The position numbers and the translations under genes were made by a program. Under the pieces are notes generated by a model, which saw only the letters and a list, made by a program, of their open reading frames with translations, ran no database searches and was not told the DNA's origin. 64,000 nucleotides of DNA from Candidatus Omnitrophota bacterium (GTDB taxonomy: Bacteria > Omnitrophota > Gorgyraeia > Zapsychrales > Fredricksoniimonadaceae): contig JADFZK010000001.1 in NCBI GenBank assembly GCA_015232565.1, forward strand, positions 13,160 to 77,159. The letters are read 5' to 3'. Positions 1 to 64,000 of this stretch are shown here, piece by piece (within the stretch, counting starts at the first letter, position 1; every line of letters starts with the position of its first letter).

Positions 1-360
1 AAGGCGGATAAAGACTCTCATAATATGAATGTTTACTGCAATAGCGCGTTCACTGTTGAGCACACTGGAGAGCATGGCAACGCCTTGTTCAGTGAATGCA
101 AGCGGGCGGTGAGAAGAATGTTTTAATGATTTGAACCTATCGCAATTTGCGATGAGTTCGGCGTTCTCCCGGTGAGTTAGTCTAAACATAAAGTCGATCG
201 GGAAGCGGGCTTGGTTGCGCTTGACCTGCTCATTCAAGCGGTAAGTTGGAACGTTGTAAAGCATGGCCAGGTCGCGGTCGAGCATGACCTTCCTGCCGCG
301 GATAAGTATTATCTTTTGTTCGATTCGCTCGGTGATTAGTATTGCAGAAGTAGATCTCAT
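1..360 (-). CDS. ORF6N-domain (KilA-N-like) protein, partial. The start codon is inside the window and the 3' end runs past the window edge.
   Basis: Reverse-strand translation from the ATG (complement of 358-360) gives MRSTSAILITERIEQKIILIRGRKVMLDRDLAMLYNVPTYRLNEQVKRNQARFPIDF..., which is characteristic of the ORF6N domain. GGAG lies 6 nt upstream. It is absent from the ORF track because no stop falls inside the window. Confidence 0.65.
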   Translation of the reverse strand, partial: MRSTSAILITERIEQKIILIRGRKVMLDRDLAMLYNVPTYRLNEQVKRNQARFPIDFMFRLTHRENAELIANCDRFKSLKHSSHRPLAFTEQGVAMLSSVLNSERAIAVNIHIMRVFIRL

Positions 361-376
361 AATGACTCCGTTATTG

Positions 377-1906
377 TTAAATGCTTGTTTTATCCAAACA
401 CCGATAGCCGATCGCTTCGGCCAGATGTTCAACCCGGATGTTCTCACTGCCGGCCAGGTCGCTGATGGTGCGGGCGATCTTGAGGAGTTTGTCATGTACC
501 CGCGCCGAGAGGCCGAGTGTATCTATGGCCTCGTTAAGCAGGCGCCGGCCTTCCGGGGCGAGCGCACAGAATTTCTTAAGGTGCCCGGAGGCCATTTGCG
601 CGTTGGCAAATACTTTGCTGTGCTTAAAGCGTTCCGACTGCCGGGCCCGGGCTTTGGCTGTGCGCTCACGTACCACGGCCGAGCTCTCGCCGTCGGGGGC
701 GCTGCTCAGTTCGCGCGCGGTCAGGGCCGGCACCTGCAAATGCAGGTCGATCCGCTCGAGTAAGGGCCCGGAGATCCGGCCCATGTAGCGGGCAATATCG
801 GCCGGGGCACAGCGGCATTTGCGGCCGGAATTCATTAAATGCCCGCACGGGCAGGGGTTCATGGCCGCCACCAACATAAAGCGCGACGGGAAACGCAAGG
901 TGCGTGCGGCGCGGGCCACTGTAACAAAATGGTCTTCCATCGGCTGGCGCAGGCTTTCCAGGGTGCGGCGCGAGAACTCCGGCAGTTCATCGAGGAACAA
1001 AATGCCGTTATGGGCCAGGGTCACTTCGCCGGGTTTCGGATCGGTGCCGCCGCCTACCAGGGCAATGTGCGAAGCGGTATGATGCGGTGAGCGCAGCGGC
1101 CTTTCGCGGGCCAGGGTGTCAAGGGCGCGGCCGCAGGTGCGGGAAACGGAATATATCCGGGTGACCTCCAGTGCTTCTTCCATGGCCATGGGCGGGAGGA
1201 TGGTCGGCATGCGCCGGGCGAGCATGGTCTTACCTCCACCGGGCGGGCCGATCAAAAGAATGTTATGGCCGCCGGCCGCGGCTACTTCCAGTCCGCGTTT
1301 GGCGTGGGTCTGCCCTTTTACTTCTGCCAGGTCAAGCTGCTCTTCCAGTGATTCAGTCGCTTCTTCCGGTGCCGGCTGAAAAGCGCGGGTGTCGTTGGGC
1401 TCGGTCAGAAAATTCACGGCCTCGGTCAGACTGCCGAAAGGGAATATCGGCACGGTACCGGCCAAAGCGCTTTCTTTGGAGTTCCCCTGGGGCACGATCA
1501 GCCCGCGCAAAGCGCGGTTGGCGCAAGCCAGGGCCGCTGGCAGGGCGCCGGCGGCCGGCAGGATCTTGCCGCTTAAAGAAAGTTCGCCCAGGAAAGCAAA
1601 ACGCGCCAGTTCGGGGAAAACGATCTTCTCGGCGGCGGCCAGGATTCCGAAGGCGATCGGCAGGTCGAAAGCCGGGCCTTCTTTTTTGGTGTCGGCCGGG
1701 GAAAGGTTGACGGTTATCCGGCCGCAGGGAAAATCGAACCCCGCGTTCTTGATGGCCGAGCGCACCCGTTCCTTGCTTTCCCTTATTGCGCTGTCGGGCA
1801 GGCCGACGATCTGCATGGACGGCAGTCCGCGCGCCACGTCTACCTCGATCGTCACCGGATAAGCTTCTATTCCGTTTATTCCAAAACCATGGATCCTGGC
1901 AAGCAT
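377..1906 (-). CDS. yifB: YifB/ComM family Mg-chelatase-like AAA+ ATPase
   Basis: N-terminal Lon-like domain (MLARIHGFGINGIEAYPVTIEVDV...GLPDSAIRESKERV), Walker A (LLIGPPGGGKTMLARR), a CPCG zinc motif and a C-terminal ChlI-like region. The start is taken at the internal Met (MLARIHG), which has a GGGGG ribosome-binding site; the longer ORF-track start is unlikely. Confidence 0.85.
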   Translation of the reverse strand: MLARIHGFGINGIEAYPVTIEVDVARGLPSMQIVGLPDSAIRESKERVRSAIKNAGFDFPCGRITVNLSPADTKKEGPAFDLPIAFGILAAAEKIVFPELARFAFLGELSLSGKILPAAGALPAALACANRALRGLIVPQGNSKESALAGTVPIFPFGSLTEAVNFLTEPNDTRAFQPAPEEATESLEEQLDLAEVKGQTHAKRGLEVAAAGGHNILLIGPPGGGKTMLARRMPTILPPMAMEEALEVTRIYSVSRTCGRALDTLARERPLRSPHHTASHIALVGGGTDPKPGEVTLAHNGILFLDELPEFSRRTLESLRQPMEDHFVTVARAARTLRFPSRFMLVAAMNPCPCGHLMNSGRKCRCAPADIARYMGRISGPLLERIDLHLQVPALTARELSSAPDGESSAVVRERTAKARARQSERFKHSKVFANAQMASGHLKKFCALAPEGRRLLNEAIDTLGLSARVHDKLLKIARTISDLAGSENIRVEHLAEAIGYRCLDKTSI

Positions 1907-2105
1907 ACAACCCCCTTTAGTTGAAAGGAGAAAACTGCGGCCGCCCGGCAAAATGACCGGTGGCCAAAGGTTTTCCTTCGGAAATAAAGGGGGCGTGTTT
2001 TATAAGGACGTGCACTTCTTGCGGCTATTTGGCTCGGAACCACGCTAAAATTAACACGCCGGGCCGAATAATACAATATTTAATTAGCAGTGCATAAGGC
2101 AATTT

Positions 2106-2120
2106 CTGTCATTGTGACAG
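2106..2120. promoter_or_regulatory. Perfect 6-3-6 palindrome CTGTCAttgTGACAG in the divergent intergenic region. Candidate operator.
   Basis: Read directly from the sequence. It lies between the divergently transcribed yifB and DUF4160 genes. Confidence 0.3.
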
Positions 2121-2190
2121 GTGATGCCTGGCGGCTTGCATTGTTCGTGGCGCATTAAGATCGGGTAATGTCTTTGTAGTTAGCCCTGCC

Positions 2191-2218
2191 TTGACACTCG
2201 CCGTCCGGGTGTTATACT
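2191..2218 (+). promoter_or_regulatory. Sigma70-like promoter for the DUF4160/DUF2442 pair (TTGACA-N16-TATACT)
   Basis: TTGACA at 2191-2196 and TATACT at 2213-2218. The ATG at 2229 follows about 10 nt later with no Shine-Dalgarno sequence, suggesting a leaderless or near-leaderless transcript. Confidence 0.45.
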
Positions 2219-2228
2219 TTTTGCAGAT

Positions 2229-2465
2229 ATGCCGACCATTTTGATCGTAGGAGCTTACAGATTCTTCTTTTATTCCAGTGATGCGGGCGAACCGCTGCAC
2301 ATTCATGTTCAGTCAGGGAGTGCGTCTGCCAAATTCTGGGTTGAGCCAGCTCGTTTGCAGTCGTCCAAGGGGTTTACTGAAAGGCAGTTGCGTGACATTC
2401 TGAAGATCATTGAGAAACATACAGCTCTCTTTGAAAGGAAATGGCATGAATACTTTAATTCTTGA
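2229..2465 (+). CDS. DUF4160 domain protein
   Basis: 78 aa. The pattern MPTI...YRFFFYSSDAGEPLHIHV...AKFWVEP is typical of DUF4160. It is paired with a downstream DUF2442 gene. Confidence 0.8.
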   Translation: MPTILIVGAYRFFFYSSDAGEPLHIHVQSGSASAKFWVEPARLQSSKGFTERQLRDILKIIEKHTALFERKWHEYFNS

Positions 2466-2742
2466 GCATGAACATTTGGCCACGGGTCTTTCTTTTTCGG
2501 AAGATTCGTTCGCGGTTAATCTTAATGACGGGCGTTGCATTACTGTGCCCTTGATCTGGTATCCCAGGTTACTGGCGGGCGCAAAGCAGGAGCGCGAACA
2601 ATACGAGTTTATTGGCGGAGGCGAAGGGATCCACTGGCCCAAGCTTGATGAGGATATTCTTGTAGACAGTCTACTGTCAGGACTTCCTTCGCAAGAAAGT
2701 CAGAGCTCACTCAAGAAATGGCTTCAAAAACGCCGTAAATGA
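2446..2742 (+). CDS. DUF2442 domain protein
   Basis: Begins MNTLILEHEHLATGLSF..., and the start overlaps the stop of the DUF4160 gene. This is the usual small partner of DUF4160. Confidence 0.75.
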   Translation: MNTLILEHEHLATGLSFSEDSFAVNLNDGRCITVPLIWYPRLLAGAKQEREQYEFIGGGEGIHWPKLDEDILVDSLLSGLPSQESQSSLKKWLQKRRK

Positions 2743-2783
2743 AGCCCTGCCTGCGCCCTCGATAGGGGTAACCAGCTCTATTA

Positions 2784-2815
2784 CTCTTCAAGTGTCAAGA
2801 AGCGTTAGAGACACT
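2784..2815. repeat. 32-nt element ctcttcaaGtgtCaagaagcgttagagacact (copy 1 of 2)
   Basis: Matches 6655-6686 at 30 of 32 positions. Both copies are intergenic and lie on the + strand downstream of a gene. Confidence 0.5.
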
Positions 2816-2954
2816 CCGCCAGGCAATTCTCCTTGTTGTTTCTGAATCGCGTTTGCATTGACTGTTTTGCATCAAGGCGCCAAAAGTACAACCTGAATGC
2901 GAAACACGAACAGCTTGCTTTTTCTTCTTCCCTCAATATAATAGACTCACTTTT

Positions 2955-3416
2955 ATGCGCAACCTGGACTTTTTCGCAATAATATCGCAATTTTCCCACA
3001 ATCGTATCCTGTGGGTCACTGTCCTGGTGTGGATCACCGGCCAGGGCATCAAGATCGTCACCAATCTGTTGAGCGGGCGGCGGTTCAACTTTCGCTGGCT
3101 TATCCGCACCGGCGGCATGCCGTCCAGCCACGCGGCGGGAGTAACGGCTTTGTCGGTGTGTTGCGGCATGGAATACGGCTTTCATTCCGGGATGTTCGCT
3201 TTGGCCGCTATTTTCGCCATGGTCACCATGTTCGACGCCCAGGGCGTGCGCCGTTCGGCCGGTGAGCAGGCCGAGGTGCTCAACAAGGTTATCGATGATA
3301 TGTACTGGCACAAGAAGGTGGATGTGGGCCGTATTCGCGAGTTTGTGGGCCATTCGCCAATACAGGTTCTGGCCGGCCTGATCCTGGGTTTGGGGATGGC
3401 GGTACTTTTGTTTTAA
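2955..3416 (+). CDS. Divergent PAP2 family membrane protein (YuiD/DUF212-like acid phosphatase/haloperoxidase-related)
   Basis: 153 aa with the motifs GGMPSSHAA and FDAQGVRR. A TATAAT hexamer sits at 2937-2942, just upstream. Confidence 0.8.
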   Translation: MRNLDFFAIISQFSHNRILWVTVLVWITGQGIKIVTNLLSGRRFNFRWLIRTGGMPSSHAAGVTALSVCCGMEYGFHSGMFALAAIFAMVTMFDAQGVRRSAGEQAEVLNKVIDDMYWHKKVDVGRIREFVGHSPIQVLAGLILGLGMAVLLF

Positions 3417-3428
3417 TCGGGGGGCGTT

Positions 3429-4223
3429 ATGAACAAAATAATGATGAGTTGGTTCTTGATCCTGGGCGTGGTGTTGGCCGGTTGCAGTAAGGCGGATGGC
3501 ACTGCGGCCAAAGCGCCGGTGGTTCCCGCTGAAGAAGCGTACAAACAGGCCCAGTCCTTACTGGCCGAGGGCAAGGTTCTGGACGCCAAGGCGGCTTTTG
3601 AACAATTGACCGCCGAACATCCGGACTACAAGAATATCGAGCAGGCGCAAAAAGACCTTTACGACCTGAACATGAAGATCATATTCTCGGATATCGTTAC
3701 CCCCAATGCGGTCATCCATGAGGTCGTGGCCGGCGACACCCTGGGCAAGATCTGCAAGAAGTACAACGTGAATATGGACCTGGTAAAGATCTCCAATGGC
3801 ATGAAGAACGAGGTGGTGCGCCTGGGCCAGAAACTGCGGATCTGGACCGGCAAGTTCAATGTTTACGTTGATAAGTCCCAGAACATCCTGATGCTCAAGA
3901 GCGGCGAAGAGGTCGTGAAAGTTTACAATGTGTCTACCGGAGCCAACAATTCAACTCCGGTGGGCGTTTTCAAGATCACTACCCGCCTGGAGAATCCGGT
4001 GTGGTTCAAGGCCGGCGCGGTCATACCTCCGGAAAGCCCGGAGAACGTGCTGGGCACCCGCTGGATGGGTTTCGACAAGGAAGGTTATGGCATACATGGC
4101 ACGGTTGCGCCCGACAAGATCGGCCAGCAGGTAACGGCCGGCTGTATCCGGATGCGTAATGAGGAAGTGGAAGAGCTTTACAAGTTGTTGCCGCGCGGCA
4201 CCGAAGTGACTATTGTTGATTAA
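3429..4223 (+). CDS. Lipoprotein with a LysM domain and an L,D-transpeptidase (YkuD) catalytic domain
   Basis: Lipobox LAGCS; LysM region VVAGDTLGKICKKYNVNMDLVKISNG; YkuD catalytic Cys in the context GIHGT...TAGCIRMRNEEV. Confidence 0.85.
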   Translation: MNKIMMSWFLILGVVLAGCSKADGTAAKAPVVPAEEAYKQAQSLLAEGKVLDAKAAFEQLTAEHPDYKNIEQAQKDLYDLNMKIIFSDIVTPNAVIHEVVAGDTLGKICKKYNVNMDLVKISNGMKNEVVRLGQKLRIWTGKFNVYVDKSQNILMLKSGEEVVKVYNVSTGANNSTPVGVFKITTRLENPVWFKAGAVIPPESPENVLGTRWMGFDKEGYGIHGTVAPDKIGQQVTAGCIRMRNEEVEELYKLLPRGTEVTIVD

Positions 4224-4243
4224 AGATACCCCAGAGGTTTAAA

Positions 4244-5200
4244 ATGAGTTCCATGCAATTTGAGAAGCCTATTGAAGATATTCAGAACAAGATCGCGGAA
4301 CTGCGCAAGCTTTCCAACGGGCATCCGGACTTCACCGCCGAGATCCAGAAACTGGAGCAAAAAATGGGTTCAGTGCGCGAGAAAGTTTACAGCACTCTTA
4401 CCGCCTGGCAGAGGATCCAGATCGCCCGGCATCCCAAACGTCCGTACACCCTGGATTATATCGACCTGATGATGACCGATTTCGTGGAGATCCATGGCGA
4501 CCGGCTTTTTGCCGATGATTTCGCCATGATCACCGGCTTTGCCAGGATCGACGACGATATGGTGGTGGTCATTGGCCAGCAGAAGGGGCGTGATACTTCC
4601 GAGAATGTGAAGCGTAATTTCGGGTGTGCGCATCCCGAAGGGTATCGTAAGGCTATGCGCGCCATGCGTCTGGCCGAGAAATTCGGTCTGCCGGTGGTGG
4701 TTTTTATTGACACGCCCGGGGCTTATCCCGGGATCGGCGCCGAGGAGCGCGGCCAGGCCCAGGCGATCGCCGAGAACCTGCGCGATATGGCGGGGCTCAA
4801 GACGCCGATCATCGCCACGGTAATTGGCGAGGGCGGCAGTGGCGGCGCTTTGGGCGTGGGCGTGGCGGATTACGTGATGATCCTGCAGAACTCATATTAT
4901 TCGGTCATTTCTCCCGAAGGTTGCGCTTCCATCCTGTGGCGCAGCGCCACCAAAGCCCCGGAGGCTTCCGAAGCGCTTAAGCTTACCGGCGAGCATTTGA
5001 TAAAATTTGGCATTGTTGACGAGATCATCCCCGAGCCGCTGGGCGGCGCGCATAACGACCCCCAGCAGGTGGTTACCCTGCTCAAGGCCGCTATCCGCAA
5101 GCAGTTAAAGCGCCTGGCCGGCCTTAAGGAAAAAGAACTGCTCGACGCGCGCTACGAAAAGTTCCGCGCTATCGGCAAGTTCACCACCGTTAAGTCCTGA
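4244..5200 (+). CDS. accA: Acetyl-CoA carboxylase carboxyltransferase subunit alpha
   Basis: 318 aa, AccA pattern throughout: IARHPKRPYTLDYI, FIDTPGAYPG and GEGGSGGAL. Confidence 0.95.
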   Translation: MSSMQFEKPIEDIQNKIAELRKLSNGHPDFTAEIQKLEQKMGSVREKVYSTLTAWQRIQIARHPKRPYTLDYIDLMMTDFVEIHGDRLFADDFAMITGFARIDDDMVVVIGQQKGRDTSENVKRNFGCAHPEGYRKAMRAMRLAEKFGLPVVVFIDTPGAYPGIGAEERGQAQAIAENLRDMAGLKTPIIATVIGEGGSGGALGVGVADYVMILQNSYYSVISPEGCASILWRSATKAPEASEALKLTGEHLIKFGIVDEIIPEPLGGAHNDPQQVVTLLKAAIRKQLKRLAGLKEKELLDARYEKFRAIGKFTTVKS

Positions 5201-5222
5201 GAGCCTTGTTCTAATTCAATTT

Positions 5223-6308
5223 ATGGTTAACCGGGAGCCGGAAAAGAGCGAGATCAGGGATTTGTCTTTCGAGGAACTCGCCAGCTACCTTGAAAGCATC
5301 AAGGAACCACCTTTCCGGGCCGGGCAGGTTTTTAAATGGCTTTATGAGCAGGGCGTGTGGTCTTTCGCGGACATGAAAAACCTCTCCCAGGGGTTGCGGT
5401 CCCGGCTGGATCAGGACTTCATTCTTAAGCCCAACACTGTTGCGAGCCAGGTCACTTCCCGGGACGGCACCACCAAATTTCTTTTTGATCTCGCTGACCA
5501 CCAGAAAATTGAAACGGTCCTTATTCCCACCGCAGAACGGGTAACGGCTTGTATCTCAACCCAGGCGGGCTGTAAATTCGGCTGTAAGTTTTGTGCCAGC
5601 GGCCTGGGCGGCTGGGAGAGGAATTTAACCAGCGCCGAGATCCTGGACCAGGTTTTACATGTCCGGGGAGTGGTGCGGGGCTTACCACCAGAGGCAAATA
5701 AACGGGAACGGCGGTTGTCGCACATTGTTTTCATGGGGACGGGCGAGCCGCTCGATAACCTGGCCAATGTCCTGAAAGCTATCCGCATTATCAATTCCCC
5801 GCAGGGCCTGAACATCGCCGCCCGGCACATTACTATTTCGACTGTCGGGCTTATACCTAAATTCAAGGAGCTGGCTGAGCAGGGCATTCAGTTCGAGCTG
5901 GCTGTTTCCCTGCACGGTTACGACGACGCTTCCCGCAATGTGCTTATGCCCATCAATAAACAGTATCCGATCAAAGAGCTTATTGCCGCGTGCCGTGAAT
6001 ACATTAAAAGAACCAATCGTCAGGTGACTTTTGAGTACATTCTTATTGCAGGCTTAACCTGCACGGATAAGGCCGCCAGAGAGCTGGGCCGGCTTTTACG
6101 CGGCATGATATGCAAGCTTAATCTCATTCCCTGCAATCCTGTTTCCGAATTCGGCCATCAACCTCCCACCAAAGAACAGATCCGGGCTTTCACGAACGGC
6201 CTGGATGCCGTGGGCGTGCATTACACCCTGCGCCGTCCCCGCGGCCAGGACGTCGCCGCCGCCTGCGGGCAGTTGCGTGCTCTGGCCCGGAAAAGCGTTA
6301 ACACCTAG
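5223..6308 (+). CDS. rlmN: 23S rRNA (adenine2503-C2)/tRNA methyltransferase, radical SAM enzyme RlmN
   Basis: CISTQAGCKFGCKFCASG radical SAM motif, a C-terminal CGQL segment, and a length of 361 aa. Confidence 0.9.
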   Translation: MVNREPEKSEIRDLSFEELASYLESIKEPPFRAGQVFKWLYEQGVWSFADMKNLSQGLRSRLDQDFILKPNTVASQVTSRDGTTKFLFDLADHQKIETVLIPTAERVTACISTQAGCKFGCKFCASGLGGWERNLTSAEILDQVLHVRGVVRGLPPEANKRERRLSHIVFMGTGEPLDNLANVLKAIRIINSPQGLNIAARHITISTVGLIPKFKELAEQGIQFELAVSLHGYDDASRNVLMPINKQYPIKELIAACREYIKRTNRQVTFEYILIAGLTCTDKAARELGRLLRGMICKLNLIPCNPVSEFGHQPPTKEQIRAFTNGLDAVGVHYTLRRPRGQDVAAACGQLRALARKSVNT

Positions 6309-6560
6309 TGCGGTGCGGCAAAGGTGAAGCCACTTCGGTCGCGGATGATCCTTTCCGCCGCGTTCATAGAATTTAGAACGTCGCTCCGGATAAACCAACC
6401 GTCATTTTAACATTCAGCGGGGATTGAGTCGGAAGGCAATAGTTGTAGAAGATCCTACGCGTTAGCCATATCCTCCGCGACGTTCTAAATTCATGAACGC
6501 TAATGTAAACACAGTGGCGGGGATCATATGCGAACGAAGCGGCTTCACCTTTGCCTAGTG
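6306..6560. repeat. Long imperfect palindrome, about 255 bp, starting at the rlmN stop codon. Either a structured non-coding RNA or a MITE-like element.
   Basis: The outer arm 6306-6350 pairs with 6517-6560 at about 34 of 38 positions (core ggcaaaggtgaagcc). The inner arm 6361-6384 pairs with 6477-6499 (cgttcatagaatttagaacgtcgc against gcgacgttctaaattcatgaacg, one indel). No ORF is present. Confidence 0.6.
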
Positions 6561-6576
6561 TGGTGATTTATATATA

Positions 6577-6671
6577 TCTTTACATTTGAATCACCACACT
6601 GGAGCAATGGAGCAATCGAAAATAGAGAAATAATAAAACATTTAGGCTCCATTGCTCTTCAAATGTAAAGA
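6577..6671. ncRNA. Second extended hairpin, immediately upstream of the shared 32-mer and overlapping its 5' half
   Basis: A perfect 14-bp stem (tctttacatttgaa, 6577-6590, against ttcaaatgtaaaga, 6658-6671) plus an inner 12-bp stem (6602-6613 against 6646-6657) around an A-rich loop. 6557-6566 (agtgtggtga) can alternatively pair with 6591-6600. Confidence 0.45.
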
Positions 6672-6686
6672 AGCGTTAGAGACACT
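6655..6686. repeat. 32-nt element ctcttcaaAtgtAaagaagcgttagagacact (copy 2 of 2)
   Basis: Matches 2784-2815 at 30 of 32 positions. Its 5' half forms the 3' arm of the 6577-6671 hairpin. Confidence 0.5.
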
Positions 6687-6848
6687 ACACTAGTACCATC
6701 GATATCAATGCTATAATTGTGCAGCGATCAATCTTTTCAGTGGCGAAACTGGCAATAATGAATATAATGTGCTATATTTTCGTCATGTTCACATTCTTGG
6801 ACATTGGTGTCTGTTTAAATACGTAATAATCTAATAAGGAGTTGGGCG

Positions 6849-9800
6849 ATGAATGTTAATCATTATAAGGGAACTGTTGTTTACCGTTCTATCTGCAGTT
6901 TGCTGATTCTTAGTTTTATTTTCTCCGCGGTTGTCCCGCCGCGGAGTGGGTGGGCCCAGACGGTTCTTAATTTGCCGGCGCCGGGCACCATGGTTATGGC
7001 CAGCCCGGCTTTTATGCCAGTGCTGATCAAGGGGCTCAAGGTTCATCCGGAAAATCCTTTACTGTTCGATTTTATTCTGGATACCGGTTCGACTAAGCTG
7101 GCAACCAATGAAAAGCCCGGCCTGGATGTGAATGGCCCTGAATTCAAGGCCGAGACCCAAAAGCTCATTAAATATTTTCTGGCTTCGCTCACTATTAAGG
7201 AAGACGACCTGTGGGTTAATCTTTCGCCTTTTGAGCGTGACCGCATGATCGCCGCAGACCTGGGCCAGACCGAACTGGGCCGCGATATGCTGGCGCAGGA
7301 TTATATGCTCAAGCAATTAACCGCGTCCATGATCTATCCCGAGAAAGAGCTGGGCCAGGCTTTCTGGGCCAAAGTTTATGCCCAGGCCCAGGAACAGTTT
7401 GGCACCACCGACGTGCCAGTGGACACTTTTAACAAAGTCTGGATCGTAGCCGATAAAGCCCAGGTAATGGAGCACAATAACGCAGCCTATGTAGTGGGTT
7501 CCCATTTAAAAGTAATGCTGGAAACAGATTATTTAGCGACGTCGACCAGTGCAATGCCAACCCGGGGACATGATGCCCCGCCAGCGGATACCAATGAGCG
7601 GGGCTTCGTGTCCCCCCGCCGGTTGCCAACCTCTCAACCAACGAATGTGAAAGCAACCCAGGTCTCAACCCCAACGCCAAACCCCACAAAAGTTCCAAAC
7701 GACATAAACGACACAAACAATACAAATGCGACAACCCCCGAAAACAACATCGCCAAAAACATCTTACGCGAGATCGTGCTCCCGATGATCGAGAAAGAAG
7801 TGAATGAAGGCCAGAATTTTGCCCCGTTGCGCCAGATGTTCTTCTCGATGATCATGGCTTCGTGGTACAAGCAGGCTTTAAAAGGCGCGCTTTTGAACCA
7901 GGTGTATACCAACAAAGCCAAAACTGGCGGGGTGCAGGTTGACGATCAGTCGGCCAAAGAAAAGATCTACGAACAATATCTTCAGGCGTATAAGAAAGGT
8001 GTATTTAACTACATTAAAGAAGATGCCGGGCTGGCGCTTAACCCCGGCGCGGATCCCGAGGCCCAACAGTCAATTCCCCGAAAGTATTTCTCCGGCGGGC
8101 TAATAGTAATGAAGAATTTTGCGGGCAAAGGTCCCACCATTGTGCCGTTTGACGGCGCCGCCGTCGTTAGGGACTTTAGTGCGGCTGTCAATGTGCGGGC
8201 CAGGATGGATCAGTCTCAGAGCATAGACCGTGAAACTTTGGAAAGTGTTCAGATCAGCTTAAATGAATTGATGGGAAAACCTGTTACTCGTGACGTATTG
8301 CAAAATGAACTTACGTCAAAAGCCCGTCTTTCTGGAGTGTCTGTGGATGATGGCATTATAAAAGGCGTAAAAGCAGGCACAATAGTAGTTCGCGAGTCGG
8401 GCATTGAGTATGGTTTTACGCAGGATGAATTGAACAAGCTTGCCGGAAACCCGAACCAGATGACTTTCACGGTTATGTTGTTGTCAAAAGGGAAGCTGGC
8501 GTCATTTTTGGTTGTTATACCCAGAGGCACGGCGGTGGATATTGCCACAATAGCTTTGGATGAAGCCTTCAAGAAGTATGATAATGCAAGAATGTCGCTG
8601 GAGCAAATACAGAGCGGTGGCCGTGGATATACTGAGGAGCAGCAAAAGCCGGGCAGGAAAAAAGATCAGGATCTTCAAGATGAGAGGGATAAGATGGCTG
8701 AGGGTTTAGCAGAAATGATTCCTAGAGTTAAAGTTGTTTTATCTTTGGGAGGCTCAGTTGCTTGGAACATTAGGGATATCGTCGGCGAAAAGGTAAAGCC
8801 TTATCTGTCATGCTTTGTAACGTTCACCCGGAAAGATGGGCGGGTTTATGACATTACGGTTAATGGGGAAAAAGTAGTTGTTCCAATTTCGAGGCACTTG
8901 CATCCATATTGGGGAAATTTAGTTGCCATGCATCCTGATTTACGCCCGCTGGAGCATGTAAAATTGAGCGTGGCGCTGGCTGGTTATGCTGTTACTGAGC
9001 ACGATATTAATGACATCACGACCGACGAGTCGCAGAAATCCTTAATAGATGCAGGTTACAATAAGCTGACGGAAGGCCAGTCGTTGAGGTTCGCTTTAAA
9101 ACCGGGGACAATGGGTATAATGCTGGATATTGAACGAAGTGGGAAGACCAGGCGGGAAAGAGTTTATTTGTCGGTTAATAACCATTACCAGTTAATTGTA
9201 GCGTCCGAGTTGATCGGAGGAGTGCGTCAGGTTACTTTGGATGCATATGGGTTTGTCGATTTGGATGCGCTTCTGGAATCGGATGTGAGTGTGGAAATCC
9301 AATGGAATAATGGCGAAATTGTTGTGCATAGTTCCCGGAGATCGGCAGATCCGCTCTTGGTTAAAAGAAGCGTGTTTTTCCCGGATAATAATTCTGGAGA
9401 ACAGGAAGTTATTGTTTCAAGCAGTAGTGGTAAATCTGAGCGGACAATTATTAACGATGATTTCCGGGAAGGCAAGGGTAATGAATACCAGGTGAACGGT
9501 GCAAAAGTGCTTCTCGTGTCTAGTGGTTCAAATCCGGATAAACGACATGTTGTAGTAAGCGCGTTCGCAGACGTTAAGCCGGGTTCAGGTCAGGAATTTA
9601 CTGTTCAACTTGTTGATCCTTCCATGCAAACCTGGGAGTCGCTGGCTCTCGAGATCCGCGCGCAATTTCTTGCCGCCCTCAAGAGCGATCTGGAGCGCGC
9701 GCTACCAGGTGATATTACGAACATTGGGTTGAGAGGACGTTATGATTACGAAGGCTATGGTATAGCGTTTCCAGCTATTGCTAAGCTTATCCAAGAAGGA

Positions 9801-10628
9801 ACGGTTGCAGCTGATAGTTTATTCAACGCCATAACAGAGTATATTGTTAAACAACATCCAGTGGAAGGTGAGCAATCCATCAGAATTCGGTGGCCAGCAA
9901 AGGACGAAGGAAAGTCGGGCATAAGGCAGTGGGAAAGAGGGATTAGCATGTTGGAAGGTGGGAATCTTAGTCCAAGAGTCTGGACAGGAACGAGTGGGTC
10001 TGATGGACAAGTGGCCATGCTATGGGAGAATATCGCGGATGATGCTCCTTTGCAATACGTGAAAGACTGGCTGGCGAAAGAATCTGCCAAACAGCCGACC
10101 GCCGCTACTGCAGGTGTAGAAGTTAGTCCAGTGGGAAAAGCCGCATTCTCTGGTTCTAATGCTCAACCATTAGTTTTTCAAGAGTACCAGGATATGTTTA
10201 GAGCGTACTCAAATTCGGATGGGATCCGTAGGAAGTGGTTAAGAATTACAACCAAAAATAATGAGGTTGTTAGAGTTCAGGTCATCGGAATGAATGATAA
10301 TTGGATCTTTGGCTTGGATGATAAGCGAGAAAGAGTATATATTACTAGAAACGACTTCAAAAGCGCCACCAGTGATCCTTCTGCGAATCAGGCTTTTTCT
10401 CCCGGCGGTATCGAGCTTAATGCCAAAAGAATGGGTTTGGAGGTGGCAAAGGACGGCAAAGGTGTTAATATGACTATTGACCCGGCTATGGTCGCCGATT
10501 TTGAGCGCGGGGATTTCTCCGGCGTGGTTCCGGTTATTCTGCAGATCGTGCCGATCCGTAATCCGTTGGTTACTTTGGGCCTGGGGGGCGATGCGCCGGC
10601 TGAGAAACTGATACAGGGAAAAGCATGA
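6849..10628 (+). CDS. Very large secreted or membrane-anchored protein of unknown function (1259 aa)
   Basis: Strong AAGGAG ribosome-binding site 7 nt upstream. N-terminal hydrophobic signal/anchor (ICSLLILSFIFSAVV). Low-complexity Thr/Pro/Asn-rich linker (TPTPNPTKVPNDINDTNNTNATTPENN). A single LDTGST motif. I recognise no domain. Confidence 0.85.
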   Translation: MNVNHYKGTVVYRSICSLLILSFIFSAVVPPRSGWAQTVLNLPAPGTMVMASPAFMPVLIKGLKVHPENPLLFDFILDTGSTKLATNEKPGLDVNGPEFKAETQKLIKYFLASLTIKEDDLWVNLSPFERDRMIAADLGQTELGRDMLAQDYMLKQLTASMIYPEKELGQAFWAKVYAQAQEQFGTTDVPVDTFNKVWIVADKAQVMEHNNAAYVVGSHLKVMLETDYLATSTSAMPTRGHDAPPADTNERGFVSPRRLPTSQPTNVKATQVSTPTPNPTKVPNDINDTNNTNATTPENNIAKNILREIVLPMIEKEVNEGQNFAPLRQMFFSMIMASWYKQALKGALLNQVYTNKAKTGGVQVDDQSAKEKIYEQYLQAYKKGVFNYIKEDAGLALNPGADPEAQQSIPRKYFSGGLIVMKNFAGKGPTIVPFDGAAVVRDFSAAVNVRARMDQSQSIDRETLESVQISLNELMGKPVTRDVLQNELTSKARLSGVSVDDGIIKGVKAGTIVVRESGIEYGFTQDELNKLAGNPNQMTFTVMLLSKGKLASFLVVIPRGTAVDIATIALDEAFKKYDNARMSLEQIQSGGRGYTEEQQKPGRKKDQDLQDERDKMAEGLAEMIPRVKVVLSLGGSVAWNIRDIVGEKVKPYLSCFVTFTRKDGRVYDITVNGEKVVVPISRHLHPYWGNLVAMHPDLRPLEHVKLSVALAGYAVTEHDINDITTDESQKSLIDAGYNKLTEGQSLRFALKPGTMGIMLDIERSGKTRRERVYLSVNNHYQLIVASELIGGVRQVTLDAYGFVDLDALLESDVSVEIQWNNGEIVVHSSRRSADPLLVKRSVFFPDNNSGEQEVIVSSSSGKSERTIINDDFREGKGNEYQVNGAKVLLVSSGSNPDKRHVVVSAFADVKPGSGQEFTVQLVDPSMQTWESLALEIRAQFLAALKSDLERALPGDITNIGLRGRYDYEGYGIAFPAIAKLIQEGTVAADSLFNAITEYIVKQHPVEGEQSIRIRWPAKDEGKSGIRQWERGISMLEGGNLSPRVWTGTSGSDGQVAMLWENIADDAPLQYVKDWLAKESAKQPTAATAGVEVSPVGKAAFSGSNAQPLVFQEYQDMFRAYSNSDGIRRKWLRITTKNNEVVRVQVIGMNDNWIFGLDDKRERVYITRNDFKSATSDPSANQAFSPGGIELNAKRMGLEVAKDGKGVNMTIDPAMVADFERGDFSGVVPVILQIVPIRNPLVTLGLGGDAPAEKLIQGKA

Positions 10629-11110
10629 AGAAACCTTTGTTCATAATGTTGGTGTTTATGTTCCTGACGGGTTTGGCCGGGGCGGAGCCGATGCCCCGGG
10701 TCATAACTCTTAAGGACGGCTCAACTATTCAGGGGAAGATCCTCGGGATGGAGAAAGGCGCTTACCTGATAGAAAGCGCGGCCATCGGCGAGTTGCGGGT
10801 TAAGGAGAGCGAGGTGGTCTTGATCACGGCTCCCGGAGCGGCGCCCCGGGAGAATATTCCGCCCGCCGCGGAAAGCCCCGATCTGCAGGCCGTGCAGGCC
10901 AGAATGATGGCCGATCCGTCTTTGATGGCCGAGCTCCAGGCTATCGCCAGCGATCCGGAAGTAATGGCTTTGGTTACCGACCCGGCTTTTATGCAGGCCG
11001 CGCAGGCCAGGGATATGGCGGCTATCCAGGCCAACCCGCGCACGGCGCAGTTAATGAATAATCCCAAGGTTAAGGCCTTGATCGAGAGAATGCAGGCTGT
11101 ACGTCGTTAA
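10625..11110 (+). CDS. Small secreted protein with STI1/DP-like helical repeats
   Basis: ATGA start/stop overlap with the giant ORF. Signal peptide MKKPLFIMLVFMFLTGLAGA. C-terminal repeats DPSLMAELQAIASDPEVMALVTDPAFMQAAQA...ANPRTAQLMNNPKVKALIERMQ resemble the STI1/Hop DP motif. Confidence 0.8.
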   Translation: MKKPLFIMLVFMFLTGLAGAEPMPRVITLKDGSTIQGKILGMEKGAYLIESAAIGELRVKESEVVLITAPGAAPRENIPPAAESPDLQAVQARMMADPSLMAELQAIASDPEVMALVTDPAFMQAAQARDMAAIQANPRTAQLMNNPKVKALIERMQAVRR

Positions 11111-11156
11111 TTGCTTGCCATTTCCCCGGGGTTCCTGGGGGATAATTTTAAAAAAG

Positions 11157-11184
11157 TTGTTCAATTCCGTTTTTTTGTTATAAT
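11157..11184 (+). promoter_or_regulatory. Candidate sigma70 promoter for gap (TTGTTC-N16-TATAAT)
   Basis: TATAAT at 11179-11184, and TTGTTC 16 nt upstream. Confidence 0.4.
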
Positions 11185-11199
11185 CCAACCCAAACTTAA

Positions 11200-12339
<1,140 letters not shown>

Positions 12340-12344
12340 TCGTA

Positions 12345-12367
12345 GGGGCCGACTTTATGTCGGCCCG
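12345..12367 (+). other. Small stem-loop ggggccGACtttatGTCggcccg directly after the gap stop codon
   Basis: An 8-bp stem around a TTTAT loop. A near-identical motif with a compensated base pair occurs at 15418-15440. Confidence 0.45.
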
Positions 12368-12409
12368 TCGTATTGACGATAATGTCTTTGACGAATTGTT
12401 TGCAAAAAA

Positions 12410-12447
12410 GAGCGCTCCCGGCAACAGGAGCGCTCTTTTTATTTTTC
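12410..12447 (+). terminator. Rho-independent terminator downstream of gap
   Basis: Stem agagcgctcc...ggagcgctct followed by TTTTTATTTTT. An A-run precedes it, so it could act in both directions. Confidence 0.8.
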
Positions 12448-12481
12448 AAGGATTCTTGAAAAATAACTCCCACAGCTGCCT

Positions 12482-12499
12482 GGCGGCCAATTGGCCGCC
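12482..12499. promoter_or_regulatory. Perfect 18-bp palindrome GGCGGCCAATTGGCCGCC
   Basis: Read directly. It lies about 20 bp upstream of the -35 element of the second DUF4160 promoter. Confidence 0.3.
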
Positions 12500-12518
12500 G
12501 GAGCGAAGGGAGTACTTA

Positions 12519-12547
12519 TTGAATTTTTTGTAGCCATCTGCTATATT
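12519..12547 (+). promoter_or_regulatory. Sigma70-like promoter for the second DUF4160/DUF2442 pair (TTGAAT-N17-TATATT)
   Basis: TTGAAT at 12519-12524 and TATATT at 12542-12547. The GGAGAAAG ribosome-binding site and the ATG at 12582 follow. Confidence 0.45.
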
Positions 12548-12581
12548 TTGACTGGATAATAAATTACTTGGAGAAAGAAAT

Positions 12582-12842
12582 ATGCCCGAAATAGCTCGGT
12601 TTTACGGAATTATTATTTCCATGTTCTATGATGACCACAATCCGCCGCATTTTCATGCACGGTATGGAGATGAGAGCGTTGTTATACGAATTGATACACT
12701 AAGCGTTCTGGAAGGTAATGTTTCGGCCAGAGCATTAGGTCTTATTATCGAATGGGCGGCTCAGCATAAAGCAGAATTAATGGAAGACTGGAGCTTGGCT
12801 AAACAAAATCAGGTTCCCAAGAAAGTTGCTCCGTTAAAGTAA
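12582..12842 (+). CDS. DUF4160 domain protein (second copy)
   Basis: MPEIARFYGIIISMFYDDHNPPHFHARYGDES... has the same fold signature as the 2229-2465 gene. Confidence 0.8.
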   Translation: MPEIARFYGIIISMFYDDHNPPHFHARYGDESVVIRIDTLSVLEGNVSARALGLIIEWAAQHKAELMEDWSLAKQNQVPKKVAPLK

Positions 12843-12852
12843 GGACTGAATA

Positions 12853-13119
12853 ATGTATTACGATGTAAAATCCGCACAATATTGCGATGGTTATAAAATC
12901 CTGCTTTCTTTTGCGGATGGTAAAGGCGGCATCGTTGATTTTCAGCCGTATCTTCAGAAAGGCGGCGTTTTTGAGAAATTTAAAGATTTAAACTTTTTTA
13001 AGAATTTTCACATTAATGAAGAGGTTGGAGTTTTAAGTTGGGAAAATGATATTGATATCGCTCCTGAAACAATCTATTCCAAGGCAACAAAGTTACCAAT
13101 TCCCCAATGGGTTGCGTAA
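12853..13119 (+). CDS. DUF2442 domain protein (second copy)
   Basis: 88 aa, MYYDVKSAQYCDGYKILLSFADGKGGIVDF.... An AAGGA ribosome-binding site precedes it. Confidence 0.8.
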   Translation: MYYDVKSAQYCDGYKILLSFADGKGGIVDFQPYLQKGGVFEKFKDLNFFKNFHINEEVGVLSWENDIDIAPETIYSKATKLPIPQWVA

Positions 13120-13928
13120 TTAACAAGATTATTTTTGGCATTTCTCTGAGCATGTTGTTTTGTGCTCACTCCTCGATGGCAGCAGATAATAGTCGCGAAG
13201 ATCAAAAGTGCAAGGTATTTGCTTCGCCGTGTTGTTCTGATGGTTATGTTTGTGCCATGAGTGCGCCTGAATGTAATATGTCCGGGGACTTTAGTTGTAA
13301 GGACAGCCATCCGCCGTCGTTGACTCGGGTATATTGTGAGTATCACAAAGCGTCTAAAGATTATTCCCGGGCCGGATGTTATGAAAGACCCTTGTATGGG
13401 GGTGCGAATTGTAAGGAATATTGTGATTATTGGAAATCCCAGGATTGTAAAAGCACTTTTTCAGAACAACAATTAACCGCGGGATGGGATCCTTTTGACA
13501 TAAACAAATGGCAGGAGAATTGCGGGGACATGGACTGTGAATGTATCAAGACTTCTCGTTGTATTCCCGATGGGGAAAGGCTTGGTGCAAATGGCATGAG
13601 TGCCTGTTGTCCTGGTCTGGCGGATCTTCCGCTTAAGGAATGGGATCCAGCCGGGGCACAGGTGCGCTTTTGTACGAGCAAGTGCGGGGACGGGATATGC
13701 GCACTTCCTGAGACCAAGCTCAATTGCCAGCAAGATTGCGATGACACTTGCATAAAAGAGAAGTGTTTCTACGACGAACAATTCAAAAGATGCCATAAAG
13801 AGGGCGTTCTTTTCTCGAGAAAGCCGTTATCTGCCGGCGGTGTTGATCTACAGCCATGCTGCTATGGATTGAAAGAAACGCCCGCTGGCGAGATGAGTGT
13901 TTGTGTAAGAAAGGATGCAGAAGATTAA
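13107..13928 (+). CDS. Cysteine-rich secreted protein of unknown function (about 28 Cys in about 247 mature residues)
   Basis: Signal peptide MGCVINKIIFGISLSMLFCAHSSMA. Three CC-containing motifs: PCCSDGYVC, ACCPGLADLP and PCCYGLKETP. The start overlaps the DUF2442 stop by 13 nt. Confidence 0.7.
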   Translation: MGCVINKIIFGISLSMLFCAHSSMAADNSREDQKCKVFASPCCSDGYVCAMSAPECNMSGDFSCKDSHPPSLTRVYCEYHKASKDYSRAGCYERPLYGGANCKEYCDYWKSQDCKSTFSEQQLTAGWDPFDINKWQENCGDMDCECIKTSRCIPDGERLGANGMSACCPGLADLPLKEWDPAGAQVRFCTSKCGDGICALPETKLNCQQDCDDTCIKEKCFYDEQFKRCHKEGVLFSRKPLSAGGVDLQPCCYGLKETPAGEMSVCVRKDAED

Positions 13929-14363
13929 ATGACCGGTTGGAAAACTTTCTTTTATTGTTTGGGGCTGGGCTTTCTGGTTTGCAGTGCCATGTATTTGTCG
14001 GTAGCGCTCGCCCCGTTCGAGCGGCATGATGATTATTTGCTGGAAACTTCCGATCTGCCCCGGGATTGCCGCGCCTCTTTTGTTTACCGGCTGAGCATGG
14101 AGAGCGGGCGTCCGCTGGCTTCCGAAATCGGCGCCTATCAGAGCAATGCAACCTCCCGGAAGAAGCGTCCAACCCAGCTGACGCTAACTGTTGAAAATCA
14201 TGCCTGGATTATTATCCGTCGTAGATTAAGTTTTCTGCAGGTCAGGCTGGGGAGTAAGGAACTGTTTTCGGGGCGTACCCAGGAGAATGATCCAGGGTGT
14301 AGGCGTTCTGATATCAAGGATATTGAGAAAAGGCTCGGCAAAGGACCGGAATGTTTTGACTGA
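13929..14363 (+). CDS. Hypothetical membrane-anchored protein
   Basis: Its ATG immediately follows the TAA of the Cys-rich gene. One N-terminal transmembrane helix (FFYCLGLGFLVCSAMYLSVAL). Its 3' 138 nt overlap the convergent methyltransferase gene, which lowers confidence. Confidence 0.4.
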   Translation: MTGWKTFFYCLGLGFLVCSAMYLSVALAPFERHDDYLLETSDLPRDCRASFVYRLSMESGRPLASEIGAYQSNATSRKKRPTQLTLTVENHAWIIIRRRLSFLQVRLGSKELFSGRTQENDPGCRRSDIKDIEKRLGKGPECFD

Positions 14364-14879
14364 CCAGTGGTTAAGGTGCCCCGGCGTGTTGCCTCGTTCC
14401 CCGAGGTATTTCCCGCGAAGGACGTTGAGAGCCCGCCATAATGGTTCCCGCGGGACCGAGAGAAGGACGTGGGATTTCGCTGTTAGGCAAAGAGCCTCAA
14501 GGGCTTTCCGTGGATCTTCAAGATGTTCCAGGACCTCGCAACAGACCATCAGGTCTGCTGAATCTGATGTGCTGATATTGTAAATGCTTTTTGCGTAGAA
14601 GTATATCGCTGTGTTATGGAACAGGGAGCGGGCTTGTTCGATGATGAGGGGAGATACGTCACAGGCCTTGATGTTCTGATAGCCCCATAGGGAAAGACGG
14701 GTGCTGAGATAGCCCTCTCCGCAGCCCGCCTCGGTTACCGATCCGATTCGGGCGCGAACAGGTTCCAAAGTGTCCTTTATAGCTGATAAGAATCTGTTGG
14801 TCAGATGACGGACGATTGGATTCCCGGATTCATATTTGTTGCAGATATTCCCTGCAATGAGGCCGTTATCAATAATCAT
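14226..14879 (-). CDS. Class I SAM-dependent methyltransferase (type 11/12-like)
   Basis: SAM-binding motif VTEAGCGEGYLS, and an acidic post-motif-II segment CCEVLEHLEDP. Confidence 0.8.
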   Translation of the reverse strand: MIIDNGLIAGNICNKYESGNPIVRHLTNRFLSAIKDTLEPVRARIGSVTEAGCGEGYLSTRLSLWGYQNIKACDVSPLIIEQARSLFHNTAIYFYAKSIYNISTSDSADLMVCCEVLEHLEDPRKALEALCLTAKSHVLLSVPREPLWRALNVLRGKYLGERGNTPGHLNHWSVKTFRSFAEPFLNILDIRTPTPWIILLGTPRKQFLTPQPDLQKT

Positions 14880-15417
14880 ACGGGCACTTCTTTTTTAGAA
14901 GGGGTGGTTGCATGTTCTGATCTTCTGATTGGTCATCACGGGATATTTTGTATTGTTTTGGCCGAAAAGGGCATGAAATATCTTTAAGAATTTGCCGGTT
15001 CATGATCCGAGTCGAGACATTGATGATGTTACACTGAATGGCCTACTATTTCGATGGCCAGGATGTTTTTTTAAATTTATTAGAATTCCCGGAGTTAATC
15101 AAGTCATTTTATTGAATCTTATTGTGTTCTGGCGATTGTTTTCAACGGCTTGCGTCAATCTGACGTGACACTTCTTTAGGAGCTGATCTATTACTATTCG
15201 GCAGGCCAGGGTGAGTGTTGATTAGTTTGACAACTTGCAGACAATTGTTTCGATCCTGGAGCACAACACCACTTTGGGTTAACAAGAATGCGTTGATCAG
15301 AAGTGCTGTTTTTAATTGGGAATTTGACAAAGCGTCTTTGGTATAGCAATATTGGTTATTATGTATGACCAATTTGGACAGCAATTTCGTCGGTTATAGA
15401 TATTCGGGACATGAATT

Positions 15418-15440
15418 GCGGCGGACTTTATGTCCGCCCG
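15418..15440 (+). other. Small stem-loop gcggcGGACtttatGTCCgcccg (second copy of the motif at 12345-12367)
   Basis: A 7-bp stem around a TTTAT loop. It differs from copy 1 by a compensated C:G to G:C swap. It lies in the AT-rich leader region of the glycan island. Confidence 0.4.
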
Positions 15441-15633
15441 GGTGGTTATAATTACGGACAAGGACAATCTGGCCCGGGGCATTTCCGGCCGGACAGCGGT
15501 CAATATGGATCTGCCGCTTAAGGCCTTAATGTTGGGTGAGAAATAGCGCGACATAAGCAGGCACGTGTCCCCTGAATTGGAACGTTAACACATCGAATTC
15601 GCTGGAATTAAAAAAGCATTAACCCTAAAGAAT

Positions 15634-17928
15634 ATGCTTAACACATTAACCCTTCATACTCGAATTCTCCTGGGCATAATTCTTGCGGCGGGTGTTGTGG
15701 CTTTTGCGGTGGCTCACGAGAAGCTTACTTTTGCTAACCAACCCATATTTGAACTCTCTCGAACTACGTCCTGGCAAGCCAGCAAGAACCTGATCTACTA
15801 TGGCTCGTCCGGCCCCGTGGTGGAAACACTGAATTCCCATGCTTTGTGGAAGAAATTCGTCCTTAGTTTCAGCCTGGCCAATCCGTTGACCGCCGGCGTG
15901 GTCTATGATATCCGCTCCGAGGGCTGGTACCGGTTTTTTATGTTCAACCGGCCGCAAAGAACCTTGATAGCGGGGCAGAATATAAATGGCGCTATTCGTA
16001 TTGACCGTTCGTGGCCGTTGGAACTTCCTGCCGGTGAGGATCTAGTTTTGCCGTTAACGCTGGAAGTGGATGCCGCGCAGGCAGTTTTGCGCCTGGCGGG
16101 TAAACCGCTGGCATCTTTTGAGGCCGCCATAAAAGTGCCGGCGCGCTTTGGTTTGTATACCGAGCAGGCTACGGTGCGTAATAATGTTTTCCTGAATATT
16201 TTGGTAACCGGTGAGCTGGCCGACGGCCGGGCGGTGAGCCTGGGGCCGGAAAGTTATCAGGACTTCGACCGGGGCAAGCCGCTGGCGCGGCTTTGGACTG
16301 TTCCGGGAATAGGTGCGGTTATTTTGTTGTATGTGCTGGCTATTCTTTTTCTGGTTGTGTTGAAAAATAGCGGACCCGGGGCAATTGCGGTTGGGGGGAA
16401 CCATCCGGGCCGGGCATTGGATATGGCAGGGTTGATCCTGTATGCTTTAGCCGGAGCGGTGGTTTTTGTGAAGGCCTGGCAGTTGGGGCACAAGGTGGCC
16501 TTCTATCCGGCTTACTGGCAGACCATGCCGGCGCTGTTATGCGTTATGTCGATGGATATTCTTCTTCTGGGCTTAAGCTGGTTCTATGCCCGCCGGTTCA
16601 TTCGGCTTTCTCCTTTACTGGTCTTTGTGGTGCTGCCGGTTTTTCTCTATGGGGTGCATATTATCAACCTGAACCTTTTGCATTGGCCGGATCCCTGGTT
16701 CTTAAGAGGAGTGCTTGGCTTGCTGGCCTTACCGATATTGTTTATCAGCAAAGAGCAGGTGGCGGAGTTAAAGAATATTGCCGGCTCGATCTTCAAGGTT
16801 AACCGGTATAACGGGCTGGTTTTATTGTGGCTGGTTTATGTCTCATTATATTTCCTGGAATATAATTTCCGTATGCCCCGCCCGCTTTTTGGCGACGAGG
16901 CCAACCTGTGGTTTGCCGCCGCCCGGAACATGATCCACAATGGCGTCCTGGAGGCTCATTTAGCCGGCTATCCGGCGGGTGGTTACCATCCTTTCGGGAT
17001 ACCTTTTTTGACGGCTATTCCCGGCTTGCTCTGGGGTAGCGGTGATGAAAGCCTGATTTTCTTCATGCCGTTGTTCAATATTATCGTGTTCACGGTTTTC
17101 TTATTGCGTTTACGGCAGCAGCCGGGCCTTTTTCTTTTTTTCTACGCGGCTTCTTTCGTGGTATGTGATTACGCCGGGTTGATCGGTGCTTTGTTGTTCC
17201 GCTTGGTTTACGGGGAAGGTTGGTCGGGGCTTTATTTTCTGGTGATGGGCGCCGAGATCATCCGTTTGAGCCGTAACGGCAAGATCACCGACTGGCGTTG
17301 CTGGCTTGGGCTGGGCATGGCGGCCGGGCTGACTCTGCTTACGAAAAGGCCGGTATATTACTGGGGCGCGATTTTTCTTTTGACCGCGGCGGTTTGCTAT
17401 TTTAGAACGGGCTGTTCGCTCCGGCTTTTGCGTAATTTTCTGGCCGGGGTGGCGGTGTTCTTTTTGCCGGTTGGCGCCTGGGGGTGGCTGGCGCACCAGC
17501 ATGGTATCGGGTCGGCCGTCTCGGTAACGGGGACTATGTTTGGCCCGGGCAGTTGGCATTTTAACTTGGGGATACTGGACTGGCGGGCCATGATGGCCTG
17601 GTCGTATGTTAGTCCGCTGGCCGGTTATTATTTGCTGGGCGCTCTGGTGCTTTGCCTGGCGGCCTGGCGGCGCAGTGCCAGTGTGCATTTATTCCCGCCG
17701 TTGACCCTGCTCATCTTTGTGACCGGATACTATGTCTTTGGTTTTCAAAGCGATTGGACCAGTTCTTCGGTTAGGTACTACATGCCGGCGGCTTTATTGA
17801 TCTTATACCTGGCCGGGCTGGCTCTGGAGGACTGGTTACAGCGTGCGGCCGGTCGGGCGCCAAAGGCGGCGGTGTTCTTATACGGAGTGGCAGGCCTGGC
17901 AATTATTTCCGGGATGGTTATCCTATGA
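15634..17928 (+). CDS. GT-C superfamily polytopic membrane glycosyltransferase (ArnT/PMT-like) with an N-terminal periplasmic domain of about 230 aa
   Basis: 764 aa. After one N-terminal transmembrane helix and a soluble domain come at least 12 hydrophobic helices. The FGDEANLW motif sits in the first periplasmic loop, as in GT39/GT83 enzymes. Confidence 0.75.
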   Translation: MLNTLTLHTRILLGIILAAGVVAFAVAHEKLTFANQPIFELSRTTSWQASKNLIYYGSSGPVVETLNSHALWKKFVLSFSLANPLTAGVVYDIRSEGWYRFFMFNRPQRTLIAGQNINGAIRIDRSWPLELPAGEDLVLPLTLEVDAAQAVLRLAGKPLASFEAAIKVPARFGLYTEQATVRNNVFLNILVTGELADGRAVSLGPESYQDFDRGKPLARLWTVPGIGAVILLYVLAILFLVVLKNSGPGAIAVGGNHPGRALDMAGLILYALAGAVVFVKAWQLGHKVAFYPAYWQTMPALLCVMSMDILLLGLSWFYARRFIRLSPLLVFVVLPVFLYGVHIINLNLLHWPDPWFLRGVLGLLALPILFISKEQVAELKNIAGSIFKVNRYNGLVLLWLVYVSLYFLEYNFRMPRPLFGDEANLWFAAARNMIHNGVLEAHLAGYPAGGYHPFGIPFLTAIPGLLWGSGDESLIFFMPLFNIIVFTVFLLRLRQQPGLFLFFYAASFVVCDYAGLIGALLFRLVYGEGWSGLYFLVMGAEIIRLSRNGKITDWRCWLGLGMAAGLTLLTKRPVYYWGAIFLLTAAVCYFRTGCSLRLLRNFLAGVAVFFLPVGAWGWLAHQHGIGSAVSVTGTMFGPGSWHFNLGILDWRAMMAWSYVSPLAGYYLLGALVLCLAAWRRSASVHLFPPLTLLIFVTGYYVFGFQSDWTSSSVRYYMPAALLILYLAGLALEDWLQRAAGRAPKAAVFLYGVAGLAIISGMVIL

Positions 17929-18959
17929 TGCGTTTGCCGGTTTTCAATCTAGCCCGGGCGGTGCCGGCTTCGCTGGTACTGGCGCTTATTGATCTGGTGG
18001 TTTTTATTCTGGCTTACCGGTCATTTAAAGAAGTTTCTTTAAGCCTGGTGGCGTCGCGGGCTTGTTCGATGAGTATTAATTACGTCTTTATAAAGAAGGC
18101 GGTGTATTTCTCCGGCCGCAAGAATTATTGGGTTTTTGGCAAGTATCTGTTGTCGGTTATTTTCTTCAGCCTGGTTTCGTACGCGGGAATGGTCTTGCTG
18201 ATGGAACAGCTGGCGGTCAGCGTGGTGGCCGCCAAGCTGATGGTAGAGACGGTGCTTTTCACGTTGACCTTTCTGGTCCAGCGGGACCTGGTGTTCGTTA
18301 CCGACGGAGCCCGGCAGAAGACGGATTGGGACCGGTATTACCAAAAGCCGTACCAGGCGGCCCGTTTTTCAAGGAGGATCACGCAAAAGCATATTCTGGG
18401 GAAGATCCGGAAGTATGCGCCCAAGGACCCGTCGGGGCTTGCGATAATTGAACTGGGAGGGGCGAACAGCTGTTTTATTGACAGTATCCTTAAGGCCATT
18501 CGCCCGCGCGAGTACCATGTGGTCGACAATAACGCGGTGGGACTATTGAAACTTAAAGAGCGTACGGCAGGTTTGAGCAATGTGTTCTTGTATCATCAGG
18601 ATGTCCTGACGTTCCAGGCGCCCAAAAAGCTGGACCTGGCTTTTAGTACCGGCTTGATCGAGCATTTTAGTGCCAAAGATGTTGAGCGGGTTGTAAAAGC
18701 CCATTTTTCTGCAGTTAAGCCCGGCGGGGTGGTTTTGTTGACTTTTCCCCGGGCTACCTGGCTTTATCAGCTCACGCGTTTCTGGGCGGTATTGTTCCGG
18801 TTATGGATATTCACCGATGAGAAGCCTTTGGATAAAGAAGAGATCCTGTCCTTGCTGAGCGAACAGGGCGAGATCTTGTACGCTACCACCATATGGCCGA
18901 TATTTTTAACTCAAATGCTGGTGGTCATCAGGAAAACAGCCTATGATGCTGAGGTGTAA
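17925..18959 (+). CDS. Fusion protein: GtrA-family membrane domain plus class I SAM-dependent methyltransferase
   Basis: ATGA overlap with the upstream gene. The N-terminal roughly 120 aa carry four transmembrane helices with the GtrA signature SMSINYVFIKKAVYF. The C-terminal part has IELGGANSCF, LDLAFSTGLIEHF and KPGGVVLLTFP. Confidence 0.8.
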   Translation: MMRLPVFNLARAVPASLVLALIDLVVFILAYRSFKEVSLSLVASRACSMSINYVFIKKAVYFSGRKNYWVFGKYLLSVIFFSLVSYAGMVLLMEQLAVSVVAAKLMVETVLFTLTFLVQRDLVFVTDGARQKTDWDRYYQKPYQAARFSRRITQKHILGKIRKYAPKDPSGLAIIELGGANSCFIDSILKAIRPREYHVVDNNAVGLLKLKERTAGLSNVFLYHQDVLTFQAPKKLDLAFSTGLIEHFSAKDVERVVKAHFSAVKPGGVVLLTFPRATWLYQLTRFWAVLFRLWIFTDEKPLDKEEILSLLSEQGEILYATTIWPIFLTQMLVVIRKTAYDAEV

Positions 18960-18967
18960 GGATTGGA

Positions 18968-19684
18968 TCAGAATACTGCCGGCGGGATCTGGTCCAGAGG
19001 AATGCCAGCGGGTGGTTCCTGGGGGCATTGACCCAGCTTGAAGCAACAGGCAAGCGCGATAGCCAGGGCTTGTTTCTGGGCGAACTGGATGTTCTGAAAG
19101 AGTTTCTCGGCCTGGGTGTCGGTGGTGGTGTCACGGCCGGAGAATATTTGCTGGTAGGTACGCGAGGTCAGCATATATTTAACGCTGGCCAGGGGGTCGA
19201 GCTTAACGGCGTCGCTCATCAGCATATACGAACGTTCATAATCATGGGTTTGATAAAGGGTGAGGCCGAGGTTAAATTTCGACCAGAACAGGGCGGGGTT
19301 TAAATAATAAGCTTTCTGAAAGTTTTCGGCGGCGGCAGCCGGGTTGCCTGAATGGTATTCACAGACACCGTTAAAGGTGTAAGCTTCGGGAATTTTGGGC
19401 ATTGCCGTAACCAGGTTCTGATAGTATGATCTGTATTCCTGCCATTCGGCGGCGGTGACTGCCCGGCGGGAAAACAACAGCTCCTGGAGCGCAGTAAAGC
19501 CGGGCATATTGAAATTCAGGCTGGTGATCTCGGCATTCTTTTTGGTCAGGGCGCGTTGATGCGCGATCCTGGCTAAAGGTGCGGAGGTGCTGTCTTTGGC
19601 AGTGTGATCCACGCACCACAAAAGTATTAAAGCCAGGGAAAAGAAGGCGGCGGTCAGCAGGGAGTATTTTTTTATTGGGCGCAT
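18968..19684 (-). CDS. Secreted TPR-like repeat protein
   Basis: Signal peptide MRPIKKYSLLTAAFFSLALILLWC, and helical repeats of the form AAENFQKAYYLNPALFWSKFNLGLTLYQTHDYERSY. It is the only minus-strand gene in the island. Confidence 0.7.
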   Translation of the reverse strand: MRPIKKYSLLTAAFFSLALILLWCVDHTAKDSTSAPLARIAHQRALTKKNAEITSLNFNMPGFTALQELLFSRRAVTAAEWQEYRSYYQNLVTAMPKIPEAYTFNGVCEYHSGNPAAAAENFQKAYYLNPALFWSKFNLGLTLYQTHDYERSYMLMSDAVKLDPLASVKYMLTSRTYQQIFSGRDTTTDTQAEKLFQNIQFAQKQALAIALACCFKLGQCPQEPPAGIPLDQIPPAVF

Positions 19685-19698
19685 GGGTGAATTATACT

Positions 19699-21120
19699 AT
19701 GTTTAAAATCAATAGGAACAGTTTCTTTACCGGCTTTTCTCCGGTCTGGGCGGCCATTTTGCTTAGTGCGCTCTATTGGCTGTACCTTATGCCCATCACC
19801 TTTCCCTTAATGGTCAATGATTCTTTGGGGTATCGGGATTTGGGCCAGCGGATAATGTCGCATGGCGTGTTCTCTTATTTGAATGGCGGAGTGAATCGGG
19901 AACCGCTTTATCCTTGTTTCCTGGCGCTGGCTATGTGGCTGGGGAAGCTGGTTCGCATGGATTATCAGCTCGTGCAGTATGTTATGCAATTTACCCTGCT
20001 TTTGGCGACCCAGTTCATTATGGTGGAAGTTCTGCGGTGGTTAAAGATCAATAAATGGATCATTGCCGGCACGGTGCTTTATTTTGGTTTCTCCCCGGCG
20101 GTAATTGGCGCCGCGGCCAGCGGATGGTCGGAGGTGCTTACCTTTCCCCTGGGTATCGGGGTCATTTTTATATTGTGCCAGTTTTGGGAAGCTCTGGCGC
20201 CGGACGGGAAGCACAGATTCAAGCTTGCGGTTACCGCGGCGGCGCTTTGCTTTATTATGTGCCTGGTGAAAAGTGTATTTGAATATGTAGCGATCTTGCT
20301 GGTGGTCCTGTTGTTCGTCCTGGCTTTTCTGGCTTTGGACCGCAAGAGATATCTGGCGCCATTGATCGTTTTCACGCTGGTCCTTTTTGGCGGGATACTT
20401 TCTTATAAAACGGCCAGTTATTTTGCTAATGGAGAGTTTACACTGAGTCAGCAGAGTGCGTTTGGCAAGTACGCGTTCTATGCCAGCACGGTTAGCAAAA
20501 CGCGACCGTTCACCATGAAAGATGTTAAATCGGGTTTACTGAATGCTACCGGTGGTTCGCTGTGCGACCGCTGGGATCCGGAGGGTTGCGCCAGATGGAA
20601 ATTGACCGTGGTCGACGGGATAGCTTTAGAAAAGCAGAAAGAATTGGCCGGCCGTAAGGATAAAGAAAGCGTGCTGGGCGGATTGATCGTCCAGAACCTG
20701 ACCGCGCATCCCTTCCGGTTTGCGGCGTTATATGGCACTGAACTGATCGGGATGTTCTTTTGGGAGTCGTCCCGCGAGGGTTTTGTGGTGTTCCCGGCAT
20801 TGGTGGTTCGCATTTTGAAGAATCCTTTCTGGGAGGTGTGGATCATTTATATCGTCGGGATCCTGACCTTGAGCGCGGTTGCCCTGGGGGCGGGTTATTG
20901 TTGGCGTCGTTTCTCAAAAGTGAGCTTGCTTCAGGACCGGGCCTTTATATTTCTGGTATTTTCCGGGCTGGTCGTGTTTTCTTTTCTGGGGGGTACGGCC
21001 TTGATATTCTTGCTTAAAAGATATGTGTATCCGTTCGTTCCCGTGTATCTGGTGATCATCGGGTGGGCCATTCAGCAGGTTTTCCTACAAAAGGCGGGAT
21101 ATGGATCTGAAACCAAATAA
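19699..21120 (+). CDS. GT-C family membrane glycosyltransferase (PMT_2/ArnT-like)
   Basis: Start taken at the internal Met MFKINRN.... The longer ORF-track start would overlap the TPR gene. It has about 11 transmembrane helices and an N-terminal loop NDSLGYRDLGQRI...NREPLYP. TATACT lies directly upstream of the ATG. Confidence 0.8.
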   Translation: MFKINRNSFFTGFSPVWAAILLSALYWLYLMPITFPLMVNDSLGYRDLGQRIMSHGVFSYLNGGVNREPLYPCFLALAMWLGKLVRMDYQLVQYVMQFTLLLATQFIMVEVLRWLKINKWIIAGTVLYFGFSPAVIGAAASGWSEVLTFPLGIGVIFILCQFWEALAPDGKHRFKLAVTAAALCFIMCLVKSVFEYVAILLVVLLFVLAFLALDRKRYLAPLIVFTLVLFGGILSYKTASYFANGEFTLSQQSAFGKYAFYASTVSKTRPFTMKDVKSGLLNATGGSLCDRWDPEGCARWKLTVVDGIALEKQKELAGRKDKESVLGGLIVQNLTAHPFRFAALYGTELIGMFFWESSREGFVVFPALVVRILKNPFWEVWIIYIVGILTLSAVALGAGYCWRRFSKVSLLQDRAFIFLVFSGLVVFSFLGGTALIFLLKRYVYPFVPVYLVIIGWAIQQVFLQKAGYGSETK

Positions 21121-22093
21121 AGCGCCGTTGATCTCGGTGGTGTTTTCTTTTCGTAACGAGGCTTTGGGCATTGCCGAACTGGTTAAACGCTGCCGCAAGG
21201 TAATGGCGGAGTTGCGTTCCCGGGGCAGGATCAGTAATCATGAACTGATCTTTGTTAATGACGCTTCCACGGACAATTCGGTTTTTATTCTGATGGAGCT
21301 GGCCGCGGAATTGCATGATATACGGATCCTGAACATGTCCCGTAATTTCGGGGTGGCTCCGTGTGTAATGGCCGGGCTGGCTTATGCCCGGGGCGAGGTC
21401 GTGGTGTATATGGACGCCGACCTGCAGGATCCGCCGGAGATCATTCCCGAGATGCTGGCGGCCTGGCAGGCGGGTGGTGTGGATGTGGTACATACCGTGC
21501 GGCGCTCGCGGCAGGGTGAGCCGGCCTTGAAGTTATGGGTGACGGGGATAGGTTATGCGATATTGAATCGTTATTGCGCGGTCAAGATCCCGAAGGAAGC
21601 CGGGGATTTCAAACTGCTTTCGCGCCGGGTGGTGGATCATTTGTTGACGCTTAAAGAGCAGAATCCTTTTATGCGCGGGCTGGTGTCCTGGGTGGGGTTC
21701 CGGCAGGTCTTTATTTCGTACGACCGCGCGGCCCGTTTTAGCGGCGCCAGCAAATTCTTCGTGCTGAGCCGTAAAGTTATCAGCAACTTTTTTAATTCGG
21801 CTATTGTGAACTTCTCGGCGGTACCCTTGCAGATCGCTTCTTACCTGGGGCTCACGGCGATCTTTGTTGACCTTTTCTTTATCGGGCATGTCTTGATCGA
21901 AAAATTAGCGGGACGTGCTATTCCCGGCTGGACGGCCATTATGACCATAGTGTTATTCATCGGCGGGATACAGCTTTTCTGTGTGGGCATGATCGGGCTG
22001 TATTTGAATGCCGTGCATGAACAGTCCAAGATGCGGCCGCGGTATATTGTTGAGTCAACGTATGGCTTTCCCGGGGAGAATGGCGGTGCGTAA
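21101..22093 (+). CDS. GT2 polyprenyl-phosphate sugar synthase (ArnC/DPM1/GtrB-like)
   Basis: Motifs ISVVFSFRNE, VNDASTDNS and DADLQDPPEIIPEML, followed by two C-terminal transmembrane helices as in ArnC and GtrB. Confidence 0.85.
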   Translation: MDLKPNKAPLISVVFSFRNEALGIAELVKRCRKVMAELRSRGRISNHELIFVNDASTDNSVFILMELAAELHDIRILNMSRNFGVAPCVMAGLAYARGEVVVYMDADLQDPPEIIPEMLAAWQAGGVDVVHTVRRSRQGEPALKLWVTGIGYAILNRYCAVKIPKEAGDFKLLSRRVVDHLLTLKEQNPFMRGLVSWVGFRQVFISYDRAARFSGASKFFVLSRKVISNFFNSAIVNFSAVPLQIASYLGLTAIFVDLFFIGHVLIEKLAGRAIPGWTAIMTIVLFIGGIQLFCVGMIGLYLNAVHEQSKMRPRYIVESTYGFPGENGGA

Positions 22094-23114
22094 CCGGTAT
22101 TTATTATTGAAGGCCAAGCTTTTGGCCCATGCCATCTGGACCGGCAAGCTCTCCTTGCGCAAGGTCATTAATGTCCTGGTTTGCAGTGCGGCGTTCACTC
22201 TGCGTCGGACGCGCTCCGGTGCGGCGCCTTTTATCCTGAGCCTGGAGGTCGGCAATGAGTGCAATGCCAATTGCCTTTTTTGCCGGGACGCCAAAGGCCG
22301 GATCTATGATACCGATCCTAAAGCTTTGCCCCTGGGCGGTATAAGTAAGGGCGTGATGCCCTTTGAAATGGCGGCCGATCTTATCCGGCAATGCTCAAAA
22401 GATTCTTTAATAGCGGTCTTATATACCAACGGCGAGCCCTTGCTTTACAAGGATCTGCCGCGGCTTATCCAGGCTTGTTCCCGGGTGAGATTGCTTTCCA
22501 TGATCGCGACCAACGGGCTTTTGCTGAACGAGAAGAACATTACGGAAATGCTCTCGGCCGGGATCGATTTTATTAAAGTGCAAATGAGCGGTTTTACCCA
22601 GGACGTTTATGCCGTGCAGGTACGCTTTGGCAATGTGGAGCGGCTCAAAGATAATATCCGGCTGTTGGCCCGCAAGCGGGATGAAATGAAATGCCCCACG
22701 GTGTTGATGCTGGACTTTATTGCGTACAGTTACAATTCTCATCAATTGCCCGACGTGCGGGCTTTTTGCCGTGAGCTGGGAGTGTCGCTTAATATCCGTC
22801 CCGGGAATCCGCGCGGAGGCCTGGAGGGCCGGGAGCCGGAGCTTTCGGCGGAGGCTTTGCCTTTGCCGGGCGGCTGTGACTGGCCTTGGAAAGGCCTGCA
22901 GGTTAATTTTAATGGTGAGGTCTTAATGTGTTGCGACGGAGTGACCTTTAGCGGCAGCCAGCCCTATGCCGTGTTCCGTCCCGGTGATCCGGTGGCGGTT
23001 ATCTGGAACGGAGCAAAGGCGCGCCAGGCACGGGCAACGCTGGCCACTCAAGGCCGCGGAGCCATTCCCATCTGCGCCCAGTGTTACCGCAAAGACCTGG
23101 CCTTCAAATGGTAG
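22080..23114 (+). CDS. Radical SAM protein with a C-terminal SPASM/twitch-like cysteine cluster
   Basis: CNANCLFC (CxxxCxxC) near the N-terminus. C-terminal cysteines MCCDGVTFSG...CAQCYRK. GGGGAGA ribosome-binding site before the ATG at 22080. Confidence 0.8.
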   Translation: MAVRNRYLLLKAKLLAHAIWTGKLSLRKVINVLVCSAAFTLRRTRSGAAPFILSLEVGNECNANCLFCRDAKGRIYDTDPKALPLGGISKGVMPFEMAADLIRQCSKDSLIAVLYTNGEPLLYKDLPRLIQACSRVRLLSMIATNGLLLNEKNITEMLSAGIDFIKVQMSGFTQDVYAVQVRFGNVERLKDNIRLLARKRDEMKCPTVLMLDFIAYSYNSHQLPDVRAFCRELGVSLNIRPGNPRGGLEGREPELSAEALPLPGGCDWPWKGLQVNFNGEVLMCCDGVTFSGSQPYAVFRPGDPVAVIWNGAKARQARATLATQGRGAIPICAQCYRKDLAFKW

Positions 23115-23202
23115 TTCTCACTGAGCCTGTCGAAGTTTCTTTTGATCTTTTATTCCTCTTTAGATGGAAAATAGCGTTAGATCTACTACACAAGAGATCG
23201 CT

Positions 23203-24891
23203 ATGATCAAGAAATACGGGTTCCTTCTGGTGCTTCCTTTTATAGCCGCGCTGGTTACCCTGGCGGTTAAGTTCTCGCTGGGGCCGTATTGGTTGGGCCG
23301 TACTAGTGATCCGGCTTATTTCCATTTGGTGCAAAGCTTGTATTTGTTTAAAGGTGTGGCTCCGTTCCACATTGTGCATCCCGCCGCGCCATTGATGGCG
23401 CTGATCGTGCTGGTGGTCAAGCTTTTTAATCCCTGGGCACCGGTACCGGAACTTTTGGCCCAGGCCTTAAGCAACCCGGAGTTTTACTTAAACAGTGTTT
23501 ACTGGGTTCTTTTTACGGCCAGCTTTTTATCCTTTATTCTGGTGGGTGTGTATGCGTTTCGGCGTACTGCCAGCCGGACTTTTGCCTTGTTCTTTCAGGT
23601 GCCGGCCTTCTTGTACTTGGCTTTGCCGGGCCATGGCTGGTTCATCCTGGCCAGTGTTACGGCAGAAATGGGGTTGGTGCCGGCCATTAATTTGTTTTTT
23701 ATGTGTCTTATAAAAATTTATGCGAATCATAAAGCTGCAGCCAGTTTACGGAGCGCTTTGCTGTTTGCCCTGGCGTGCGCGTTCGGGCTGGCGCTGAAAA
23801 TTACGTTCCTGGCGGCGTTGATCGTGCCATTGTTCTTGCTTAAGGGCCGTAAAGTGCAATGCTTCTTTGTTGGGTCTGTCGCTGTTCTATTTGGGTTGTT
23901 CCTGTTCCCGGTATGGGGCCGTATGGAGTTGATAGTCTGGACGGTGGTCGGGCTGGTGACCTCTAGCGGGCCGTTGGGGTCGGGGACGCATAACGGTTTT
24001 ATTGCCTGGGACGGCATGTGGAATAACGCCGGGGTCCTGTTCCGGGATCAGTGGGCGGTTTGCGCGGTCTTTGTGGTCGGAGCTCTGTGGTCCGGGTGGA
24101 GATTGGCCCGGCGATCCGGAAGCCGGGAAGAGCGCATTATTTTGGTTCTGTGCCTGGCGGCGGGCGTGCATTTTCTGATGATAATAAAACATGGCACCTA
24201 TCGGTATTTTCAACTCGATCTGGCTTTGGCGGGAGCAGTGATGGCGTTTCTTACCCGGTCGCTGGCGGCCGCCGGATGGTGGCGGGTGCGCTGGTCGGCT
24301 ATTTTGCTGGTGGTTGTGGTGTTGCTGTCCGGCGTGCAGGGCGTGGGCCAGGCTTATGACCTTAACGGCTGGAGAAAGAAGAAGCTGGAATTTCTCGAGC
24401 GGATAAGAGCCAGGTATCCGCAGGATGTTATTTTGGGGTATTATCCTTCTTCCGGCCAGGGGAATGCCTTGTTTGTTGCCAATGATATTCGTAACGGCCG
24501 GGTGCTGGGAGATGAACTGAACCGGCTTTATCCCGGGCGGTTCTTTTTTGCCAGCTGGAACTATAGGGTAAGTGATTTCAAGGATGTGGTTTATTTGTCT
24601 GATATCCAGAAGTTGTCCGCGGGCGTTTATTTCCAGGGAGATTGTGCATTCCGTTTTGAGCAAGGCCCGTATCGGGTGACCCGGGTTGAGGAAGATGACG
24701 GCGAATGCCTTTTTCGCCTGGACAGTTCGCTGGAGCCTCGGGCGCTGGCCGAATGGTCGCGGGCCAAGACGGCCTGGAATCGGGACGATTTCTCCGGCGC
24801 CTGTCTGGCCGCGAAGAAAAGCCTGGCGTCCCGGTTTTATCCTCCGGCCCTGCCTCGGCAAATGATCCGCAGGGCGTGCGGCCAGAAATGA
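23203..24891 (+). CDS. Polytopic membrane protein, possibly a GT-C-like glycosyltransferase
   Basis: More than 12 predicted transmembrane helices and a soluble C-terminal domain of about 190 aa. The start may be at 23164 or 23203. Confidence 0.65.
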   Translation: MIKKYGFLLVLPFIAALVTLAVKFSLGPYWLGRTSDPAYFHLVQSLYLFKGVAPFHIVHPAAPLMALIVLVVKLFNPWAPVPELLAQALSNPEFYLNSVYWVLFTASFLSFILVGVYAFRRTASRTFALFFQVPAFLYLALPGHGWFILASVTAEMGLVPAINLFFMCLIKIYANHKAAASLRSALLFALACAFGLALKITFLAALIVPLFLLKGRKVQCFFVGSVAVLFGLFLFPVWGRMELIVWTVVGLVTSSGPLGSGTHNGFIAWDGMWNNAGVLFRDQWAVCAVFVVGALWSGWRLARRSGSREERIILVLCLAAGVHFLMIIKHGTYRYFQLDLALAGAVMAFLTRSLAAAGWWRVRWSAILLVVVVLLSGVQGVGQAYDLNGWRKKKLEFLERIRARYPQDVILGYYPSSGQGNALFVANDIRNGRVLGDELNRLYPGRFFFASWNYRVSDFKDVVYLSDIQKLSAGVYFQGDCAFRFEQGPYRVTRVEEDDGECLFRLDSSLEPRALAEWSRAKTAWNRDDFSGACLAAKKSLASRFYPPALPRQMIRRACGQK

Positions 24892-24902
24892 TTGATCAGC
24901 GC

Positions 24903-24932
24903 TTGCGGCATAAAGTATATTCTGTGATATAA
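24903..24932 (+). promoter_or_regulatory. Candidate promoter for metF (TTGCGG-N18-TATAAT)
   Basis: TATAAT at 24927-24932, with the ATG 10 nt downstream and no Shine-Dalgarno sequence. Confidence 0.35.
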
Positions 24933-24942
24933 TCGCGCCATT

Positions 24943-25824
24943 ATGAAAAAACTCACCGAAATATTCCAGGACCGGCCCAGAACCTTTTCATTCGAGGTCT
25001 TTCCGCCCAAGACTGACAAGGGCCGGGAGGCGCTGGAAGCCGCTTTGGTAGAGCTGGCGGGTTTGCCTTTTGATTTTATGTCGGTGACTTATGGCGCGGG
25101 CGGTTCCAGCCGGGATACTACGTCTTCCCTGGTGCGGGCGATACAGGATAAATTCAGTTTGCCGGCGGTACATCATTTCACTTGTGTCTTGCATACGCGG
25201 GCCCAGGTTAAGGCTATCCTGGATGACCTTAAGTCTTCGGGCGTCCGTAATTTGCTGGCCCTGCGCGGTGATCCGCCCCGGGATGAGCCGGACTGGGTAC
25301 CCGGGCCGGAGAACTTTAAATACAGCTCGGAACTGGTGGCGTTTATCCGTCAGCATTACGGGGATCATTTTGCGGTCGGAGTGGCCGGTTTTCCGGAAGG
25401 GCATTTGCTGGCGCCGGATAAAAGTTTCGATGCCGGGATCCTGAAAAAGAAGATAGCCGCCGGCGGAGATTTTGTGATGACCCAGTTATTTTTTGATAAT
25501 GCTCTTTATTTCGATTATGTCAAGCGTTTGCGCGCTCTGGGAGTGGAGGCACGGGTGATCCCGGGTGTTTTGCCCATTACCAATTATGAAGGCGCGGTAA
25601 ATTTTTGTAAAAGTTGCGGCGCGTCGGTGCCGGACGCAGTGCACCGGATATTTGCGCCGCTGGCCGGGGACAAGGATCAAACCCTGGCCGCCGGAACCAG
25701 TTATGCCATTAAGCAGTGCCGTGAGTTATTAGCGGGCGGGGCGCCGGGCATTCATTTTTACACTTTAAACAAGGTGGAGCCGGTGCGGACGATCATTCAG
25801 GAATTAATGCGGAGTCTTACATGA
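24943..25824 (+). CDS. metF: Methylenetetrahydrofolate reductase
   Basis: FSFEVFPPKT...MSVTYGAGGS and a length of 293 aa. Confidence 0.9.
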   Translation: MKKLTEIFQDRPRTFSFEVFPPKTDKGREALEAALVELAGLPFDFMSVTYGAGGSSRDTTSSLVRAIQDKFSLPAVHHFTCVLHTRAQVKAILDDLKSSGVRNLLALRGDPPRDEPDWVPGPENFKYSSELVAFIRQHYGDHFAVGVAGFPEGHLLAPDKSFDAGILKKKIAAGGDFVMTQLFFDNALYFDYVKRLRALGVEARVIPGVLPITNYEGAVNFCKSCGASVPDAVHRIFAPLAGDKDQTLAAGTSYAIKQCRELLAGGAPGIHFYTLNKVEPVRTIIQELMRSLT

Positions 25825-26810
25825 AGAGCCGGGCACAAAACATTTTAATTACCGGCGGGGCGGGGTATATAGGGTCGCATATGGTGCGGCTTTTACTCGA
25901 GCAAGGTTTTAAACCGGTAGTTTTCGATAACCTTTCCACCGGGCATAAGGAGTTTATCCCCAAGGGTGTCCCTTTGGTCAAGGGGGATTTGCGTGATCCA
26001 GCGGCGGTGCGGAGAGCTTTCCGAAGATATCCCGTCAGCGCGGTGGTGCATTTTGCCGCGGCTATTGTGGTGCCGGAGTCGGTAGCGGAGCCTTTGAACT
26101 ATTACGAGAACAATGTGAGCGCCACGGTTAATCTGCTGAAAGGTATGAAAGAGGCGGGAGTGCGGCGGATAGTGTTTTCGTCGAGCGCTTGTGTATATGG
26201 CAATCCGCTGAAAAGTCCGATATTAGAGAATGAGCCGCTTAAGATCGAGAATCCGTATGGCGCTACCAAGGTGATGGTCGAGCAGATCCTGGGCGATCTG
26301 GCCCGGGCGGGGTGCATTGATTTTATTGCTTTAAGGTATTTTAATGTGGCCGGAGCTCATTCCCAGGGCGGGATAGGTATCAAGATGGCCAAGCCAACGC
26401 ATCTTATCCCTAATGTAATGCGGGTGGCTTGCGGCCTGAAGAAGGAATTGGCGGTTTTCGGTGATGATTACCCCACCAAAGACGGCACTTGCGTCCGGGA
26501 TTATGTTCATGTGGTCGATTTGGTCGAAGCGCATCTTTTGGCATTGAGAGCTTTGGCTAAGGGTAAAGTTAAGAATGAAGTCATTAATCTGGGCAATGGC
26601 CGCGGTTTTTCGGTAAAAGAGGTTATTGAAGCGGCGGTTAAAGTTACCGGACGTCCGGTGCCGCATAAGGTCTTGCCGCGCCGTCCAGGCGATTCGGTTA
26701 ATGTGGTGGCGTCCTACGCCAAAGCCCGGCGCCTGCTGGGCTGGAAGCCACAGCGCGGGCTGGACACGATCCTGTCTTCTGCCTACCAGTGGGAATGTGC
26801 CGGCTCCTGA
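25821..26810 (+). CDS. galE: UDP-glucose 4-epimerase
   Basis: ILITGGAGYIGSH, YGATK and RYFNVAGAH. ATGA overlap with metF. Confidence 0.9.
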   Translation: MKSRAQNILITGGAGYIGSHMVRLLLEQGFKPVVFDNLSTGHKEFIPKGVPLVKGDLRDPAAVRRAFRRYPVSAVVHFAAAIVVPESVAEPLNYYENNVSATVNLLKGMKEAGVRRIVFSSSACVYGNPLKSPILENEPLKIENPYGATKVMVEQILGDLARAGCIDFIALRYFNVAGAHSQGGIGIKMAKPTHLIPNVMRVACGLKKELAVFGDDYPTKDGTCVRDYVHVVDLVEAHLLALRALAKGKVKNEVINLGNGRGFSVKEVIEAAVKVTGRPVPHKVLPRRPGDSVNVVASYAKARRLLGWKPQRGLDTILSSAYQWECAGS

Positions 26811-26819
26811 TATATTCGA

Positions 26820-26847
26820 TTGACAAATATTCTCCAATAAATATAAT
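26820..26847 (+). promoter_or_regulatory. Consensus sigma70 promoter TTGACA-N16-TATAAT
   Basis: TTGACA at 26820-26825 and TATAAT at 26842-26847, upstream of the wHTH regulator gene. Confidence 0.6.
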
Positions 26848-26848
26848 T

Positions 26849-26863
26849 GTTCATTAAATGAAC
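26849..26863. promoter_or_regulatory. 7-1-7 palindrome GTTCATTaAATGAAC at the predicted transcription start. Candidate operator.
   Basis: Read directly. It lies immediately 3' of the -10 hexamer. Confidence 0.4.
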
Positions 26864-26917
26864 GGTCGGCTATTTCCGGTATCGAACTCTATCTATTTGA
26901 ACGGGTTGAAATAAGCC

Positions 26918-27493
26918 ATGGACGAGCGAGAATTCGAATTGATCAATATCATCGGCGGTGAGCTGGGGGCCAATCAAAGGGACCTTTCCCGTCAGATGAA
27001 CCTGTCTTTAGGCATGACCAACATGCTTATCCGCCGCCTTATCACCAAAGGCTACCTGCGCATCAAACAGCTTAACAAGAAGAAGGTCGAGTATCTTTTA
27101 ACGCCGCGCGGTTTCTCGGAGAAAATGCGCAAGTCGGTGCGTTATACCATGAAGACCATTGGTTCAATAGGGCTGATTCGCAGAAGTATCTCCCGTTTAT
27201 TAAGCGAACTATATGCCGAAGGCACGCGCAAGTTTTATGTGCTTGGCAGTTCTGATCTTACGCTTCTGATCGAAATGGTTGTCCGGGAAGAGGTCTTTCA
27301 GGGCTCTGAGCTGGTTCATGTTACCGAGCCGCTACAGGCAAAGGGCGATGGCGTCCTTTTGGTGTGCCGCGAGCAGTCCGAACCGGTGGCGCTGGAAGGT
27401 GTGCGTGCGGTAAATGTGGTGGAAGAACTGGCTAAAGACGAGCTCTTCGCCGGGCACCTGAGCCCGGTGCCAGCGGGGGTCCTTAATGGCTGA
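26918..27493 (+). CDS. Winged-helix (MarR-like) transcriptional regulator with a C-terminal domain of unknown function
   Basis: The N-terminal roughly 70 aa, ELINIIGGELGANQRDLSRQMNLSLGMTNMLIRRLITKGYLRI, form a wHTH. Confidence 0.7.
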   Translation: MDEREFELINIIGGELGANQRDLSRQMNLSLGMTNMLIRRLITKGYLRIKQLNKKKVEYLLTPRGFSEKMRKSVRYTMKTIGSIGLIRRSISRLLSELYAEGTRKFYVLGSSDLTLLIEMVVREEVFQGSELVHVTEPLQAKGDGVLLVCREQSEPVALEGVRAVNVVEELAKDELFAGHLSPVPAGVLNG

Positions 27494-28493
27494 AGTTGTT
27501 GATCCGTCTTTTAATGAAGTTATCGCTCTTATCCGTGCGGCTCGTGCGCAGGCTTTTCAGACGGTCAATACGGCATTGATTGACCTTTATTGGCAGTTGG
27601 GTGAATATATCAGTCGAAAGGTGATTTCTTCGGCGTGGGGAGAAGGGGTTATTGATAATCTGGCGTGTTTTATCGCGGATGGTCACCCGGACCTTAAGGG
27701 ATTTACCCGGAGTAATTTATTTAGAATGAGGCAATTGTTTGAGGCTTACCGGGATGATGAGAAAGTCGCACCGCTGGTGCGACAATTGCCCTGGGCACAT
27801 AATTTACTTGTCTTAAGCAAGTGTAAATTATCGGAAGAAAGAGAATTCTATATTCGTTTGGCGGTTCGAGATCGTTTGCCAAAAAGAGAATTGGAGCGGC
27901 AAATTGATGGGTGTCTTTTTGAAAGAAAGGTGCTGGCTCCAGTAAAAGTGTCACCACTGGTGACACTTTTATATCCTGCTGTGCAAGAAGAGTTTAAGGA
28001 TTCTTATCTGGTCGGTTTTCTGGATTTGCCCGAGCAACATTCCGAGAAAGACCTGCAAAAGGGGTTGCTTAAGGATCTTAAGAAGGTTCTTATGGAGTTA
28101 GGCCGTGATTTTTGTTTTGTTGGCGAAGAATATCGTCTTCAGGTGGGGGGGCAGGATTTTTTTGTGGACTTGTTGTTTTTTCATCGGGGTTTGTCGTGCC
28201 TGGTAGCCTTTGAAATAAAGGTAACCGATTTTAAGCCGGATTATATGGGGCAACTTGATTTTTATTTGGAAGCATTGGACCGGGATGTGCGAAAGCCGCA
28301 TGAAAAGCCGAGTATTGGCGTTCTTTTGTGTAAGTCTAAAGACGCTGAGGTTGTGGAGTATGCTTTGAGCCGCACCTTGTCGCCGGCTCTTGTGGCTGAG
28401 TATAAAACACGCTTACCGGAGAAGGCCTTTCTTCAGCAAAAACTGCGTGAATTTTATGATCTGGAGGCAGATAAGAAGGAAGGCGCGCAATGA
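27486..28493 (+). CDS. YhcG/DUF1016 family PDDEXK nuclease
   Basis: N-terminal DUF1016 helical region (LIDLYWQLGEYISRKV...LFRMRQL...LPWAHNLLVLSK) and a C-terminal PD-(D/E)xK core (DFFVDLLFFH...AFEIK). Confidence 0.8.
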   Translation: MAEVVDPSFNEVIALIRAARAQAFQTVNTALIDLYWQLGEYISRKVISSAWGEGVIDNLACFIADGHPDLKGFTRSNLFRMRQLFEAYRDDEKVAPLVRQLPWAHNLLVLSKCKLSEEREFYIRLAVRDRLPKRELERQIDGCLFERKVLAPVKVSPLVTLLYPAVQEEFKDSYLVGFLDLPEQHSEKDLQKGLLKDLKKVLMELGRDFCFVGEEYRLQVGGQDFFVDLLFFHRGLSCLVAFEIKVTDFKPDYMGQLDFYLEALDRDVRKPHEKPSIGVLLCKSKDAEVVEYALSRTLSPALVAEYKTRLPEKAFLQQKLREFYDLEADKKEGAQ

Positions 28494-28573
28494 AACGCGA
28501 CATGTAAATGAAAGGTATATGTGTTACGGCCTATTCGGGTGGTAAAGGCCTGGAGGTTTTCGACCGGGATTAG

Positions 28574-28870
28574 TTTGTAGTTAAGGTGCCGCTGGGAGCG
28601 GAAGGCGTTGATCCGGTGTCCGGGATCAATGTTGCTGACGGGCATGGCGCAGTTCAGCAGACTACCCAGAAAACTACCCAGAAAACTACCCGGCATATAC
28701 TCGCTCTTATGAGGAAGGATCCGCATATTACCCGACAGGAATTGGCGAAAGTTCTGGCCTTGACCGATGAAGGTATCAAGTATAACTTGCGGAATATGCA
28801 AAGGGACGGGATCTTAAAGCGCGTGGGCGCCGACAAAGGCGGGCACTGGGAAGTTCTGGTTAAGGAATAA
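28574..28870 (+). pseudogene. C-terminal remnant of a Schlafen/AlbA_2-HATPase_c_4-type regulator (TTQK repeat plus HTH)
   Basis: The reading frame is closed by TAG at 28571 and no N-terminal domain lies upstream. It encodes TTQKTTQKTT from a 12-nt tandem repeat at 28661-28693, followed by the typical C-terminal HTH ILALMRKDPHITRQELAKVLALTDEGIKYNLRNMQRDGILKRVGADKGGHWEVL. Confidence 0.45.
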
Positions 28871-28904
28871 GGGCGGGTTAAACGAACAGAAAGGATGGCC
28901 GGGT

Positions 28905-29648
28905 ATGAAGACCAAGATCTATAGTTTGGGCTGGGTGCCGGATATACCGGATACCAGGGATTTATACTATAGCGCTATTCGTGCCCGGGTTAAGCTGGCG
29001 CCGGCGGTGGACTTGCGGGCGGGTTGTTCGGTGGTGGAAGATCAGGGCTCGTTGGGTAGCTGTACGGCCCAGGCCCTGGCCGGGAACCTGGAATTCCTGG
29101 ATCTTTTGGCCGACGGGGCTTACGAAGATGTGAGCCGGCTGTTCATTTATTATAATGAACGGGTACTGCAGGGAGATACCACGGTGGACTCCGGCGCTTC
29201 GTTGCGTAACGGGATCAAGACCCTGGCCAAAGCCGGTGCGTGCGCGGAGAGCTTGTGGCCATATAAAATAGAGAAATTCGCTGATAAACCGGCGGCACGC
29301 TGTTATACTGAGGCCCAAAATCATCGGATCGTTTCTTATCACCGGATCACGACTGTGGAAGAAATGCTGGCCTGCCTGTCGGAAGGCTTTCCTTTTGTTT
29401 TTGGTTTTGCGGTCTATGAAAGCCTGCAAACGCCGCAGGTGGCGAAAACCGGCAAAGTGCCAATGCCCAAAAAGACCGAACGCATGCTGGGCGGGCACGC
29501 GGTGCTGGCAGTGGGTTATAACCAGAAAGATAAGCGCTTTCTGGTGCGTAACTCCTGGGGTGCAAAGTGGGGTATGAGCGGGTATTTCACCATGCCGTTC
29601 GCTTATCTGGAAACCCTGGCGGCGGATTTTTGGACGATACGGAAATAA
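28905..29648 (+). CDS. C1 family (papain-like) cysteine peptidase
   Basis: QGSLGSCTAQA provides the catalytic Cys. GGHAVLAVGYN provides the His. NSWGAKWGMSGYF supplies the Asn/Trp. Confidence 0.85.
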   Translation: MKTKIYSLGWVPDIPDTRDLYYSAIRARVKLAPAVDLRAGCSVVEDQGSLGSCTAQALAGNLEFLDLLADGAYEDVSRLFIYYNERVLQGDTTVDSGASLRNGIKTLAKAGACAESLWPYKIEKFADKPAARCYTEAQNHRIVSYHRITTVEEMLACLSEGFPFVFGFAVYESLQTPQVAKTGKVPMPKKTERMLGGHAVLAVGYNQKDKRFLVRNSWGAKWGMSGYFTMPFAYLETLAADFWTIRK

Positions 29649-29687
29649 GGAAAGAAATTCTTTGTAAAGGGATCTTTGAGGAGAGTC

Positions 29688-30671
29688 ATGGCAGATAAGA
29701 AGAAAGTACTTATTACGGGTGCTGGCGGGTTTATTGGCAGCCATTTGGTCGAACTTTGCGTTAGCCGGGGCATGAAGGTTAAAGCGTTTGTTCGTTATAA
29801 TTCCCGCAATCACTGGGGATGGCTGGAGCAAAGCCCCTGTTTAAAAGATATTGAAGTGGTGGCCGGAGATATTCGGGATTATGATTCTGTCTTTTATGCG
29901 ATGAAAGGTTGTGCTTCGGTCTTTCATCTGGCGGCTCTCATTGGCATCCCTTATTCGTATGTTTCTCCACAGGCTTATATTAAAACCAACGTTGACGGCA
30001 CTTACAATATTCTCCAGGCGGCAAAAGAGTTGGCGCTTAAGAATGTGGTAGTGACCTCGACTAGCGAGACCTACGGGACCGCGCAGTACGTTCCGATCGA
30101 TGAGAAGCATCCGGCGGTCGGGCAGTCGCCTTATTCGGCCAGCAAGATTGCGGCCGATCAGCTGGCTATCAGTTACTACCGCTCTTTCGGGTTACCGGTG
30201 CGGATCGTGCGTCCTTTTAATACGTACGGCCCAAGGCAATCGGCGCGGGCGGTGATACCGACGATCATTTCGCAGGTGCTTTCCGGCGCCCGGGAATTAA
30301 AATTGGGCAATACCGCGCCAACCAGGGATTTTACTTTTGTTAAAGATACGGCGCTGGGTTTTGTTGAAGTGTCTTTGGCCAAAAGCCTTGTAGGTGAGGC
30401 GGTAAATTTGGGAACCGGTACGGAGATTTCGGTTAATGATCTTGCGCTTAAGATCGCCGGTTTATTGGGTAAGAAGGTTAAGATAGCTTCTGAGGCCCAG
30501 CGCTTGCGCGGGGTCAAAACTGAAGTCGAACGCTTATGTTCTGATCATACCAAGGTTACGGCGCATACTGGCTGGGTACCGCGGTATGACCTTGATAAGG
30601 GCCTTAAAGAATCCATTCTTTGGATGCAGAAGAATCTGCAGTGTTATAAGGCTGATCTTTATAATGTATAG
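29688..30671 (+). CDS. NAD-dependent sugar-nucleotide epimerase/dehydratase (4,6-dehydratase-like; LegB/PseB-type candidate)
   Basis: VLITGAGGFIGSH; a catalytic triad Thr/Tyr-x3-Lys context (TSTSETYG...YSASK). GGAG ribosome-binding site before the ATG at 29688. Confidence 0.85.
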   Translation: MADKKKVLITGAGGFIGSHLVELCVSRGMKVKAFVRYNSRNHWGWLEQSPCLKDIEVVAGDIRDYDSVFYAMKGCASVFHLAALIGIPYSYVSPQAYIKTNVDGTYNILQAAKELALKNVVVTSTSETYGTAQYVPIDEKHPAVGQSPYSASKIAADQLAISYYRSFGLPVRIVRPFNTYGPRQSARAVIPTIISQVLSGARELKLGNTAPTRDFTFVKDTALGFVEVSLAKSLVGEAVNLGTGTEISVNDLALKIAGLLGKKVKIASEAQRLRGVKTEVERLCSDHTKVTAHTGWVPRYDLDKGLKESILWMQKNLQCYKADLYNV

Positions 30672-30677
30672 TTTGTT

Positions 30678-31856
30678 GTGGTTTATATGAAGCCAGGCGC
30701 GATCGACAGGTGTATTGCATTTATCAAGTCACAATATGAGGGCGAAGAGCCCGTTGCATTGCATGCTCCGCGTTTTCTGGGAAACGAGAAAAAGTATCTG
30801 TCCGATTGTATAGATTCGACTTTTGTTTCCAGTGTCGGGAAATATGTTGAGCGATTCGAAAAGCAGTGCGCTGATTATTGTGGTGCAAAATATGCGGTTG
30901 CTGTTGTTAATGGTACTGCGGCGCTGCATATGGCGCTTGTGCTGAAGGGGATCGGCCCTGGGGATGGGGTAATCACTCAGGCGCTCAGTTTTGTGGCTAC
31001 GGCAAACGCTATTCACTATACTGGCGCCAGTCCTGTTTTTGTTGATGTTGACCGTGATACCTTGAGCCTTTCTCCGGCCAAGCTGGAAGATTTTCTGAAG
31101 ACCGAATCCGTTCTTCGGGATGGAGCCAGGATTCATAAGGCCAGCGGGTTGCGTTTGCGGTCCTGTATTGTTATGCATACTTTTGGCCATCCAGGGCGTA
31201 TGCGGGAATTGCTCCGGGTTTGTGAACATTTTGGGTTGGTGCTTATTGAAGATGCGGCGGAAGGAATGGGGAGTTTTCTGGATGGCCGGCATCTAGGCAC
31301 ATTCGCTCCGATCGGGGCTTTAAGCTTTAATGGCAACAAGATTATTACGACCGGCGGCGGCGGGATGCTTCTTTTTGATGATGAGGCGCTGGCGCGTAAG
31401 GCCAGGCATTTAACGACTACCGCCAAAGTGCCGCATTCCTGGGAATATGATCATGATGCGGCAGGCTATAATTACCGGATGCCGAATTTGAACGCGGCTT
31501 TGGGCCTGGCGCAGATCGAACAGTTACCGGGTTTCCTGGCCAGTAAAAGAGCATTGGCCGCAGCGTATTCAAAGTTCTTTTATGATGAGGGTATTGCGTT
31601 CATTAGTGAGCCGGCTGGCGCCGTAGCGAATTATTGGCTGAATGCCATCGCCCTTGGCGATCGCCGGGAAAGAGATACTTTCCTGGAGAAGACTAATGCT
31701 GCGGGTGTGATGACGCGTCCGTTGTGGAAATTGCTGGATGGCCTGCCGCCGTATCAGCAGTGCCCCAGGGCCAATCTGGATAATGCCCGTTGGCTGGAAG
31801 ACCGGGTGGTGAATATTCCCAGTAGCGTAACGAGGTGGAGAGATGGAAAGACTTAA
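30678..31856 (+). CDS. DegT/DnrJ/EryC1/StrS family PLP-dependent sugar aminotransferase
   Basis: AVVNGTAALHMA and FNGNKIITTGGGGMLL, where the Lys binds PLP. Confidence 0.9.
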   Translation: MVYMKPGAIDRCIAFIKSQYEGEEPVALHAPRFLGNEKKYLSDCIDSTFVSSVGKYVERFEKQCADYCGAKYAVAVVNGTAALHMALVLKGIGPGDGVITQALSFVATANAIHYTGASPVFVDVDRDTLSLSPAKLEDFLKTESVLRDGARIHKASGLRLRSCIVMHTFGHPGRMRELLRVCEHFGLVLIEDAAEGMGSFLDGRHLGTFAPIGALSFNGNKIITTGGGGMLLFDDEALARKARHLTTTAKVPHSWEYDHDAAGYNYRMPNLNAALGLAQIEQLPGFLASKRALAAAYSKFFYDEGIAFISEPAGAVANYWLNAIALGDRRERDTFLEKTNAAGVMTRPLWKLLDGLPPYQQCPRANLDNARWLEDRVVNIPSSVTRWRDGKT

Positions 31857-32901
31857 GAAAATACTGATCCATCCTGATAGCACGATCAAGCAGGCGCTCA
31901 AGCAGATGGACGCTATGGGTGAGAAAACACTGATCACGGTCGACGCGAATAATTACATTCTGGGGACTACTACCGACGGTGATATCCGCCGCTGGGTCCT
32001 TAAGGGTAAAGGTATCAATGAAGGCCTGGCGAAGGTGATGAACTCTCAGCCCCTGACGCTGGTGGAGGGTTATAATAAAGAGACGGCCAAAAAGATCATG
32101 TTGCGCAAACAGATCGAGTGCCTGCCGGTCGTGGATAAGGTTGGCAGGGTTACCGGTTGTCTTTGGTGGATGGATCTTTTTGAGACCAAGGCGAAGATCA
32201 AGAATGACGTTAGACTGCCGGTGGTCATTATGGCTGGCGGGGAAGGTTCGCGGCTTCATCCTTTTACCAAGATCCTGCCCAAGCCGCTGATGCCGATCGG
32301 AGATAAACCCATTATTGAAGTAATTGTCGACCGGTTCTTTGAACACGGTTGCCAGGATTTTTATTTGTCCTTGAATTATAAATCAAATCTTATTAAGGCG
32401 TATTTCAGCGATTTTGAGCATTTATACAACATTAACTATATTTTGGAGAGCAAGCCGCTGGGGACAGCGGGCAGTCTGCACCTGTTGCGCGACAAGATCA
32501 AGACGACATTCTTTGTGAGTAATTGTGATATTCTTATTGAGGCGGACTACGCTGATATGTTGAAATTTCATCGTAGTAATAAGAACAAGATCACCATGGT
32601 GAGTTCCATGAAGAATTTCACCATTCCGTATGGCGTGTGTGAGATACATAACGGCGGGACGCTCAAGAGTATTCAGGAGAAGCCGGAACATGATTTTCTG
32701 GTGAACACCGGCATGTATATTCTGGAGCCGGGAGTCCTTAAGGATATTCCGGCGGACCGGTTTTATCACATTACGGACCTGATCAATGATTATTTGAAGA
32801 AGGGTGAGCAGGTAGGCGTTTACCCTGTTTCCGAGAAGGCCTGGCTGGATATTGGGCAATTCGAGGAGTTGCAGGAAACTTTGAAGAAATTTGAGGTATA
32901 G
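31843..32901 (+). CDS. Tandem-CBS-domain sugar-1-phosphate nucleotidyltransferase (PtmE-like)
   Basis: The N-terminal roughly 120 aa form a CBS pair. They are followed by VIMAGGEGSRLHPFTKILPKPLMPIGDKPII, a nucleotidyltransferase signature. Confidence 0.85.
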   Translation: MERLKKILIHPDSTIKQALKQMDAMGEKTLITVDANNYILGTTTDGDIRRWVLKGKGINEGLAKVMNSQPLTLVEGYNKETAKKIMLRKQIECLPVVDKVGRVTGCLWWMDLFETKAKIKNDVRLPVVIMAGGEGSRLHPFTKILPKPLMPIGDKPIIEVIVDRFFEHGCQDFYLSLNYKSNLIKAYFSDFEHLYNINYILESKPLGTAGSLHLLRDKIKTTFFVSNCDILIEADYADMLKFHRSNKNKITMVSSMKNFTIPYGVCEIHNGGTLKSIQEKPEHDFLVNTGMYILEPGVLKDIPADRFYHITDLINDYLKKGEQVGVYPVSEKAWLDIGQFEELQETLKKFEV

Positions 32902-32906
32902 TGCGG

Positions 32907-34049
32907 ATGGAGAGTCAAAAGGGTTGTTATCTTTGCGGGCACCGGAGGTTTCGTGTTGTGTTGGATCGTCCGGCTGTTGTGCCTTGGACAAGTTCGGGGG
33001 ATAAAGCCAGGGGACGCCGTCGGTTTCCCTGCATTCTTCGGCAGTGCCTTGATTGCGGACATGTTTACCAACCTGTTTCTTTGTCATTGCGAAGGGAATT
33101 GGCTGCAATTTATTCCTCGGACCGAGCCCAAATGTCTACGACTATGGGCAGGGGCTGTTGGGGCAAGGCGCGGTCGGATGTATTCCTGAAGGATTTTTTT
33201 AGAGTGGTGAACTTCTTGCGTTATGACTCCATTCTTGAGATAGGCTGCGGTGACGGATATCTTTTGCGGGAGTTAAAGAAGATGGGAGGGAGGGGGTTGG
33301 CTGGTTTGGAGCCCTCTTTACCTAGTGATTCTTGCCGAAATGGGATCCGGTTGATAAAAGGGTTTGCGTCTGAAGGGGTTCGGTTACCACGACGTTATGA
33401 GTTTCTATTCTCGGCGTATGTGATGGAGCATGTGGAGAATATTCGGGGTTTTATGAGGTTTTGTCTCGCTAACTTAAAGCCTGATGGAGAGATGTATTTC
33501 ATTGTGCCTAATGCACTCAAGGCGATGAAGGATGGGGATTTGTCTCTGTTTACCCATCAGCATATTCAATATTTTATGCCGTCAACGGTGCGCCGTTTGA
33601 TGGAATCGTACGGGTTTGAGGTGTTGTCATTACGTGAGATTGCTGACGATGTTGAGGTGCTAGGGCGCTGGACAGGCCGTTTGGTGGGTAAGCTTCCAAT
33701 TGCAGGTAAGTTTGGTTACGAGGCCCGGTTGCGCAAGGTAATGAAGAGGGCTTTGCGTGTTTTGCGCCGCCCCCCAGTGATTGTCCACGGTATCAGTAAT
33801 TCGTTAAATAATCTTCTGGGTTGGCAGTCTGGGAGTTTTGACATGGCGCTGGTTGACAATGATCCAACCAAGGAGGGAAAGGTCTTTTTTGGTAAGACAG
33901 CTGTTCCTACGGCGAAGATTTCATTGGCCGGTTATCGGGGAGTGTTGATTATTCCTAATACTTATGCGGCAGCGATCCGCCATGAATATGAAGTTCGCTC
34001 TTTTCAGGGGGTTATTTCGGATTTGATTTTGGAGGATCATGAAGGTTAA
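32907..34049 (+). CDS. Zinc-ribbon plus class I methyltransferase plus C-methyltransferase C-terminal domain protein (sugar C-methyltransferase family, Methyltransf_13/14-like)
   Basis: CYLCGH...CLDCGH zinc ribbon, the SAM motif ILEIGCGDGYLLREL, and a C-terminal domain of about 130 aa. A GTG at 32901 is an alternative start. Confidence 0.8.
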   Translation: MESQKGCYLCGHRRFRVVLDRPAVVPWTSSGDKARGRRRFPCILRQCLDCGHVYQPVSLSLRRELAAIYSSDRAQMSTTMGRGCWGKARSDVFLKDFFRVVNFLRYDSILEIGCGDGYLLRELKKMGGRGLAGLEPSLPSDSCRNGIRLIKGFASEGVRLPRRYEFLFSAYVMEHVENIRGFMRFCLANLKPDGEMYFIVPNALKAMKDGDLSLFTHQHIQYFMPSTVRRLMESYGFEVLSLREIADDVEVLGRWTGRLVGKLPIAGKFGYEARLRKVMKRALRVLRRPPVIVHGISNSLNNLLGWQSGSFDMALVDNDPTKEGKVFFGKTAVPTAKISLAGYRGVLIIPNTYAAAIRHEYEVRSFQGVISDLILEDHEG

Positions 34050-34749
34050 GACTGTCTTATGTCCTCGTTTTTCGGAAGTGTCCCGTAGTTTCTTCAATCG
34101 GGATTGTCAGGTTCATACAGCGTGGACTGATGGCGCCTGTGCGCCGCGTGAGATCTTGAAAGCAGCTGAGGACCTTGGCTTGGACACGTTGGCGTTTACA
34201 GAGCACATTCGTTCCGAGAGCGTTTATTTCAAGGATTTCTTTCGCGAGATTGAAGGCCTCCGTAAAGGGTTAGTAATGAAGGTTTTTATCGGAGTGGAGA
34301 CCAAGGTTATAGATGAGGAGGGACAGTTGGATATTTCTTCGGCAGATTATGCCATGGCGGAAATTGTCCTGGGGAGTGTCCATCGTATTCCGCATAATGG
34401 CGGTTTTTATCATCCTCGTGATCTCGGACTTGAGGTGACGCTTGAAGAGGAATTCCGCTATTTAATGGCCATGTTGCGTGGCGGTCGGGTTGATGTGCTG
34501 GCTCATCCGTTTGGGATGTCACTAAGAATGTTTAATGTTTTCTCGACAGATCATTTAGAAGAGGTTATTCGAACGGCGGCTTTGACTGGCGTTGCTTTTG
34601 AGTTCAATTCCAAGTATGCCAGTCCAGTATTCTTGAAGGAAGCGGTTCGTTTTTGTCGCAAACATGATCCTTTGGTGTCGCTTGGTTCGGATGTTCATAA
34701 GATTGAGGATCTTGGCCGTTGCCGTGGGATTCTGGAAGGGTTGATATGA
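34039..34749 (+). CDS. PHP-domain metal-dependent phosphoesterase
   Basis: CQVHTAWTDG...LAFTEHIRSE...GSVHRIPHNG...LAHPFG, a pattern of metal-binding His/Asp residues. Confidence 0.7.
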   Translation: MKVKTVLCPRFSEVSRSFFNRDCQVHTAWTDGACAPREILKAAEDLGLDTLAFTEHIRSESVYFKDFFREIEGLRKGLVMKVFIGVETKVIDEEGQLDISSADYAMAEIVLGSVHRIPHNGGFYHPRDLGLEVTLEEEFRYLMAMLRGGRVDVLAHPFGMSLRMFNVFSTDHLEEVIRTAALTGVAFEFNSKYASPVFLKEAVRFCRKHDPLVSLGSDVHKIEDLGRCRGILEGLI

Positions 34750-35744
34750 TAAATGTTTTGGTGACTGGGGTTGGGTCTTTGATAGGTCAGGGCCTTTTGC
34801 GTGCGTTGAAGAGTTCAGCGTTATCCTGTTGTATTACCGGTACGGATTATTTTGCCCATGCTGTTGGACTTTACTGGGTCGATCGGGGTTATATATTACC
34901 GGACTTGTTGGCGCCTGGGGTTACCGGCAGGGCATGGTTGGCCGAGATAGTTAGGATCATTGGGGAGAGGCGTATTGATGTTGTTCTTGTTGGGCTGGAT
35001 TTTGAGGTTGCGATCTTTGCGGAGAACAGACGCATTATTGAAGAGCAGACCGGGGCAAAGGTTATTGTTGCTACTTCAGAGGCTGTCGCGATTTGCAAAG
35101 ATAAATATCGCACTGCGCTGTTCTTGCAGGAGAGTGGATTCTTGTTCCCGGATTCGTGTTTGCCGCAGGATATAGAGACTTTCTTGGAGCGTCGTGCATT
35201 TCCGTTGGTGGTCAAACCACGTGCGGGGTTCCGTTCTCGGGATCTATTTGTAGTAAGAGATCGGAAGGAACTGGCTGAGGCAATGTCCCGTTGTCCAGAT
35301 CCCGTTGTTCAGGAGCAGGTTGGTGTTTGTGAGGCAGAATATACGTGCGGTACTGTTTGTCAGGGAGGAGAAAGTCTGAGTGTCATTGCGCTTCGGCGCG
35401 ACCTGAAGGATGGCAATACGATCCGCGCCGTTTTTGATGAACAGTGTTTGGGCCTTCATGAATTTGTTCGGAGGGCCGGATTGGCGCTTAGGTCTGATGG
35501 GCCGTTTAACTTTCAGCTGAGGCTTACAGAGCGTGGGCCGGTGGTTTTTGAGATTAATCCCCGTTTCTCGGGGACGACATATATGAGGACGTTCTTCGGT
35601 GTTAATGAAGTTGAGGTGTTGATCAATAAAGTCCATTTTGGCAAGGATCCGGTACCGGTGGAATGGAGTTCGGGAGTAGCGTTAAGGTATTATGATGACC
35701 AGTTTATCCCGATGGATCAATTTCGAAAGTGGTCGATGACGTGA
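34746..35744 (+). CDS. ATP-grasp domain ligase
   Basis: ATGA overlap with the PHP gene. An N-terminal Rossmann-like region is followed by an ATP-grasp core (FPLVVKPRAGFRSRDLFVV...EQVGV...EYTCG...FEINPRFSGT). Confidence 0.8.
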   Translation: MINVLVTGVGSLIGQGLLRALKSSALSCCITGTDYFAHAVGLYWVDRGYILPDLLAPGVTGRAWLAEIVRIIGERRIDVVLVGLDFEVAIFAENRRIIEEQTGAKVIVATSEAVAICKDKYRTALFLQESGFLFPDSCLPQDIETFLERRAFPLVVKPRAGFRSRDLFVVRDRKELAEAMSRCPDPVVQEQVGVCEAEYTCGTVCQGGESLSVIALRRDLKDGNTIRAVFDEQCLGLHEFVRRAGLALRSDGPFNFQLRLTERGPVVFEINPRFSGTTYMRTFFGVNEVEVLINKVHFGKDPVPVEWSSGVALRYYDDQFIPMDQFRKWSMT

Positions 35745-36610
35745 AAGTGCTAGTAACCGGAGGCAGTGGTTTTATCGGCAGTGCGGTTGTGAACCGCCTT
35801 AAGGCGGAGCATGCAGTGCATGTTCTTTCCTCTCGGCGTAAGAGTGTAGTTATGACACACGAGTGTGATCTTTTATCTGCCGCGTCGGTGAAGTCCTTTG
35901 TCGATCATCTGGCTGGTGACGGATTTGACGCGCTGATTCATTTGGCGGCCATTACTTGTTCGGCTGAGAATCGGCTAAAGATTTCTTTGCTTGATGAGAA
36001 TAACATTATTACGGCTAATGTCATTGAGATCGCACGTGCTCTGCGGCCCAAAATGTTCATTCATGCCTCAAGTATGGCGGTATTTCCGAATTGCAACGGG
36101 ATTTATACAGAGGATAGCTTGATTAACCCGGCCGCCAACGGGGATGGGCTTTACGGGTTGGCAAAGTTTAACGCAGAGGTGATGCTGGACTTCTTTCTTG
36201 CTGCGCAGATGCCGGTAACTCATTTGCGGTTGAGCCAGGTTTATGGTCCCGGAATGGTCCGGGATCGCATCATTCCGTCAATGATGCGTGAATGGCGAGA
36301 GAAAGGGGCGATTACGGTGTACGGAAACGGGGAGCGCGTGACGAATTTCATTCATGTTCGGGATGTGGTTGAAGCGTTTGTGCGAGTCTTGGCCGCTCCA
36401 AAACAAGGGGTGTTCAATATTGCAGCTAGCCGGCATTGGTCTTTCTTTGAATTGGCACAGATGATCATTGGTTCAATGGGAAGTAAAGAGATGAGGATAA
36501 TATTGGAGCCAAAAGGATCGCGAGTTCAGCAGCGGATCGATGCTACGCGTTTTAACGCAACGTATGGTTTCTCGGCGGATTGTGTTGACTTTGCGGGTAT
36601 CGAGGCATGA
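35729..36610 (+). CDS. NAD-dependent epimerase/dehydratase family protein (short form)
   Basis: VLVTGGSGFIGSAV, with Tyr-x3-Lys (YGLAK). GTG start. Confidence 0.8.
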   Translation: MVDDVKVLVTGGSGFIGSAVVNRLKAEHAVHVLSSRRKSVVMTHECDLLSAASVKSFVDHLAGDGFDALIHLAAITCSAENRLKISLLDENNIITANVIEIARALRPKMFIHASSMAVFPNCNGIYTEDSLINPAANGDGLYGLAKFNAEVMLDFFLAAQMPVTHLRLSQVYGPGMVRDRIIPSMMREWREKGAITVYGNGERVTNFIHVRDVVEAFVRVLAAPKQGVFNIAASRHWSFFELAQMIIGSMGSKEMRIILEPKGSRVQQRIDATRFNATYGFSADCVDFAGIEA

Positions 36611-37659
36611 AAAGCACACCGGCAGCTCTCTATGATCGGATCAAGCGCGGTCCTGGGGTGTTCATTATAGGTGAAGCAGGAGTGAATCATAATGGTGACC
36701 TTGGTATGGCTTGCCGATTGATTGATGCGGCGGCAGCGGCAGGATGTGACGCTGTTAAGTTCCAGACATTTAAAACGGAGAGGGTCATTTCTACGCGAGC
36801 CCCAAAGGCCAGGTATCAGAAGGAAGCAACGGGTATCGGCGAGTCGCAGTTTGAGATGGTCAAAAGGCTTGAGTTAGATGCCGCGGCGCATCGTAAGTTG
36901 TTGATCCACTGCCGCAAGCGCGGGATCCTTTTCTTGTCTACGCCCTTCGATGAGGAGAGTGCGGACATGCTACAGGAGTTGGGGGTGCCTCTCTTTAAGA
37001 TACCGTCGGGTGAGATTACTAATATGCCGCTGTTGCGCCATATTTCACTTAAACTTAGGCCGGTCATTCTTTCGACGGGTATGTCGACTCTCGTGGAAGT
37101 TGAAAGTGCGGTGAAGGTGCTGCGCAAGGCGGGTTGTGTGCGGCTGGTCCTGTTGCACTGTGTTACTTCTTATCCATGTCCGATCGAACAGGTGAATCTT
37201 CGGGCCATGACGACATTGGCCAGGGCTTTCAAATGTCCGGTTGGATATTCGGATCATACTCTTGGCCTGGACGCGTCTTTGGCCGCGGTGGCGATGGGGG
37301 CGAGAGTGATCGAGAAGCATTTTACGATGGATATCGGTTTGCCTGGTCCGGATCATCAGGCTTCATTGCCACCGGAAGGGTTGGCTGAACTGGTTGAGCG
37401 TGTTAGGGCTTTGGAGCGGGCTATGGGCGACGGGATTAAACGGGCGGCGACTTGCGAGGTAGAGAATATCATGATCGCACGTAAGAGCGTTGTTGCAGCT
37501 CGGGATATCGCCGTTGGAGAAAAGATTGCTTTGGGGGATGTCGTAATTAAGCGTCCAGGTACCGGGATTGCTCCGGGAGATATCCGAAAGGTTGTCGGCA
37601 GGACGATGTCGCGGGCTCTTGGTCGGGATGAAGTTATTACATGGAAAGACACTCGATGA
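36607..37659 (+). CDS. NeuB family nonulosonic acid synthase (N-acetylneuraminate/legionaminate/pseudaminate synthase) with a C-terminal SAF domain
   Basis: IIGEAGVNHNGDLGMACRLIDAAAAAGCDAVKFQTFK...YSDHTLG. The C-terminal SAF domain reads GDVVIKRPGTG. ATGA overlap. Confidence 0.9.
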   Translation: MKSTPAALYDRIKRGPGVFIIGEAGVNHNGDLGMACRLIDAAAAAGCDAVKFQTFKTERVISTRAPKARYQKEATGIGESQFEMVKRLELDAAAHRKLLIHCRKRGILFLSTPFDEESADMLQELGVPLFKIPSGEITNMPLLRHISLKLRPVILSTGMSTLVEVESAVKVLRKAGCVRLVLLHCVTSYPCPIEQVNLRAMTTLARAFKCPVGYSDHTLGLDASLAAVAMGARVIEKHFTMDIGLPGPDHQASLPPEGLAELVERVRALERAMGDGIKRAATCEVENIMIARKSVVAARDIAVGEKIALGDVVIKRPGTGIAPGDIRKVVGRTMSRALGRDEVITWKDTR

Positions 37660-38831
37660 AAACGCGTAGAATTTGTGTGATCACAGGCTCTCGGGCTGAG
37701 TACGGGCATATGTTGATGTTAATGAAGGCTATTGAGGCTGACCGGGGATTACGGCTTCAGGTTGTGGTCACAGGAATGCATCTTTCTTCGGCTTTTGGGC
37801 ATACATTCCGTGTTATTGAAAAAGACGGGTTTTCTATCGATGCCCGCCTTCCTATTTTGAAGTTCGACAACACGCCGGAGGGCATTTGTCGGTCAATAGG
37901 CTTGGGGACAGCTTTGATCGCTCGGAGTTTGGGGAAGCTTAAGCCCGATATTGTTGTTATTTGTGGTGATCGCTACGAAATGCTGGCCGCGGCCACCGCC
38001 GCTCATGTTCTTGGCATTCCCATTGCTCATTTGCATGGGGGAGAGAATTCGGAGGGGGCGATCGATGAGGCGTTCCGGCATGCGATAACAAAAATGTCCA
38101 GTCTGCATTTTGCTGCTACGGAACCGTATCGCCGGCGGATCATTCAGATGGGTGAGCAGCCGTCGCGGGTTTTTAATTTTGGAGCACCCGGGCAGGATCT
38201 TATCCTTAATACGCCTGTGATGGGGCGGGAGGATTTGGCCAGGGCTTTAGGCTTTGATTTGACGGGTCCAGTTGCTTTGGTCACTTTTCATCCGGTGACG
38301 CTGGAGAAGAATAGCGTTGAAGAACAGGTTAAGGCTGTAACGGTGGCCTTGGTTTCTTCGGGACTGCGCGGTATTATCACGCGCTCGAATGCTGATCAGG
38401 GAGGGGCACGCATCAATGCGCTAATGGAGACATTTTGCCTCCGGCATCCACGCAGATTCCGCCTGTTTTCAAATCTAGGGGCCAAGATATATTTCAATTG
38501 TCTGCGTTATGCCGATCTTTTGGTGGGCAATTCTTCGAGCGGCATTGTGGAGGCTCCGACATTCCGCCTGCCGGTGGTGAATATCGGAGATCGTCAACAG
38601 GCTCGTGTTCGTTCGAGTAATGTAATTGATGTTGCGTGTGAATCTGCGGCCATTAAGAAAGGGATTTCTCAGGCTTTGTCCCCGGCGTTCAAGCGGTCCC
38701 TTAAGGGGATGAGAAATCCTTACGGGTCCGGTTCGGATGGCAAGGTCAGCGAGCGGATCAAGGATGTTCTTAAGAGCGCAGAAATCGGCGGGAAGTTGTT
38801 AAAAAAGAAGTTTTATAACATTAAGTTTTGA
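37656..38831 (+). CDS. NeuC/LegG-type hydrolysing nucleotide-sugar 2-epimerase
   Basis: RICVITGSRAEYG, MHLSSAFGHT, HLHGGE and FHPVT. Confidence 0.9.
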   Translation: MKTRRICVITGSRAEYGHMLMLMKAIEADRGLRLQVVVTGMHLSSAFGHTFRVIEKDGFSIDARLPILKFDNTPEGICRSIGLGTALIARSLGKLKPDIVVICGDRYEMLAAATAAHVLGIPIAHLHGGENSEGAIDEAFRHAITKMSSLHFAATEPYRRRIIQMGEQPSRVFNFGAPGQDLILNTPVMGREDLARALGFDLTGPVALVTFHPVTLEKNSVEEQVKAVTVALVSSGLRGIITRSNADQGGARINALMETFCLRHPRRFRLFSNLGAKIYFNCLRYADLLVGNSSSGIVEAPTFRLPVVNIGDRQQARVRSSNVIDVACESAAIKKGISQALSPAFKRSLKGMRNPYGSGSDGKVSERIKDVLKSAEIGGKLLKKKFYNIKF

Positions 38832-38851
38832 GGTCGGTTGTGGGAGTGAAT

Positions 38852-39802
38852 GTGGCTTGTGAGAAGTTAAGGGTTTTAATTATTGGGCTCGGTTCTATAG
38901 GCCAGCGGCATGCGTGTTTGCTTCAGGGAAACTTTGGCCATCAGCTTTTTGCATTGCGATCCGGTAAGGGGGATATTATTGATCTTCCTGGGGTTACGAT
39001 GTTGGATTCCTGGGAGGGTGTGGATGCGGTGTCTCCACAGGTGGCTCTTGTTACGAATCCGACGGGTTTTCATTTATCGACGGCGGTCAGGTGTGCTGTG
39101 AGGGGAATGCATTTGTTCATTGAGAAGCCGATCGATTGCACCGATCGAGGGCTTGACGATCTTTTGAAGGTTGTCAGGGATAAACATCTTGTGGCCTATG
39201 TAGCGTACCCTCTTCGTTTTCATCCGTTGATACTTCTATTGCGTAAGTTGCTTGAAGGGCGGAAGGTCTTGCATGCCCAAGTGGTTTGCTCTTCGTACTT
39301 GCCGGATTGGCGTCCAGGGCGTGATTCGCACACTTTATATTCCGCCAAGAGAGTGGAAGGCGGTGGGGTTTTGCTTGATCTTTCACATGAGCTTGATTAC
39401 GCTGAATATTTGTTTGGATCGCTTAATTTGCTTAAAGGGCGGATGGGTCGGGTATCGGATGTTACGATCGACGCTGAAGATTATGCGGATTTGGTGTGTG
39501 AATATGAACGAGCGGCTGTTAATATTCATCTGAACTATTTCAGTCGGCAGGCTAAGCGTGATATTGGGATTGACCTGAAGAATGGCCACATACAAGCGGA
39601 TTTGCTTAGTGGAAATATTCGGCAGGTTATCGATGGTAAAGTGGAAGAATACATGGTTTCGTTTGGTCGGGATGATATGTTTTTGGAGCAGTTGAGACAT
39701 TTCTTTGGTGCTATTAACGGTGCTCCCTTGATCAATGATCTCGCTTCGGCGGCTAGATTATTTCGGAAGCTCTTGGCGTTCAGAGAGGAGATTCTAGTAT
39801 GA
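38852..39802 (+). CDS. Gfo/Idh/MocA family oxidoreductase
   Basis: Rossmann motif LRVLIIGLGSIGQRHA. The start is ambiguous: TTG at 38828 or one of the in-frame GTGs at 38840, 38846 or 38852. GTG 38852 is used here because GGAG (38843-38846) lies 5 nt upstream. Confidence 0.75.
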   Translation: MACEKLRVLIIGLGSIGQRHACLLQGNFGHQLFALRSGKGDIIDLPGVTMLDSWEGVDAVSPQVALVTNPTGFHLSTAVRCAVRGMHLFIEKPIDCTDRGLDDLLKVVRDKHLVAYVAYPLRFHPLILLLRKLLEGRKVLHAQVVCSSYLPDWRPGRDSHTLYSAKRVEGGGVLLDLSHELDYAEYLFGSLNLLKGRMGRVSDVTIDAEDYADLVCEYERAAVNIHLNYFSRQAKRDIGIDLKNGHIQADLLSGNIRQVIDGKVEEYMVSFGRDDMFLEQLRHFFGAINGAPLINDLASAARLFRKLLAFREEILV

Positions 39803-40509
39803 ATATTCTGATGGTGGTATGCGCTCGGGGAGGTTCCAAGGGTGTGAAGAATAAGAATATACGGCTATTGTGCGGCAAGCCGTTGATCGCGTACTCGCTG
39901 GAGCATTGTAAGGCCTGGGGTCGCGCCGCGCATATTATTGTTTCAACAGATTCATCTGAGATCGCCGAGATAGCGCTTCGGTGGGGCGCGGAAGTCCCAT
40001 TTATGCGACCACCGGAGTTGGCTACGGACACTGCACCTAAGGTTCCGGTGATTCGGCATGCGCTTCTGTCCGCGGAGGCATATTACGGCAGTCAGTTTGA
40101 TGTGGTGGTTGATATTGACGCCTCAGCTCCCTTACGCACTGTCAGGGATATTGAAGGGGCTTTTCAGGCTTTTTGTTTCGGTGAAGTTGATACAGTCTTT
40201 AGTGTTGTTCCAGCTCATCGCAATCCGTATTTTAACATGGTTGAGGAAGGTCTGGATGGCTATTGCCAACTGGTTAAGCCCTTGCCAGGGGTGATAACAT
40301 CACGCCAGATTGCGCCTAAGGTTTTTGATCTTAACGCGTCGATCTATTTTTACAAGTCGGATTATCTCAGGGATTTGGCGGTGTTATCTCCCATTTCGCG
40401 AAAATCTAAGGTTTATGTGATGGATCCAATCTGCGCGCGTGACATTGACTCGGAAGAGGATTTTAATTACGTGGAGTATCTTGTACAGCGAGGATTGGTA
40501 ACCTTATGA
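39799..40509 (+). CDS. Acylneuraminate cytidylyltransferase family (CMP-nonulosonic acid synthetase, NeuA/LegF/PseF-like)
   Basis: MVVCARGGSKGVKNKNIRLLCGKPLIAYSLEH. ATGA overlap. Confidence 0.9.
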   Translation: MNILMVVCARGGSKGVKNKNIRLLCGKPLIAYSLEHCKAWGRAAHIIVSTDSSEIAEIALRWGAEVPFMRPPELATDTAPKVPVIRHALLSAEAYYGSQFDVVVDIDASAPLRTVRDIEGAFQAFCFGEVDTVFSVVPAHRNPYFNMVEEGLDGYCQLVKPLPGVITSRQIAPKVFDLNASIYFYKSDYLRDLAVLSPISRKSKVYVMDPICARDIDSEEDFNYVEYLVQRGLVTL

Positions 40510-41288
40510 ACAAAATGCTGGATTGCTCAGGTAAAGTGGTGGTTGTTACTGGTGGCGCAGGACGTATAGGGAAGCATTTGGCTCAGGCCTTTGCTTTGGC
40601 AGGGGCTGAAGTTGTGGTAGCTGATATCGATGAGAAAGCGGCTGCGGCGGTAAGCGATTTATTGCAACAACAGGGGCACAGGGCTATGTCCCTGCTATTG
40701 GATATTGCGGATGAATCTTCGATTGTTCAGTGCATAGCCTTACTTAAAGCGCGCTTTCAGGCTATCGATGTTTGGGTGAATAATGCCTATCCACGTACTG
40801 CTGACTGGGGAGTCAAACTTGAGGATATCCCTGCGGAGTCATGGCGTAAGAATGTTGACATGCATTTGATTGGTTACTGTTTGTGCTGTCAGAAAGTTGC
40901 CGAGCATATGAAGGTTTTGGGCACGGGCAGTATTATCAATATTTCGTCAATTTATGGTATCATTGCGCCTGACTTCTCTGTATATGAAGGTACTGCGATG
41001 ACCTCGGCGGCGCCCTATGCTGCGATAAAGGGGGGCATTGTGCAGTTTACCCGTTATTTGGCATCGTATTACGGGCCGTCGGGAGTCAGGGTAAATAGCG
41101 TCTCTCCCGGTGGTGTGTTTGACAATCAGCCCGGTTCGTTCGTGAAGGCGTACATTTCTAAGACGCCGTTGCGGCGCATGGCAACAGTTGGAGATGTGGC
41201 GGGGGCGGTCCTTTTTCTGGGCTCGGAAGCTTCGGCGTATATTACCGGGCATAATCTTGTTGTGGATGGCGGGTATAGTATTCAATAA
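40506..41288 (+). CDS. SDR family oxidoreductase
   Basis: VVVVTGGAGRIGKH, NNA and a YAAIK segment (Y-x3-K). Confidence 0.85.
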   Translation: MNKMLDCSGKVVVVTGGAGRIGKHLAQAFALAGAEVVVADIDEKAAAAVSDLLQQQGHRAMSLLLDIADESSIVQCIALLKARFQAIDVWVNNAYPRTADWGVKLEDIPAESWRKNVDMHLIGYCLCCQKVAEHMKVLGTGSIINISSIYGIIAPDFSVYEGTAMTSAAPYAAIKGGIVQFTRYLASYYGPSGVRVNSVSPGGVFDNQPGSFVKAYISKTPLRRMATVGDVAGAVLFLGSEASAYITGHNLVVDGGYSIQ

Positions 41289-41372
41289 ATTTTATGTAAA
41301 GATTTTGAATGGGGCCTGTTCGTTTTAAGGTTGAAACATGGAAACTCGTTTGGCGATCTATATGGGACAAGT

Positions 41373-42137
41373 ATGAGAATTATTCCGCGCCTGGATATCA
41401 AGAACAATACGGTTGTGAAGGGCATTCATCTTGAAGGGCTGCGCGTTGTAGGCGATCCGGCGGAGTTGTCAAGGACCTATTATGCACAGGGTGCTGATGA
41501 GATCCTGTATATGGATGCCGTGGCGAGCTTATATGAACGCAACAGCCTTAAAGATATTATTCGTGTCGTAAGTGAGGATGTGTTTATTCCGTTGACTGTT
41601 GGCGGTGGTATTCGCAGTATCGACGATATCAGAGGGATCTTACGCGCCGGGGCGGACAAGGTTGCCATTAATACGGCGGCTATTCGTCGTCCCGGGTTTA
41701 TACGCGAGGCTTCGCAGATATTCGGGTCGCAGTGTATAGCGGTTTCGATAGAGGCCAAGAGAATAGGCGATGGTGTTTGGGAAGCTTATGTTGATACTGG
41801 ACGGGAGACCACAGGAATTGATGTGGTTGAGTGGGCTCAGGAAGTGGTGCGTTTGGGGGCTGGAGAGATTATTGTAACGTCCATTGACCGCGAAGGCATG
41901 AAGAATGGTTTTGAGATCGATCTAGTAGAACGGATCATGAATCTTGTTTCTGTTCCTGTGGTGGCCTGTGGCGGGTGCGGGCGGCCGGAACACGTGGAAG
42001 CACTATTGAATCGCGCTTCGGTAAGCGGTGTTGCTTGTGCGTCGATTTTTCACTATCAATTAAGTGATGTCACGGCTTTAAAGATGCATTTGGGTAAGGC
42101 AGGTATTCCGGTGAGAGCAGTCGGGAAGAATTTATGA
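41373..42137 (+). CDS. HisF-like cyclase subunit (WbuZ/PseA-partner type, glycan acetamidino formation)
   Basis: MRIIPRLDIKNNTVVKG...GGGIRS, a (beta/alpha)8 HisF pattern. It lies next to a HisH-like gene and an amidotransferase. Confidence 0.85.
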   Translation: MRIIPRLDIKNNTVVKGIHLEGLRVVGDPAELSRTYYAQGADEILYMDAVASLYERNSLKDIIRVVSEDVFIPLTVGGGIRSIDDIRGILRAGADKVAINTAAIRRPGFIREASQIFGSQCIAVSIEAKRIGDGVWEAYVDTGRETTGIDVVEWAQEVVRLGAGEIIVTSIDREGMKNGFEIDLVERIMNLVSVPVVACGGCGRPEHVEALLNRASVSGVACASIFHYQLSDVTALKMHLGKAGIPVRAVGKNL

Positions 42138-42775
42138 AAGTTGTAATTATTGATTATGGGTTATGTAATTTGCTGAGTGTTCACAACGCGCTGAGGTCGT
42201 TTGGGGTTGATTCTACCGTAACGCCTGATCCGGAGAAACTTAAAGGCGCGGATGCCCTCATTTTGCCTGGAGTGGGTGCTTTTGAGGATGGGATGAAGGG
42301 TTTAAGGGACCGTGGTTTTATAAGGCCTATTGAGGAGTACGTGGCAAGCGGCCGTCCTCTTTTAGGCATATGCCTGGGTATGCAACTTTTGTTTGATAAA
42401 AGCTTTGAGTTCGGCGAATTTGAAGGGCTGCATCTTATTCCCGGGGAGGTTGTTCCGGTAAAGCCTGCAGGCTCAACAGGAGTTCCCTGTAAGATCCCGC
42501 ATGTTGGCTGGAATGCATTGCTGAAATCTACGCGAGACTGGAGGGGTACCATTTTGGGCGATATCCCAGCGGGCGCGGAAATGTACTTCGTGCATTCGTA
42601 TCAAGGTGTCCCTGAATATAAGGAGCATGTTCTGGCAGAAACGGATTACTGTGGGAACCGATTTTGTTCTGTGGTTGCTTGTGGCAATGTGTTTGGGTGT
42701 CAGTTTCATCCTGAGAAAAGCGCCGCAGATGGCTTAACAATTCTAAGAAGTTTTCTTTCAATAAAAGGAGTGTGA
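42134..42775 (+). CDS. HisH-like class I glutamine amidotransferase subunit
   Basis: KVVIIDYGLCNLLSV, GICLGMQLL (catalytic Cys) and a terminal HPEKS motif. Confidence 0.85.
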   Translation: MKVVIIDYGLCNLLSVHNALRSFGVDSTVTPDPEKLKGADALILPGVGAFEDGMKGLRDRGFIRPIEEYVASGRPLLGICLGMQLLFDKSFEFGEFEGLHLIPGEVVPVKPAGSTGVPCKIPHVGWNALLKSTRDWRGTILGDIPAGAEMYFVHSYQGVPEYKEHVLAETDYCGNRFCSVVACGNVFGCQFHPEKSAADGLTILRSFLSIKGV

Positions 42776-42778
42776 TTT

Positions 42779-44038
42779 ATGCCTGATTTAGAGGCGCTAT
42801 TCGGACTTCCCCGGGAGGTTAAGTTTTGCAGGATTTGCAATATTACCAATCAGCGTCCGAACTCAGTTAATGAGTATGAGCATGTGCGCTCGTCGGTCAA
42901 GAGTACGATTCAGTTTAATGAAGATGGCGTTTGCGCGGGCTGTATTAACAAGGAGCGCCAGCATTTAGCGATTGACTGGAAAAAGAGAGAAGAGGAGCTG
43001 TGGGCGCTTTGTGATCATCATCGCAAGAGTGATGGCAATTATGATTGCATTGTGCCGGGAAGCGGTGGTAAAGACAGTATATATGCTTCTTGGCTTCTTA
43101 AGTATAAGTTCAAGATGCATCCATTGACGGTCACCTGGTCGCCTCATTTGTACACTGATGTAGGCTGGAGGAATTTCCAGTCGTGGATCCATAAAGGTGG
43201 ATTTGACAATTTCTTGTTCACTCCCAATGGTAAGTCGCATCGCTTGCTGACTCGTTTGGCAGTCCAGAATCTTCTTCATCCATTTCAACCATTCATTCTG
43301 GGTCAGAAAACATTTGTTACTAAGATGTGCGCGCGAATGGATATTTCTTTGGCGTTCTACGGGGAAATGCCTGGAGAGTACGGGACTACAGGCATTCTGT
43401 CCGCTAGTGGAGAGGAGAAGAAATTCTCAGGTTACGCTGGTTCAGGCTTTAGCACGGATATGCTGGGTGGCAGGGATGTGATGGATCTCTATCTTGGCGG
43501 TGTCTCGGTTAAGGATATCGTGGAGAAACACGGTGTGGCCTTGGTTGATTTGAAAGCTTATCTTCCCCTTGAAGCTCAGATCGTTCGTGAGAAAAAGATT
43601 GATATTTATTTTACGGGCTATTTTGTAAAGTGGGATCCGCAGGAATGTTATTATTTCTCGGTTGAAAAGACCGGATTTGAAGCAAATCCCGTTCGTACTG
43701 AGGGGACTTATTCCAAATACAATAGCCTTGATGACAGGATTGATGGGTATTTCTACTATACTTCTTGGATCAAATTCGGCATGGGCAGAGCCATGCAGGA
43801 TTCAGCGCAGGAGATTCGCAATAAGAAGATCACAACAGATGAAGGCAGGGCCTTGATAAAGAAGTTTGACGGGGAATTCCCGTTGCGGTATTACAAGGAA
43901 TTTCTGGAGTATATCGGGATGACGGATAAGGAATTTCGTGATATATGTGATTCGTTCCGTTCGTCTCATTTGTGGGCTAAAGTTAATGGTGAGTGGCGGT
44001 TGCGGCATACGGCCAATAATGATGGGGTTGATGATTAA
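42779..44038 (+). CDS. N-acetyl sugar amidotransferase (PP-loop ATP pyrophosphatase, WbuX/PseA-like)
   Basis: N-terminal zinc ribbon CRICN...CAGC and the PP-loop CIVPGSGGKDSIY. 419 aa. Confidence 0.85.
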   Translation: MPDLEALFGLPREVKFCRICNITNQRPNSVNEYEHVRSSVKSTIQFNEDGVCAGCINKERQHLAIDWKKREEELWALCDHHRKSDGNYDCIVPGSGGKDSIYASWLLKYKFKMHPLTVTWSPHLYTDVGWRNFQSWIHKGGFDNFLFTPNGKSHRLLTRLAVQNLLHPFQPFILGQKTFVTKMCARMDISLAFYGEMPGEYGTTGILSASGEEKKFSGYAGSGFSTDMLGGRDVMDLYLGGVSVKDIVEKHGVALVDLKAYLPLEAQIVREKKIDIYFTGYFVKWDPQECYYFSVEKTGFEANPVRTEGTYSKYNSLDDRIDGYFYYTSWIKFGMGRAMQDSAQEIRNKKITTDEGRALIKKFDGEFPLRYYKEFLEYIGMTDKEFRDICDSFRSSHLWAKVNGEWRLRHTANNDGVDD

Positions 44039-44144
44039 TAATCGGTCGGGAAGTGCTGCAGGTCATCGCGGTCTCCTGTAAGGGCGGCATCTTTGAAGAG
44101 TATTAACACTTTAAATAGAGTTTCTTAACGGGGGAGCGAAGGTA

Positions 44145-45377
44145 ATGCATAAGAACATAGATAAATGCAGAATCTGCGGAAATACGAACCTGGTTGAGGT
44201 CGTTGATCTTGGGATGATGATGTTAACGGGCGTTTTCCCCAGATCTGTTGACACTAATATCACGTCTGGTCCCATAAGTTTGGTCAAGTGTTCCGGAGGG
44301 GAGGGAGTTTGTGGATTGCTACAATTGAGGCAATCGTATGACCTGGGTGATCTTTATGGTATGAATTATGGGTATCGTTCAGGTCTTAATAAGAGCATGG
44401 TCGAGCATTTGCATGGGAAAGTTAGAAAGATAGAGAGCTTGGTTAACCTGAAGGCCAATGATTTGATCGTCGATATCGGCAGTAATGACGGCACAACGTT
44501 GGCGGCTTATCCCGAGGAAGGTTTGGACCTGGTGGGTATTGATCCCACAGGTTTGAAGTTTAAGAATTACTATAGACCGCATATTAAGCTTATCCCGGAT
44601 TTCTTCTCGCGAGAGATCCTAATGAAATATTGCGGAAAGAAAAAAGCTAAAGTGGTTACATCATTCTCGATGTTTTATGATTTGGAAGCCCCTTTATTAT
44701 TTATGAAGGAAGTGCGAGATGTCCTGGATGATGAAGGCATTTGGGTGTTTGAGCAAAGCTATATGCCTACAATGCTCAAGACGAATTCATTTGATACTAT
44801 TTGTCAGGAACATTTGGAATATTATGCTGTTAAGCAGATCAAGTGGATGGCTGACAAGGCAGATTTAAAGATCATTGATGTTGAATTTAATAATGTTAAT
44901 GGCGGTAGTTTCTCGGTAATGGTGGCAAAAAGAAGTTCGCATTATCCGCAGGCGCTTGATTTAGAGGAGTTGTTGAACGAAGAAATTGAAAGGGGATTTG
45001 ATACGCTGGTTCCTTACCGTGAATTTGCTAAAGTGGCGGATAGGGTAAGAAACGAGCTTTTGGCGTTTATTGATCGGGTTCACTCCGAGGGGAAGACCAT
45101 TTGCGGATTGGGTGCATCTACCAAGGGAAATGTTTTGTTACAGTATTGCGGCATCACCGCTGATCGTTTGCCGTGCATTGGTGAGGTCAATGCTGAGAAG
45201 TTTGGGGCGCATACGCCGGGGACATTTATTCCGATCATTTCCGAGAGTGATCTTTTGGCGATGAATCCGGATTATTTGCTTGTTCTTCCGTGGCATTTCA
45301 GGAGTTTTTTCACTAAGATACCAAAGTTTAGGAAAGTTAAGTTGGTCTTCCCATTGCCACAACTAGAGGTGGTGTAA
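44145..45377 (+). CDS. Zinc-ribbon plus class I methyltransferase plus C-methyltransferase C-terminal domain protein (second paralog)
   Basis: CRICGN...C zinc ribbon, SAM motif IVDIGSNDGT, and a C-terminal domain. It has the same architecture as the 32907-34049 gene. Confidence 0.8.
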   Translation: MHKNIDKCRICGNTNLVEVVDLGMMMLTGVFPRSVDTNITSGPISLVKCSGGEGVCGLLQLRQSYDLGDLYGMNYGYRSGLNKSMVEHLHGKVRKIESLVNLKANDLIVDIGSNDGTTLAAYPEEGLDLVGIDPTGLKFKNYYRPHIKLIPDFFSREILMKYCGKKKAKVVTSFSMFYDLEAPLLFMKEVRDVLDDEGIWVFEQSYMPTMLKTNSFDTICQEHLEYYAVKQIKWMADKADLKIIDVEFNNVNGGSFSVMVAKRSSHYPQALDLEELLNEEIERGFDTLVPYREFAKVADRVRNELLAFIDRVHSEGKTICGLGASTKGNVLLQYCGITADRLPCIGEVNAEKFGAHTPGTFIPIISESDLLAMNPDYLLVLPWHFRSFFTKIPKFRKVKLVFPLPQLEVV

Positions 45378-45382
45378 GTTTA

Positions 45383-45850
45383 GTGCTTTCTAATGGGGGG
45401 GGAATGCATTCAGTTATTCCAGATAGGCTGTATAGACAGATTTTAAGGGTGATGCCAATTGCCTGCGTTGACTTACTTGTATTTGATCAGGTGGGTCAAA
45501 TATTACTGGTTAGAAGAAACAATGAGCCGGTAAAAGGGCAGTGGTGGTTTCCGGGTGGCAGGGTATGGTTTGGAGAAATGCGGGAGGCCGCCGCTAGGAG
45601 AAAACTTAAAGAAGAGTGTGGGATTGACGCTAAATTAGTAAAAGAGTTCGGGACATATGATGTCATTCTTCCTGTGAAGGGAAGTTTTGTGCATGCTGTT
45701 TCAACGGTGTACCGTCTTTCGGTAGCGCAGGATTCGCGCGTGATTCTTGATCAGCAGAGTAGTGAGTTTCGCTGGCGTTCGGTAGAGGATTGGCTGAAAG
45801 ATCCTATTGATGACTTTGTAAGAGGTATTTTGAAACAGGAGATTCACTGA
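45383..45850 (+). CDS. NUDIX hydrolase
   Basis: NUDIX box GQWWFPGGRVWFGEMREAAARRKLKEECGI. The start is uncertain (GTG 45383 or ATG 45404). Confidence 0.8.
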   Translation: MLSNGGGMHSVIPDRLYRQILRVMPIACVDLLVFDQVGQILLVRRNNEPVKGQWWFPGGRVWFGEMREAAARRKLKEECGIDAKLVKEFGTYDVILPVKGSFVHAVSTVYRLSVAQDSRVILDQQSSEFRWRSVEDWLKDPIDDFVRGILKQEIH

Positions 45851-45863
45851 AGTTAGGGCAGGA

Positions 45864-46667
45864 TTGAATGATATCTTAACGTATGTTGCTTTTGGGAGCG
45901 AGGGTATGTCATTGAAGAAGATAAAGAAGATTGTATTAGTGGCTCATGATAATGAAGGGTCAGCTAGATTGTTTAATAGGGTTACGTCGAATTTTCCTGA
46001 TGTCGAGTTTCTACTGGTCATTGGAGAGTCTTTGTATTATAAGAAATCATTCTTGGCTTCTGTAATTAAGCTTTTGCGAGAGGCCAGCTGGCTTTTTGTA
46101 TTTGTTCGGTTTATTGAGCTCGTAAAGTACAAGATTATCGGTAAGACCCTGAAAAAAGAATGTTTGGATAAAGGCATTCGTTATATTTGTACCAGGGACA
46201 TTAATGCGCCGGAGGCGCTTGAAAGTATCCGGGCATATGCACCGGATCTTCTTATTTCGTTGTTCACTATGCAGATCTACAAGGCATCGGTTATTGGTAT
46301 CCCTCGGTACGGGGCGATTACGAGTCATCCGTCGATTTTGCCGAAATACAGGGGATTGGAAGTGTTTTTTTGGGTTTTGGCCAATGACGAGAAGGAGACT
46401 GGTGTCAGTGTTTTCTTTTTGAATGAAAAGATAGATGCCGGAAAGGTGTTTGAACAGGAGGTTGTTCCGATAACCGCAGGTACAACGGTCGCTTCTCTTT
46501 ATAAGACCATAACCGATATCGGCGGAGATTTATTGGTAAAAGCTGTGATAGATATCGATAACGACGAGGTTCACTATATTGGTTCCGAGGGAGAGGGGTC
46601 TTATTATCCTATGCCTGATAGAGCTTCGGTACGGCGTTTTCTTAGGCTCGGGCGTAAATTCTTCTAA
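45864..46667 (+). CDS. Formyltransferase (Fmt/PurN-type N-terminal catalytic domain)
   Basis: ITSHPSILPKYRGLEVFFWVLANDEKETGVSVFFLNEKIDAGKV matches the HxSLLPxxxG and SLYxxD-like motifs. An alternative start at 45906 gives MSLKKIKKIVLV. Confidence 0.8.
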   Translation: MNDILTYVAFGSEGMSLKKIKKIVLVAHDNEGSARLFNRVTSNFPDVEFLLVIGESLYYKKSFLASVIKLLREASWLFVFVRFIELVKYKIIGKTLKKECLDKGIRYICTRDINAPEALESIRAYAPDLLISLFTMQIYKASVIGIPRYGAITSHPSILPKYRGLEVFFWVLANDEKETGVSVFFLNEKIDAGKVFEQEVVPITAGTTVASLYKTITDIGGDLLVKAVIDIDNDEVHYIGSEGEGSYYPMPDRASVRRFLRLGRKFF

Positions 46668-46697
46668 GGATTTGAACTCAATGACGAGGGGCTTTTT

Positions 46698-47816
46698 ATG
46701 GCTGATGTGCTGGTTTATAAAGAATTTATTCCCTGGGCAAAGCCTAGTTACTGGGGAAAAGAGAAAGAGTACGCTTTAGAGGCGATTTCTTCTTCGTGGA
46801 TATCTGGTGGGCCCTTTGTGGACCGGCTGGAAAAAGACATTGCCAGATATTATGGTTGTGGTCGGGCTTTGACTTCATCCAATGGTACGGCGGCACTTCA
46901 CATGGCGTTTCTTTCGCTTGGGCTCGGACCGGGTGACGAAATCATTGTCCCCGGATTTGGTTTTATGGCGGCAGCTAATGTGGGTTCCTTGATGGGGATA
47001 AAGCCTGTTTTTGCCGAGGTCGATCCGGACACATGGTGTATGCGAGCGGAAGATGTCGAGCCTTGCGTGACCGAGCGTACTAAGGCGATCGTGCCGATAC
47101 ATAATTATGGCAATGTGTGTCCGATGGATACGATCATGGCCTTTGCTTCTCGAAAGGGTATTGCCGTTGTAGAAGATGCGGCAGAATCTTTCGCTTCCCG
47201 TTATGACGGCAAGCTGTCCGGCACTTTTGGGACTATTGGTACGTTCAGTTTTCACGCGACAAAGACAATTACCACGGGTGAAGGAGGCATGGCTATTACG
47301 GATCGCCAGGATCTTGGGGATCTGATGGCGCTATATCGGAGTCATGGGTTGCTGAGGAAACGTCATTACTGGCATGAAATTACGGGACATAATTTCAGGC
47401 TAACCAATATGCAGGCGGCACTCGGGTGCGCGCAGATGGAGAGACTGGAAGAGATCATTCGTGAACGCAAGAGGATCCATCTGGCGTATGCGGGCCATCT
47501 TGGTTCTTTTGACGGAGTGTCAATGCAGGTTTTTACGCCTAAGGTTGATCCTGTGCTTTGGGCCACAGCGGTGAAGATTGATTCTGTGGCATATCCTCAG
47601 GGCAGAGATATTGTACTCCAGCAGATGCTTGCGGCAAATATTGAAACCCGGCCCGGTTTTTATACGGCTTTTGGTATGAAGCATCTTCATCAAAGCGGGC
47701 GACTGCCCGTGTGCGAAGCGTTAAGCGGCCAGATCATCAGTTTGCCGACTTTTCCGACATTGAGTGATGAACAGATCGATTTTATTTGCACAAAGTTGAA
47801 AGGTCTCCGCAGATAA
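46698..47816 (+). CDS. DegT/DnrJ/EryC1/StrS family aminotransferase (second)
   Basis: SSNGTAALHMAF, SFHATKTITTGEGGM. Confidence 0.9.
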   Translation: MADVLVYKEFIPWAKPSYWGKEKEYALEAISSSWISGGPFVDRLEKDIARYYGCGRALTSSNGTAALHMAFLSLGLGPGDEIIVPGFGFMAAANVGSLMGIKPVFAEVDPDTWCMRAEDVEPCVTERTKAIVPIHNYGNVCPMDTIMAFASRKGIAVVEDAAESFASRYDGKLSGTFGTIGTFSFHATKTITTGEGGMAITDRQDLGDLMALYRSHGLLRKRHYWHEITGHNFRLTNMQAALGCAQMERLEEIIRERKRIHLAYAGHLGSFDGVSMQVFTPKVDPVLWATAVKIDSVAYPQGRDIVLQQMLAANIETRPGFYTAFGMKHLHQSGRLPVCEALSGQIISLPTFPTLSDEQIDFICTKLKGLRR

Positions 47817-48625
47817 TGATAAAGGTAAGGAATAATGACGATTTGTTATTGGCATATATGGGTATGGCACCGCTTGCGCTTGCTTTTGAAAGATATTTGG
47901 AGTGTCAGATATACCGGGATCTTGAGCTGGCTGATCCGGTGCTTGATATCGGTTGTGGTGACGGCTTGTTCGCGCATATTCTTTTTGATGGGCAGGTTGA
48001 TACCGGCATAGACTTGAATCCGCATGAATTGGAACGGGCGCGTGTGTTGGGCGGGTATAAAGAGCTGATTACTTGCAGTGCGGGTGCGATCCCGAAACCG
48101 GATGGATCATACCGGACGATTATTTCTAACAGCGTGCTGGAACACATACCTGATCTTTCTTCTGTGCTTAAAGAGGCGCATCGTCTTCTTGTGCCGGGTG
48201 GAAGATTTTATGTGACTGTGCCTGCTCCCGAGTTCGAGGAGTATACTATCGGGAATATTGTTCTTACCGGGATTGGGTTGCGAGGGGTGGCGGCTGGGTA
48301 CAAAGCCTTCTGTAGCCGTGTGCTTTGGCGACAGATTCACTATAAGTCGGTTGAGGGCTGGAAGGCTCTTGCGATGGCGCATGGTTTTGAAGTGCTGGAT
48401 GGATTTGCCTATGATTCTCGGCAGGTTTGTCTTTTGAATGATTTTCTGTATCCCTTTAGCATTCTGGATGTGATCAAGAAGCGGTTGTTGAACCGCTGGA
48501 CACTAATGCCGACTTTTCGACGTTTCTGGATGTATCCATTTTATCTTTTTGCAAAGAATTTCTTAAAAGGCAATGTCCGGGCAGATTCTGGAGGTTTGGT
48601 TTTTCTTTCATTAAGGAAGGGGTAG
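47816..48625 (+). CDS. Class I SAM-dependent methyltransferase
   Basis: VLDIGCGDGLF, and ISNSVLEHIPD. TAATG overlap with the upstream gene. Confidence 0.8.
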   Translation: MIKVRNNDDLLLAYMGMAPLALAFERYLECQIYRDLELADPVLDIGCGDGLFAHILFDGQVDTGIDLNPHELERARVLGGYKELITCSAGAIPKPDGSYRTIISNSVLEHIPDLSSVLKEAHRLLVPGGRFYVTVPAPEFEEYTIGNIVLTGIGLRGVAAGYKAFCSRVLWRQIHYKSVEGWKALAMAHGFEVLDGFAYDSRQVCLLNDFLYPFSILDVIKKRLLNRWTLMPTFRRFWMYPFYLFAKNFLKGNVRADSGGLVFLSLRKG

Positions 48626-48630
48626 TGCAT

Positions 48631-49356
48631 ATGAAAGTATCCATCATTCTTCCCACCTATAACGAGGCAGGCAATATTGTTGCGCTGATCCGCGAGATTG
48701 TGCTTAATATCCCCCGGGAATGGGCACACGAGATTATTGTGGTTGATGACAATAGCCCCGACGGAACGTATCAGATGGTTCGGGATGCTTTCAGCGGGGA
48801 TCCTGCTGTTGTTGCTCTTTTGCGTACCATGGATCGGGGCTTTGCACGGTCGATTCGTGCCGGGATCGATGCGGCTCAGGGAGATCAGATCATCGTTATG
48901 GATACGGATTTTACTCATGATCCTGTTGAGATCCCCCGGTTGCTTCATGTTGGCGTGGTTTATGATATCGTCAGTGCTTCGCGGTTTTGTTCTGGTGGCA
49001 ATATGCAGGATGTGCAGCATTATATAGCCAGTATGTTGTATAATTGGGTTCTTCGGATCCTGCTACGTACCCAGGTTCAGGACAATCTGGGCGGGTACTT
49101 TACGATGAGGAGAGAAAAGCTGATGCAGCTTCCGCTTAACGATATATTTTTCGGATATGGAGAATACTTCTTTAGGCTGGTACGCTTTGCTAAATGCCAG
49201 GGTATGACTATTGTCGAGGTTCCCGCACTCTACAGGACCCGTCATGCCGGCAAGAGCAAGTCTAACTTTCTAAAAATGCTTTTTACCTATGGCATGGCAG
49301 CGCTCAGGTTGCGGCGCAGTTGCGCTCTAAGAAAAGAGAAGACGAATGGCTGGTGA
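48631..49356 (+). CDS. GT2 glycosyltransferase, dolichyl/polyprenyl-phosphate mannose synthase-like
   Basis: VSIILPTYNEAGNI, VVDDNSPDGT and DTDFTHDP. GGAAGGGG ribosome-binding site. Confidence 0.85.
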   Translation: MKVSIILPTYNEAGNIVALIREIVLNIPREWAHEIIVVDDNSPDGTYQMVRDAFSGDPAVVALLRTMDRGFARSIRAGIDAAQGDQIIVMDTDFTHDPVEIPRLLHVGVVYDIVSASRFCSGGNMQDVQHYIASMLYNWVLRILLRTQVQDNLGGYFTMRREKLMQLPLNDIFFGYGEYFFRLVRFAKCQGMTIVEVPALYRTRHAGKSKSNFLKMLFTYGMAALRLRRSCALRKEKTNGW

Positions 49357-51076
49357 CATTTATTGGGGTTTTGTTGCAGTCGTTTCGGCCACTGTGGGAT
49401 TGCTTACTGTTCTGCCTGAGATCTATGCGTGGTTAAAGGCGCCCTCAAGGTGGACGCCTGTCAATTCACCACCTTATATGCTCGGTGACGACTATCATTA
49501 TTTCGCACAATTGAATGATATTCACCGGAAATGCCTTAACTTCTTCTATGGAACCCGTCTTTCTACGCGCCCGCTTACGGCGCTCTTCGGTTTTCAGTTG
49601 GCAGGATATTTCTTTAATCTGCTTCCGTATCATATTGGCTTTCTACTTGGAGACAGGCGTCTGGGTGTGTTGGTAGTTAGGGTGTGGAATCGTTCATTGC
49701 TGGGGCTTGCTACAGCAGTGTTTGCAAAGGGGTTCTTTTTGTTGATCGGCGTTACGCCAACGACAGGGTTACTTATTCTGGTTTTCTTGGTGTTTTTTAT
49801 TTTCTTTCCGGGGCCTTTTGAGCTTGGAGGGGCGGATAGTATCGTGATGCAAATGGAGAATTCTCGGCATATCTATGACCGCTCGAACGCCAATGATCTT
49901 ACCAGAGGGATGTTCTCGGAGACCACTGCGCCACTACTGTTAAGTGCCTGCGCTGTCTTGACACTTGTGATTGATGTGCGGCATGGGATGGTGGTAGGGA
50001 TCTTGGGGCTTTTTTGTCTTGCAGTGCTTTTCTTTCATTATTTTCCAGCCGCGGTGGTTTTTGCTTGGTTGTTATTTCTCATCTTTCTTGTGAAGCATTA
50101 TTTCTTGTTAGCCTTTGCCTGTGGCTTGCTGACCATAGGGCTTTCCTGTTTTTCTATGCATATGTTGTCCCGTAGCGATATTGGCAAGGAGCTTTTTGTG
50201 CAGAATGCCGGTACCGCAATATTCTCTTTTCGAAGAAGTTCGTTTATTGGGGTGGCATTTACTTTGTGCTTGGCGCTTCTTCTAGTGTTTTCTCTTCCGG
50301 TTACACCACAGACAAGCGTGCTTGTGCTTTATCTTGGATCCGTGTTTTTCCTGGCCGGGCTTTTCTTTGTGAAACATCAGGCGATCCGCTTTTGGAGCCG
50401 GGGTGCAGTGATCCCTTTTGAGGTTATGTCCACGGTAGTCCTTGCTACTATTGCGCTTCCTTTATTAACCGAAGGCTTTATCTCTGTATTCATCTTGGTG
50501 TGTTTTGGTATCCTTGTTCGTTATTATTACCGACAGGCGTTTTTCCTTTATCATGTTGGAGCCACGTTATTGGCCGACGGCATTGAGTTTGATCGTGACA
50601 TTTGTCCTCGTGACGCGGGCAGGTTTCCGGCACGCAGCCGGCTAGTTGCGACTAATTCAACGGCATTGGCGGACTGTATTTGTGTTTTCAGTGCGGATGA
50701 GACGTACTTGAGAAACTATTCGATACAGTCTGTGGGTTATCGGGGGCAGGTAAGGTTCTTTTGTGCGAATTTCAAGGTGCTGGGTATTAGTTTTGCTGAA
50801 TGTGAGAGGTGGCTGGCGATGTCTGTAGAGTATAAGGATTGGCTGTTCGCTCGGCCGTTTCAGAAGCAGACGCCATTCGCGGAGCTCTGTTATGCCCATA
50901 CGCTTCAATATATGGTCAGCAACAGGGAGTATAATCAAGCGTTGTTGAGAGATGGAATGCATGACGGGACTGGATGGACACCGAAGTACAGGGACTTTTT
51001 GCGGGAGACGTGGGGAACGGTGGATCTTTCCATGATGGGCGATGTTGTCGGGGTAGTGGTAGAGCGCCCGTATTGA
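49346..51076 (+). CDS. Polytopic membrane protein of unknown function (Wzy-type polymerase or GT-C-like candidate)
   Basis: 576 aa with more than 12 hydrophobic helices. Its start overlaps the upstream gene by 11 nt. Confidence 0.7.
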   Translation: MAGDIYWGFVAVVSATVGLLTVLPEIYAWLKAPSRWTPVNSPPYMLGDDYHYFAQLNDIHRKCLNFFYGTRLSTRPLTALFGFQLAGYFFNLLPYHIGFLLGDRRLGVLVVRVWNRSLLGLATAVFAKGFFLLIGVTPTTGLLILVFLVFFIFFPGPFELGGADSIVMQMENSRHIYDRSNANDLTRGMFSETTAPLLLSACAVLTLVIDVRHGMVVGILGLFCLAVLFFHYFPAAVVFAWLLFLIFLVKHYFLLAFACGLLTIGLSCFSMHMLSRSDIGKELFVQNAGTAIFSFRRSSFIGVAFTLCLALLLVFSLPVTPQTSVLVLYLGSVFFLAGLFFVKHQAIRFWSRGAVIPFEVMSTVVLATIALPLLTEGFISVFILVCFGILVRYYYRQAFFLYHVGATLLADGIEFDRDICPRDAGRFPARSRLVATNSTALADCICVFSADETYLRNYSIQSVGYRGQVRFFCANFKVLGISFAECERWLAMSVEYKDWLFARPFQKQTPFAELCYAHTLQYMVSNREYNQALLRDGMHDGTGWTPKYRDFLRETWGTVDLSMMGDVVGVVVERPY

Positions 51077-51128
51077 TGTTTAAGGAAGAGCGTGTGGCTG
51101 ACGAGTTGTCGTCTTTTGGTTTGATGGC

Positions 51129-52646
51129 ATGATGAGAAAGAAGATCATTAAAGATACGTTATTTCTTAACATGGCCATGCTTTTGTGTCAGGGCATGGGA
51201 ATTGTTCAGACCGTGCTTATTATGCGGTTTCTGGATCCGTATTACTACGGGATATGGATGGCACTTAACATTGTTCTTATGTATGCTGATTATTTTCATC
51301 TCGGCGTAGGGTACGGTTTTCCTATAAGGCTAACTTATTATCAGGGGCAGGGCAAGCCTGACGAGGCGGCCAAGATCGCGGATAGTGGATACTTCTCTTG
51401 GAGTTTGTTGACGATCATATGTGCTTTGGGAGTGCTGATTTACGGGGTTAGCGCACCGGGATTGCCGGGATTTAGCAGGGTGGGGCTTGCTATCATTGCG
51501 ATTATTACTATCGCAGAACAGCAGATCTTTTTCTTCCTTCGTTGGCAGGCAGCAGCTTGTAAGGACTTTAAGATCTGCAGTGTTTTATTTGTTGCACGGG
51601 GTGTGTTTAGTTTCATTGTGCTGGTGCCTTGTTCGTTCTTTTTTAACGTCGCAGGGCTCATGGGAGCAACCATGATGGTTGCTATTGTTTTTGCATTGGT
51701 TTGGCGGGTTAAGACATCTTACCGTTTTCAGGGCCGGGTTAATTTTGTTAGTATTGTTGAAATGATAAAAGTTGGTTTTCCGACCATGCTTGTTTGTCTT
51801 GCGGGAAAATTGATCGAAACGGTTGACCGTATTCTGATAGTCTTTTTTCTTGGCTCTGTTAGTCTCGGGTGTTACGCTGTGACAGCAATTGGAGGAAATG
51901 CCTTGTATGGCTTGGTCGCACAGGCCGGGACTGCTATGGCACCTCATATTGTGGAGCACTTCGCGCTTAATAACGATTCCCCCGTATCATTAAAGAAGTT
52001 TCTTGTTGGTCCAACAATAGTGTTTGCGTATGTAATGAGTGCTCTTCTGATGGTTGTGGCGATATTGATTCCGCTACTCGTGATTACTTTATTGCCGAAA
52101 TATGTTCCGGGGATTAGCGCTTTCTATTGTTTCTTGCCAGGGTTCTTTTTTCTTGGCGTCATCCTTACAGCGAACAATATTTTGAACTATATCCTTATTT
52201 CCAAAGGCCACCAGATGTGGTTGGCATATTTTCAGGTAGTTCCAATTTTTGTTCAGATCGGGCTAGGGTTTTTGTTTATAAAGATTGGTTGGGGTATAGC
52301 TGGCGTCGCTTTAGCATCAACTTTATCATATGCGTTGTATGGAGGTGGGCTCTTATGGTGGACTAGTAGACATGTATTGCCTGATCGGCAGGAAAGAAGA
52401 CGATTTATGGGGGATGTGGTCTTGCCGTTTATTTATGTATTGCCTGTGGCGTGGTTAATAATTCTTTTCGGGCAAAAGTTTTTTCCCTATGATTTGATTC
52501 TAAGGGGCGTTGTTCAACTTCTGGCATGTGTTGTTTCGTTTGTTCCGTTTGTTTTCTTTCTTAATCTAAGAACAGGGATCTTTATTGACGCCAAAAATAT
52601 TATTGGTTCGGTTATTCGCCGATTCCAGGGATCTCCCGAGATGTAA
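51129..52646 (+). CDS. wzx: MOP-superfamily oligosaccharide flippase (Wzx-like polysaccharide biosynthesis protein)
   Basis: 505 aa with 12 or more transmembrane helices, and the N-terminal LFLNMAMLLCQGMGIVQTVLIMRFL motif typical of Wzx/PST proteins. Confidence 0.8.
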   Translation: MMRKKIIKDTLFLNMAMLLCQGMGIVQTVLIMRFLDPYYYGIWMALNIVLMYADYFHLGVGYGFPIRLTYYQGQGKPDEAAKIADSGYFSWSLLTIICALGVLIYGVSAPGLPGFSRVGLAIIAIITIAEQQIFFFLRWQAAACKDFKICSVLFVARGVFSFIVLVPCSFFFNVAGLMGATMMVAIVFALVWRVKTSYRFQGRVNFVSIVEMIKVGFPTMLVCLAGKLIETVDRILIVFFLGSVSLGCYAVTAIGGNALYGLVAQAGTAMAPHIVEHFALNNDSPVSLKKFLVGPTIVFAYVMSALLMVVAILIPLLVITLLPKYVPGISAFYCFLPGFFFLGVILTANNILNYILISKGHQMWLAYFQVVPIFVQIGLGFLFIKIGWGIAGVALASTLSYALYGGGLLWWTSRHVLPDRQERRRFMGDVVLPFIYVLPVAWLIILFGQKFFPYDLILRGVVQLLACVVSFVPFVFFLNLRTGIFIDAKNIIGSVIRRFQGSPEM

Positions 52647-52687
52647 TAGACGGGTTAAATGGTAAACATGTTTGTGTTGAGAAAGGC

Positions 52688-53704
52688 ATGATGAAGACAG
52701 CCATTATAGGCGCCGGTCGCATGGGACGGCGTCATATGCAGGTGGTTCGTGAAATGGGGCTGGAGTTGGCCGGGATTTGTGATGTGAGTCAGCAGGCGCT
52801 GGCGCTGGCGGCGGCCGAGCATCAGGTTCCATCGGAAAGGCAATTCTCCGATGCTAGAGTGTTGTTTAACCGTACGCGGCCAGAATGCGTGGTGATTGCC
52901 ACGACAGCTCCGTCACATTGTGAATATACGTGTCTGGCCGCTGAGAGCGGTGCAAAATACATCTTGTGCGAGAAGCCTATGGCGGTGTCCCTTGAGGAGT
53001 GCAATCGCATGATTGCTGTTTGTGAACGCGCAGGTGCGTTGTTGGCGATAAATCATCCAATGCGGTTTATGGAGCAGTACACTGTGGTCAAAAAGATCGT
53101 GGATTCTGCTGAGTTCGGAGGATTGGCAAGTACGACAGTTATTGCAGGTAATGTGGGAATCGCTATGAATGCTAGCCACTATTTTGAAATGTTCCGTTTT
53201 ATGACCGGTGAGCCCGTTCGGGAGCTCACGGCGTGGTTTGCAAAGGCGGTTGTGCCCAATCCCCGAGGGCCTCAGTTCGAGGACAGGGCGGGAGAAGTGC
53301 GGGCGGTTACGGCTTCCGGAAAGCGGCTCTATTTTGAAGCTGGGGATGATCAGGGCCATGGCGTGCAGGTAGTTTATGCTGGAAGGCAGGGTTTGCTTTT
53401 TGTTGACGAACTTACCGGGTTTGCCAGGCTTCAGGTACGGGAAGAGGTTCATCGGACCATGCCGACTACCAGGTATGGCATGCCTTGGGTCGAGCGCGTG
53501 ATTAGTATTCAGCCGGCATCTGTAATCGGACCCACACAAGCTTTACTGGCGGCATTGTTTTCTGCGCGGGGTTATACCACTGGTGCGCAAGGCCGTGCCG
53601 TGGTGGAGGCATTGGTTGCGGCGTATGTATCGCATGAGAATGGGCATATGGCGGTAGAGGTTAACAGTAGTTTACCGCAGGGCAGGGTATTCCCCTGGGC
53701 GTGA
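52688..53704 (+). CDS. Gfo/Idh/MocA family oxidoreductase
   Basis: KTAIIGAGRMGRRH, with EKP. Confidence 0.85.
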   Translation: MMKTAIIGAGRMGRRHMQVVREMGLELAGICDVSQQALALAAAEHQVPSERQFSDARVLFNRTRPECVVIATTAPSHCEYTCLAAESGAKYILCEKPMAVSLEECNRMIAVCERAGALLAINHPMRFMEQYTVVKKIVDSAEFGGLASTTVIAGNVGIAMNASHYFEMFRFMTGEPVRELTAWFAKAVVPNPRGPQFEDRAGEVRAVTASGKRLYFEAGDDQGHGVQVVYAGRQGLLFVDELTGFARLQVREEVHRTMPTTRYGMPWVERVISIQPASVIGPTQALLAALFSARGYTTGAQGRAVVEALVAAYVSHENGHMAVEVNSSLPQGRVFPWA

Positions 53705-53715
53705 AAAGGGTATCT

Positions 53716-54672
53716 ATGGCACAGTTCAATGAGTTCAGGGTTGTCATTATTGGTGCTGGATATACAGCGCGTGAACATATTCGTGCGTTTGCGGACCTTC
53801 CGGGAGTTTGTATTGTCGGAATCCATAGTCGTACTCGCAGCAAGGCGGAGGCTTTGGCAAAGGAATTTGGCATTGCTTTGGTATGTGATTCGATCGTTGA
53901 TCTTTATGTAATGACTCGGGCTGACCTTGTTGTTGTGACGGTTTCCGAATTGTCCATGCGTGACGTCAGTACGGCCTGTTTTGAATTCCCATGGGCTGTA
54001 CTGCTTGAGAAGCCGGCGGGATATGATTGTGCGGATGCGCGCCTGATTAAGACGGCTGCGGAAAAGAAAGAGCGGAAAGTCTTTGTGGCGCTTAATCGCC
54101 GGTTTTATGGGGGCATTTGTGCGGCGAAGGCCAGCCTGAAGGAGATTGGCTCGCCGCGTTTTATTAAAGTTCAGGATCAGGAGGATATGAGTGCTGCATT
54201 GGCCCTGGGTATTCCGTTAAAGGTTGTGAAGAACTGGATGTATGCCAACTCGATCCACATGATTGATCTGTTAAGGGTGTTTGGTCGAGGCAAGATCGTT
54301 GCAGTTGAACCGGTTATCCCATGGAACGCCGGCAATCCTGGTGTGGTTATGGCCAAGATTGTATTTGATAGCGGGGATATCGGCATATACGAAGGTATTT
54401 GGGACGGCCCCGGCCCTTGGTCGGTTGTTGTCAATACGCCTCTTAAGCGCTGGGAACTTCGGCCTGTTGAGCAGGCTGGGTTTCAGAATCGGGGTGAGCG
54501 CAGGCTTCAGCCCGTGGAGCTTCATTCCTGGGACCAGGCTTTCAAACCCGGGTTTCGTCTTCAGGCTGAGCAGGTGGTGTTTGCCGTCCTTGGCCGACCT
54601 TCGGAAGCGGTCTCCCTGGCCGAGGCCTTTGGGACAATGGAATTAATTGAGGCGATTTTTGAGAAATCATGA
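53716..54672 (+). CDS. Gfo/Idh/MocA-like oxidoreductase
   Basis: FRVVIIGAGYTAREH...LLEKP. AAAGGG ribosome-binding site before the ATG at 53716. The GTG at 53701 is an alternative start. Confidence 0.8.
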   Translation: MAQFNEFRVVIIGAGYTAREHIRAFADLPGVCIVGIHSRTRSKAEALAKEFGIALVCDSIVDLYVMTRADLVVVTVSELSMRDVSTACFEFPWAVLLEKPAGYDCADARLIKTAAEKKERKVFVALNRRFYGGICAAKASLKEIGSPRFIKVQDQEDMSAALALGIPLKVVKNWMYANSIHMIDLLRVFGRGKIVAVEPVIPWNAGNPGVVMAKIVFDSGDIGIYEGIWDGPGPWSVVVNTPLKRWELRPVEQAGFQNRGERRLQPVELHSWDQAFKPGFRLQAEQVVFAVLGRPSEAVSLAEAFGTMELIEAIFEKS

Positions 54673-56744
54673 ATACTGTTGAGGTTCTTCGTCAATCGGC
54701 TCAAATGGAGGTCGTGTATGCCGAGTGTCTGACCTTGCCCTGGATATTGAGGGCCTTACCTTCGTTAATGGCAGATGGTCGATCCACCAGTTGTATTTAT
54801 TTCTTTGATGCCACCCTTGTTGCCCGATTGCTTGCAGCAGGGTTGAGTGTGTTTGGCCGTGTACGTTTTGAAAAGCTGCATTTTGAGGCTATGGATGTTC
54901 GTGATGAGGAGGGCCTTTGTATTTTTATTCGGCTTCTTTATCAGGATTTGGCGTTATTGCGCGGGATTATTCTAGAGGAACACCGCGCTATGTTTACTGC
55001 TCTTGAGAATTCAGAGAGGCTTGGGGAGTATTTGTTAAAAGCTCCGGTCTGTTCGTATGATTTTTATGGCCACAGGAAATATAGTGATCTATGGCATGTT
55101 CTAATGCTGGTGCAGGTAGCGTGCTGGCATGCCCGGAGGGAAGGTCACAGCCCACGTTCTCAGTTGGTTATTTTTACCCGGCCATTCGCTTCCGCACTGG
55201 AGGCGTATTCCTGCAAGTTTGGTGTGGACTTGCGAATGATGGGACGCTTTCAGCCTTTCTCCCCCGTTTTACAAAATATATTTCTCAGGTTTTCTAAATT
55301 TAATGTCAAATTCCTGAAAGGAATACTGAGGGACTTTTGTGTTCGTTTCTCTCGGTGTCGTGGCGTCGATGTCGTCGGTGGAGCTTCCGGGGATGAAGTG
55401 CGTATGATGGCTGAGTATTACGGCCAGCTCAATCTTGAACGGTCTGGCCTGGTTTCTGATTTGTTCTTTCTTGATGATAACGGGATCCGGGGGAAGGACG
55501 TTTGCCTGGTGTTTAATGGTAGTCAAGATCCGGTAGATGAGCAGAAATCGTCCGAAATGTGCCGGCATGGCGTGAGCGCGGTTGCTCTTACGCCTCAATC
55601 CAGCCTGGTGAGTGAGGACGTGGTTCCGGTTTTTCGCTATGTGTCTGAGACTGCGGTGAGTTATCCGGAGGGCTTGTCGCCGGAGTGGGTAGAGCACGCT
55701 GGACAATATGCACGTCAGCGGGCTTATTGGGGTGCATTCTTTCGCCGGTACAATCTTAGGATGTGGTATTCCTGGACCAAGTATGATTCCGGACATATTG
55801 CCCTGGCGGATGCGCTATCGGAGTTGGGAGGCATATCGGTAATGTATCAGCGGGCGCACGAAGCGGGATCTGCACCGCAGTTGGCTGTCGGCGCGGATTT
55901 GATCTTCGGGTTTGCTCCGAGCGGATATCAGACCGAGCTCGGAAGCGGCTCGAGGTTTCGTTATCATGTGGCGGTCGGTTATTGCGGTGACGGGCGTTTT
56001 CGGCATTTGCGTTTGCAGGCTCAAGAGGTCCGTGATCGTCTGATGCGTAATGGTGCTAGTCATATTGTCACCTATTTTGACGAAAACACGATTATTGATG
56101 GACGCTGGTTTCATGGTCATGATGTTGCCGGAAGAAATTATTCGTTCTGGCTTGAGAAGTTGCTGGCAGATCCGCAGCTGGGCTTGATATTCAAACCGAA
56201 ACGACCGGTAAATCTTCGTCAGAGGCTTGGGCCTGTGGCGGCTCTGCTGAAAAGGGCAGAGAAGACCGGTCGTTGTTTTGTGTTCGAGGGAGGTCTTTTG
56301 CAGGGGGCATTTCCACCTGCGGTCGCGGCGCTTGCGTCGGATATTTCTGTGCATGAAGCCTTGAGCGCGGGAACTGCCGGATTGGAGGCCGCTCTGGCTG
56401 GCGGAAGAACGATCCTGATGGACCTTGAAGGTTGGCCGAGGAGTCCGTTGTATCGGCTTGGAAGTGAGGTTGTTTTTAAGGACTGGCCTGCGGTCTGGAG
56501 CGCTTGCAATGATTATTTCCGGGATCCAGGATCCCGTTCCGGCTTGGGTGACTGGTCGTCAATGATCAGTGAGCTGGATCCTTTCCATGACGGCCGCGCC
56601 GCTGAGCGGATGAGTATTTATTTGAAAGACTTGCTTGAGGGCTTACGCCGTGGGGAAACTCCGGCAACGGTTATGGATATGGCCGCTGAACGTTACGGAC
56701 AGCGGTGGGGCAAGGACAAGGTCCAGCGCGGGCCGCATAAATAA
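54669..56744 (+). CDS. Large soluble protein of unknown function (691 aa); GT-B-like C-terminal half suspected
   Basis: ATGA overlap. There are no transmembrane helices. The C-terminal segment RCFVFEGGLLQGAFPPAVAALASDISVHEALSAGTAGLEAALAGGRTILMD resembles a GT-B C-domain or sugar-transferase nucleotide-binding fold. Confidence 0.65.
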   Translation: MNTVEVLRQSAQMEVVYAECLTLPWILRALPSLMADGRSTSCIYFFDATLVARLLAAGLSVFGRVRFEKLHFEAMDVRDEEGLCIFIRLLYQDLALLRGIILEEHRAMFTALENSERLGEYLLKAPVCSYDFYGHRKYSDLWHVLMLVQVACWHARREGHSPRSQLVIFTRPFASALEAYSCKFGVDLRMMGRFQPFSPVLQNIFLRFSKFNVKFLKGILRDFCVRFSRCRGVDVVGGASGDEVRMMAEYYGQLNLERSGLVSDLFFLDDNGIRGKDVCLVFNGSQDPVDEQKSSEMCRHGVSAVALTPQSSLVSEDVVPVFRYVSETAVSYPEGLSPEWVEHAGQYARQRAYWGAFFRRYNLRMWYSWTKYDSGHIALADALSELGGISVMYQRAHEAGSAPQLAVGADLIFGFAPSGYQTELGSGSRFRYHVAVGYCGDGRFRHLRLQAQEVRDRLMRNGASHIVTYFDENTIIDGRWFHGHDVAGRNYSFWLEKLLADPQLGLIFKPKRPVNLRQRLGPVAALLKRAEKTGRCFVFEGGLLQGAFPPAVAALASDISVHEALSAGTAGLEAALAGGRTILMDLEGWPRSPLYRLGSEVVFKDWPAVWSACNDYFRDPGSRSGLGDWSSMISELDPFHDGRAAERMSIYLKDLLEGLRRGETPATVMDMAAERYGQRWGKDKVQRGPHK

Positions 56745-56745
56745 T

Positions 56746-58575
56746 ATGGCACAGCTCTTTCGGATCAATGATCTGCAGGCGTTTCGGATTAAGGCGGGGA
56801 AAAGCAAGCCGCTGGTCATAGTTATTGACAGGCTTGAACAAGGCGGTCAAGGGCTTGAGCAGGGGGTGCTCGAGGGCCTCCCCGTTCCGGTTTATGCGGA
56901 CAGTGACCGGTCGTTGTTTATCAAGGATTATATCGATTGTATCGCCCGTCTTAATGGTTTGTATAAGGATCAATTTTTATGGTGGGCCACCAATCTTTCT
57001 TCCAAGAACCGGTATCTTTGTCCCCTGCCCGATCTGGTGCTGGAGTTGCAGGAGATCGATCTGGCCCTGAGAACTTTTGCTGACTGCCATATTTTGATCG
57101 TAGCCCCGTCGCTTGCGATACAAGCTTCTTTGCGTAAGTTGTTGTCGGGAAGCGGCAGAACTGTTTTTTGGCAGTGTTCGGCGATCGGCCCATTGCGGGG
57201 ATGTGTAATAAACAGCGTTCTTAAATCGGCGGGCCTCTTTTACAATGCGTTCAAGATCTTTGCGCGCAGCTTTTATGCCCGGGCGCTGTTAGGCCACCAG
57301 GCAGGGGAGTTCTTTGCCCAGCGCAGGCCTTGTTATGTGATAAAAACATTCTCATATGGTTCTTCGTGGGATAAAGCAGGCCAGTATACGGATCCTTTCT
57401 TCGGAGAGCTGGCGGGTTATTTGCGGCAAGAAGGCAAGAAGGTTCTGACCTTAAGTTATCATTGGCAGGGCTTCCGTCATTTTATTAAGCAGGTCAAGAG
57501 GCCTGGCGAAGAGTTTATCCTTCCGGTCGAGTTCTTTATTTCTTTGCAGGATATTCTCGGGGCTGTTATCCGCATTCTGTCTTTTAGGATTCCATTGCCT
57601 GGCAAGGTTGATTTCCGTGGCCTTGATATTACCGCTACGCTGGCTTATGAGCTCGCCTGTAATCTGAACGGTATCCAGCTTTTTCAATTGCTCCATTATG
57701 ACGCCGTAAGGCGCCTTTCCAAATGTGTTGCAATAGAGACGTTCTTGTTCACTTTTGAGAATAATCCCTGGGAGCGCATGTGCATGCTGGCTTGCCGCCA
57801 GTGTAGTTCAACCACTTTCTTGATCGGCTATCAGCACTCGGTGGTTCCACCGGCAGCGCTTAACATGTTCGTTAGTTCGCTCGAGCGCCTTATTGTTCCT
57901 CTGCCTGACAAGGTTCTTACCACTGGGGAGGTGTCCGCGAGTATTCTGAAGCAGTATGGTGATTATTCGGCAACAGAAATTACCCCGGCGTGCGCGTTAC
58001 GGTATGCCTATCTTGAGGGTGCCCCCGTAAAGCCCCGGGCCAGGAAGCGGCGGGTCCTGGTTGTTCTTGATGGCGTATTGGAAACAAAGGCGCTGGTTGA
58101 TTATGCCTTGAGTCAGTCTGCTCTTATGCCGGAGTGGACCTTTGTCCTAAGGTCGCATCCGGCTTTGCCTTGGGCTTTCCTGGCGGGGCAGTTTGGGTAT
58201 TCTTTGGGCAGGTATTCTTCTGTTCTGTTTTCGCAGGGTGTGTTGCGCGATGATATTGAGTCAGCGGATCTGATCCTGTACTGGCAGAGTGCGGTAGTTC
58301 TTGAAGCGTTGTTGATGGGTTGTCCGGTTGTTAATTTCTCCCCTGCTGGCATTCTTAGTTATGATCCGATTCCTGGTTGTTCAAATTTGAGGTGGAATGT
58401 TTCTTTGCAACAAGGGTTGAAGGATGTAGCTGAAGAGGTTTTTAACATTACGGAAGCTCAATACCAGGAGCAAAGTCTTCTGGCCGGTCAGTATGTTCAA
58501 CGATACTTTTATCGTGTTACCCCCGAACGTTTTAGAGAGTTCCTGAGTCGCCATTTGCGTTCAAGTTCATCTTGA
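56746..58575 (+). CDS. Large soluble protein of unknown function (about 609 aa); GT-B-like C-terminal half suspected
   Basis: Start at MAQLFRIN, immediately after the upstream stop. The C-terminal part RVLVVLDGVLETKALVDYALSQS...ADLILYWQSAVVLEALLMGCPVVNF is Rossmann-like. Confidence 0.65.
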   Translation: MAQLFRINDLQAFRIKAGKSKPLVIVIDRLEQGGQGLEQGVLEGLPVPVYADSDRSLFIKDYIDCIARLNGLYKDQFLWWATNLSSKNRYLCPLPDLVLELQEIDLALRTFADCHILIVAPSLAIQASLRKLLSGSGRTVFWQCSAIGPLRGCVINSVLKSAGLFYNAFKIFARSFYARALLGHQAGEFFAQRRPCYVIKTFSYGSSWDKAGQYTDPFFGELAGYLRQEGKKVLTLSYHWQGFRHFIKQVKRPGEEFILPVEFFISLQDILGAVIRILSFRIPLPGKVDFRGLDITATLAYELACNLNGIQLFQLLHYDAVRRLSKCVAIETFLFTFENNPWERMCMLACRQCSSTTFLIGYQHSVVPPAALNMFVSSLERLIVPLPDKVLTTGEVSASILKQYGDYSATEITPACALRYAYLEGAPVKPRARKRRVLVVLDGVLETKALVDYALSQSALMPEWTFVLRSHPALPWAFLAGQFGYSLGRYSSVLFSQGVLRDDIESADLILYWQSAVVLEALLMGCPVVNFSPAGILSYDPIPGCSNLRWNVSLQQGLKDVAEEVFNITEAQYQEQSLLAGQYVQRYFYRVTPERFREFLSRHLRSSSS

Positions 58576-58638
58576 TGCTATTTACCTCTGTGCTACAATA
58601 AGCGCTCATTTGAATAAACTGACGAATAAGAGGGCTTT

Positions 58639-59355
58639 GTGGATTCATTGATCTATAAGGAACAACAGGTTTGGGGACGTACCGGGAATGAGCTTTTTTT
58701 CCAGGGGACGCGAAGCCAGGTCGATCATTTATATCGTTCGGAGAAGTTTTTTTTGCCTCAACTGGTGAAGGAGTCTGCGTCTTTTCTGGACTTGGGCTGT
58801 GCCTGCGGGGATTTCAGCCAGATCGTCAGGCATTATAATCCGGAGATCCGTTATACAGGGGCGGACATTATTGACCGTTTTGTTCAGATAGCCCGGAAAA
58901 ATTATCCGCAGGATGATTTTATTGTCAGTGACGGCATTAAGCTGGATTATCCCGATGGCGCTTTCGATCTGGTGCATTCTAGCGGGATCTTGCACCTGAA
59001 TTCCCGGTATCAGGATATTGTCCGGGAAATGTACCGTGTTTCCTCCAGGCATGTGTTATGTGATTTTCGCCTGACGAACGGGCCTGCGGTTACGGGGGAG
59101 ATGGATGTTAACCTGGCCGGCCAGAGTGAACAGCAGACTTTGCCATATTATGTGGTGAATACTGACGACCACCTGGCATTTCTTAAGAACTTATCTCCGG
59201 CGCCTTTTAAGATCACTGTTAAAGGATATGCGCATCCTCCTACCAAGGCGGCGCGCATCAGCGTGGATAAGGTTATGATGGCGTTTTTCCTTATTGAAAA
59301 GGGCCGTGCCGGAATCGGGCACGAAACTGTTGTTGAAATAAACCTTAATTCCTAA
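58639..59355 (+). CDS. Class I SAM-dependent methyltransferase
   Basis: FLDLGCACGDF, DLVHSSGILHL. GTG start. Confidence 0.75.
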   Translation: MDSLIYKEQQVWGRTGNELFFQGTRSQVDHLYRSEKFFLPQLVKESASFLDLGCACGDFSQIVRHYNPEIRYTGADIIDRFVQIARKNYPQDDFIVSDGIKLDYPDGAFDLVHSSGILHLNSRYQDIVREMYRVSSRHVLCDFRLTNGPAVTGEMDVNLAGQSEQQTLPYYVVNTDDHLAFLKNLSPAPFKITVKGYAHPPTKAARISVDKVMMAFFLIEKGRAGIGHETVVEINLNS

Positions 59356-59365
59356 TAAAAATGGA

Positions 59366-60451
59366 ATGATTATGATTCAGCCAAAAAGATTATTGCTCAA
59401 TATCTCACGGGCGCCGTCCAATACAGAGAATCGTCTGGGTAAGGTTATGCGCCTTGATCATAATGAGCGGACCACCCCGTTGCCGCAAGCGGTTCTTGAC
59501 GCGGTATGGAAGACAGTGTCTCCCGAGGAGGTGGTGGCTTATCCGGCTTTGGAAAGCCTGTATCGCAAACTGGCCGCCTCTCTTGGGGTGCCGCGTGAAT
59601 GTCTGCTGTTAACCTATGGGTCCGATACTGGTATCCGGATGGTCTTTGATACTTACCTCAACGAAGGCGATGAGGTTGTAATGCTTGATCCTGGTTATGG
59701 GATGTTCCCGGTTTATACGGACATGTTTGGGGGTAAGAGGGTGTTCGTTAAGTATGATGCCGATTTCAGTTTGCCTGTTACGCGGATTATTGAGAAGATC
59801 AACGACAATACCAAGTTGGTTATTCTTGCTAACCCTAATCATACCGGTACGGCAATGGCGGATGGGGACATCCTTAAGGTCATCCAGGTAGCTGCTACGC
59901 ATAATGCGTTGGTTTTGGTTGATGAGGCGTATCATTATTTTTATGAGAAAACCATGATCGGGCAACTGCCGGCGTATGACAATTTGATTATCGTCCGGAC
60001 CATGTCAAAAGCTTTCGGTATCGCGCCTTTACGGGTGGGGTATCTGGTAAGCCAGTCGGCGAATATCAATAATCTGATTAAAGTCAAGTTGACTTATGAC
60101 GTGACGACTTTGTCGGCCAAGTTTGCCGAATACCTTATCGATCATCCGTCAATAGGTCTGGAATATGTGCGTGATGTTAATGAGGGTAAAGCATATCTGG
60201 CCGATGAGTTCAAGAAGCTGGGGGCAAAGGTGTTCCCATCGGTAACGAATTTTGTTTTTGTACGTTTACCGGAAGGCAGTGATGCAGTGAAGCTGGTGCG
60301 GGCGCTGGAAGCCCGGGATATCTGGATCAAAGGACCGTTCAAAGGGGTGCCGGTTGACGGGTATATCCGTATAACGGTTGGCCCCCGGGCGCAGATGGCC
60401 ATCTTTATGGAGCATGTTAAGGAATTGATGGGGAAAAAGCATGAAGGATAA
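59366..60451 (+). CDS. Class I/II PLP-dependent aminotransferase (HisC/CobD-like)
   Basis: LANPNHTGT, VLVDEAY, and RTMSKAFGIAPLRVGY where the Lys binds PLP. Confidence 0.85.
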   Translation: MIMIQPKRLLLNISRAPSNTENRLGKVMRLDHNERTTPLPQAVLDAVWKTVSPEEVVAYPALESLYRKLAASLGVPRECLLLTYGSDTGIRMVFDTYLNEGDEVVMLDPGYGMFPVYTDMFGGKRVFVKYDADFSLPVTRIIEKINDNTKLVILANPNHTGTAMADGDILKVIQVAATHNALVLVDEAYHYFYEKTMIGQLPAYDNLIIVRTMSKAFGIAPLRVGYLVSQSANINNLIKVKLTYDVTTLSAKFAEYLIDHPSIGLEYVRDVNEGKAYLADEFKKLGAKVFPSVTNFVFVRLPEGSDAVKLVRALEARDIWIKGPFKGVPVDGYIRITVGPRAQMAIFMEHVKELMGKKHEG

Positions 60452-61202
60452 GTATAAAGGCAAGAAAGTCGTGGGAGTCATTCCGGCGCGCATGGAGTCG
60501 TCGCGTTTTTACGGTAAGCCGCTGGCCAGGATACTGGGCAAGGAAATGATCCAGTGGGTTTACGAGTATTGTATGAAATGCCGTAATTTGAAAGATGTTT
60601 ACGTGGCGACCGATCACGAAGATGTCGGCAAGTTTTGTGAGCAAAAAGGAATGCGGTGTATTATGACTGCTGCGACACACAAGAACTGCTCTGAACGTTC
60701 GGATGAGGTGTGTCGGCGGGTAGGGGCGGAATATGTGGTTGAGATCCAGGGGGATGAGCCTACCCTGCGCGCGCAGGATGTGGATGATTTTATCGACCGG
60801 GCTTTTGATTTCGAGCAGTTTGATGTCGTAACACAATACGTGCAGATCTCTGAAGAAGAAGCCCGCGATCCTCAGTCGGTCAAAATCGCGGTGGGTAATG
60901 AGGGTAAAGCGTTGTATTTCTCGCGGTGTGCTATTCCGTACAATTTCAAGAACCGTAATCCTGAATATTACAAGCAGGTGGGGTTGTATGTCTGGCCGGC
61001 CGAGGCTATCAAGCGTTTCTCGCAGACTCCTAAGGGTTATCTGGAAAGCATCGAAGATACCCATATGCTGCGTTTGACCGAATACGGTTTTGATGTGCGG
61101 CTGGTATCGACCGATATCGCAACGGTGGGGGTGGACCTTCCGCAACATATCGCCCAGGCAGAAGCATTTCTAACAAAACGCAAGGAGGCTGGCGGTGAGT
61201 AA
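60441..61202 (+). CDS. KdsB-type cytidylyltransferase (CMP-Kdo synthetase family)
   Basis: VIPARMESSRFYGKPLA, IQGDEP and GLYVWPAEAIKRF. Its start overlaps the upstream gene by 11 nt. Confidence 0.85.
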   Translation: MKDKYKGKKVVGVIPARMESSRFYGKPLARILGKEMIQWVYEYCMKCRNLKDVYVATDHEDVGKFCEQKGMRCIMTAATHKNCSERSDEVCRRVGAEYVVEIQGDEPTLRAQDVDDFIDRAFDFEQFDVVTQYVQISEEEARDPQSVKIAVGNEGKALYFSRCAIPYNFKNRNPEYYKQVGLYVWPAEAIKRFSQTPKGYLESIEDTHMLRLTEYGFDVRLVSTDIATVGVDLPQHIAQAEAFLTKRKEAGGE

Positions 61203-62271
61203 GGAGTTGAGGCTTGGGATCATCGGCTGCGGACGGGTGGCTTTTCATCATGCCGAGATGCTTAAAGGTTTGGATGGTATCAAGCTGGTTGCCATCTGCG
61301 ATCTGATCGAGGAGAAAGCTCGGAAGTTATCCGAGAAGTCCGGCGCTAAAGTTTACATTAATTATCGTGAAATGCTGGCACGCGAGGAGCTTGATCTGGT
61401 TACGCTGGCTACTCCTACAGGTGCTCATTATGAGCATGTAAAAGATATTCTAGCTCATTGCGCAGTGAATGTTTTGCTCGAGAAACCAATGGTTTTGCGC
61501 GTGGCCCAGGGCCTGGAGCTTAATGCCCTGGCGGCAAAGAAGGGCGTGCGGATCTTCCCGGTCTATCAGAACCGGTTCAATAAAGCGGTCCAGCGGGTAA
61601 AATCAGCGATGGTTAGTGGCGAGTTGGGTGATGTGGTGTTGGGCACGGTGCGGTTGCGTTGGTGCCGGCCTCAACGTTATTATGATCTGGCGGCCTGGCG
61701 GGGCACTTACTCCATGGACGGCGGCGCGTATGTGAATCAGGGGATCCATTATATTGATATTCTGCGTTACCTGGCCGGTGAGGTTGAGGAAGTCAATTCC
61801 TGCCTGGCACAGCTGGGGGCCAAGCTCGAGGCGGAAGACACCGGCGTGAGCCTGCTTAAGTTCCGTAGCGGCGGACTGGGCCAGCTGGAGATAACCATGG
61901 CGGCCCGGCCTGATGATTTTGAGGCGTCTGTTTCTATCGTCGGTAGTAAAGGGCTGGCGGTCCTGGGTGGAATTTGTGCTAACAAGCTGGAAACATTTTC
62001 ACCGAGTCCGGGTGAGCAGGCGATTTACAGTGAAGAGGTTGGCATGGCGTATGGCTTAAGCCATCGTCAGGTCTATAGCAAACTGATCACAGCGATCAAT
62101 GAAAAACAGCCATCGCCGGTGGACTTTAATGATGGGCTTAATACGATCCGGTTATTGCATGCTTTATATCGTAGCAATGAAGACCGCCGCTGGGTGCGGC
62201 TCGATGAAGAAGTAGAGTCGAAACGCCTGGGTGAGCGAAACGATAAATTGCTGGCGGAATATTTGATATGA
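61195..62271 (+). CDS. Gfo/Idh/MocA family oxidoreductase (WbpB-like candidate)
   Basis: LRLGIIGCGRVAFHH...LLEKP. GTG start with an AGGAGG ribosome-binding site. Confidence 0.85.
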   Translation: MSKELRLGIIGCGRVAFHHAEMLKGLDGIKLVAICDLIEEKARKLSEKSGAKVYINYREMLAREELDLVTLATPTGAHYEHVKDILAHCAVNVLLEKPMVLRVAQGLELNALAAKKGVRIFPVYQNRFNKAVQRVKSAMVSGELGDVVLGTVRLRWCRPQRYYDLAAWRGTYSMDGGAYVNQGIHYIDILRYLAGEVEEVNSCLAQLGAKLEAEDTGVSLLKFRSGGLGQLEITMAARPDDFEASVSIVGSKGLAVLGGICANKLETFSPSPGEQAIYSEEVGMAYGLSHRQVYSKLITAINEKQPSPVDFNDGLNTIRLLHALYRSNEDRRWVRLDEEVESKRLGERNDKLLAEYLI

Positions 62272-63344
62272 AAAAACCGTTGCGGGTTGGTATTGCCGGG
62301 TTTGGTGTGGTAGGCAAGGTTCGCCGGAAGTTTATCGACCAGCATCCGCGTATGCTGGTGACGGCGGTTTGCGATCAGTCTTTTGCCAAAACAGGCGGAA
62401 AACTCGAGGGGCTTTCCTGTTTCAGCAGTTACAAGCAGTTGCTGGCAGAACCGCTGGATGTGCTTTTTGTGTGTTTGCCGAATTATCTGGCGCCGGAAGT
62501 TACTATTGCCGGTTTGGAGAAGGGCTTGCACGTTTTTTGCGAGAAACCACCGGGAAAGAGTGTGGAAGATATTCTGGCGGTGATCCAGTGTGAACGGAAA
62601 CATGCGAAACAGAAACTCATGTATGGTTTTAATCATCGTTACCATGAGTCGGTGCGTAAGGCCATGGACATTATCCGTAGCGGTAGTTTGGGCAAGGTTA
62701 TTAATTTGCGTGGGGTGTATGGCAAGTCCAAGATCGTCAGTTTTGATTCGGACTGGCGTACCAAACGGGCTTTGGCGGGCGGCGGCATCTTTCTCGACCA
62801 GGGGATCCACATGGTCGACCTGATGCGCTTGTTTGCCGGCGAATTCACGGAAGTGCACAGCTATATTTCCAACGATTTCTGGAAACATGACGTGGAAGAC
62901 AATGCTTATGCTTTAATGCGTACCGCCGATGGTGTTGTGGCCCAGTTGCATTCCTCGGCGACCCAGTGGAGGCATTCGTTCAATCTTTCCATTGCGCTGA
63001 CCAAGGGCTCGCTGATCCTCTCCGGGATCCTGTCCAATTCGAAGTCTTACGGAGCCGAGACGATTACCATAGTCCGTGCCAGCGCGAATGACGGCGGCGA
63101 TCCTTTCGAGGAGATGATCCGTTATAACGAGGACAATTCCTGGCGCGATGAAGTGTTTGATTTCGCTAGTGCGGTTATCGGGGATAAGAAAGTGACCGGT
63201 GGCACCAGCCTGGAGGCGTTAAAAACGATGAAGACGGTTTATCGTATTTATTACGCGGATCTCAAGTGGCGCAAAAAATATAATATTCCTGATCCTGATC
63301 GGAAAGTGTTTTCTAGGGGTGCCCCTAAGGCAGGTGCGACTTGA
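62268..63344 (+). CDS. Gfo/Idh/MocA family oxidoreductase
   Basis: [16 protein letters not shown], with CEKP. ATGA overlap. Confidence 0.85.
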
Positions 63345-63898
63345 GGATATTGATTTATCTTTTGAGAGATATCAGGTATCGCCTATGGTGTTTGGGGGCT
63401 AGGATACAATGCGCGCATCAATTTGATTTTTATCCGCCACCAGGCACGTTGATCCGTCATCCCGAGAATATAACAATCGGGAAGCATTTCGCTTTGGCTG
63501 ATTTTTGTCAGTTGATATGTCAGGATCCTGAGCGCGGTAGCCGGTTAGTGATTGGTGATCATGTGTCGATTAACAGCAATGTACTTATTATTGCTGATGG
63601 CGGTGGAAGGATCACGATCGGTGATAATGTGCTTATTGGTCCATTGACTGTGTTGAGAGCGGCGAATCATTGTATTGCTTCGGCGGACCAATTGATCAGG
63701 GAGCAGGGGCATGAGCCGGGTGTGATTACAATTGAGAATGATGTGTGGTTAGGCGCGGGTGTGACTGTGGTCCCTGGTGTTACTATTGGACGCTCTGCTG
63801 TAATAGGTGCGGGTAGCGTAGTAACGCGAGATGTTCCTCCTTATGCGATTGCGGTGGGAGTTCCAGCTCGCGTGATAAAGATGAGAAAAGTTGTTTAG
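63341..63898 (+). CDS. Left-handed beta-helix (hexapeptide-repeat) acetyltransferase (WbpD/maltose O-acetyltransferase-like)
   Basis: Hexapeptide repeats [50 protein letters not shown] and [14 protein letters not shown]. The start is uncertain (TTG 63341). Confidence 0.75.
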
Positions 63899-63918
63899 AT
63901 CTATTTCCGGGGGTTTCT

Positions 63919-64000
63919 ATGAGTATGATGGAAGATGTTTATAAAAATAATAAAAGTGCCAGCGACTATTCAAAGGCGTACATCAGTCATCTGATTGAGA
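63919..64000 (+). CDS. Start of a further gene (truncated by the window end)
   Basis: ATG at 63919 opens MSMMEDVYKNNKSASDYSKAYISHLIE..., which continues to the window edge. It follows the co-directional island. Confidence 0.35.
   Translation, partial: MSMMEDVYKNNKSASDYSKAYISHLIE

Follow-up and report, generated by a model that had tools for sequence, protein, structure and literature searches.

What are a regulator, a nuclease, and a peptidase gene doing between galE and a sugar dehydratase gene of an uncultured Omnitrophota bacterium? Positions 26811-29648 of the window (the whole 64-kb stretch of DNA analysed here) had been described, in a first-pass annotation of the bare sequence, as four elements: a textbook-consensus promoter with an operator-like palindrome, a winged-helix (wHTH) regulator gene overlapping a YhcG/DUF1016 nuclease gene, a truncated AlbA_2/HATPase_c_4 remnant, and a C1 cysteine peptidase gene, which together were taken for a foreign insertion of defence or mobile gene types. 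We find all four elements in place (Table 1), with the promoter, the palindrome, the overlapping gene pair, and the peptidase each borne out. The region as a whole is nevertheless best read, with a probability of roughly three in four, as the native start of a long operon for surface glycans, broken by a single small accessory insertion. On this reading, a promoterless defence-candidate gene is carried by a conserved operon, in which it occupies a recurrent hot spot.

Table 1. Features of the regulator locus and its flanks, in window coordinates
Feature	Position	Strand	Basis
galE, left flank	25821-26810	+	
Sigma-70-type promoter, TTGACA-16 nt-TATAAT	26820-26847	+	12/12 consensus positions
Operator-like palindrome GTTCATTAAATGAAC (GTTCA-N5-TGAAC), 15 bp, perfect 7+1+7	26849-26863		sequence
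Winged-helix regulator, 191 aa	26918-27493	+	HTH_24, E=2e-6
Accessory segment between regulator and peptidase, ~1.4 kb	about 27479-28904	+	empty-site comparison
YhcG/DUF1016 PD-(D/E)xK nuclease gene, 335 aa, intact	27486-28493	+	PF17761, PF06250
Perfect 14+1+14 palindrome within the YhcG coding sequence, inter-domain linker	27943-27971		sequence
Non-coding remnant upstream of the 94-codon ORF	28494-28585	+	frame closed
94-codon GTG ORF, TTQK-repeat linker and winged helix	28586-28870	+	HTH_24, E=3e-9
12-nt tandem repeat ACTACCCAGAAA x2.75, encoding TTQKTTQKTT	28661-28693	+	sequence
Xylellain-type short C1A cysteine peptidase, 247 aa	28905-29648	+	Peptidase_C1, PF00112
SDR sugar dehydratase/epimerase, right flank	29676-30671	+	

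The gene order MTHFR-galE-regulator is common to the window and its relatives in a synteny comparison, and the SDR gene on the right is the first of a co-directional array of glycan genes that reaches the window's end. The order SDR-DegT-NTP_transferase recurs downstream of the regulator in another locus, L092.

The promoter is the only perfect consensus among six promoter-like sites in 26500-30000. The palindrome begins one base past its -10 hexamer, over the expected transcription start, and is the only exact copy in the window, with four sites within three mismatches. Under a strict pattern, 58 of 86 loci show the same -35/-10/palindrome layout ahead of their regulator homologue, and of 75 distinct regulator-upstream regions from across the Omnitrophota, 71 contain the palindrome with no more than one mismatch. 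Its half-sites are the most conserved columns of these regions, and the promoter's spacer sequence varies freely among loci while promoter and palindrome stay conserved. The promoter, the palindrome, and the regulator recur as a conserved module at the heads of glycan clusters throughout the phylum and are thus not foreign; judged by sequence conservation, the promoter is native to the regulator and the glycan operon.

The regulator itself is full length in two alignments with its homologues (n=659, 176-207 aa), for which all phylum-informative source names are consistent with Omnitrophota. In about 80 species (species-level loci), glycan gene clusters begin with the regulator module. Where a locus has enough sequence, the gene after the regulator encodes an SDR protein in 28 cases and a C1 peptidase in nine, and is otherwise mostly another apparent sugar-pathway gene, a class assigned from N-terminal sequence. 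In the protein, a MarR/EPS-like N-terminal half is followed by a long helix and then by a small alpha/beta C-terminal domain; in an AF2 model (pLDDT 83), residues 1-100 resemble MarR-family structures. Its closest described counterpart in our comparison is MarR_EPS (TIGR04176): residues 2-98 cover the 105-position model end to end, the fold is MarR-like, and the gene likewise heads an exopolysaccharide/glycan locus. However, the match of 50.6 bits (E=1.6e-13) lies below the required 88, and MarR_EPS is a single domain of ~105 aa, whereas the window's protein carries a conserved extra alpha/beta domain of ~90 aa. The regulator family also differs in being confined to Omnitrophota in these searches and in having its own conserved GTTCA-N5-TGAAC operator. 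In the style of a MarR autorepressor, a dimer would bind the palindrome and repress its own promoter together with the co-directional glycan genes, and a signal sensed by the C-terminal domain would lift repression; we infer this autorepression, and the co-transcription that it presupposes, from geometry alone.

The peptidase is similarly at home. It matches PF00112 with 57.3 bits (cutoff 20.7) and, over residues 6-246, the xylellain structure PDB 3OIS, a 'Cysteine protease' (E=8.7e-58). Seven orthologues (71-82% identical) all have the catalytic residues Cys53, His198, and Asn216, which align with 3OIS. Like xylellain, it belongs to the short bacterial C1A type without I29 prodomain or signal peptide (PMC10380794), although some 30 residues at the start of the 3OIS chain have no counterpart in it. 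Xylellain comes from a plant pathogen, Xylella fastidiosa, whereas the host of the window's peptidase is a free-living bacterium of a candidate phylum, in which the gene directly follows that of a glycan-operon regulator; no substrate is known for either peptidase (PMC12090721). The peptidase gene stands directly after the regulator in L003, L005, L008, L013, L016, and L022. It is native to this subclade and lies outside the insertion, because it directly follows the regulator in syntenic relatives with an empty slot (MTHFR-galE-regulator-peptidase), is 71-84% identical to the relatives' copies (81% between the window and L014), and has a host-like third-position GC content (GC3). Values of GC3 are 0.63 for the regulator, 0.438 for YhcG, 0.589 for the 94-codon ORF, and 0.629 for the peptidase, so that YhcG alone deviates. 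The native order is a consensus sigma-70 promoter, an operator over the transcription start, a phylum-specific regulator, and, in this subclade, a cytoplasmic xylellain-type peptidase.

What was inserted can be delimited by comparison with relatives in which the slot is empty, six in all. In L003 the regulator stop and the peptidase start are 16 nt apart, and in L005 the two genes overlap by 23 nt. Because such relatives join regulator and peptidase, the insertion amounts to ~1.4 kb, not 2.8 kb, and sits inside a putative native transcription unit, not between galE and the dehydratase gene; its boundaries are approximate, the left within 27479-27485 and the right within 28871-28928. Homology of the regulator to that of L003 stops after codon 187, and its last four codons and stop (27479-27493) come from inserted DNA. 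We propose that ~1.4 kb entered between regulator and peptidase, replacing the regulator's stop and giving it four new codons. The first-pass claim of foreignness thus stands for the YhcG and fragment segment and fails for the promoter, palindrome, regulator, and peptidase: the syntenic comparison yielded boundaries and showed a syntenic peptidase, and alignment showed the window's regulator to be full length. Flanking direct repeats, which had been envisaged as a mark of insertion, are absent around the window's insertion. The window yielded no tRNA gene and no integrase either, and no transposase turned up in or beside 26811-29648.

The same slot holds other genes elsewhere: Fic and HTH_17 in L001 and L007, Fic in L011, a HepT-like protein with MNT in L012, YhcG in L014, and unknown ORFs in L092, and slot cargo matches the PADLOC families PDC-S02, SoFic/PDC-S04, PDC-S09, and PDC-S01. 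The YhcG gene of L014 is bracketed by an 83-nt direct repeat of the junction between regulator end and peptidase start, with L016 as the matching empty site, and a remnant of a second YhcG N-terminus is also present there. In L088-L090, YhcG sits in the leader between operator and regulator, and L021 provides the matching empty site. The surroundings of the regulator gene are therefore a recurrent hot spot, occupied in related species by various defence-candidate or toxin-type genes: Fic, HepT-like/MNT, YhcG, and AAA_14/DUF4143. Hot spots for defence and accessory genes between conserved core genes are well known, as are variable glycan loci swapped via conserved flanks. The slot resembles such hot spots in lying between two conserved genes, with varied defence-candidate cargo and empty sites. 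It differs in its tiny size (that 16-nt gap or an overlap when empty), in its position in an operon right behind the operon's regulator, and in cargo of single promoterless ORFs with no integrase. Recombination probably swapped the cargo, with the highly conserved sequences of regulator and peptidase as anchors.

The 3' part of the insertion is a 94-codon GTG ORF, the truncated element of the first-pass annotation. Its TTQK repeat, its closed upstream frame, and the lack of a promoter were as described; AlbA_2 and HATPase_c_4 domains were undetectable by Pfam, even in the read-through translation, which matched HTH families only, and a HATPase_c_4 origin is suggested instead by homologues. An in-frame stop at 28571-28573 closes the frame, with more stops further upstream, and 28494-28585 holds no promoter-like site. 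There the frame reads ...GKGLEVFDRD*FVVKVPL..., loosely like the ...AGFPEPVFEYEQTGLWVTFPF... end of HATPase_c_4-bearing homologues; Pfam detected no PF13749 in the read-through translation of this stretch. The TTQKTTQKTT linker and wHTH tail are shared with P0122, P0123, P0128, and P0131, and the TTQK peptide repeat also occurs in P0122-P0125 and P0128; P0122 (50% identical) and P0131 (48%) carry PF13749. The ORF has no counterpart at any other of 90 related loci, including the other YhcG loci. This uniqueness and the resemblance to the tails of HATPase_c_4 proteins make the past insertion or deletion event put forward earlier plausible. The ORF is probably what is left of the 3' end of a HATPase_c_4-wHTH (AlbA_2-type) gene, a dead-end piece following YhcG: it has the TTQK linker and HTH_24 tail of the PF13749 bearers among the AlbA_2/HATPase_c_4/wHTH proteins (Schlafen-AlbA_2-type putative regulators), from which it differs in being the tail alone. 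The type of the parent gene is not certain, because the same tail is found on a Fic-like C-terminus (P0124) and the ORF has a weak match to SoFic. The homologues that point to HATPase_c_4 are few and short.

Alternatively, the ORF might be a working small winged-helix protein, such as a regulator or an antitoxin-like partner of YhcG. Its wHTH is intact and above the Pfam cutoff, its GC3 is host-like, stand-alone homologues of 77-94 aa exist, and NCBI annotates it as a gene (P0121). Still, it starts with GTG without a clear ribosome-binding site or promoter, the closed frame upstream continues to resemble the end of a larger domain, the other YhcG loci have no such gene, its N-terminal 30 residues are linker, and the short homologues, mostly from short contigs, may be fragments too. 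We consider a functional protein unlikely, at odds of about one against several, and keep to a dead remnant.

That nuclease gene is intact. Both domains score far above their cutoffs (DUF1016_N, PF17761, E=5e-38, 130.7 bits against 32.8; YhcG_C, PF06250, E=1e-54, 184.6 bits against 32.5), the ORF is uninterrupted, and the D...ExK motif, read from the translation, is complete (VDLLFF...AFEIK). YhcG lacks its own promoter, and an 8-nt overlap of its ATG with the regulator's stop (ATGGCTGA) puts the two genes at a distance suited to translational coupling. For an intact promoterless gene so placed, we propose expression from the operon's promoter.

YhcG is supported as an accessory gene by its low GC3 (19 points under both flanking genes, at 0.63), its absence from the closest relatives L001, L003, and L005 (L001 and L005 being nearest by MTHFR and galE identity), and its high identity to copies in distant genomes and phyla. 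In other Omnitrophota, copies near the regulator in four other arrangements are 78-82% identical to it, and copies with 78-81% identity come from genomes in which the regulator is only 57-67% and MTHFR only 63-68% identical; proteins whose names point to at least five other phyla still reach 65-69%. A 74%-identical copy lies between T2SSF and pseudopilin genes, with its start 4 nt past the T2SSF gene and a 20-nt overlap with the pseudopilin gene. In L033 an IS481 transposase adjoins YhcG.

Membership of a defence-candidate family is clear from the PADLOC profile PDC-S02, which matches residues 7-331 (E=1.9e-126); in the same scan the 94-codon ORF gave only weak C-terminal matches, to PDC-S72 and SoFic. 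The earlier impression of defence or mobile gene types hence holds for YhcG, and not for the regulator module and peptidase, which are conserved in relatives. A defence role for YhcG is nonetheless unproven, and the gene a candidate only, because a PDC-S02 representative in E. coli gave no protection against T4, T5, or T7 in the single test found (bioRxiv 10.1101/2024.09.26.614923). The window's nuclease shares with E. coli YhcG/PDC-S02 the DUF1016_N and YhcG_C domains and the single-gene unit, and differs in being promoterless and, as its position suggests, translationally coupled to a glycan-operon regulator.

All five Omnitrophota copies that are at least 78% identical and have genomic context lie within 3.6 kb of a regulator gene. 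This constant proximity could also mean long residence or a functional tie, and YhcG would then be an old resident and partner of the regulator or glycan operon, inherited vertically, locally shuffled, and repeatedly lost. Its three positions (leader, after the regulator, and further downstream), an overlap suggestive of integration into operon expression, and a similarly high identity of the peptidase between the window and L014 fit such a history. It accords poorly with the deviating GC3, the absence from the closest relatives, and the empty sites L016 and L021, which closely match occupied ones. Unrelated Fic and HepT/MNT genes in the identical slot, the spread of the family over many phyla, and the IS481 neighbour also argue for arrival from outside, and we regard old residence as improbable.

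Equally improbable, in our judgement, is that YhcG is a selfish homing-type cassette that cuts a conserved sequence at or near the regulator in genomes without YhcG and is copied in by repair. Homing would account for insertions that are ORF-precise and fall at several points around a single conserved gene: the insertions are almost ORF-sized, those of the window, L014, and L088 have no common flanking sequence, and the copy next to the pseudopilin gene is wedged in as tightly. The sporadic distribution among close relatives, the very high conservation across phyla, the lack of phage protection by the PDC-S02 representative in that one test, and the second N-terminus and duplicated junction in L014, which suggest repeated events, point the same way. 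On the other hand, no nuclease target has been identified, the non-nuclease genes Fic and HepT/MNT in the same slot indicate that the hot spot needs no homing nuclease, and PADLOC indicates an enrichment of DUF1016 proteins in defence contexts. To our knowledge, homing has never been demonstrated for the YhcG/DUF1016 family. The broader proposition that DUF1016/YhcG genes are free-standing selfish nuclease cassettes, instead of or besides serving defence, which enter the junctions of highly conserved operons with ORF precision, is a shade less probable again; under it, the DNA around the phylum-wide glycan regulator would be the target of the Omnitrophota copies.

That the whole block came in as a single foreign island of defence or mobile genes between galE and the dehydratase gene, as gene types atypical for glycan synthesis, the defence-candidate match of YhcG, and the reported proneness of short C1A peptidases to horizontal transfer (PMC10380794) might suggest, is scarcely credible and already contradicted by a promoter, operator, and regulator conserved phylum-wide at the head of glycan clusters, by the adjacency of regulator and peptidase in syntenic relatives without the middle genes, and by a GC3 that is host-like in both.

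A minor feature of the accessory gene, whatever its mode of arrival into the native operon, is the long perfect palindrome within the YhcG coding sequence (Table 1), which might contribute to mobility or expression if the gene were a homing cassette. It is partly kept in five homologous genes. The copy in L091 has a different yet perfect palindrome, the source of three compensatory pairs. Across homologues 83% of cells pair, against 37-55% with the partner slid, a difference that is suggestive of conserved pairing in the hairpin.

Here we show that a small accessory insertion, made up of a DUF1016 PD-(D/E)xK nuclease gene (YhcG) and gene debris, interrupts the conserved control module that heads a glycan operon in an Omnitrophota bacterium. 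A first-pass annotation had read the whole of 26811-29648 as one foreign insertion. All of its elements were recovered by ORF mapping, Pfam scans and reading of the sequence; the foreign reading held for the segment carrying YhcG and a 94-codon fragment, and not for the promoter, operator, regulator and C1 peptidase.

Features of the locus, with the basis on which each was recognised
Feature	Position	Basis or remark
Promoter TTGACA-16 nt-TATAAT	26820-26847	perfect consensus match
Palindrome GTTCATTAAATGAAC (operator-like)	26849-26863	perfect
Regulator, 191 aa, HTH_24	26918-27493	ORF map and Pfam
YhcG nuclease, 335 aa, DUF1016_N and YhcG_C	27486-28493	ORF map and Pfam
Palindrome, 14+1+14 (TAAAAGTGTCACCA C TGGTGACACTTTTA)	27943-27971	perfect; in YhcG inter-domain linker
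In-frame stop closing the fragment's upstream frame	28571-28573	
Fragment, 94-codon GTG ORF, HTH_24	28586-28870	ORF map and Pfam
12-nt tandem repeat encoding TTQK	28661-28693	within fragment
Peptidase_C1 protein, 247 aa	28905-29648	ORF map and Pfam

The flanking genes are galE on one side and an SDR dehydratase/epimerase on the other; the regulator and YhcG ORFs share 8 nt, and an Rfam scan of 24000-32000 matched no family. Further glycan-type genes (GT2, radical SAM and a 575-aa polytopic membrane protein) occupy 19579-24891, upstream of MTHFR and galE, so that the glycan region flanks these two housekeeping-looking genes on both sides.

Neither the regulator nor the peptidase of the window had a match in exact-sequence look-ups, so homologues supplied the genomic context; related loci are designated by L numbers. 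Database entries 99-100% identical to the regulator, the nuclease and the fragment come from a "Candidatus Omnitrophica" metagenome-assembled genome (contig of 141,577 bp). For the regulator, 659 homologues (176-207 aa) were recovered, and every name they carry is either Omnitrophota or generic for MarR. When one genome was scanned per species, 80 loci emerged, their titles nearly all Omnitrophota and the remainder generic or otherwise labelled (e.g. "uncultured Planctomycetales"). Against the family alignments the window's protein is full length, and its N-terminal 100 residues are nearly invariant family-wide. Where sufficient sequence was available downstream, the next gene 3' of the regulator encodes an SDR sugar enzyme (n = 28) or a C1 peptidase (n = 9), and at most others it looks, judged on N-terminal sequence, like another sugar-pathway gene (for example a nucleotidyltransferase, ABC exporter, SIS protein, aminotransferase or glycosyltransferase). 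Upstream of the regulator, the strict arrangement TTGACA-N15-18-TATAAT-(0-3 nt)-GTTCA-N5-TGAAC is present in 58 of 86 loci. When the palindrome is scored by itself and one mismatch is tolerated, 71 of 75 distinct regions carry it; no other upstream columns come close to its half-sites in conservation, and the promoter spacer is free to vary. The same module, conserved upstream of sugar genes throughout Omnitrophota, marks the promoter, operator and regulator as native and not foreign. Two of the four supposedly foreign elements are in fact the resident control unit of this uncultured phylum's main glycan operon. No description of the regulator family or its operator was found in the searchable literature, and a concrete, testable phylum-wide pairing of GTTCA-N5-TGAAC with a regulator family is now available as a previously undescribed by-product.

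Alignment of the regulator covers the whole of NCBIfam TIGR04176 (MarR family EPS-associated transcriptional regulator), scoring 50.6 bits against a cutoff of 88; an additional conserved C-terminal domain sets the protein apart from that family. In its AF2 model (pLDDT 83) a winged helix leads into a ~38-residue helix, followed by a small alpha/beta domain. The PDB neighbours returned by Foldseek, every one of the MarR family, cover the first half only, and in that search the C-terminal domain (residues ~102-181) had no structural neighbour. Residues G102, G110, D113, L117 and C150 of this domain are invariant, G145 and L148 nearly so, and it may serve in ligand sensing. Because the palindrome lies over the expected transcription start, beginning 0-3 nt after the -10 hexamer, and its half-site centres are spaced 10 bp apart, we propose that the regulator would act as a dimeric autorepressor gating the whole co-directional glycan array. 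Further operator copies, sought in the window to define a regulon, were not found. At L001, the closest relative, promoter and operator occur in two tandem copies upstream of the regulator (7822-7869 and 7901-7948), 79 nt apart and 79% identical.

Among relatives with a regulator at least 63% identical, a C1 peptidase comes after it. L003 reads MTHFR-galE-regulator-(16 nt)-peptidase, the latter two genes overlap by 23 nt in L005, and they are also uninterrupted in L008, L013, L016 and L022. The peptidase orthologues are 71-84% identical to the window protein, with Cys53, His198 and Asn216 invariant, and third-codon-position GC content (GC3) is 0.629 for the peptidase, 0.630 for the regulator, 0.602 for MTHFR and 0.591 for galE. 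Since it adjoins the regulator in relatives without the middle genes and matches it in GC3, the peptidase drops out of the foreign block and is native to the subclade, outside the present insertion. Among solved structures PDB 3OIS comes nearest (E = 8.7e-58); its annotation reads "Cysteine protease", and we take it to be xylellain. Xylellain is reportedly modulated by a ribonucleotide bound outside the active site, a property not counted as evidence here. The identity of 3OIS is consistent with an FEBS Lett 2013 citation in PMC10380794. The peptidase may itself be an old acquisition fixed in the subclade, because short xylellain-type C1A peptidases have been described as prone to horizontal transfer (PMC10380794). 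Their substrate is reported as unknown (PMC12090721), and here a cytoplasmic peptidase of this type is paired with a glycan regulator.

Aligned to relatives with an empty site, the window sequence departs from theirs just after regulator codon 187 (27478), which sets the left junction of the insertion: L003 has a stop codon there, and the window adds four new codons to a TGA overlapping the YhcG ATG (ATGGCTGA). Conserved peptidase sequence restarts at ~28926 (GWVPD); because the N-terminal 8 residues of the peptidase are variable in all species, the right junction is placed between 28871 and 28928, giving an insertion of ~1.4 kb. A search for flanking direct repeats, proposed earlier as a check, returned only chance-level matches of 18-25 nt, and no integrase, transposase or tRNA gene accompanies the insertion in the window. 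YhcG stands out in composition (GC 0.450, GC3 0.438) and is missing from the nearest relatives. It is 78-81% identical to copies in L014, L033 and L088, whose genomes are less similar in vertical markers (regulator 57-67%, MTHFR 63-68%), and the family occurs at 65-69% identity in Ignavibacteriae, Cyanobacteria, Verrucomicrobia, Acidobacteria, Planctomycetes and others.

The fragment had been labelled a truncated Schlafen-type remnant. A homology search gave 12 matches only, all short, several of which join the end of HATPase_c_4 (PF13749), a TTQKTTQKTT linker and a wHTH ending in GGHWEVL. Upstream, the closed frame (…GKGLEVFDRD*FVVKVPL…) bears a loose likeness to the last part of a HATPase_c_4 domain, which Pfam did not detect in the read-through translation. 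The wHTH tail is also found on a Fic-like C-terminus (P0124, a homologous protein), and the fragment has a weak match to SoFic. The fragment ORF occurs in 0 of ~90 related loci. A C-terminal remnant is thus a reasonable reading of the sequence; with few short homologues and no HATPase_c_4 in Pfam, the AlbA_2/Schlafen label for its parent is indirect. Some residual function of the ORF as a small wHTH protein is conceivable. Derivation from the Fic gene at L001 was rejected, that protein ending in HTH_17 with no similarity to the fragment.

Content of the slot between the regulator and peptidase genes in relatives
Locus	Slot content
L001, L002, L007	343-aa Fic plus HTH_17 protein
L011	244-aa Fic
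L012	HepT-like plus MNT pair
L014	YhcG
L092	four unknown ORFs; regulator terminates with the final peptidase residues (…DFWTIRK), apparent deletion scar

With cargo that varies among species, the operon head behaves as a hot spot in miniature, taking up defence-candidate genes singly and without promoters of their own. PADLOC families matched by the cargo types are PDC-S01, PDC-S02, SoFic/PDC-S04 and PDC-S09. At L014 an 83-nt direct repeat (7540-7622 and 8834-8916, 78% identical), made up of the regulator 3' end and the peptidase 5' start, brackets the YhcG cassette, and L016 provides the corresponding empty site. A degenerate second YhcG N-terminus ('VLNDVRSLIEAARGVW') at 7623-7826, between left repeat and YhcG, suggests repeated insertion events. 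The L092 regulator homologue (P0009, 4001-4543) ends '...ALAQDFWTIRK', the C1 peptidase C-terminus, and the peptidase gene is absent; it looks like a deletion fused the two 3' ends. The four ORFs that follow matched no family. L033 has the order regulator-ABC2-Fic-IS481 transposase-YhcG, and another contig galE-YhcG-regulator-Fic. The closest YhcG homologues (80-82%) lie directly upstream of the regulator. In L088-L090 the gene sits in the regulator 5' leader, ~10-15 nt past the operator; L021, which is empty at this site, matches closely. The regulator and peptidase sequences, being highly conserved, could plausibly serve as recombination anchors. Accessory genes at hot spots between conserved genes are of an already known kind; here a site of a few bases, within an operon and right behind its regulator, repeatedly gathers PDC-S01, S02, S04 and S09 genes, a compact natural system for how defence-candidate genes move and gain expression. 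Close to the same locus in L001, GAPDH and MTHFR are separated by a further insertion of toxin-antitoxin type: a YhaV-type toxin gene preceded by a small partner (5164-5896).

Defence is the default reading of YhcG, based on its PADLOC match to PDC-S02 (E = 1.9e-126); a PDC-S02 representative gave no protection against T4, T5 or T7 in the one experimental test found (bioRxiv 10.1101/2024.09.26.614923). YhcG might instead be a selfish, homing-type gene, as ORF-precise insertions at three positions around one conserved gene, the regulator, would suggest, together with a 74%-identical copy at L091 (6001-7053) in a type II secretion or pilus operon, which starts 4 nt past the end of T2SSF and overlaps a pseudopilin-like gene by 20 nt. 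We regard this as improbable. That unrelated cargo occupies the same slot argues that the hot spot does not depend on a homing YhcG. The palindrome within YhcG is partly kept in homologous genes, 83% of alignment cells pairing versus 37-55% with the partner slid, and the L091 copy has a different yet perfect palindrome, the sole source of three compensatory pairs.

What the first reader, a model, noticed from the sequence alone, without database searches (positions are those of the whole stretch)
29688..44038. Complete nonulosonic-acid (legionaminic/pseudaminic-type) pathway with a GDP-precursor signature and an acetamidino module
Within 15 kb, in one orientation and with overlapping start and stop codons, lie: a 4,6-dehydratase-type SDR, a DegT aminotransferase, a CBS-domain nucleotidyltransferase, a NeuB-like synthase, a NeuC-like hydrolysing 2-epimerase, a NeuA-like CMP-synthetase and an SDR, then a HisF-like/HisH-like pair with a PP-loop N-acetyl-sugar amidotransferase. 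In Campylobacter the CBS-domain nucleotidyltransferase PtmE makes GDP-GlcNAc for legionaminic acid. The HisH/HisF/amidotransferase trio (WbuX/Y/Z, PseA/PtmG type) installs an acetamidino group. The locus therefore most likely makes a CMP-activated 5- or 7-acetamidino nine-carbon sugar in an uncultivated lineage where this has not been described.
Basis: partly seen in the sequence, partly recalled or inferred. Interest (0 to 1): 0.7.

Follow-up and report, generated by a model that had tools for sequence, protein, structure and literature searches.

The report
Variant legionaminic acid sugar gene cluster
An uncultivated Omnitrophota bacterium carries a 15-gene operon for a sialic-acid-like nine-carbon surface sugar of the legionaminic-acid type with an amidine group. 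The usual N-acetyltransferase was not found, and an uncharacterised three-enzyme cassette that recurs in many phyla sits in its usual place.

Summary
HMM models favour the legionaminic (Leg) type over pseudaminic acid: LegC, NeuB/NnaB, hydrolysing NeuC and WbuX pass their curated cut-offs, LegB is borderline, and PseI/PseC/PseB fail. A CBS-nucleotidyltransferase, a GFO oxidoreductase and an SDR match the Campylobacter PtmE/F/A set.

Two corrections. The pathway is not "complete", because no LegH/PglD-type N-acetyltransferase exists in the 64 kb. Three of them (PHP phosphoesterase, ATP-grasp ligase, about 290-aa extended SDR) form a cassette found next to NeuB/NeuC in 18 non-redundant loci from at least eight lineages. 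PHP is replaced by an unrelated Metallophos phosphoesterase in 5 of them. The missed methyltransferase tracks the amidino trio (5/7 vs 0/10, p=0.003), like PtmH.

Best reading: a CMP-activated 5-(N-methyl)acetamidino Leg-type sugar. Its 7-N-acyl group is probably installed by ATP-dependent ligation and dephosphorylation instead of by LegH. The core is a known kind; the cassette is an undescribed variant with inferred chemistry.

The parts
29676..30671 (+). legB-like NAD-dependent sugar-nucleotide 4,6-dehydratase (first ATG at 29688)
   Evidence: PF16363 2.7e-66. TIGR04180 LegB 469.2 bits, just under the 475 cut-off; next best model dTDP-glucose dehydratase 170 bits. GxxGxxG and YxxxK present.
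30678..31856 (+). legC aminotransferase (4-keto to 4-amino)
   Evidence: PF01041 3.3e-84. TIGR04181 LegC family 515.3 > 420; PseC 213.6 < 423.5.
31843..32901 (+). ptmE-like CBS-domain sugar-1-phosphate nucleotidyltransferase
   Evidence: PF00571 CBS + PF00483 NTP_transferase. Best solved relatives are mannose-1-P guanylyltransferases. Conserved in related loci.
32901..34049 (+). 382-aa SAM methyltransferase with N-terminal CxxC...CxxC zinc ribbon; probable partner of the amidino module (PtmH-like role)
   Evidence: PF13489 1.7e-19. Remote similarity to TcaB9 and to the window's TylC3-type C-methyltransferase over residues 9-245. Co-occurs with the WbuX/HisF/HisH trio in 5/7 loci vs 0/10 without it, p=0.003.
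34039..34749 (+). PHP-family metal-dependent phosphoesterase (cassette gene 1)
   Evidence: PF02811 5.7e-14. AF2 model pLDDT 95.4; nearest folds are PolX PHP domain, YcdX and histidinol-phosphate phosphatase. Metal-ligand motifs conserved. Replaced by Metallophos in 5 of 18 loci.
34746..35744 (+). ATP-grasp carboxylate-amine ligase (cassette gene 2)
   Evidence: NF009402 299.6 > 218. AF2 pLDDT 95; nearest folds are 2pn1, PylC, RizA, PurK, PurD, PurT and BacD. Homologues at 36-59% identity sit in NulO loci in many phyla.
35729..36610 (+). 293-aa extended SDR, epimerase/reductase type (cassette gene 3)
   Evidence: PF01370 6.2e-42. GGSGFIG and Y142xxxK146 present; the absence of a dehydratase-type acidic pair is my own reading of the sequence. 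Follows the ATP-grasp gene in 17/18 loci.
36607..37659 (+). legI/neuB nonulosonic acid synthase
   Evidence: PF03102 5.9e-99 + SAF. TIGR03569 462.4 > 399.65; PseI 280.8 < 340.25. 100% identical to NCBI Omnitrophica MAG protein P0001.
37641..38831 (+). legG/neuC hydrolysing NDP-sugar 2-epimerase
   Evidence: PF02350 3.1e-78. TIGR03568 448 > 235.9; the non-hydrolysing WecB model scores only 70.
38828..39802 (+). ptmF-like GFO/IDH/MocA oxidoreductase
   Evidence: PF01408 + PF22725. Same position next to the CMP-synthetase and PtmA-like SDR in related loci.
39799..40509 (+). legF/neuA-like CMP-nonulosonate synthetase
   Evidence: PF02348 1.1e-18. Best solved relatives are CMP-Neu5Ac synthetases, E=7.9e-23. 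PseF model 131 < 206.
40506..41288 (+). ptmA-like classical SDR
   Evidence: NF006619 264.4 > 255; FlagModPtmA 190.7 < 350.
41331..42137 (+). HisF/WbuZ-like subunit of the amidino module
   Evidence: TIGR00735 283.9 (< 294.6) and TIGR03572 WbuZ 275.2 (< 299.7). First catalytic Asp kept; the second is Glu (SIEAK vs canonical IDAK) in all six NulO-linked copies.
42134..42775 (+). HisH/WbuY-like glutaminase subunit
   Evidence: TIGR01855 203 > 105. GICLGMQ (Cys80) and H192-P-E194 invariant in homologues.
42779..44038 (+). WbuX/PseA/PtmG-type PP-loop N-acetyl-sugar amidotransferase
   Evidence: TIGR03573 309.3 > 203.2. PP-loop SGGKDS at 95-100 and N-terminal CxxC pairs; PP-loop invariant in homologues.

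Best explanation
The 15 genes form one operon-like unit in an Omnitrophota MAG that makes a CMP-activated 5,7-diamino-3,5,7,9-tetradeoxy-nonulosonic acid of the legionaminic (Leg) type, for export on a surface glycan. Inferred route: PtmE-like nucleotidyltransferase (with the PtmF- and PtmA-like enzymes) supplies an NDP-GlcNAc, probably GDP-linked. LegB dehydrates it at C4/C6 and LegC aminates C4. The new amine is then acylated. The hydrolysing 2-epimerase removes the nucleotide, NeuB/LegI condenses the hexose with PEP, and LegF adds CMP. The PP-loop amidotransferase WbuX, fed ammonia by the HisH/HisF pair, converts the 5-N-acetyl group to acetamidino, and the 382-aa methyltransferase probably N-methylates it, as PtmH does. 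The unusual step is the acylation. No LegH is present, and a conserved cassette of phosphoesterase, ATP-grasp ligase and extended SDR occupies the position between legC and legI. I propose that the ATP-grasp enzyme ligates a carboxylic acid, plausibly a phosphorylated one such as phosphoglycerate or phosphoserine, to the 4-amino group. The phosphoesterase then removes the phosphate, and the SDR carries out a redox or epimerisation tailoring step. My estimates: Leg-type NulO about 0.85, acetamidino on it about 0.7, N-methylation about 0.45, ATP-grasp acylation of N7 about 0.35.
For: Shown by computation: family assignments with curated cut-offs; PP-loop and HisH triad present and invariant; overlapping reading frames. 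No NeuD/PglD/LegH-type gene is in the 64 kb: the only hexapeptide protein, 63341-63898, is LacA/WbbJ-like and scores 57 < 161 on the NeuD model, and tblastn with a PglD-like probe gives E >= 0.7. The ATP-grasp model (pLDDT 95) is nearest to amide-forming ligases and the PHP model (pLDDT 95.4) to phosphoesterases. In 18 non-redundant loci from Omnitrophota, Planctomycetales, Pelagibacteraceae, Akkermansiaceae, Sulfurimonas/Sulfuricurvum, Lachnospiraceae, other Firmicutes, Rhodospirillaceae, Elusimicrobia and marine metagenomes, the ATP-grasp gene is always directly preceded by a phosphoesterase (13 PHP, 5 unrelated Metallophos). It is followed by the SDR in 17/18 and lies next to NeuB/NeuC. Only 1 of the 18 has a PglD-like gene. 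The trio is embedded among NulO genes in L001, L008, L017, L086 and the JGI contig. The methyltransferase co-occurs with the trio (5/7 vs 0/10, Fisher p=0.003). [quoted passage not shown] PtmG makes the Am group (SugarBase preprint). PtmH/ORF8 N-methylates CMP-Leg5Am7Ac (PMC3766260). ATP-dependent ligation of a phosphorylated partner followed by a dedicated phosphatase is proven for Cj1438C/Cj1435 (PMC12409886).
Against: There are no biochemical data and no glycan structure. LegB (469 vs 475) and HisF/WbuZ fall just below their curated cut-offs, and the CMP-synthetase matches only generic models. In C. jejuni legH lies outside the leg cluster, and only 64 kb of a 141.6-kb contig of an incomplete MAG was examined, so a LegH may exist elsewhere. 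One cassette locus (L010, Sulfurimonas) also has a PglD-like gene, so the cassette does not strictly replace LegH. The acyl donor is a guess. The SDR's role is unassigned. PHP motif I has Gln instead of the first His in this subclade. I could not place NeuB on a tree with a characterised LegI reference, so Leg versus Neu rests on context (LegB/LegC/PtmE), and stereochemistry cannot be read from sequence.
Confidence: 0.6

Rival explanations
1. Canonical product: the locus makes ordinary CMP-Leg5Am7Ac or Leg5AmNMe7Ac. A LegH/PglD-type N-acetyltransferase is encoded elsewhere in the genome, or the ATP-grasp enzyme simply uses acetate or formate, and the cassette performs an unrelated accessory step such as epimerisation to an 8-epi or 4-epi form.
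For: In C. jejuni 11168 legH lies outside the leg cluster. L010 has both a PglD-like gene and the cassette. PurT, a formate-using ATP-grasp enzyme, is among the structural neighbours. Extra SDRs next to lga genes are predicted to epimerise CMP-Leg in Acinetobacter (PMC5595891).
Against: 17 of 18 cassette loci lack any PglD-like gene within about 10 kb, and none of the six Pfam-annotated neighbourhoods has a Hexapep or GNAT domain. This reading does not explain why a phosphoesterase of either of two unrelated folds is always fused in register to the ATP-grasp gene.
Confidence: 0.25
2. The ATP-grasp enzyme amidates the C1 carboxylate of the nonulosonic acid, or another sugar acid, with a phosphorylated amine (ethanolamine-P or serinol-P), and the phosphoesterase then removes the phosphate. 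This is the same logic as Cj1438C/Cj1435.
For: It is a direct experimental precedent for an ATP-dependent amidoligase plus phosphatase in glycan tailoring. The ATP-grasp fold fits either orientation of the ligation.
Against: It leaves the 4-amino group without an acyltransferase. The cassette sits between legC and legI, upstream of CMP activation, rather than with glycosyltransferases. No gene for making serinol-P or ethanolamine-P is adjacent, although a HisC-like aminotransferase lies at 59366-60451.
Confidence: 0.1
3. The WbuX/HisH/HisF trio does not act on the nonulosonic acid but on another N-acetyl sugar made by the 45-kb glycan locus, such as a FucNAc-type or diacetamido-uronic sugar, as in WbuXYZ or WbpG systems.
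For: The window encodes at least two more sugar modules (44145-48625 and 52688-63898). The WbuX family is known (my recollection, not verified here) to act on other N-acetyl sugars.
Against: In five related loci the trio is interleaved with NulO genes. Examples: PtmE-HisF-HisH-WbuX-PtmF-LegF-PtmA in L001 and the JGI contig, NeuC-HisF-HisH-WbuX in L008, LegF-WbuX-HisF-HisH-LegB in L017. Those loci do not share the window's other modules.
Confidence: 0.1
4. The sugar is pseudaminic acid or N-acetylneuraminic acid rather than a legionaminic-type acid.
For: NCBI annotates the synthase as 'N-acetylneuraminate synthase'. TIGR03569 covers both Neu and Leg synthases, and JGI names for homologues at about 60% identity are split between the two.
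Against: The PseI, PseC, PseB and PseF models all fail their cut-offs while LegC passes and LegB is borderline. A hydrolysing 2-epimerase is present, which the cited paper states has no counterpart in the Pse pathway (PMC5378307). To my knowledge (not verified here), Neu5Ac synthesis needs neither a 4,6-dehydratase nor a C4 aminotransferase nor PtmE.
Confidence: 0.05

Closest known systems
Campylobacter jejuni CMP-legionaminic acid pathway (LegB/C/H/G/I/F with PtmA/E/F, plus PtmG amidotransferase and PtmH methyltransferase)
   Same: The window has homologues of LegB, LegC, LegG, LegI, LegF, PtmE, PtmF, PtmA and a PtmG/PseA-family PP-loop amidotransferase, plus a methyltransferase that tracks the amidotransferase. 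It follows the same overall logic of a GDP-type precursor, 4,6-dehydration, C4 amination, hydrolysing 2-epimerisation, PEP condensation and CMP activation.
   Different: No LegH was found. A phosphoesterase/ATP-grasp/extended-SDR cassette occupies the legC-legI interval. HisH/HisF genes are contiguous with the amidotransferase. Homology of the methyltransferase to PtmH was not tested, and it looks like a remote TcaB9/TylC3-type zinc-ribbon methyltransferase.
Legionella pneumophila serogroup 1 O-antigen locus (poly-Leg5Am7Ac with N-methylation by ORF 8)
   Same: The predicted end product class is a 5-acetimidoyl, optionally N-methylated, legionaminic acid on a surface polysaccharide.
   Different: From memory, not verified here: Legionella uses a UDP-linked bacillosamine-type route. 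The locus paper makes no mention of hisF, hisH or an amidotransferase, and I did not search it for an ATP-grasp or PHP gene. The organism, phylum and gene order differ.
WbuX/WbuY/WbuZ-type acetamidino modules (TIGR03573, TIGR03572; AglZ/HisF2 in archaea)
   Same: A PP-loop N-acetyl-sugar amidotransferase sits with HisH and HisF paralogues. The PP-loop and glutaminase triad are intact, and WbuX passes its curated cut-off.
   Different: The substrate here is inferred to be a nonulosonic acid. The HisF paralogue scores marginally higher on the canonical HisF model than on WbuZ (both below cut-off) and has Glu at the second catalytic Asp position.
C. jejuni HS:2 capsule amidoligase Cj1438C with phosphatase Cj1435
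   Same: The proposed logic for the cassette is the same: ATP-dependent amide ligation with a phosphorylated partner, followed by a dedicated phosphatase.
   Different: No sequence relationship was tested. That phosphatase is a HAD enzyme, whereas here it is PHP or Metallophos. In that system the sugar provides the carboxylate and the reaction occurs on the growing polymer.
Shewanella oneidensis sfmABCDE flagellin-modification operon
   Same: It combines a PseI/NeuB-like synthase, a PtmA-like SDR, a SAM methyltransferase of about 395 aa and an ATP-grasp 'carboxylate-amine ligase' in a nonulosonic-acid modification operon (PMC3765264).
   Different: It has no phosphoesterase and no LegB/LegC/NeuC/PtmE set. 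Its ATP-grasp protein is 412 aa with an ATP-grasp_4 domain. Homology was not tested and the chemistry is unresolved there too.
Acinetobacter baumannii lga + aci/ela modules (acinetaminic and 8-epi-legionaminic acids)
   Same: Extra dehydrogenase genes appended to a Leg module are predicted to change the stereochemistry of CMP-Leg. This is a possible model for the extra SDR.
   Different: Those are classical adh_short SDRs with no ATP-grasp or phosphoesterase partner, and they are reported only in A. baumannii.

Membership tests
CMP-legionaminic acid pathway (GDP-linked route) | LegB-type NAD-dependent 4,6-dehydratase | tested here: inconclusive
   TIGR04180 scores 469.2 bits against a cut-off of 475. 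It is far above the next model (170 bits), so this is a near-miss rather than a failure.
CMP-legionaminic acid pathway (GDP-linked route) | LegC-type C4 aminotransferase | tested here: met
   TIGR04181 515.3 > 420; PseC 213.6 < 423.5.
CMP-legionaminic acid pathway (GDP-linked route) | LegH (NeuD/PglD-family) N-acetyltransferase | tested here: not met
   None in the 64-kb window. The only hexapeptide protein is LacA/WbbJ-like (NeuD model 57 < 161). tblastn with a PglD-like probe gives E >= 0.7. It may be encoded elsewhere in the genome.
CMP-legionaminic acid pathway (GDP-linked route) | Hydrolysing NDP-sugar 2-epimerase (LegG/NeuC) | tested here: met
   TIGR03568 448 > 235.9.
CMP-legionaminic acid pathway (GDP-linked route) | NeuB-family synthase of the Neu/Leg type, not the Pse type | tested here: met
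   TIGR03569 462.4 > 399.65; PseI 280.8 < 340.25. Separation of LegI from Neu5Ac synthases was not possible, because no characterised LegI reference was available.
CMP-legionaminic acid pathway (GDP-linked route) | CMP-nonulosonate synthetase (LegF) | tested here: inconclusive
   PF02348 passes (68 > 22.6) and the best solved relatives are CMP-Neu5Ac synthetases. No LegF-specific model was available, and PseF scores 131 < 206.
CMP-legionaminic acid pathway (GDP-linked route) | PtmE-type GTP-specific nucleotidyltransferase giving GDP-linked precursors | not testable with these tools
   The CBS + NTP_transferase architecture and guanylyltransferase-like nearest structures are consistent, but nucleotide specificity needs an assay.
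Pseudaminic acid pathway | PseB, PseC, PseI and PseF equivalogs | tested here: not met
   PseB 73.8 < 407.8, PseC 213.6 < 423.5, PseI 280.8 < 340.3, PseF 131.3 < 205.7.
WbuX/Y/Z acetamidino module | PP-loop (SGGxDS) N-acetyl-sugar amidotransferase | tested here: met
   TIGR03573 309.3 > 203.2. SGGKDS at residues 95-100, invariant in 5 homologues.
WbuX/Y/Z acetamidino module | HisH-type glutaminase with Cys-His-Glu triad | tested here: met
   TIGR01855 203 > 105. Cys80 in GICLGMQ and His192/Glu194, all invariant.
WbuX/Y/Z acetamidino module | HisF/WbuZ paralogue | tested here: inconclusive
   TIGR03572 275.2 < 299.7 and TIGR00735 283.9 < 294.6. The Asp-to-Glu change at the D130 position is shared by all NulO-linked copies.
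ATP-grasp carboxylate-amine ligases | ATP-grasp fold with conserved nucleotide and Mg motifs | tested here: met
   NF009402 299.6 > 218. pLDDT 95 model; Foldseek matches 2pn1, PylC, RizA, PurK, PurD and PurT at E <= 1e-15. Invariant K157, E269 and N271 in alignment A1. Substrates are untestable here.
PHP-family phosphoesterases | PHP barrel with His/Asp/Glu metal ligands | tested here: met
   PF02811 53 > 26. Model pLDDT 95.4, TM about 0.7 to YcdX, PolX-PHP and histidinol-phosphate phosphatase. Invariant H26, E55, H56, E87, H115, H156, D218 and H220. The first His of motif I is Gln in this subclade.

The most novel reading that the evidence does not exclude
The phosphoesterase/ATP-grasp/extended-SDR cassette defines a widespread, uncharacterised branch of legionaminic-type sugar biosynthesis. 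In it, LegH-dependent N-acetylation is replaced by ATP-dependent ligation of a phosphorylated acid (for example phosphoglycerate or phosphoserine) to the C4 amine, followed by dephosphorylation. This would yield a family of 7-N-acyl (glyceroyl-, aminoacyl- or similar) nonulosonic acids. It would supply the first genetic and enzymatic route to non-acetyl N-acyl decorations, whose genes are described as 'elusive' in the literature.
Probability: 0.3. Interest if true: 0.7.

Novelty: new variant of a known kind. Interest (0 to 1): 0.5.

Why it matters
Nonulosonic acids shape surface charge, phage susceptibility, motility and host interaction. [quoted passage not shown] This locus shows that Omnitrophota, ultra-small uncultivated bacteria, encode an elaborate net-neutral amidino sugar. 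More usefully, it exposes a three-gene cassette conserved next to NeuB in at least eight lineages, some of them culturable, that gives a directly testable candidate for ATP-dependent N-acylation of these sugars. If confirmed, it would improve structure prediction from genomes and add ligases for chemo-enzymatic synthesis of sialic-acid analogues.

Tried and rejected
1. An exact-sequence lookup of NeuB found nothing. The homology search then identified the NCBI MAG.
2. tRNA and Rfam scans of the window found nothing.
3. Promoter and terminator scans of 28400-45500 were not enriched over shuffles and marked no operon boundary.
4. I considered the second CTP_transf_3 gene (60441-61202) as the true CMP-NulO synthetase and rejected it, because it is a KdsB subfamily member (NF003952 238 > 193).
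5. I considered the hexapeptide protein at 63341-63898 as LegH and rejected it as LacA/WbbJ-like.
6. I considered the second DegT (46698-47816) as LegC and rejected it (266 < 420).
7. I considered the 382-aa methyltransferase as part of the ATP-grasp cassette and rejected that, because it tracks the amidino trio instead.
8. I tested whether the 247-aa papain-like gene upstream of legB is conserved in the related locus L001. There was no similarity.
9. Literature searches for ATP-grasp with legionaminic, pseudaminic or nonulosonic acids, and for Omnitrophota with these sugars, returned nothing relevant except Shewanella sfm. The Iyer et al. 2009 amidoligase survey is not held.
10. A phylogeny with characterised LegI/PseI/NeuB references could not be built, because only N. 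meningitidis NeuB and C. jejuni PseI are reachable through the PDB and no LegI reference was available.
11. Relaxed Pfam searches of six large orphan ORFs gave nothing.

Full report
OBSERVATION. Window 29676-44038 contains 15 consecutive + strand ORFs. Ten of the 14 internal junctions overlap, mostly by 4 nt of the ATGA type. The only real gap is 42 nt before the HisF-like gene, and 106 nt separate the last gene from the next module. These are a GDP-mannose-dehydratase-fold SDR, a DegT aminotransferase, a CBS + NTP_transferase protein, NeuB + SAF, Epimerase_2, CTP_transf_3, an adh_short SDR, a His_biosynth protein, a class-I GATase, and a protein with no Pfam hit that matches TIGR03573 WbuX at 309 bits (cut-off 203).

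SOURCE AND SETTING. NeuB, the ATP-grasp protein and the PHP protein are each 100% identical to proteins of an NCBI MAG labelled Candidatus Omnitrophica bacterium, on a contig of 141,577 bp. The next NeuB relative is only 63% identical. The run lies inside a surface-glycan region of about 45 kb that is almost entirely on the + strand. It includes GT2 glycosyltransferases, a Wzx-type flippase, four polytopic membrane orphans and at least two further sugar modules. No tRNA or Rfam element is present.

WHICH NONULOSONIC ACID. The curated subfamily models discriminate well. LegC passes (515 > 420). LegB is a near-miss (469 vs 475, and 300 bits above any other dehydratase model). NeuB/NnaB passes (462 > 400) and hydrolysing NeuC passes (448 > 236). 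PseB, PseC, PseI and PseF all fail. According to the Tannerella study, a hydrolysing 2-epimerase has no counterpart in the Pse pathway (PMC5378307). To my knowledge (not verified here), a 4,6-dehydratase plus C4 aminotransferase is not needed for Neu5Ac. The CBS-nucleotidyltransferase, the GFO oxidoreductase and the classical SDR (PRK09186 264 > 255; PtmA model 191 < 350) reproduce the Campylobacter PtmE/PtmF/PtmA set. [quoted passage not shown] The nearest solved relatives of the nucleotidyltransferase domain are mannose-1-phosphate guanylyltransferases. The 'GDP signature' is therefore consistent but not proven. The Leg-versus-Neu call rests on context, and stereochemistry (Leg versus an epimer) is open.

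THE AMIDINO MODULE. WbuX has the PP-loop SGGKDS at residues 95-100 and two N-terminal CxxC pairs. HisH has the GICLGMQ nucleophile elbow (Cys80) and His192-Pro-Glu194. These motifs are invariant in the homologues from related loci. The HisF-like protein keeps the first catalytic Asp but has Glu where canonical HisF has the second ('SIEAK' vs 'IDAK'). This was verified by alignment to solved HisF proteins and is shared by all six NulO-linked copies, so these form a distinct paralogue group. Could the trio serve another sugar of this large locus? In L001, the JGI contig, L008, L017 and L086 the trio is interleaved with NulO genes in different orders, and those loci lack the window's other modules. 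That makes the NulO the likely substrate. According to the SugarBase preprint, PtmG generates the acetimidoyl group; the Tannerella paper states that in Campylobacter the Am modification occurs at the CMP-sugar stage.

THE METHYLTRANSFERASE. The 382-aa protein has a zinc-ribbon N-terminus and a class-I SAM domain. It is remotely similar to TcaB9 and to the window's own TylC3-type C-methyltransferase over residues 9-245 (20% identity, E=3e-5). Across the cassette loci it is present in 5 of 7 loci that have WbuX + HisF and in 0 of 10 that lack them (Fisher p=0.003). The JGI contig, not counted there, adds a sixth case. One of the two exceptions is truncated upstream. The simplest reading is a PtmH-like role. 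L. pneumophila ORF 8 and C. jejuni PtmH N-methylate the 5-acetimidoyl group of CMP-Leg5Am7Ac (PMC3766260). Homology to PtmH was not tested, and a C- or O-methylation cannot be excluded.

WHAT IS MISSING AND WHAT REPLACES IT. The canonical pathway needs LegH to N-acetylate the C4 amine. No NeuD/PglD/LegH-type protein is in the 64 kb. The only hexapeptide protein (63341-63898) is LacA/WbbJ-like (NeuD model 57 < 161). A PglD-like probe from Sulfurimonas finds nothing by tblastn (E >= 0.7), and a hexapeptide-repeat scan of all six frames finds nothing convincing. Between legC/ptmE and legI sit the PHP protein, the ATP-grasp protein and the 293-aa SDR.

THE CASSETTE IS CONSERVED ACROSS PHYLA. I searched with the ATP-grasp protein, looked up contigs and scanned GTDB species representatives. 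I then scored gene content. In 18 non-redundant loci the ATP-grasp gene is always directly preceded, usually with overlapping stop and start codons, by a phosphoesterase. The loci come from Omnitrophota, Planctomycetales, Pelagibacteraceae, Akkermansiaceae, Sulfurimonas, Sulfuricurvum, Lachnospiraceae, other Firmicutes, Rhodospirillaceae, Elusimicrobia, Scalindua-type, a Bacteroidetes-labelled contig and marine metagenomes. The phosphoesterase is PHP in 13 loci and an unrelated Metallophos protein in 5. The ~285-aa SDR follows in 17/18. NeuB is present in every locus that is not truncated. The cassette typically lies just downstream of the dehydratase-aminotransferase pair and just upstream of NeuB/NeuC. 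Displacement of one phosphoesterase fold by another in the same slot argues that a phosphoester hydrolysis step is required. Only one locus (L010) has a PglD-like gene, and none of the six Pfam-annotated neighbourhoods has a Hexapep or GNAT domain. More distant ATP-grasp homologues (31-39% identity) are outside NulO loci but still keep amino-sugar company. In Sporomusa the operon is GFO, FemAB/GNAT-like, glycosyltransferase, LpxC-like deacetylase, DegT, WbqC, ATP-grasp. Thaumarchaeal copies keep a PHP neighbour.

WHAT THE CASSETTE PROBABLY DOES. The AF2 model of the ATP-grasp protein (pLDDT 95, pTM 0.91) is closest to an uncharacterised CPS-like protein (2pn1). After that come PylC, the L-amino-acid ligases RizA and BacD, PurK, PurD and PurT. 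All of these form an acyl- or carboxy-phosphate and pass it to an amine. The PHP model (pLDDT 95.4) is closest to the PolX PHP domain, YcdX and histidinol-phosphate phosphatases. Its metal ligands are invariant in a 33-sequence alignment, apart from a His-to-Gln change in motif I in this subclade. The SDR has GGSGFIG and YxxxK. By my own reading it lacks the acidic pair typical of 4,6-dehydratases, which would make it an epimerase or reductase. A proven precedent links an ATP-dependent amide ligase to a dedicated phosphatase in glycan tailoring: C. jejuni Cj1438C amidates glucuronate with serinol phosphate or ethanolamine phosphate, and Cj1435 then hydrolyses the phosphate ester (PMC12409886). 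By analogy, and given the position of the cassette and the absence of LegH, I propose three steps. The ATP-grasp enzyme ligates a phosphorylated acid to the C4 amine (future N7). The phosphoesterase removes the phosphate. The SDR does a redox or epimerisation step, for which the Acinetobacter aci/ela dehydrogenases offer a loose precedent (PMC5595891). These steps are inferred, not shown. I put the N7-acylation reading at about 0.35. The alternatives are acetate or formate as the acid with an otherwise canonical product, or amidation of the C1 carboxylate.

COMPARISON WITH THE KNOWN. The core (LegB/C/G/I/F, PtmE/F/A, PP-loop amidotransferase with HisH/HisF, methyltransferase) is the known Campylobacter/Legionella Leg5Am(NMe) system transplanted to Omnitrophota. 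That makes it a new member of a known kind. I found no paper linking Omnitrophota/Omnitrophica to these sugars. The cassette is not described in the searchable literature. Full-text searches for ATP-grasp with legionaminic, pseudaminic or nonulosonic acids return only the Shewanella sfmABCDE operon, which pairs a PseI-like synthase, a PtmA-like SDR, a 395-aa methyltransferase and an ATP-grasp protein of unknown chemistry. [quoted passage not shown] Overall I rate the finding a new variant of a known kind.

LIMITS. Only 64 kb of a 141.6-kb contig from an incomplete MAG was available, and in C. jejuni legH lies outside the leg cluster. Several assignments sit just below curated cut-offs (LegB, HisF/WbuZ) or rest on generic models (LegF). 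The locus sample is small and partly phylogenetically related, so the Fisher p-value is indicative only. There is no experimental evidence for any step.

VERDICT. The added value is a conserved, cross-phylum phosphoesterase/ATP-grasp/SDR cassette that probably diversifies the second N-acyl group. Interest 0.5.

Noticed in passing
window 44145-48625: A second sugar module lies directly downstream: a TylC3/TcaB9-type C-methyltransferase (PF08421 + PF08484), a NUDIX hydrolase (GDP-mannose mannosyl hydrolase-like), a formyltransferase, a DegT aminotransferase that fails the LegC cut-off (266 < 420) and another methyltransferase. It suggests an N-formylated, C-methylated amino sugar. A similar CMT + DegT pair follows the NulO genes in Sulfuricurvum L014.
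   Followed up: partly
window 59366-63898: A third module: a HisC-like class I/II aminotransferase, a KdsB-subfamily CMP-Kdo-type cytidylyltransferase (NF003952 238 > 193), two GFO/IDH/MocA oxidoreductases and a LacA/WbbJ-like O-acetyltransferase. It may make a modified (amino?) octulosonic acid and is cut by the window end.
   Followed up: partly
window 15634-17928, 19579-21120, 23164-24891, 49346-51076: Four large ORFs have no Pfam match even at E<=1, but 8-12 predicted transmembrane segments each. They are candidate polymerases, ligases or membrane glycosyltransferases of the glycan locus. Two further orphans (54669-56744 and 56635-58575) are soluble.
   Followed up: partly
window 41331-42137 and homologues in L001, L006, L007, L008, L017: All NulO-linked HisF paralogues have Glu instead of the second catalytic Asp of canonical HisF ('IEAK' vs 'IDAK'). 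This is a possible signature separating amidation-associated HisF copies from histidine-biosynthesis HisF.
   Followed up: partly
window 34039-34749; L001, L007, L017: PHP motif I reads D-x-Q-x-H instead of D-x-H-x-H in the window, L001, L007 and L017, all of which also carry the amidino trio. Not every trio-bearing locus shares the change: L006 reads D-x-H-x-H. All other metal ligands are intact.
   Followed up: partly
L044 4442-11014 (Sporomusa acidovorans), also L019, L027, L046: Distant ATP-grasp homologues in Firmicutes end a conserved operon: GFO oxidoreductase, FemAB/GNAT-like protein, glycosyltransferase-like protein, LpxC-like deacetylase, DegT aminotransferase, WbqC-family protein, ATP-grasp. 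This is an apparently uncharacterised amino-sugar tailoring system in cultured bacteria.
   Followed up: partly
L065, L070, L073, L079, L080 (Nitrososphaeraceae, Nitrosopumilales and Nitrosopolaris MAGs): Thaumarchaeal loci carry two divergent ATP-grasp genes flanking a PHP gene and an orphan of about 550 aa, so the PHP/ATP-grasp pairing extends to archaea outside NulO contexts.
   Followed up: no
window 26918-29648: An HTH_24 regulator, a YhcG/DUF1016 PDDEXK nuclease and a papain-like C1 peptidase sit between the upstream MTHFR/SDR genes and legB. The related locus L001 has an ABC transporter and an unrelated 244-aa protein there, so this segment looks like a variable insertion.
   Followed up: partly
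window 1-64000: GC skew is strongly and uniformly positive (about +0.1 to +0.3) and AT skew negative across nearly the whole window. Almost all genes from 3.4 kb onward are on the + strand, so cumulative skew rises monotonically.
   Followed up: no
window 6849-10628: A 1259-aa ORF with one N-terminal hydrophobic segment and no Pfam match is followed by a small protein with a weak STI1/HOP DP-domain hit. This may be a large secreted or surface protein.
   Followed up: no
L010 7270-7839 and L012/L014 upstream of legC: Campylobacterota cassette loci use a PglF/PseB-type (Polysacc_synt_2) dehydratase instead of LegB. One of them (L010) also has a PglD-like acetyltransferase between legC and the PHP gene, the only case of LegH-like and cassette genes together.
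   Followed up: partly

Follow-up and report, generated by a model that had tools for sequence, protein, structure and literature searches.

In C. jejuni, CMP-legionaminic acid is made over GDP-linked intermediates by LegB, LegC, LegH, LegG, LegI and LegF together with PtmE, PtmA and PtmF, while PtmG serves the acetimidoyl group (PMC5378307). Legionaminic acid (Leg) and Pse derivatives with amide substituents are represented by Leg5Ac7NMeGlu of C. botulinum, Pse5Am7Gra of T. forsythia and the sfmABCDE system of Shewanella. To our knowledge, the enzymes behind these substituents are largely unknown. A different sugar, GDP-N-formylperosamine, is made by Gmd, Per and WbkC, and clusters of the E. 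coli O157 type also contain the NUDIX hydrolase Gmm.

The window analysed here, 64 kb of an Omnitrophota MAG, seems on balance to carry one long surface-glycan operon in which three separable units, A, B and C, are strung together; this judgement covers the explanation of all three units jointly. At least two different sugars are probably made by genes of this stretch. Every enzyme listed in the first-pass annotation is present, as intact and tightly packed ORFs on the + strand. However, since the stretch splits into three units, the idea of a dense tailoring of one nonulosonate (NulO) is only half right: it is supported for the 5' half (unit B) but refuted for the 3' half (unit C). The tailoring genes had also been described as interleaved with the NulO genes. 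This is true for MT1, PHP, ATP-grasp, SDR, the GFO oxidoreductase and the PtmA-like SDR only, while those from C-MT through MT3 follow as one block after the NulO genes.

Unit A is the core of a GDP-type Leg pathway, comprising LegB, LegC, a PtmE-like protein, NeuB, NeuC and a CMP-transferase, here listed with its accessory genes and an acetamidino trio:

29676..30671, + strand, LegB-type NAD-dependent 4,6-dehydratase (TIGR04180 469 bits, just below the cutoff of 475)
30678..31856, + strand, LegC aminotransferase (TIGR04181 515 bits, cutoff 420)
31843..32901, + strand, PtmE-like CBS and sugar-1-P nucleotidyltransferase (CBS and NTP_transferase domains)
36607..37659, + strand, NeuB/LegI nonulosonate synthase (TIGR03569 462 bits)
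37641..38831, + strand, NeuC/LegG hydrolysing 2-epimerase (TIGR03568 448 bits)
38828..39802, + strand, GFO/IDH/MocA oxidoreductase, accessory
39799..40509, + strand, CMP-nonulosonate synthetase (CTP_transf_3 68 bits; PseF model 131 bits, under its cutoff of 205.7)
40506..41288, + strand, PtmA-like short-chain dehydrogenase (SDR), accessory (NF006619 264 bits; FlagModPtmA 191 bits, under cutoff)
41331..44038, + strand, acetamidino trio: HisF/WbuZ-like, HisH-like and the N-acetyl sugar amidotransferase WbuX (WbuZ 275 bits, HisH 203 bits, WbuX 309 bits with a cutoff of 203)

LegB, LegC, NeuB, NeuC and WbuX reach or nearly reach the cutoffs of curated models, and the presence of the PtmE-like gene indicates GDP-linked precursors (for the role of PtmE see PMC5378307). 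For this unit, as for the other two, we infer substrates, step order and products from the genes. CMP-legionaminic acid would be made by a GDP-linked route of the Campylobacter type, running from the PtmE-like enzyme over LegB and LegC to NeuC/LegG, NeuB/LegI and the CMP-transferase, and WbuX, HisH and HisF would turn an N-acetyl into an N-acetimidoyl group. In common with C. jejuni are LegB, LegC, the PtmE-like CBS-nucleotidyltransferase, NeuC/LegG, NeuB/LegI, the cytidylyltransferase and the PtmA-like SDR, as well as the WbuX/PtmG-type amidotransferase and its HisH/HisF partners. Unlike in C. jejuni, no N-acetyltransferase gene of the LegH/PglD type was found within the 64-kb window, and its position is filled by the four genes of unit B:

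32901..34049, + strand, MT1, divergent enzyme of the NDP-sugar C-methyltransferase fold (Methyltransf_23)
34039..34749, + strand, PHP-domain phosphoesterase (PF02811 53 bits)
34719..35744, + strand, ATP-grasp carboxylate-amine ligase (NF009402 300 bits, cutoff 218)
35729..36610, + strand, extended SDR of the nucleotide-sugar epimerase/reductase type (PF01370 144 bits)

The ATG at 32907, earlier taken as the start of MT1, is its third codon. The phosphoesterase has no PDB relative by sequence.

In the sister locus L001 the slot of unit B holds the LegH acetyltransferase; there and in L008 the gene order is as in the window, except that PtmE and NeuB are separated by a PglD-type acetyltransferase. 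The identity to L001 is a mosaic: it is 65-83% from LegB (83%) to PtmE and 68-77% from C-MT to GT2, but just 35-55% for NeuB, NeuC, the CMP-transferase (35%) and the amidino genes, and the GFO/IDH/MocA oxidoreductase has no counterpart in that locus. Judged from this mosaic, the central segment looks to have been exchanged together with unit B.

Unit B is a rare four-gene cassette, likely for NulO tailoring. The set is found again in five other NulO loci, and among the loci compared MT1, PHP, ATP-grasp and SDR co-recur in NulO loci only. The gene order varies: PHP-MT1-NeuB-SDR-ATP-grasp in L018, PHP-ATP-grasp-SDR-MT1-CMP-transferase in L020, NeuB-PHP-ATP-grasp-SDR-MT1 in L023, PtmE-MT1-PHP in L021 and LegB-MT1 in L022. 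MT1 is accompanied by PHP in L018, L020, L021 and L023 and adjoined by ATP-grasp homologues (28-43% identity) in L018, L020 and L023; the SDR of L018 is not an orthologue of the one in the window. Further, two fusion proteins link the cassette to NulO synthesis: P0261, whose N-terminal half is 36% identical to the window SDR, joins an SDR to MT1, and P0370 joins an MT1-like protein to NeuB. For the 5' half the earlier proposal of a tailored NulO is thus supported by the embedding of the four genes among Leg genes, their joint occurrence in NulO loci only and the fusions, which together make a non-standard, possibly C-methylated and amide-linked Leg a plausible product.

MT1 and C-MT, the C-methyltransferase of unit C, had been described as zinc-ribbon C-methyltransferase paralogs, and while the common architecture is real, a recent duplication is not: by BLASTP they are 20% identical (E 3e-5). 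MT1 consists of a Cys4 zinc ribbon, a SAM domain and a C-terminal nucleotide-sugar domain, the first and last of which were not detected by Pfam or NCBIfam. A profile-profile alignment of 345 columns starts at the first CxxC and extends to the C-terminal domain (probability 99.5%, E 3e-22, identity 18%), and four Cys and one His are invariant in both families. With homology this distant, MT1 and C-MT are ancient homologues rather than recent duplicates. For the AF2 model of MT1 (pLDDT 82), full-length matches are confined to KijD1, TcaB9 and MtmC (TM 0.7-0.76, E ~1e-19), and generic methyltransferases come next at TM 0.38; the input alignment of the model contains C-MT-family sequences, which may bias it toward that fold. 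C-MT resembles the TylC3/TcaB9/KijD1/MtmC C3-methyltransferases in three Pfam domains and an end-to-end alignment; MT1 shares their fold, Cys4 site and two His of the active site. With 130-160 bits for C-MT and 30-50 for MT1, both are distant from these antibiotic enzymes, which act on dTDP-sugars. The MT1 subfamily is rare: about 35 representatives in 1.84 billion score above 190 bits.

In our proposal unit B would stand in for the N-acetyltransferase LegH of the sister locus. The ATP-grasp enzyme would acylate the C4 amine (later N7 in Leg), using a carboxylic or amino acid rather than acetyl, and the PHP enzyme may strip a phosphate from the group so attached. MT1 and the SDR would methylate a keto-sugar nucleotide, the obvious candidate being the LegB product GDP-4-keto-6-deoxy-GlcNAc, to give a non-standard, perhaps C-branched, Leg. 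As L018 holds a PglD-type acetyltransferase as well as unit B, the cassette need not replace LegH.

It is possible, although we consider it unlikely, that unit B leaves the skeleton untouched and is limited to making a methylated acyl or aminoacyl group and placing it on N7, like that of Leg5Ac7NMeGlu, with MT1 acting as an N- or O-methyltransferase on the side chain bound to the nucleotide sugar. An N-methyl-glutamyl amide of a Leg derivative is on record for C. botulinum (PMC2674064), and the NulO-linked flagellin modification of Shewanella requires a methyltransferase and ATP-grasp pair (PMC3765264). The active site points both ways: Q220 of MT1 in place of TcaB9 E224 and a Thr in place of Y222 would suit such a role, but H177 and H221 align with H181 and H225 of TcaB9, the two His that its depositors mutated. 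Against it, all solved members of the fold are C3-methyltransferases of NDP-4-keto sugars, and a fusion to an SDR is more in keeping with redox-coupled chemistry at a keto carbon than with N-methylation of a side chain.

The 3' half of the array contains the following genes:

44145..45377, + strand, C-MT, TylC3/TcaB9-type NDP-hexose C-methyltransferase (Methyltransf_13, 23 and 14)
45383..45850, + strand, NUDIX hydrolase of the GDP-mannose mannosyl hydrolase type, optional member
45864..46667, + strand, sugar N-formyltransferase (Fmt) of about 250 aa (Formyl_trans_N)
46698..47816, + strand, DegT2, GDP-perosamine-synthase-like DegT aminotransferase
47786..48625, + strand, MT3, class I SAM methyltransferase (O- or N-methyl)
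48625..49356, + strand, GT2, polyprenyl-phosphate sugar synthase type
49346..51076, + strand, U576, polytopic membrane protein (hydropathy), in unit C by position
51129..52646, + strand, Wzx-type flippase (Polysacc_synt 44.5 bits)

Contrary to the single pathway assumed at first, unit C is best read as a separate, GDP-linked pathway for a 3-C-methyl-4-formamido-6-deoxyhexose with delivery on a lipid carrier, an outcome that the first-pass annotation itself had named as refuting its reading. Among solved structures DegT comes nearest to GDP-perosamine synthase, Fmt to WbkC, NUDIX to GDP-mannose mannosyl hydrolase and GT2 to Dol-P-Man synthase/ArnC. DegT2 scores 257 bits with perosamine synthetase (PDB 3bn1, 3dr7) versus 179 with ArnB and 124-136 with PseC/PglE types. 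For Fmt the best sugar-acting PDB match is the GDP-perosamine N-formyltransferase WbkC at 58 bits, a weak likeness, with ArnA at 53; the NUDIX protein matches Gmm at 50 bits, the next PDB entry at 34 and NF011963 at 56, under cutoff. NCBI gives Fmt 253 aa, for which the start would be 45906; in this numbering N100, H141 and D177 are invariant. GT2 matches Dol-P-Man synthase (94 bits), ArnC (60) and GtrB (56) in the PDB, and its top NCBIfam match, ArnC at 67 bits, is far under cutoff. Enzymes of the GT2 kind use NDP-hexoses and are not known to use CMP-NulOs. C-MT is closest to MtmC (160 bits), KijD1 (141) and TcaB9 (133) and is part of an environmental clade that is very large (at least 8000 matches) and highly conserved and whose adjacency to Gmd implies a GDP-sugar substrate.

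The cassette is found in about eight bacterial lineages; in it C-MT, Fmt, DegT and MT3 are usually joined by GT2 and a large membrane protein, and in some loci by NUDIX. C-MT is 57-74% identical to copies from other phyla and MT3 41-70% in copies recovered by tblastn. GT2 is among the best-conserved members (64-77% in L001, L004, L006, L010 and L012, 37-44% in the most distant copies). NUDIX is also present in L006, L007, L010, L011, L013, L015 and L027 and missing from the cassette in L001 and L026. U576, a candidate lipid-linked-sugar transferase, has about 10-12 TM helices and a C-terminal soluble part; it has no Pfam or NCBIfam match, and neither any GT-C protein nor its positional counterparts show detectable homology to it. 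Most other cassette copies have a large polytopic protein within or beside them, and these proteins belong to unrelated sequence groups. In L027 a PMT_2 (GT-C) protein adjoins the cassette. The Wzx-type flippase is common to L001 (60% identical), and no flippase gene adjoining GT2 was recognised in the window.

Across relatives unit B stays with NulO loci, but unit C is autonomous in five of the 11 clearly scored loci (L026, L012/L019, L016, L027 and L028), having no NulO gene within 10 kb or to the contig end. In the other six it adjoins NulO genes, which is above chance and permits a functional link. It lies directly beside a Gmd or Gmd-like gene in L004, L026 and L007, in the first two also with ManC. 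L026 is a compact island of membrane protein, Gmd, C-MT, Fmt, DegT, MT, GT2, LPG_synthase_TM protein and ManC, flanked by unrelated housekeeping genes; its Gmd is 81% identical to one scoring 574 bits. Since neither Gmd nor ManC is found within the 64-kb window, part of a MAG contig of 141.6 kb, an origin from GDP-mannose is carried over from the relatives.

Unit C would thus work on its own and leave the NulO alone. Its starting point would be a GDP-4-keto-6-deoxyhexose, which relatives with Gmd and ManC derive from GDP-mannose; the TylC3-type enzyme would C-methylate this sugar and the perosamine-synthase-like DegT would then transaminate it at C4. N-formylation, and O- or N-methylation by the class I enzyme MT3, would follow, before the DPM1/ArnC-like GT2 loads the sugar onto polyprenyl phosphate. 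The adjoining polytopic protein may attach it outside the cytoplasm.

Somewhat less probable than an N7-only role of unit B, and unlikely in our view, is that unit C here draws on the LegB product GDP-4-keto-6-deoxy-GlcNAc and not on that of Gmd, giving a C-methylated, 4-formamido hexose of the bacillosamine type that is still exported through GT2 and the membrane protein. Both 4-keto intermediates are GDP-linked (PMC5378307), and a shared precursor would account for the frequent NulO adjacency. Gmd is missing in the window, L001/L008, L006 and L010, with LegB adjacent in the first three; however, L016, L027 and L028 have neither gene nearby, so that not finding a gene within 10 kb says little. 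Further, the same cassette, at 57-66% identity, follows directly after a true Gmd in L004, L026 and L012/L019, and the nearest relatives of its enzymes act on a mannose-configured substrate.

That all tailoring enzymes, including C-MT, Fmt, the second DegT and MT3, serve one C-methylated, N-formylated and amidated Leg is very improbable: the array is co-directional and tightly packed, six scored loci have NulO genes beside the cassette and a formyl could in principle cap N7 with LegH missing, but decoration of the NulO by these enzymes is contradicted by the TylC3/TcaB9 type of the second methyltransferase, the five loci without NulO genes, the own Gmd and ManC of L004 and L026, the complete LegB/C/H/G/I/F set that L001 has besides the cassette, the likeness of DegT2 to perosamine synthase and not LegC, and the usual polyprenyl-P-type GT2, which would not take a CMP-NulO.

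Unit C as a separate pathway resembles that of GDP-N-formylperosamine, with an aminotransferase nearest to perosamine synthase, a formyltransferase to WbkC and a NUDIX to Gmm, and with Gmd, in two loci also ManC, flanking the relatives' cassette. Unlike that pathway it has an extra C-methyltransferase and a second methyltransferase, and Gmd is absent from the window; with the two methyltransferases, the predicted sugar is a 3-C-methyl, methylated analogue of N-formyl-perosamine. It would resemble the N-acyl-kansosamine of M. kansasii. The latter sugar is named in PMC4403928.

As in Arn (ArnA/B/C/T) and Gtr-type systems, genes for an aminotransferase, a formyltransferase and an ArnC/DPM1-like GT2 come before that of a large polytopic membrane protein, and relatives of unit C contain LPG_synthase_TM or PMT_2 proteins. 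Unlike in Arn, the donor would be a 6-deoxyhexose and not L-Ara4N, an ArnD-type deformylase was not seen, the C-terminal part of ArnC is missing from GT2 and the membrane protein is not demonstrably GT-C. Units A and B share with the amide-substituted Leg and Pse systems a NulO core, a ligase and a methyltransferase leading to non-acetyl N-acyl groups; unlike these systems, unit B adds a PHP phosphoesterase and an enzyme of the C-methyltransferase fold.

From about 15.6 kb to the end of the window, genes are found on the forward strand only, in an unbroken array with strongly positive GC skew. All the enzymes listed in the first-pass annotation were found again at their positions with domain and family models. 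There, all of them were thought to decorate one nonulosonic acid (NulO, a sialic-acid-like sugar), and this interpretation is half right. The divergent methyltransferase MT1, the PHP phosphoesterase, the ATP-grasp ligase and the SDR are a rare, NulO-linked, putative tailoring set, while the formyltransferase (Fmt), the second DegT aminotransferase (DegT2), the NUDIX hydrolase and the methyltransferases MT3 and C-MT belong to a separate cassette that stands alone elsewhere. The locus is therefore described here as a legionaminic acid (Leg) core (unit A), the NulO-linked set (unit B) and the separate cassette with its GT2 and membrane protein (unit C).

32901-34049, forward strand: MT1, methyltransferase of unit B
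44145-45377, forward strand: C-MT, C-methyltransferase of unit C
47786-48625, forward strand: MT3, class I methyltransferase of unit C
49346-51076, forward strand: U576, polytopic membrane protein of unit C

In a scan of 32-51.5 kb the counts of promoters and terminators equal the shuffle expectation, so the scan marks no boundaries between the units.

The genes of unit A, all on the forward strand, were assigned as follows.

LegB, 4,6-dehydratase: TIGR04180, 469 bits against a cutoff of 475, borderline
LegC, aminotransferase: TIGR04181, 515 bits against a cutoff of 420
NeuB, NulO synthase: 462 bits, above cutoff
NeuC, hydrolysing 2-epimerase: 448 bits, above cutoff
Cytidylyltransferase: CTP_transf_3, 68 bits; under the cutoff with the PseF model
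PtmE-like nucleotidyltransferase, putatively GTP-specific with GlcN-1-P: predicted from its CBS and NTP_transferase architecture
PtmA-like SDR: present in the Leg core
Acetamidino trio WbuX/HisH/HisF: WbuX 309 bits (cutoff 203), HisH 203 bits (cutoff 105), WbuZ 275 bits, slightly under the cutoff of 300

Judged from sequence, this set corresponds to the legionaminic acid route of Campylobacter type, which is GDP-linked, together with an acetamidino modification (summarised in PMC5378307). An N-acetyltransferase of the LegH/PglD type for the C4 amine was not found in the window by tblastn with the PglD-like proteins of two relative loci, L001 and L018; such a gene may lie beyond the window. The sole hexapeptide protein in the window (63341-63898) is ruled out as LegH, as its best scores are with O-acetyltransferase models.

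To follow unit C, genomic neighbourhoods were fetched with C-MT and Fmt as anchors, and the window proteins were mapped onto them. The conserved core is C-MT, Fmt, DegT and MT3; the GT2 and a large polytopic membrane protein are usually present, and the NUDIX hydrolase sometimes. Named carriers are Omnitrophota, Burkholderiales, Gemmatimonadota, Margulisiibacteriota, Planctomycetota, Rhizobiales and other Alphaproteobacteria, with a fragment in Methylococcus, and several more copies lie on unassigned metagenome contigs. An exact-protein look-up with the C-MT of the window gave no matching record. In a soil metagenome locus, L006 (2922-6004), genes like LegB and LegC directly adjoin a second, different formyltransferase of 273 aa, which may represent true N-formylation of a Leg or bacillosamine-type amine.

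Unit C adjoins NulO genes in six scored loci (the window, L001, L004, L006, L007 and L010), while in five (L012/L019, L016, L026, L027 and L028) there is no NulO gene within 10 kb or up to the contig end. L015 is ambiguous, with only HisH and HisF nearby, and L011 and L013 were too short to score. The decisive locus for a standalone unit C is L026, where the order is membrane protein, GDP-mannose 4,6-dehydratase (Gmd), C-MT, Fmt, DegT, methyltransferase, GT2, LPG_synthase_TM protein and ManC, and where the island is flanked by an IclR regulator, a transporter and a UvrD helicase. Gmd is found in other relatives too: that of L004 scores 574 bits with the curated gmd model, those of L026 and L012/L019 are 81% and 63% identical to it, and that of L007 scores 379 bits. 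No Gmd is present in the 64-kb window, and GalE at 25821-26810 is ruled out for this role, with 422 bits for the GalE model against 29 bits for the gmd model.

The nearest solved relatives of the unit C enzymes act on GDP-sugars in several cases. The best PDB match of DegT2 is GDP-perosamine synthase, with 257 bits against 179 for ArnB, and the NUDIX hydrolase is closest to GDP-mannose mannosyl hydrolase. For Fmt the best sugar-acting match is WbkC, the GDP-perosamine N-formyltransferase, at just 58 bits, followed by ArnA. These relatives, the loci without NulO genes and the L026 island together argue that unit C is a separate pathway, which we read as leading to a GDP-linked 3-C-methyl-4-formamido-4,6-dideoxyhexose with an extra methyl group. 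The absence of Gmd from the window and the frequent adjacency to NulO genes among the scored loci are caveats to this reading. For Coxiella virenose, an in silico proposal names a TylCIII-type enzyme with GDP-4-keto-6-deoxy-mannose as its substrate (PMC3539893).

A separate GDP-linked C-methyl deoxysugar pathway is what the first-pass annotation had itself named as evidence against its idea. Since unit C is read as such a pathway, the proposal that these enzymes act on the NulO falls for that half. For annotation in general, a long glycan operon should not be taken as a single pathway.

The top seven PDB matches of the GT2 are all Dol-P-Man synthase, ArnC or GtrB. The unit C sugar would be loaded on polyprenyl phosphate and then transferred by the adjoining membrane protein. 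U576 has a GT-C-like topology by hydropathy, and its single-sequence AF2 model (pLDDT 41) is unusable. U576, the corresponding membrane proteins in L001 and L004, and U691 all lack matches in Pfam (at E 0.1) and NCBIfam. By hhalign, U576 is not detectably homologous to the L001-type group, nor is that group to the L004-type one, and the GT-C assignment is thus topological only. The membrane proteins of the cassette are unrelated sequence groups without family assignment; in L027 a PMT_2 protein adjoins the cassette, and LPG_synthase_TM proteins lie 3' of the GT2 in L004, L019 and L026.

The cassette of C-MT, Fmt, Per-like aminotransferase, methyltransferase and GT2 is found widely among phyla, and from its genes a branched, N-formylated deoxysugar resembling kansosamine is predicted, delivered on a lipid carrier. 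One carrier, Rhizobiales bacterium AFS040727 with locus L012/L019, has a record deposited without a MAG label, and direct chemical confirmation could be possible.

MT1 and C-MT had been described as two paralogous zinc-ribbon C-methyltransferases. Pfam detects the zinc-binding and C-terminal domains only in C-MT, where PF08421, PF13489 and PF08484 are all above cutoff and PDB matches are full-length, with MtmC, KijD1 and TcaB9 as nearest solved relatives. By this three-domain architecture C-MT is a TylC3/TcaB9-type NDP-hexose C-methyltransferase, and C-methylation of an NDP-4-keto sugar is predicted. MT1 is 20% identical to C-MT by BLASTP, but the two families align by hhalign with 99.5% probability over 345 columns, and four Cys, one His and the SAM motif do not vary in the joint alignment. 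The AF2 model of MT1 (pLDDT 82), built on an alignment that included C-MT-family sequences and thus possibly biased toward that fold, matches KijD1, TcaB9 and MtmC over its full length (Foldseek, TM 0.7-0.76), while the next hits are generic methyltransferases at TM 0.38. Alignment and model indicate that MT1 shares the zinc, SAM and C-terminal NDP-sugar architecture, in a form not visible to Pfam. The shared architecture thus stands, while recent paralogy is ruled out by the 18-20% identity. In the active site, H177 and H221 of MT1 are at the positions of H181 and H225 of TcaB9, and Q220 and T218 replace E224 and Y222.

Close relatives of MT1 are few: a word-indexed search gave two, and among 1.84 billion cluster representatives, searched exhaustively with a profile, about 35 score above 190 bits and 88 reach E ≤ 1e-30. 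In every readable neighbourhood the same partners and NulO genes are found beside MT1.

L018: PHP-MT1-NeuB-SDR-ATP-grasp
L020: PHP-ATP-grasp-SDR-MT1-cytidylyltransferase
L023: NeuB-PHP-ATP-grasp-SDR-MT1
L021: PtmE-MT1-PHP
L022: LegB-MT1

Two natural fusions are also found: P0261 joins an SDR (36% identical to that of the window) to an MT1-family domain, and P0370 an MT1-like domain (27% identity, E 1e-23) to NeuB. Two distant members of the MT1 profile, P0306 and P0375, are fused to an aminoglycoside 3-N-acetyltransferase-like domain, again combining amine acylation with the MT1 fold. In L018 and L020 there are also genes for B12-binding radical SAM enzymes and for an ABC exporter, and L020 further has an FkbM methyltransferase and a class III aminotransferase, which points to even more elaborate NulO tailoring in these loci.

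The closest relative locus, L001/L008 from a sister Omnitrophota, has the gene order of the window, with a PglD-type acetyltransferase exactly in the slot of MT1, PHP, ATP-grasp and SDR. The identity between the two is a mosaic: 65-83% from LegB to PtmE, 35-55% from NeuB to WbuX (NeuB, NeuC, CMP-transferase and amidino genes) and 68-77% from C-MT to GT2, with whole-locus flanks 60-83% identical. This pattern suggests that the central segment was exchanged by recombination, and that the late enzymes of the Leg route vary together with unit B. L018 carries a PglD-type enzyme as well as unit B, so this set need not strictly take the place of LegH.

In PDB sequence searches the PHP protein had no match, and the ATP-grasp and SDR proteins had generic matches only. 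The LegB product is the sole NDP-4-keto sugar in the Leg route and belongs to the substrate class of the MT1 fold; MT1 and the SDR may therefore methylate there, at the carbon adjoining the keto group. Instead of LegH, the ATP-grasp ligase would be the enzyme that acylates the C4 amine, with the PHP phosphoesterase possibly trimming a phosphorylated acyl donor. Amide and methyl decorations of NulOs have precedents in Leg5Ac7NMeGlu of C. botulinum (PMC2674064) and in the Shewanella sfm genes (PMC3765264), and very few enzymes are known that decorate bacterial sialic-acid-like sugars (PMC5378307).

It is possible, but on balance unlikely, that MT1 and the SDR C-methylate the GDP-4-keto Leg intermediate or the nascent keto acid of NeuB, that ATP-grasp and PHP add a non-acetyl N7 acyl group, and that the product is a carbon-branched nonulosonic acid. 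Sialic-acid-like sugars of this class are, to our knowledge, undescribed, and none was found in the literature on NulOs with C-methyltransferase or ATP-grasp. The four genes are a small signature of a putative Leg modification, tied by fusion to NulO synthesis, and the Leg intermediates for in vitro assays are available.

Between GalE and LegB, at 26918-29648, lie three genes, for a regulator (HTH_24), a PDDEXK nuclease (YhcG/DUF1016) and a papain-like C1 peptidase; in L001 the SDR genes at the GalE and LegB positions abut, and the three look like an insertion into the glycan operon. Upstream, at 17925-23114, is a second lipid-carrier sugar system.

17925-18959, forward strand: GtrA-like TM domain fused to a methyltransferase
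21101-22093, forward strand: full-length PgfS/ArnC-like GT2 (PgfS model 216 bits, below cutoff)
22008-23114, forward strand: radical SAM/SPASM protein

A methylenetetrahydrofolate reductase (24943-25824; 293.1 bits against a cutoff of 293.7) lies inside the glycan locus and may supply one-carbon units for the SAM methyltransferases, or be tied to the folate-dependent formyltransferase. Downstream, 58639-63898 holds a further sugar pathway. Its genes encode a methyltransferase, an aminotransferase resembling HisC (237 bits, under the cutoff), a cytidylyltransferase of KdsB type (238 bits, cutoff 193), two GFO/IDH/MocA oxidoreductases and the hexapeptide protein of O-acetyltransferase type; the product may be a modified Kdo-like acid. 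Five large ORFs of 513-764 aa in the locus have no Pfam match (15634-17928, 19579-21120, 23164-24891 and 54669-58575), and U646 (56635-58575) has a weak match to the NCBIfam surface-carbohydrate family TIGR04326, 67 bits against a cutoff of 250.

Neither cassette was found in the searchable literature on C-methyl and formamido sugars, kansosamine, perosamine, or NulO C-methyltransferase or ATP-grasp. The acetamidino-forming trio of the WbuX/WbuY/WbuZ (PseA/PtmG) type is complete in the window, with the WbuX amidotransferase and both HisH- and HisF-like partners. Compared with GDP-(N-formyl)perosamine-type pathways, unit C has an aminotransferase whose clear best PDB match is perosamine synthetase, but the likeness of Fmt to WbkC is weak and Gmd is missing from the window. 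Like an Arn/Gtr-type system it has a GT2 that by similarity appears to be a polyprenyl-phosphate sugar synthase. No GtrA/ArnEF-type flippase or ArnD-type deformylase was seen beside this GT2 in the window, and the scanned window ORFs of at least 150 aa have no deacetylase-family domain. Both cassettes are new combinations of well-known enzyme families rather than new kinds of system.
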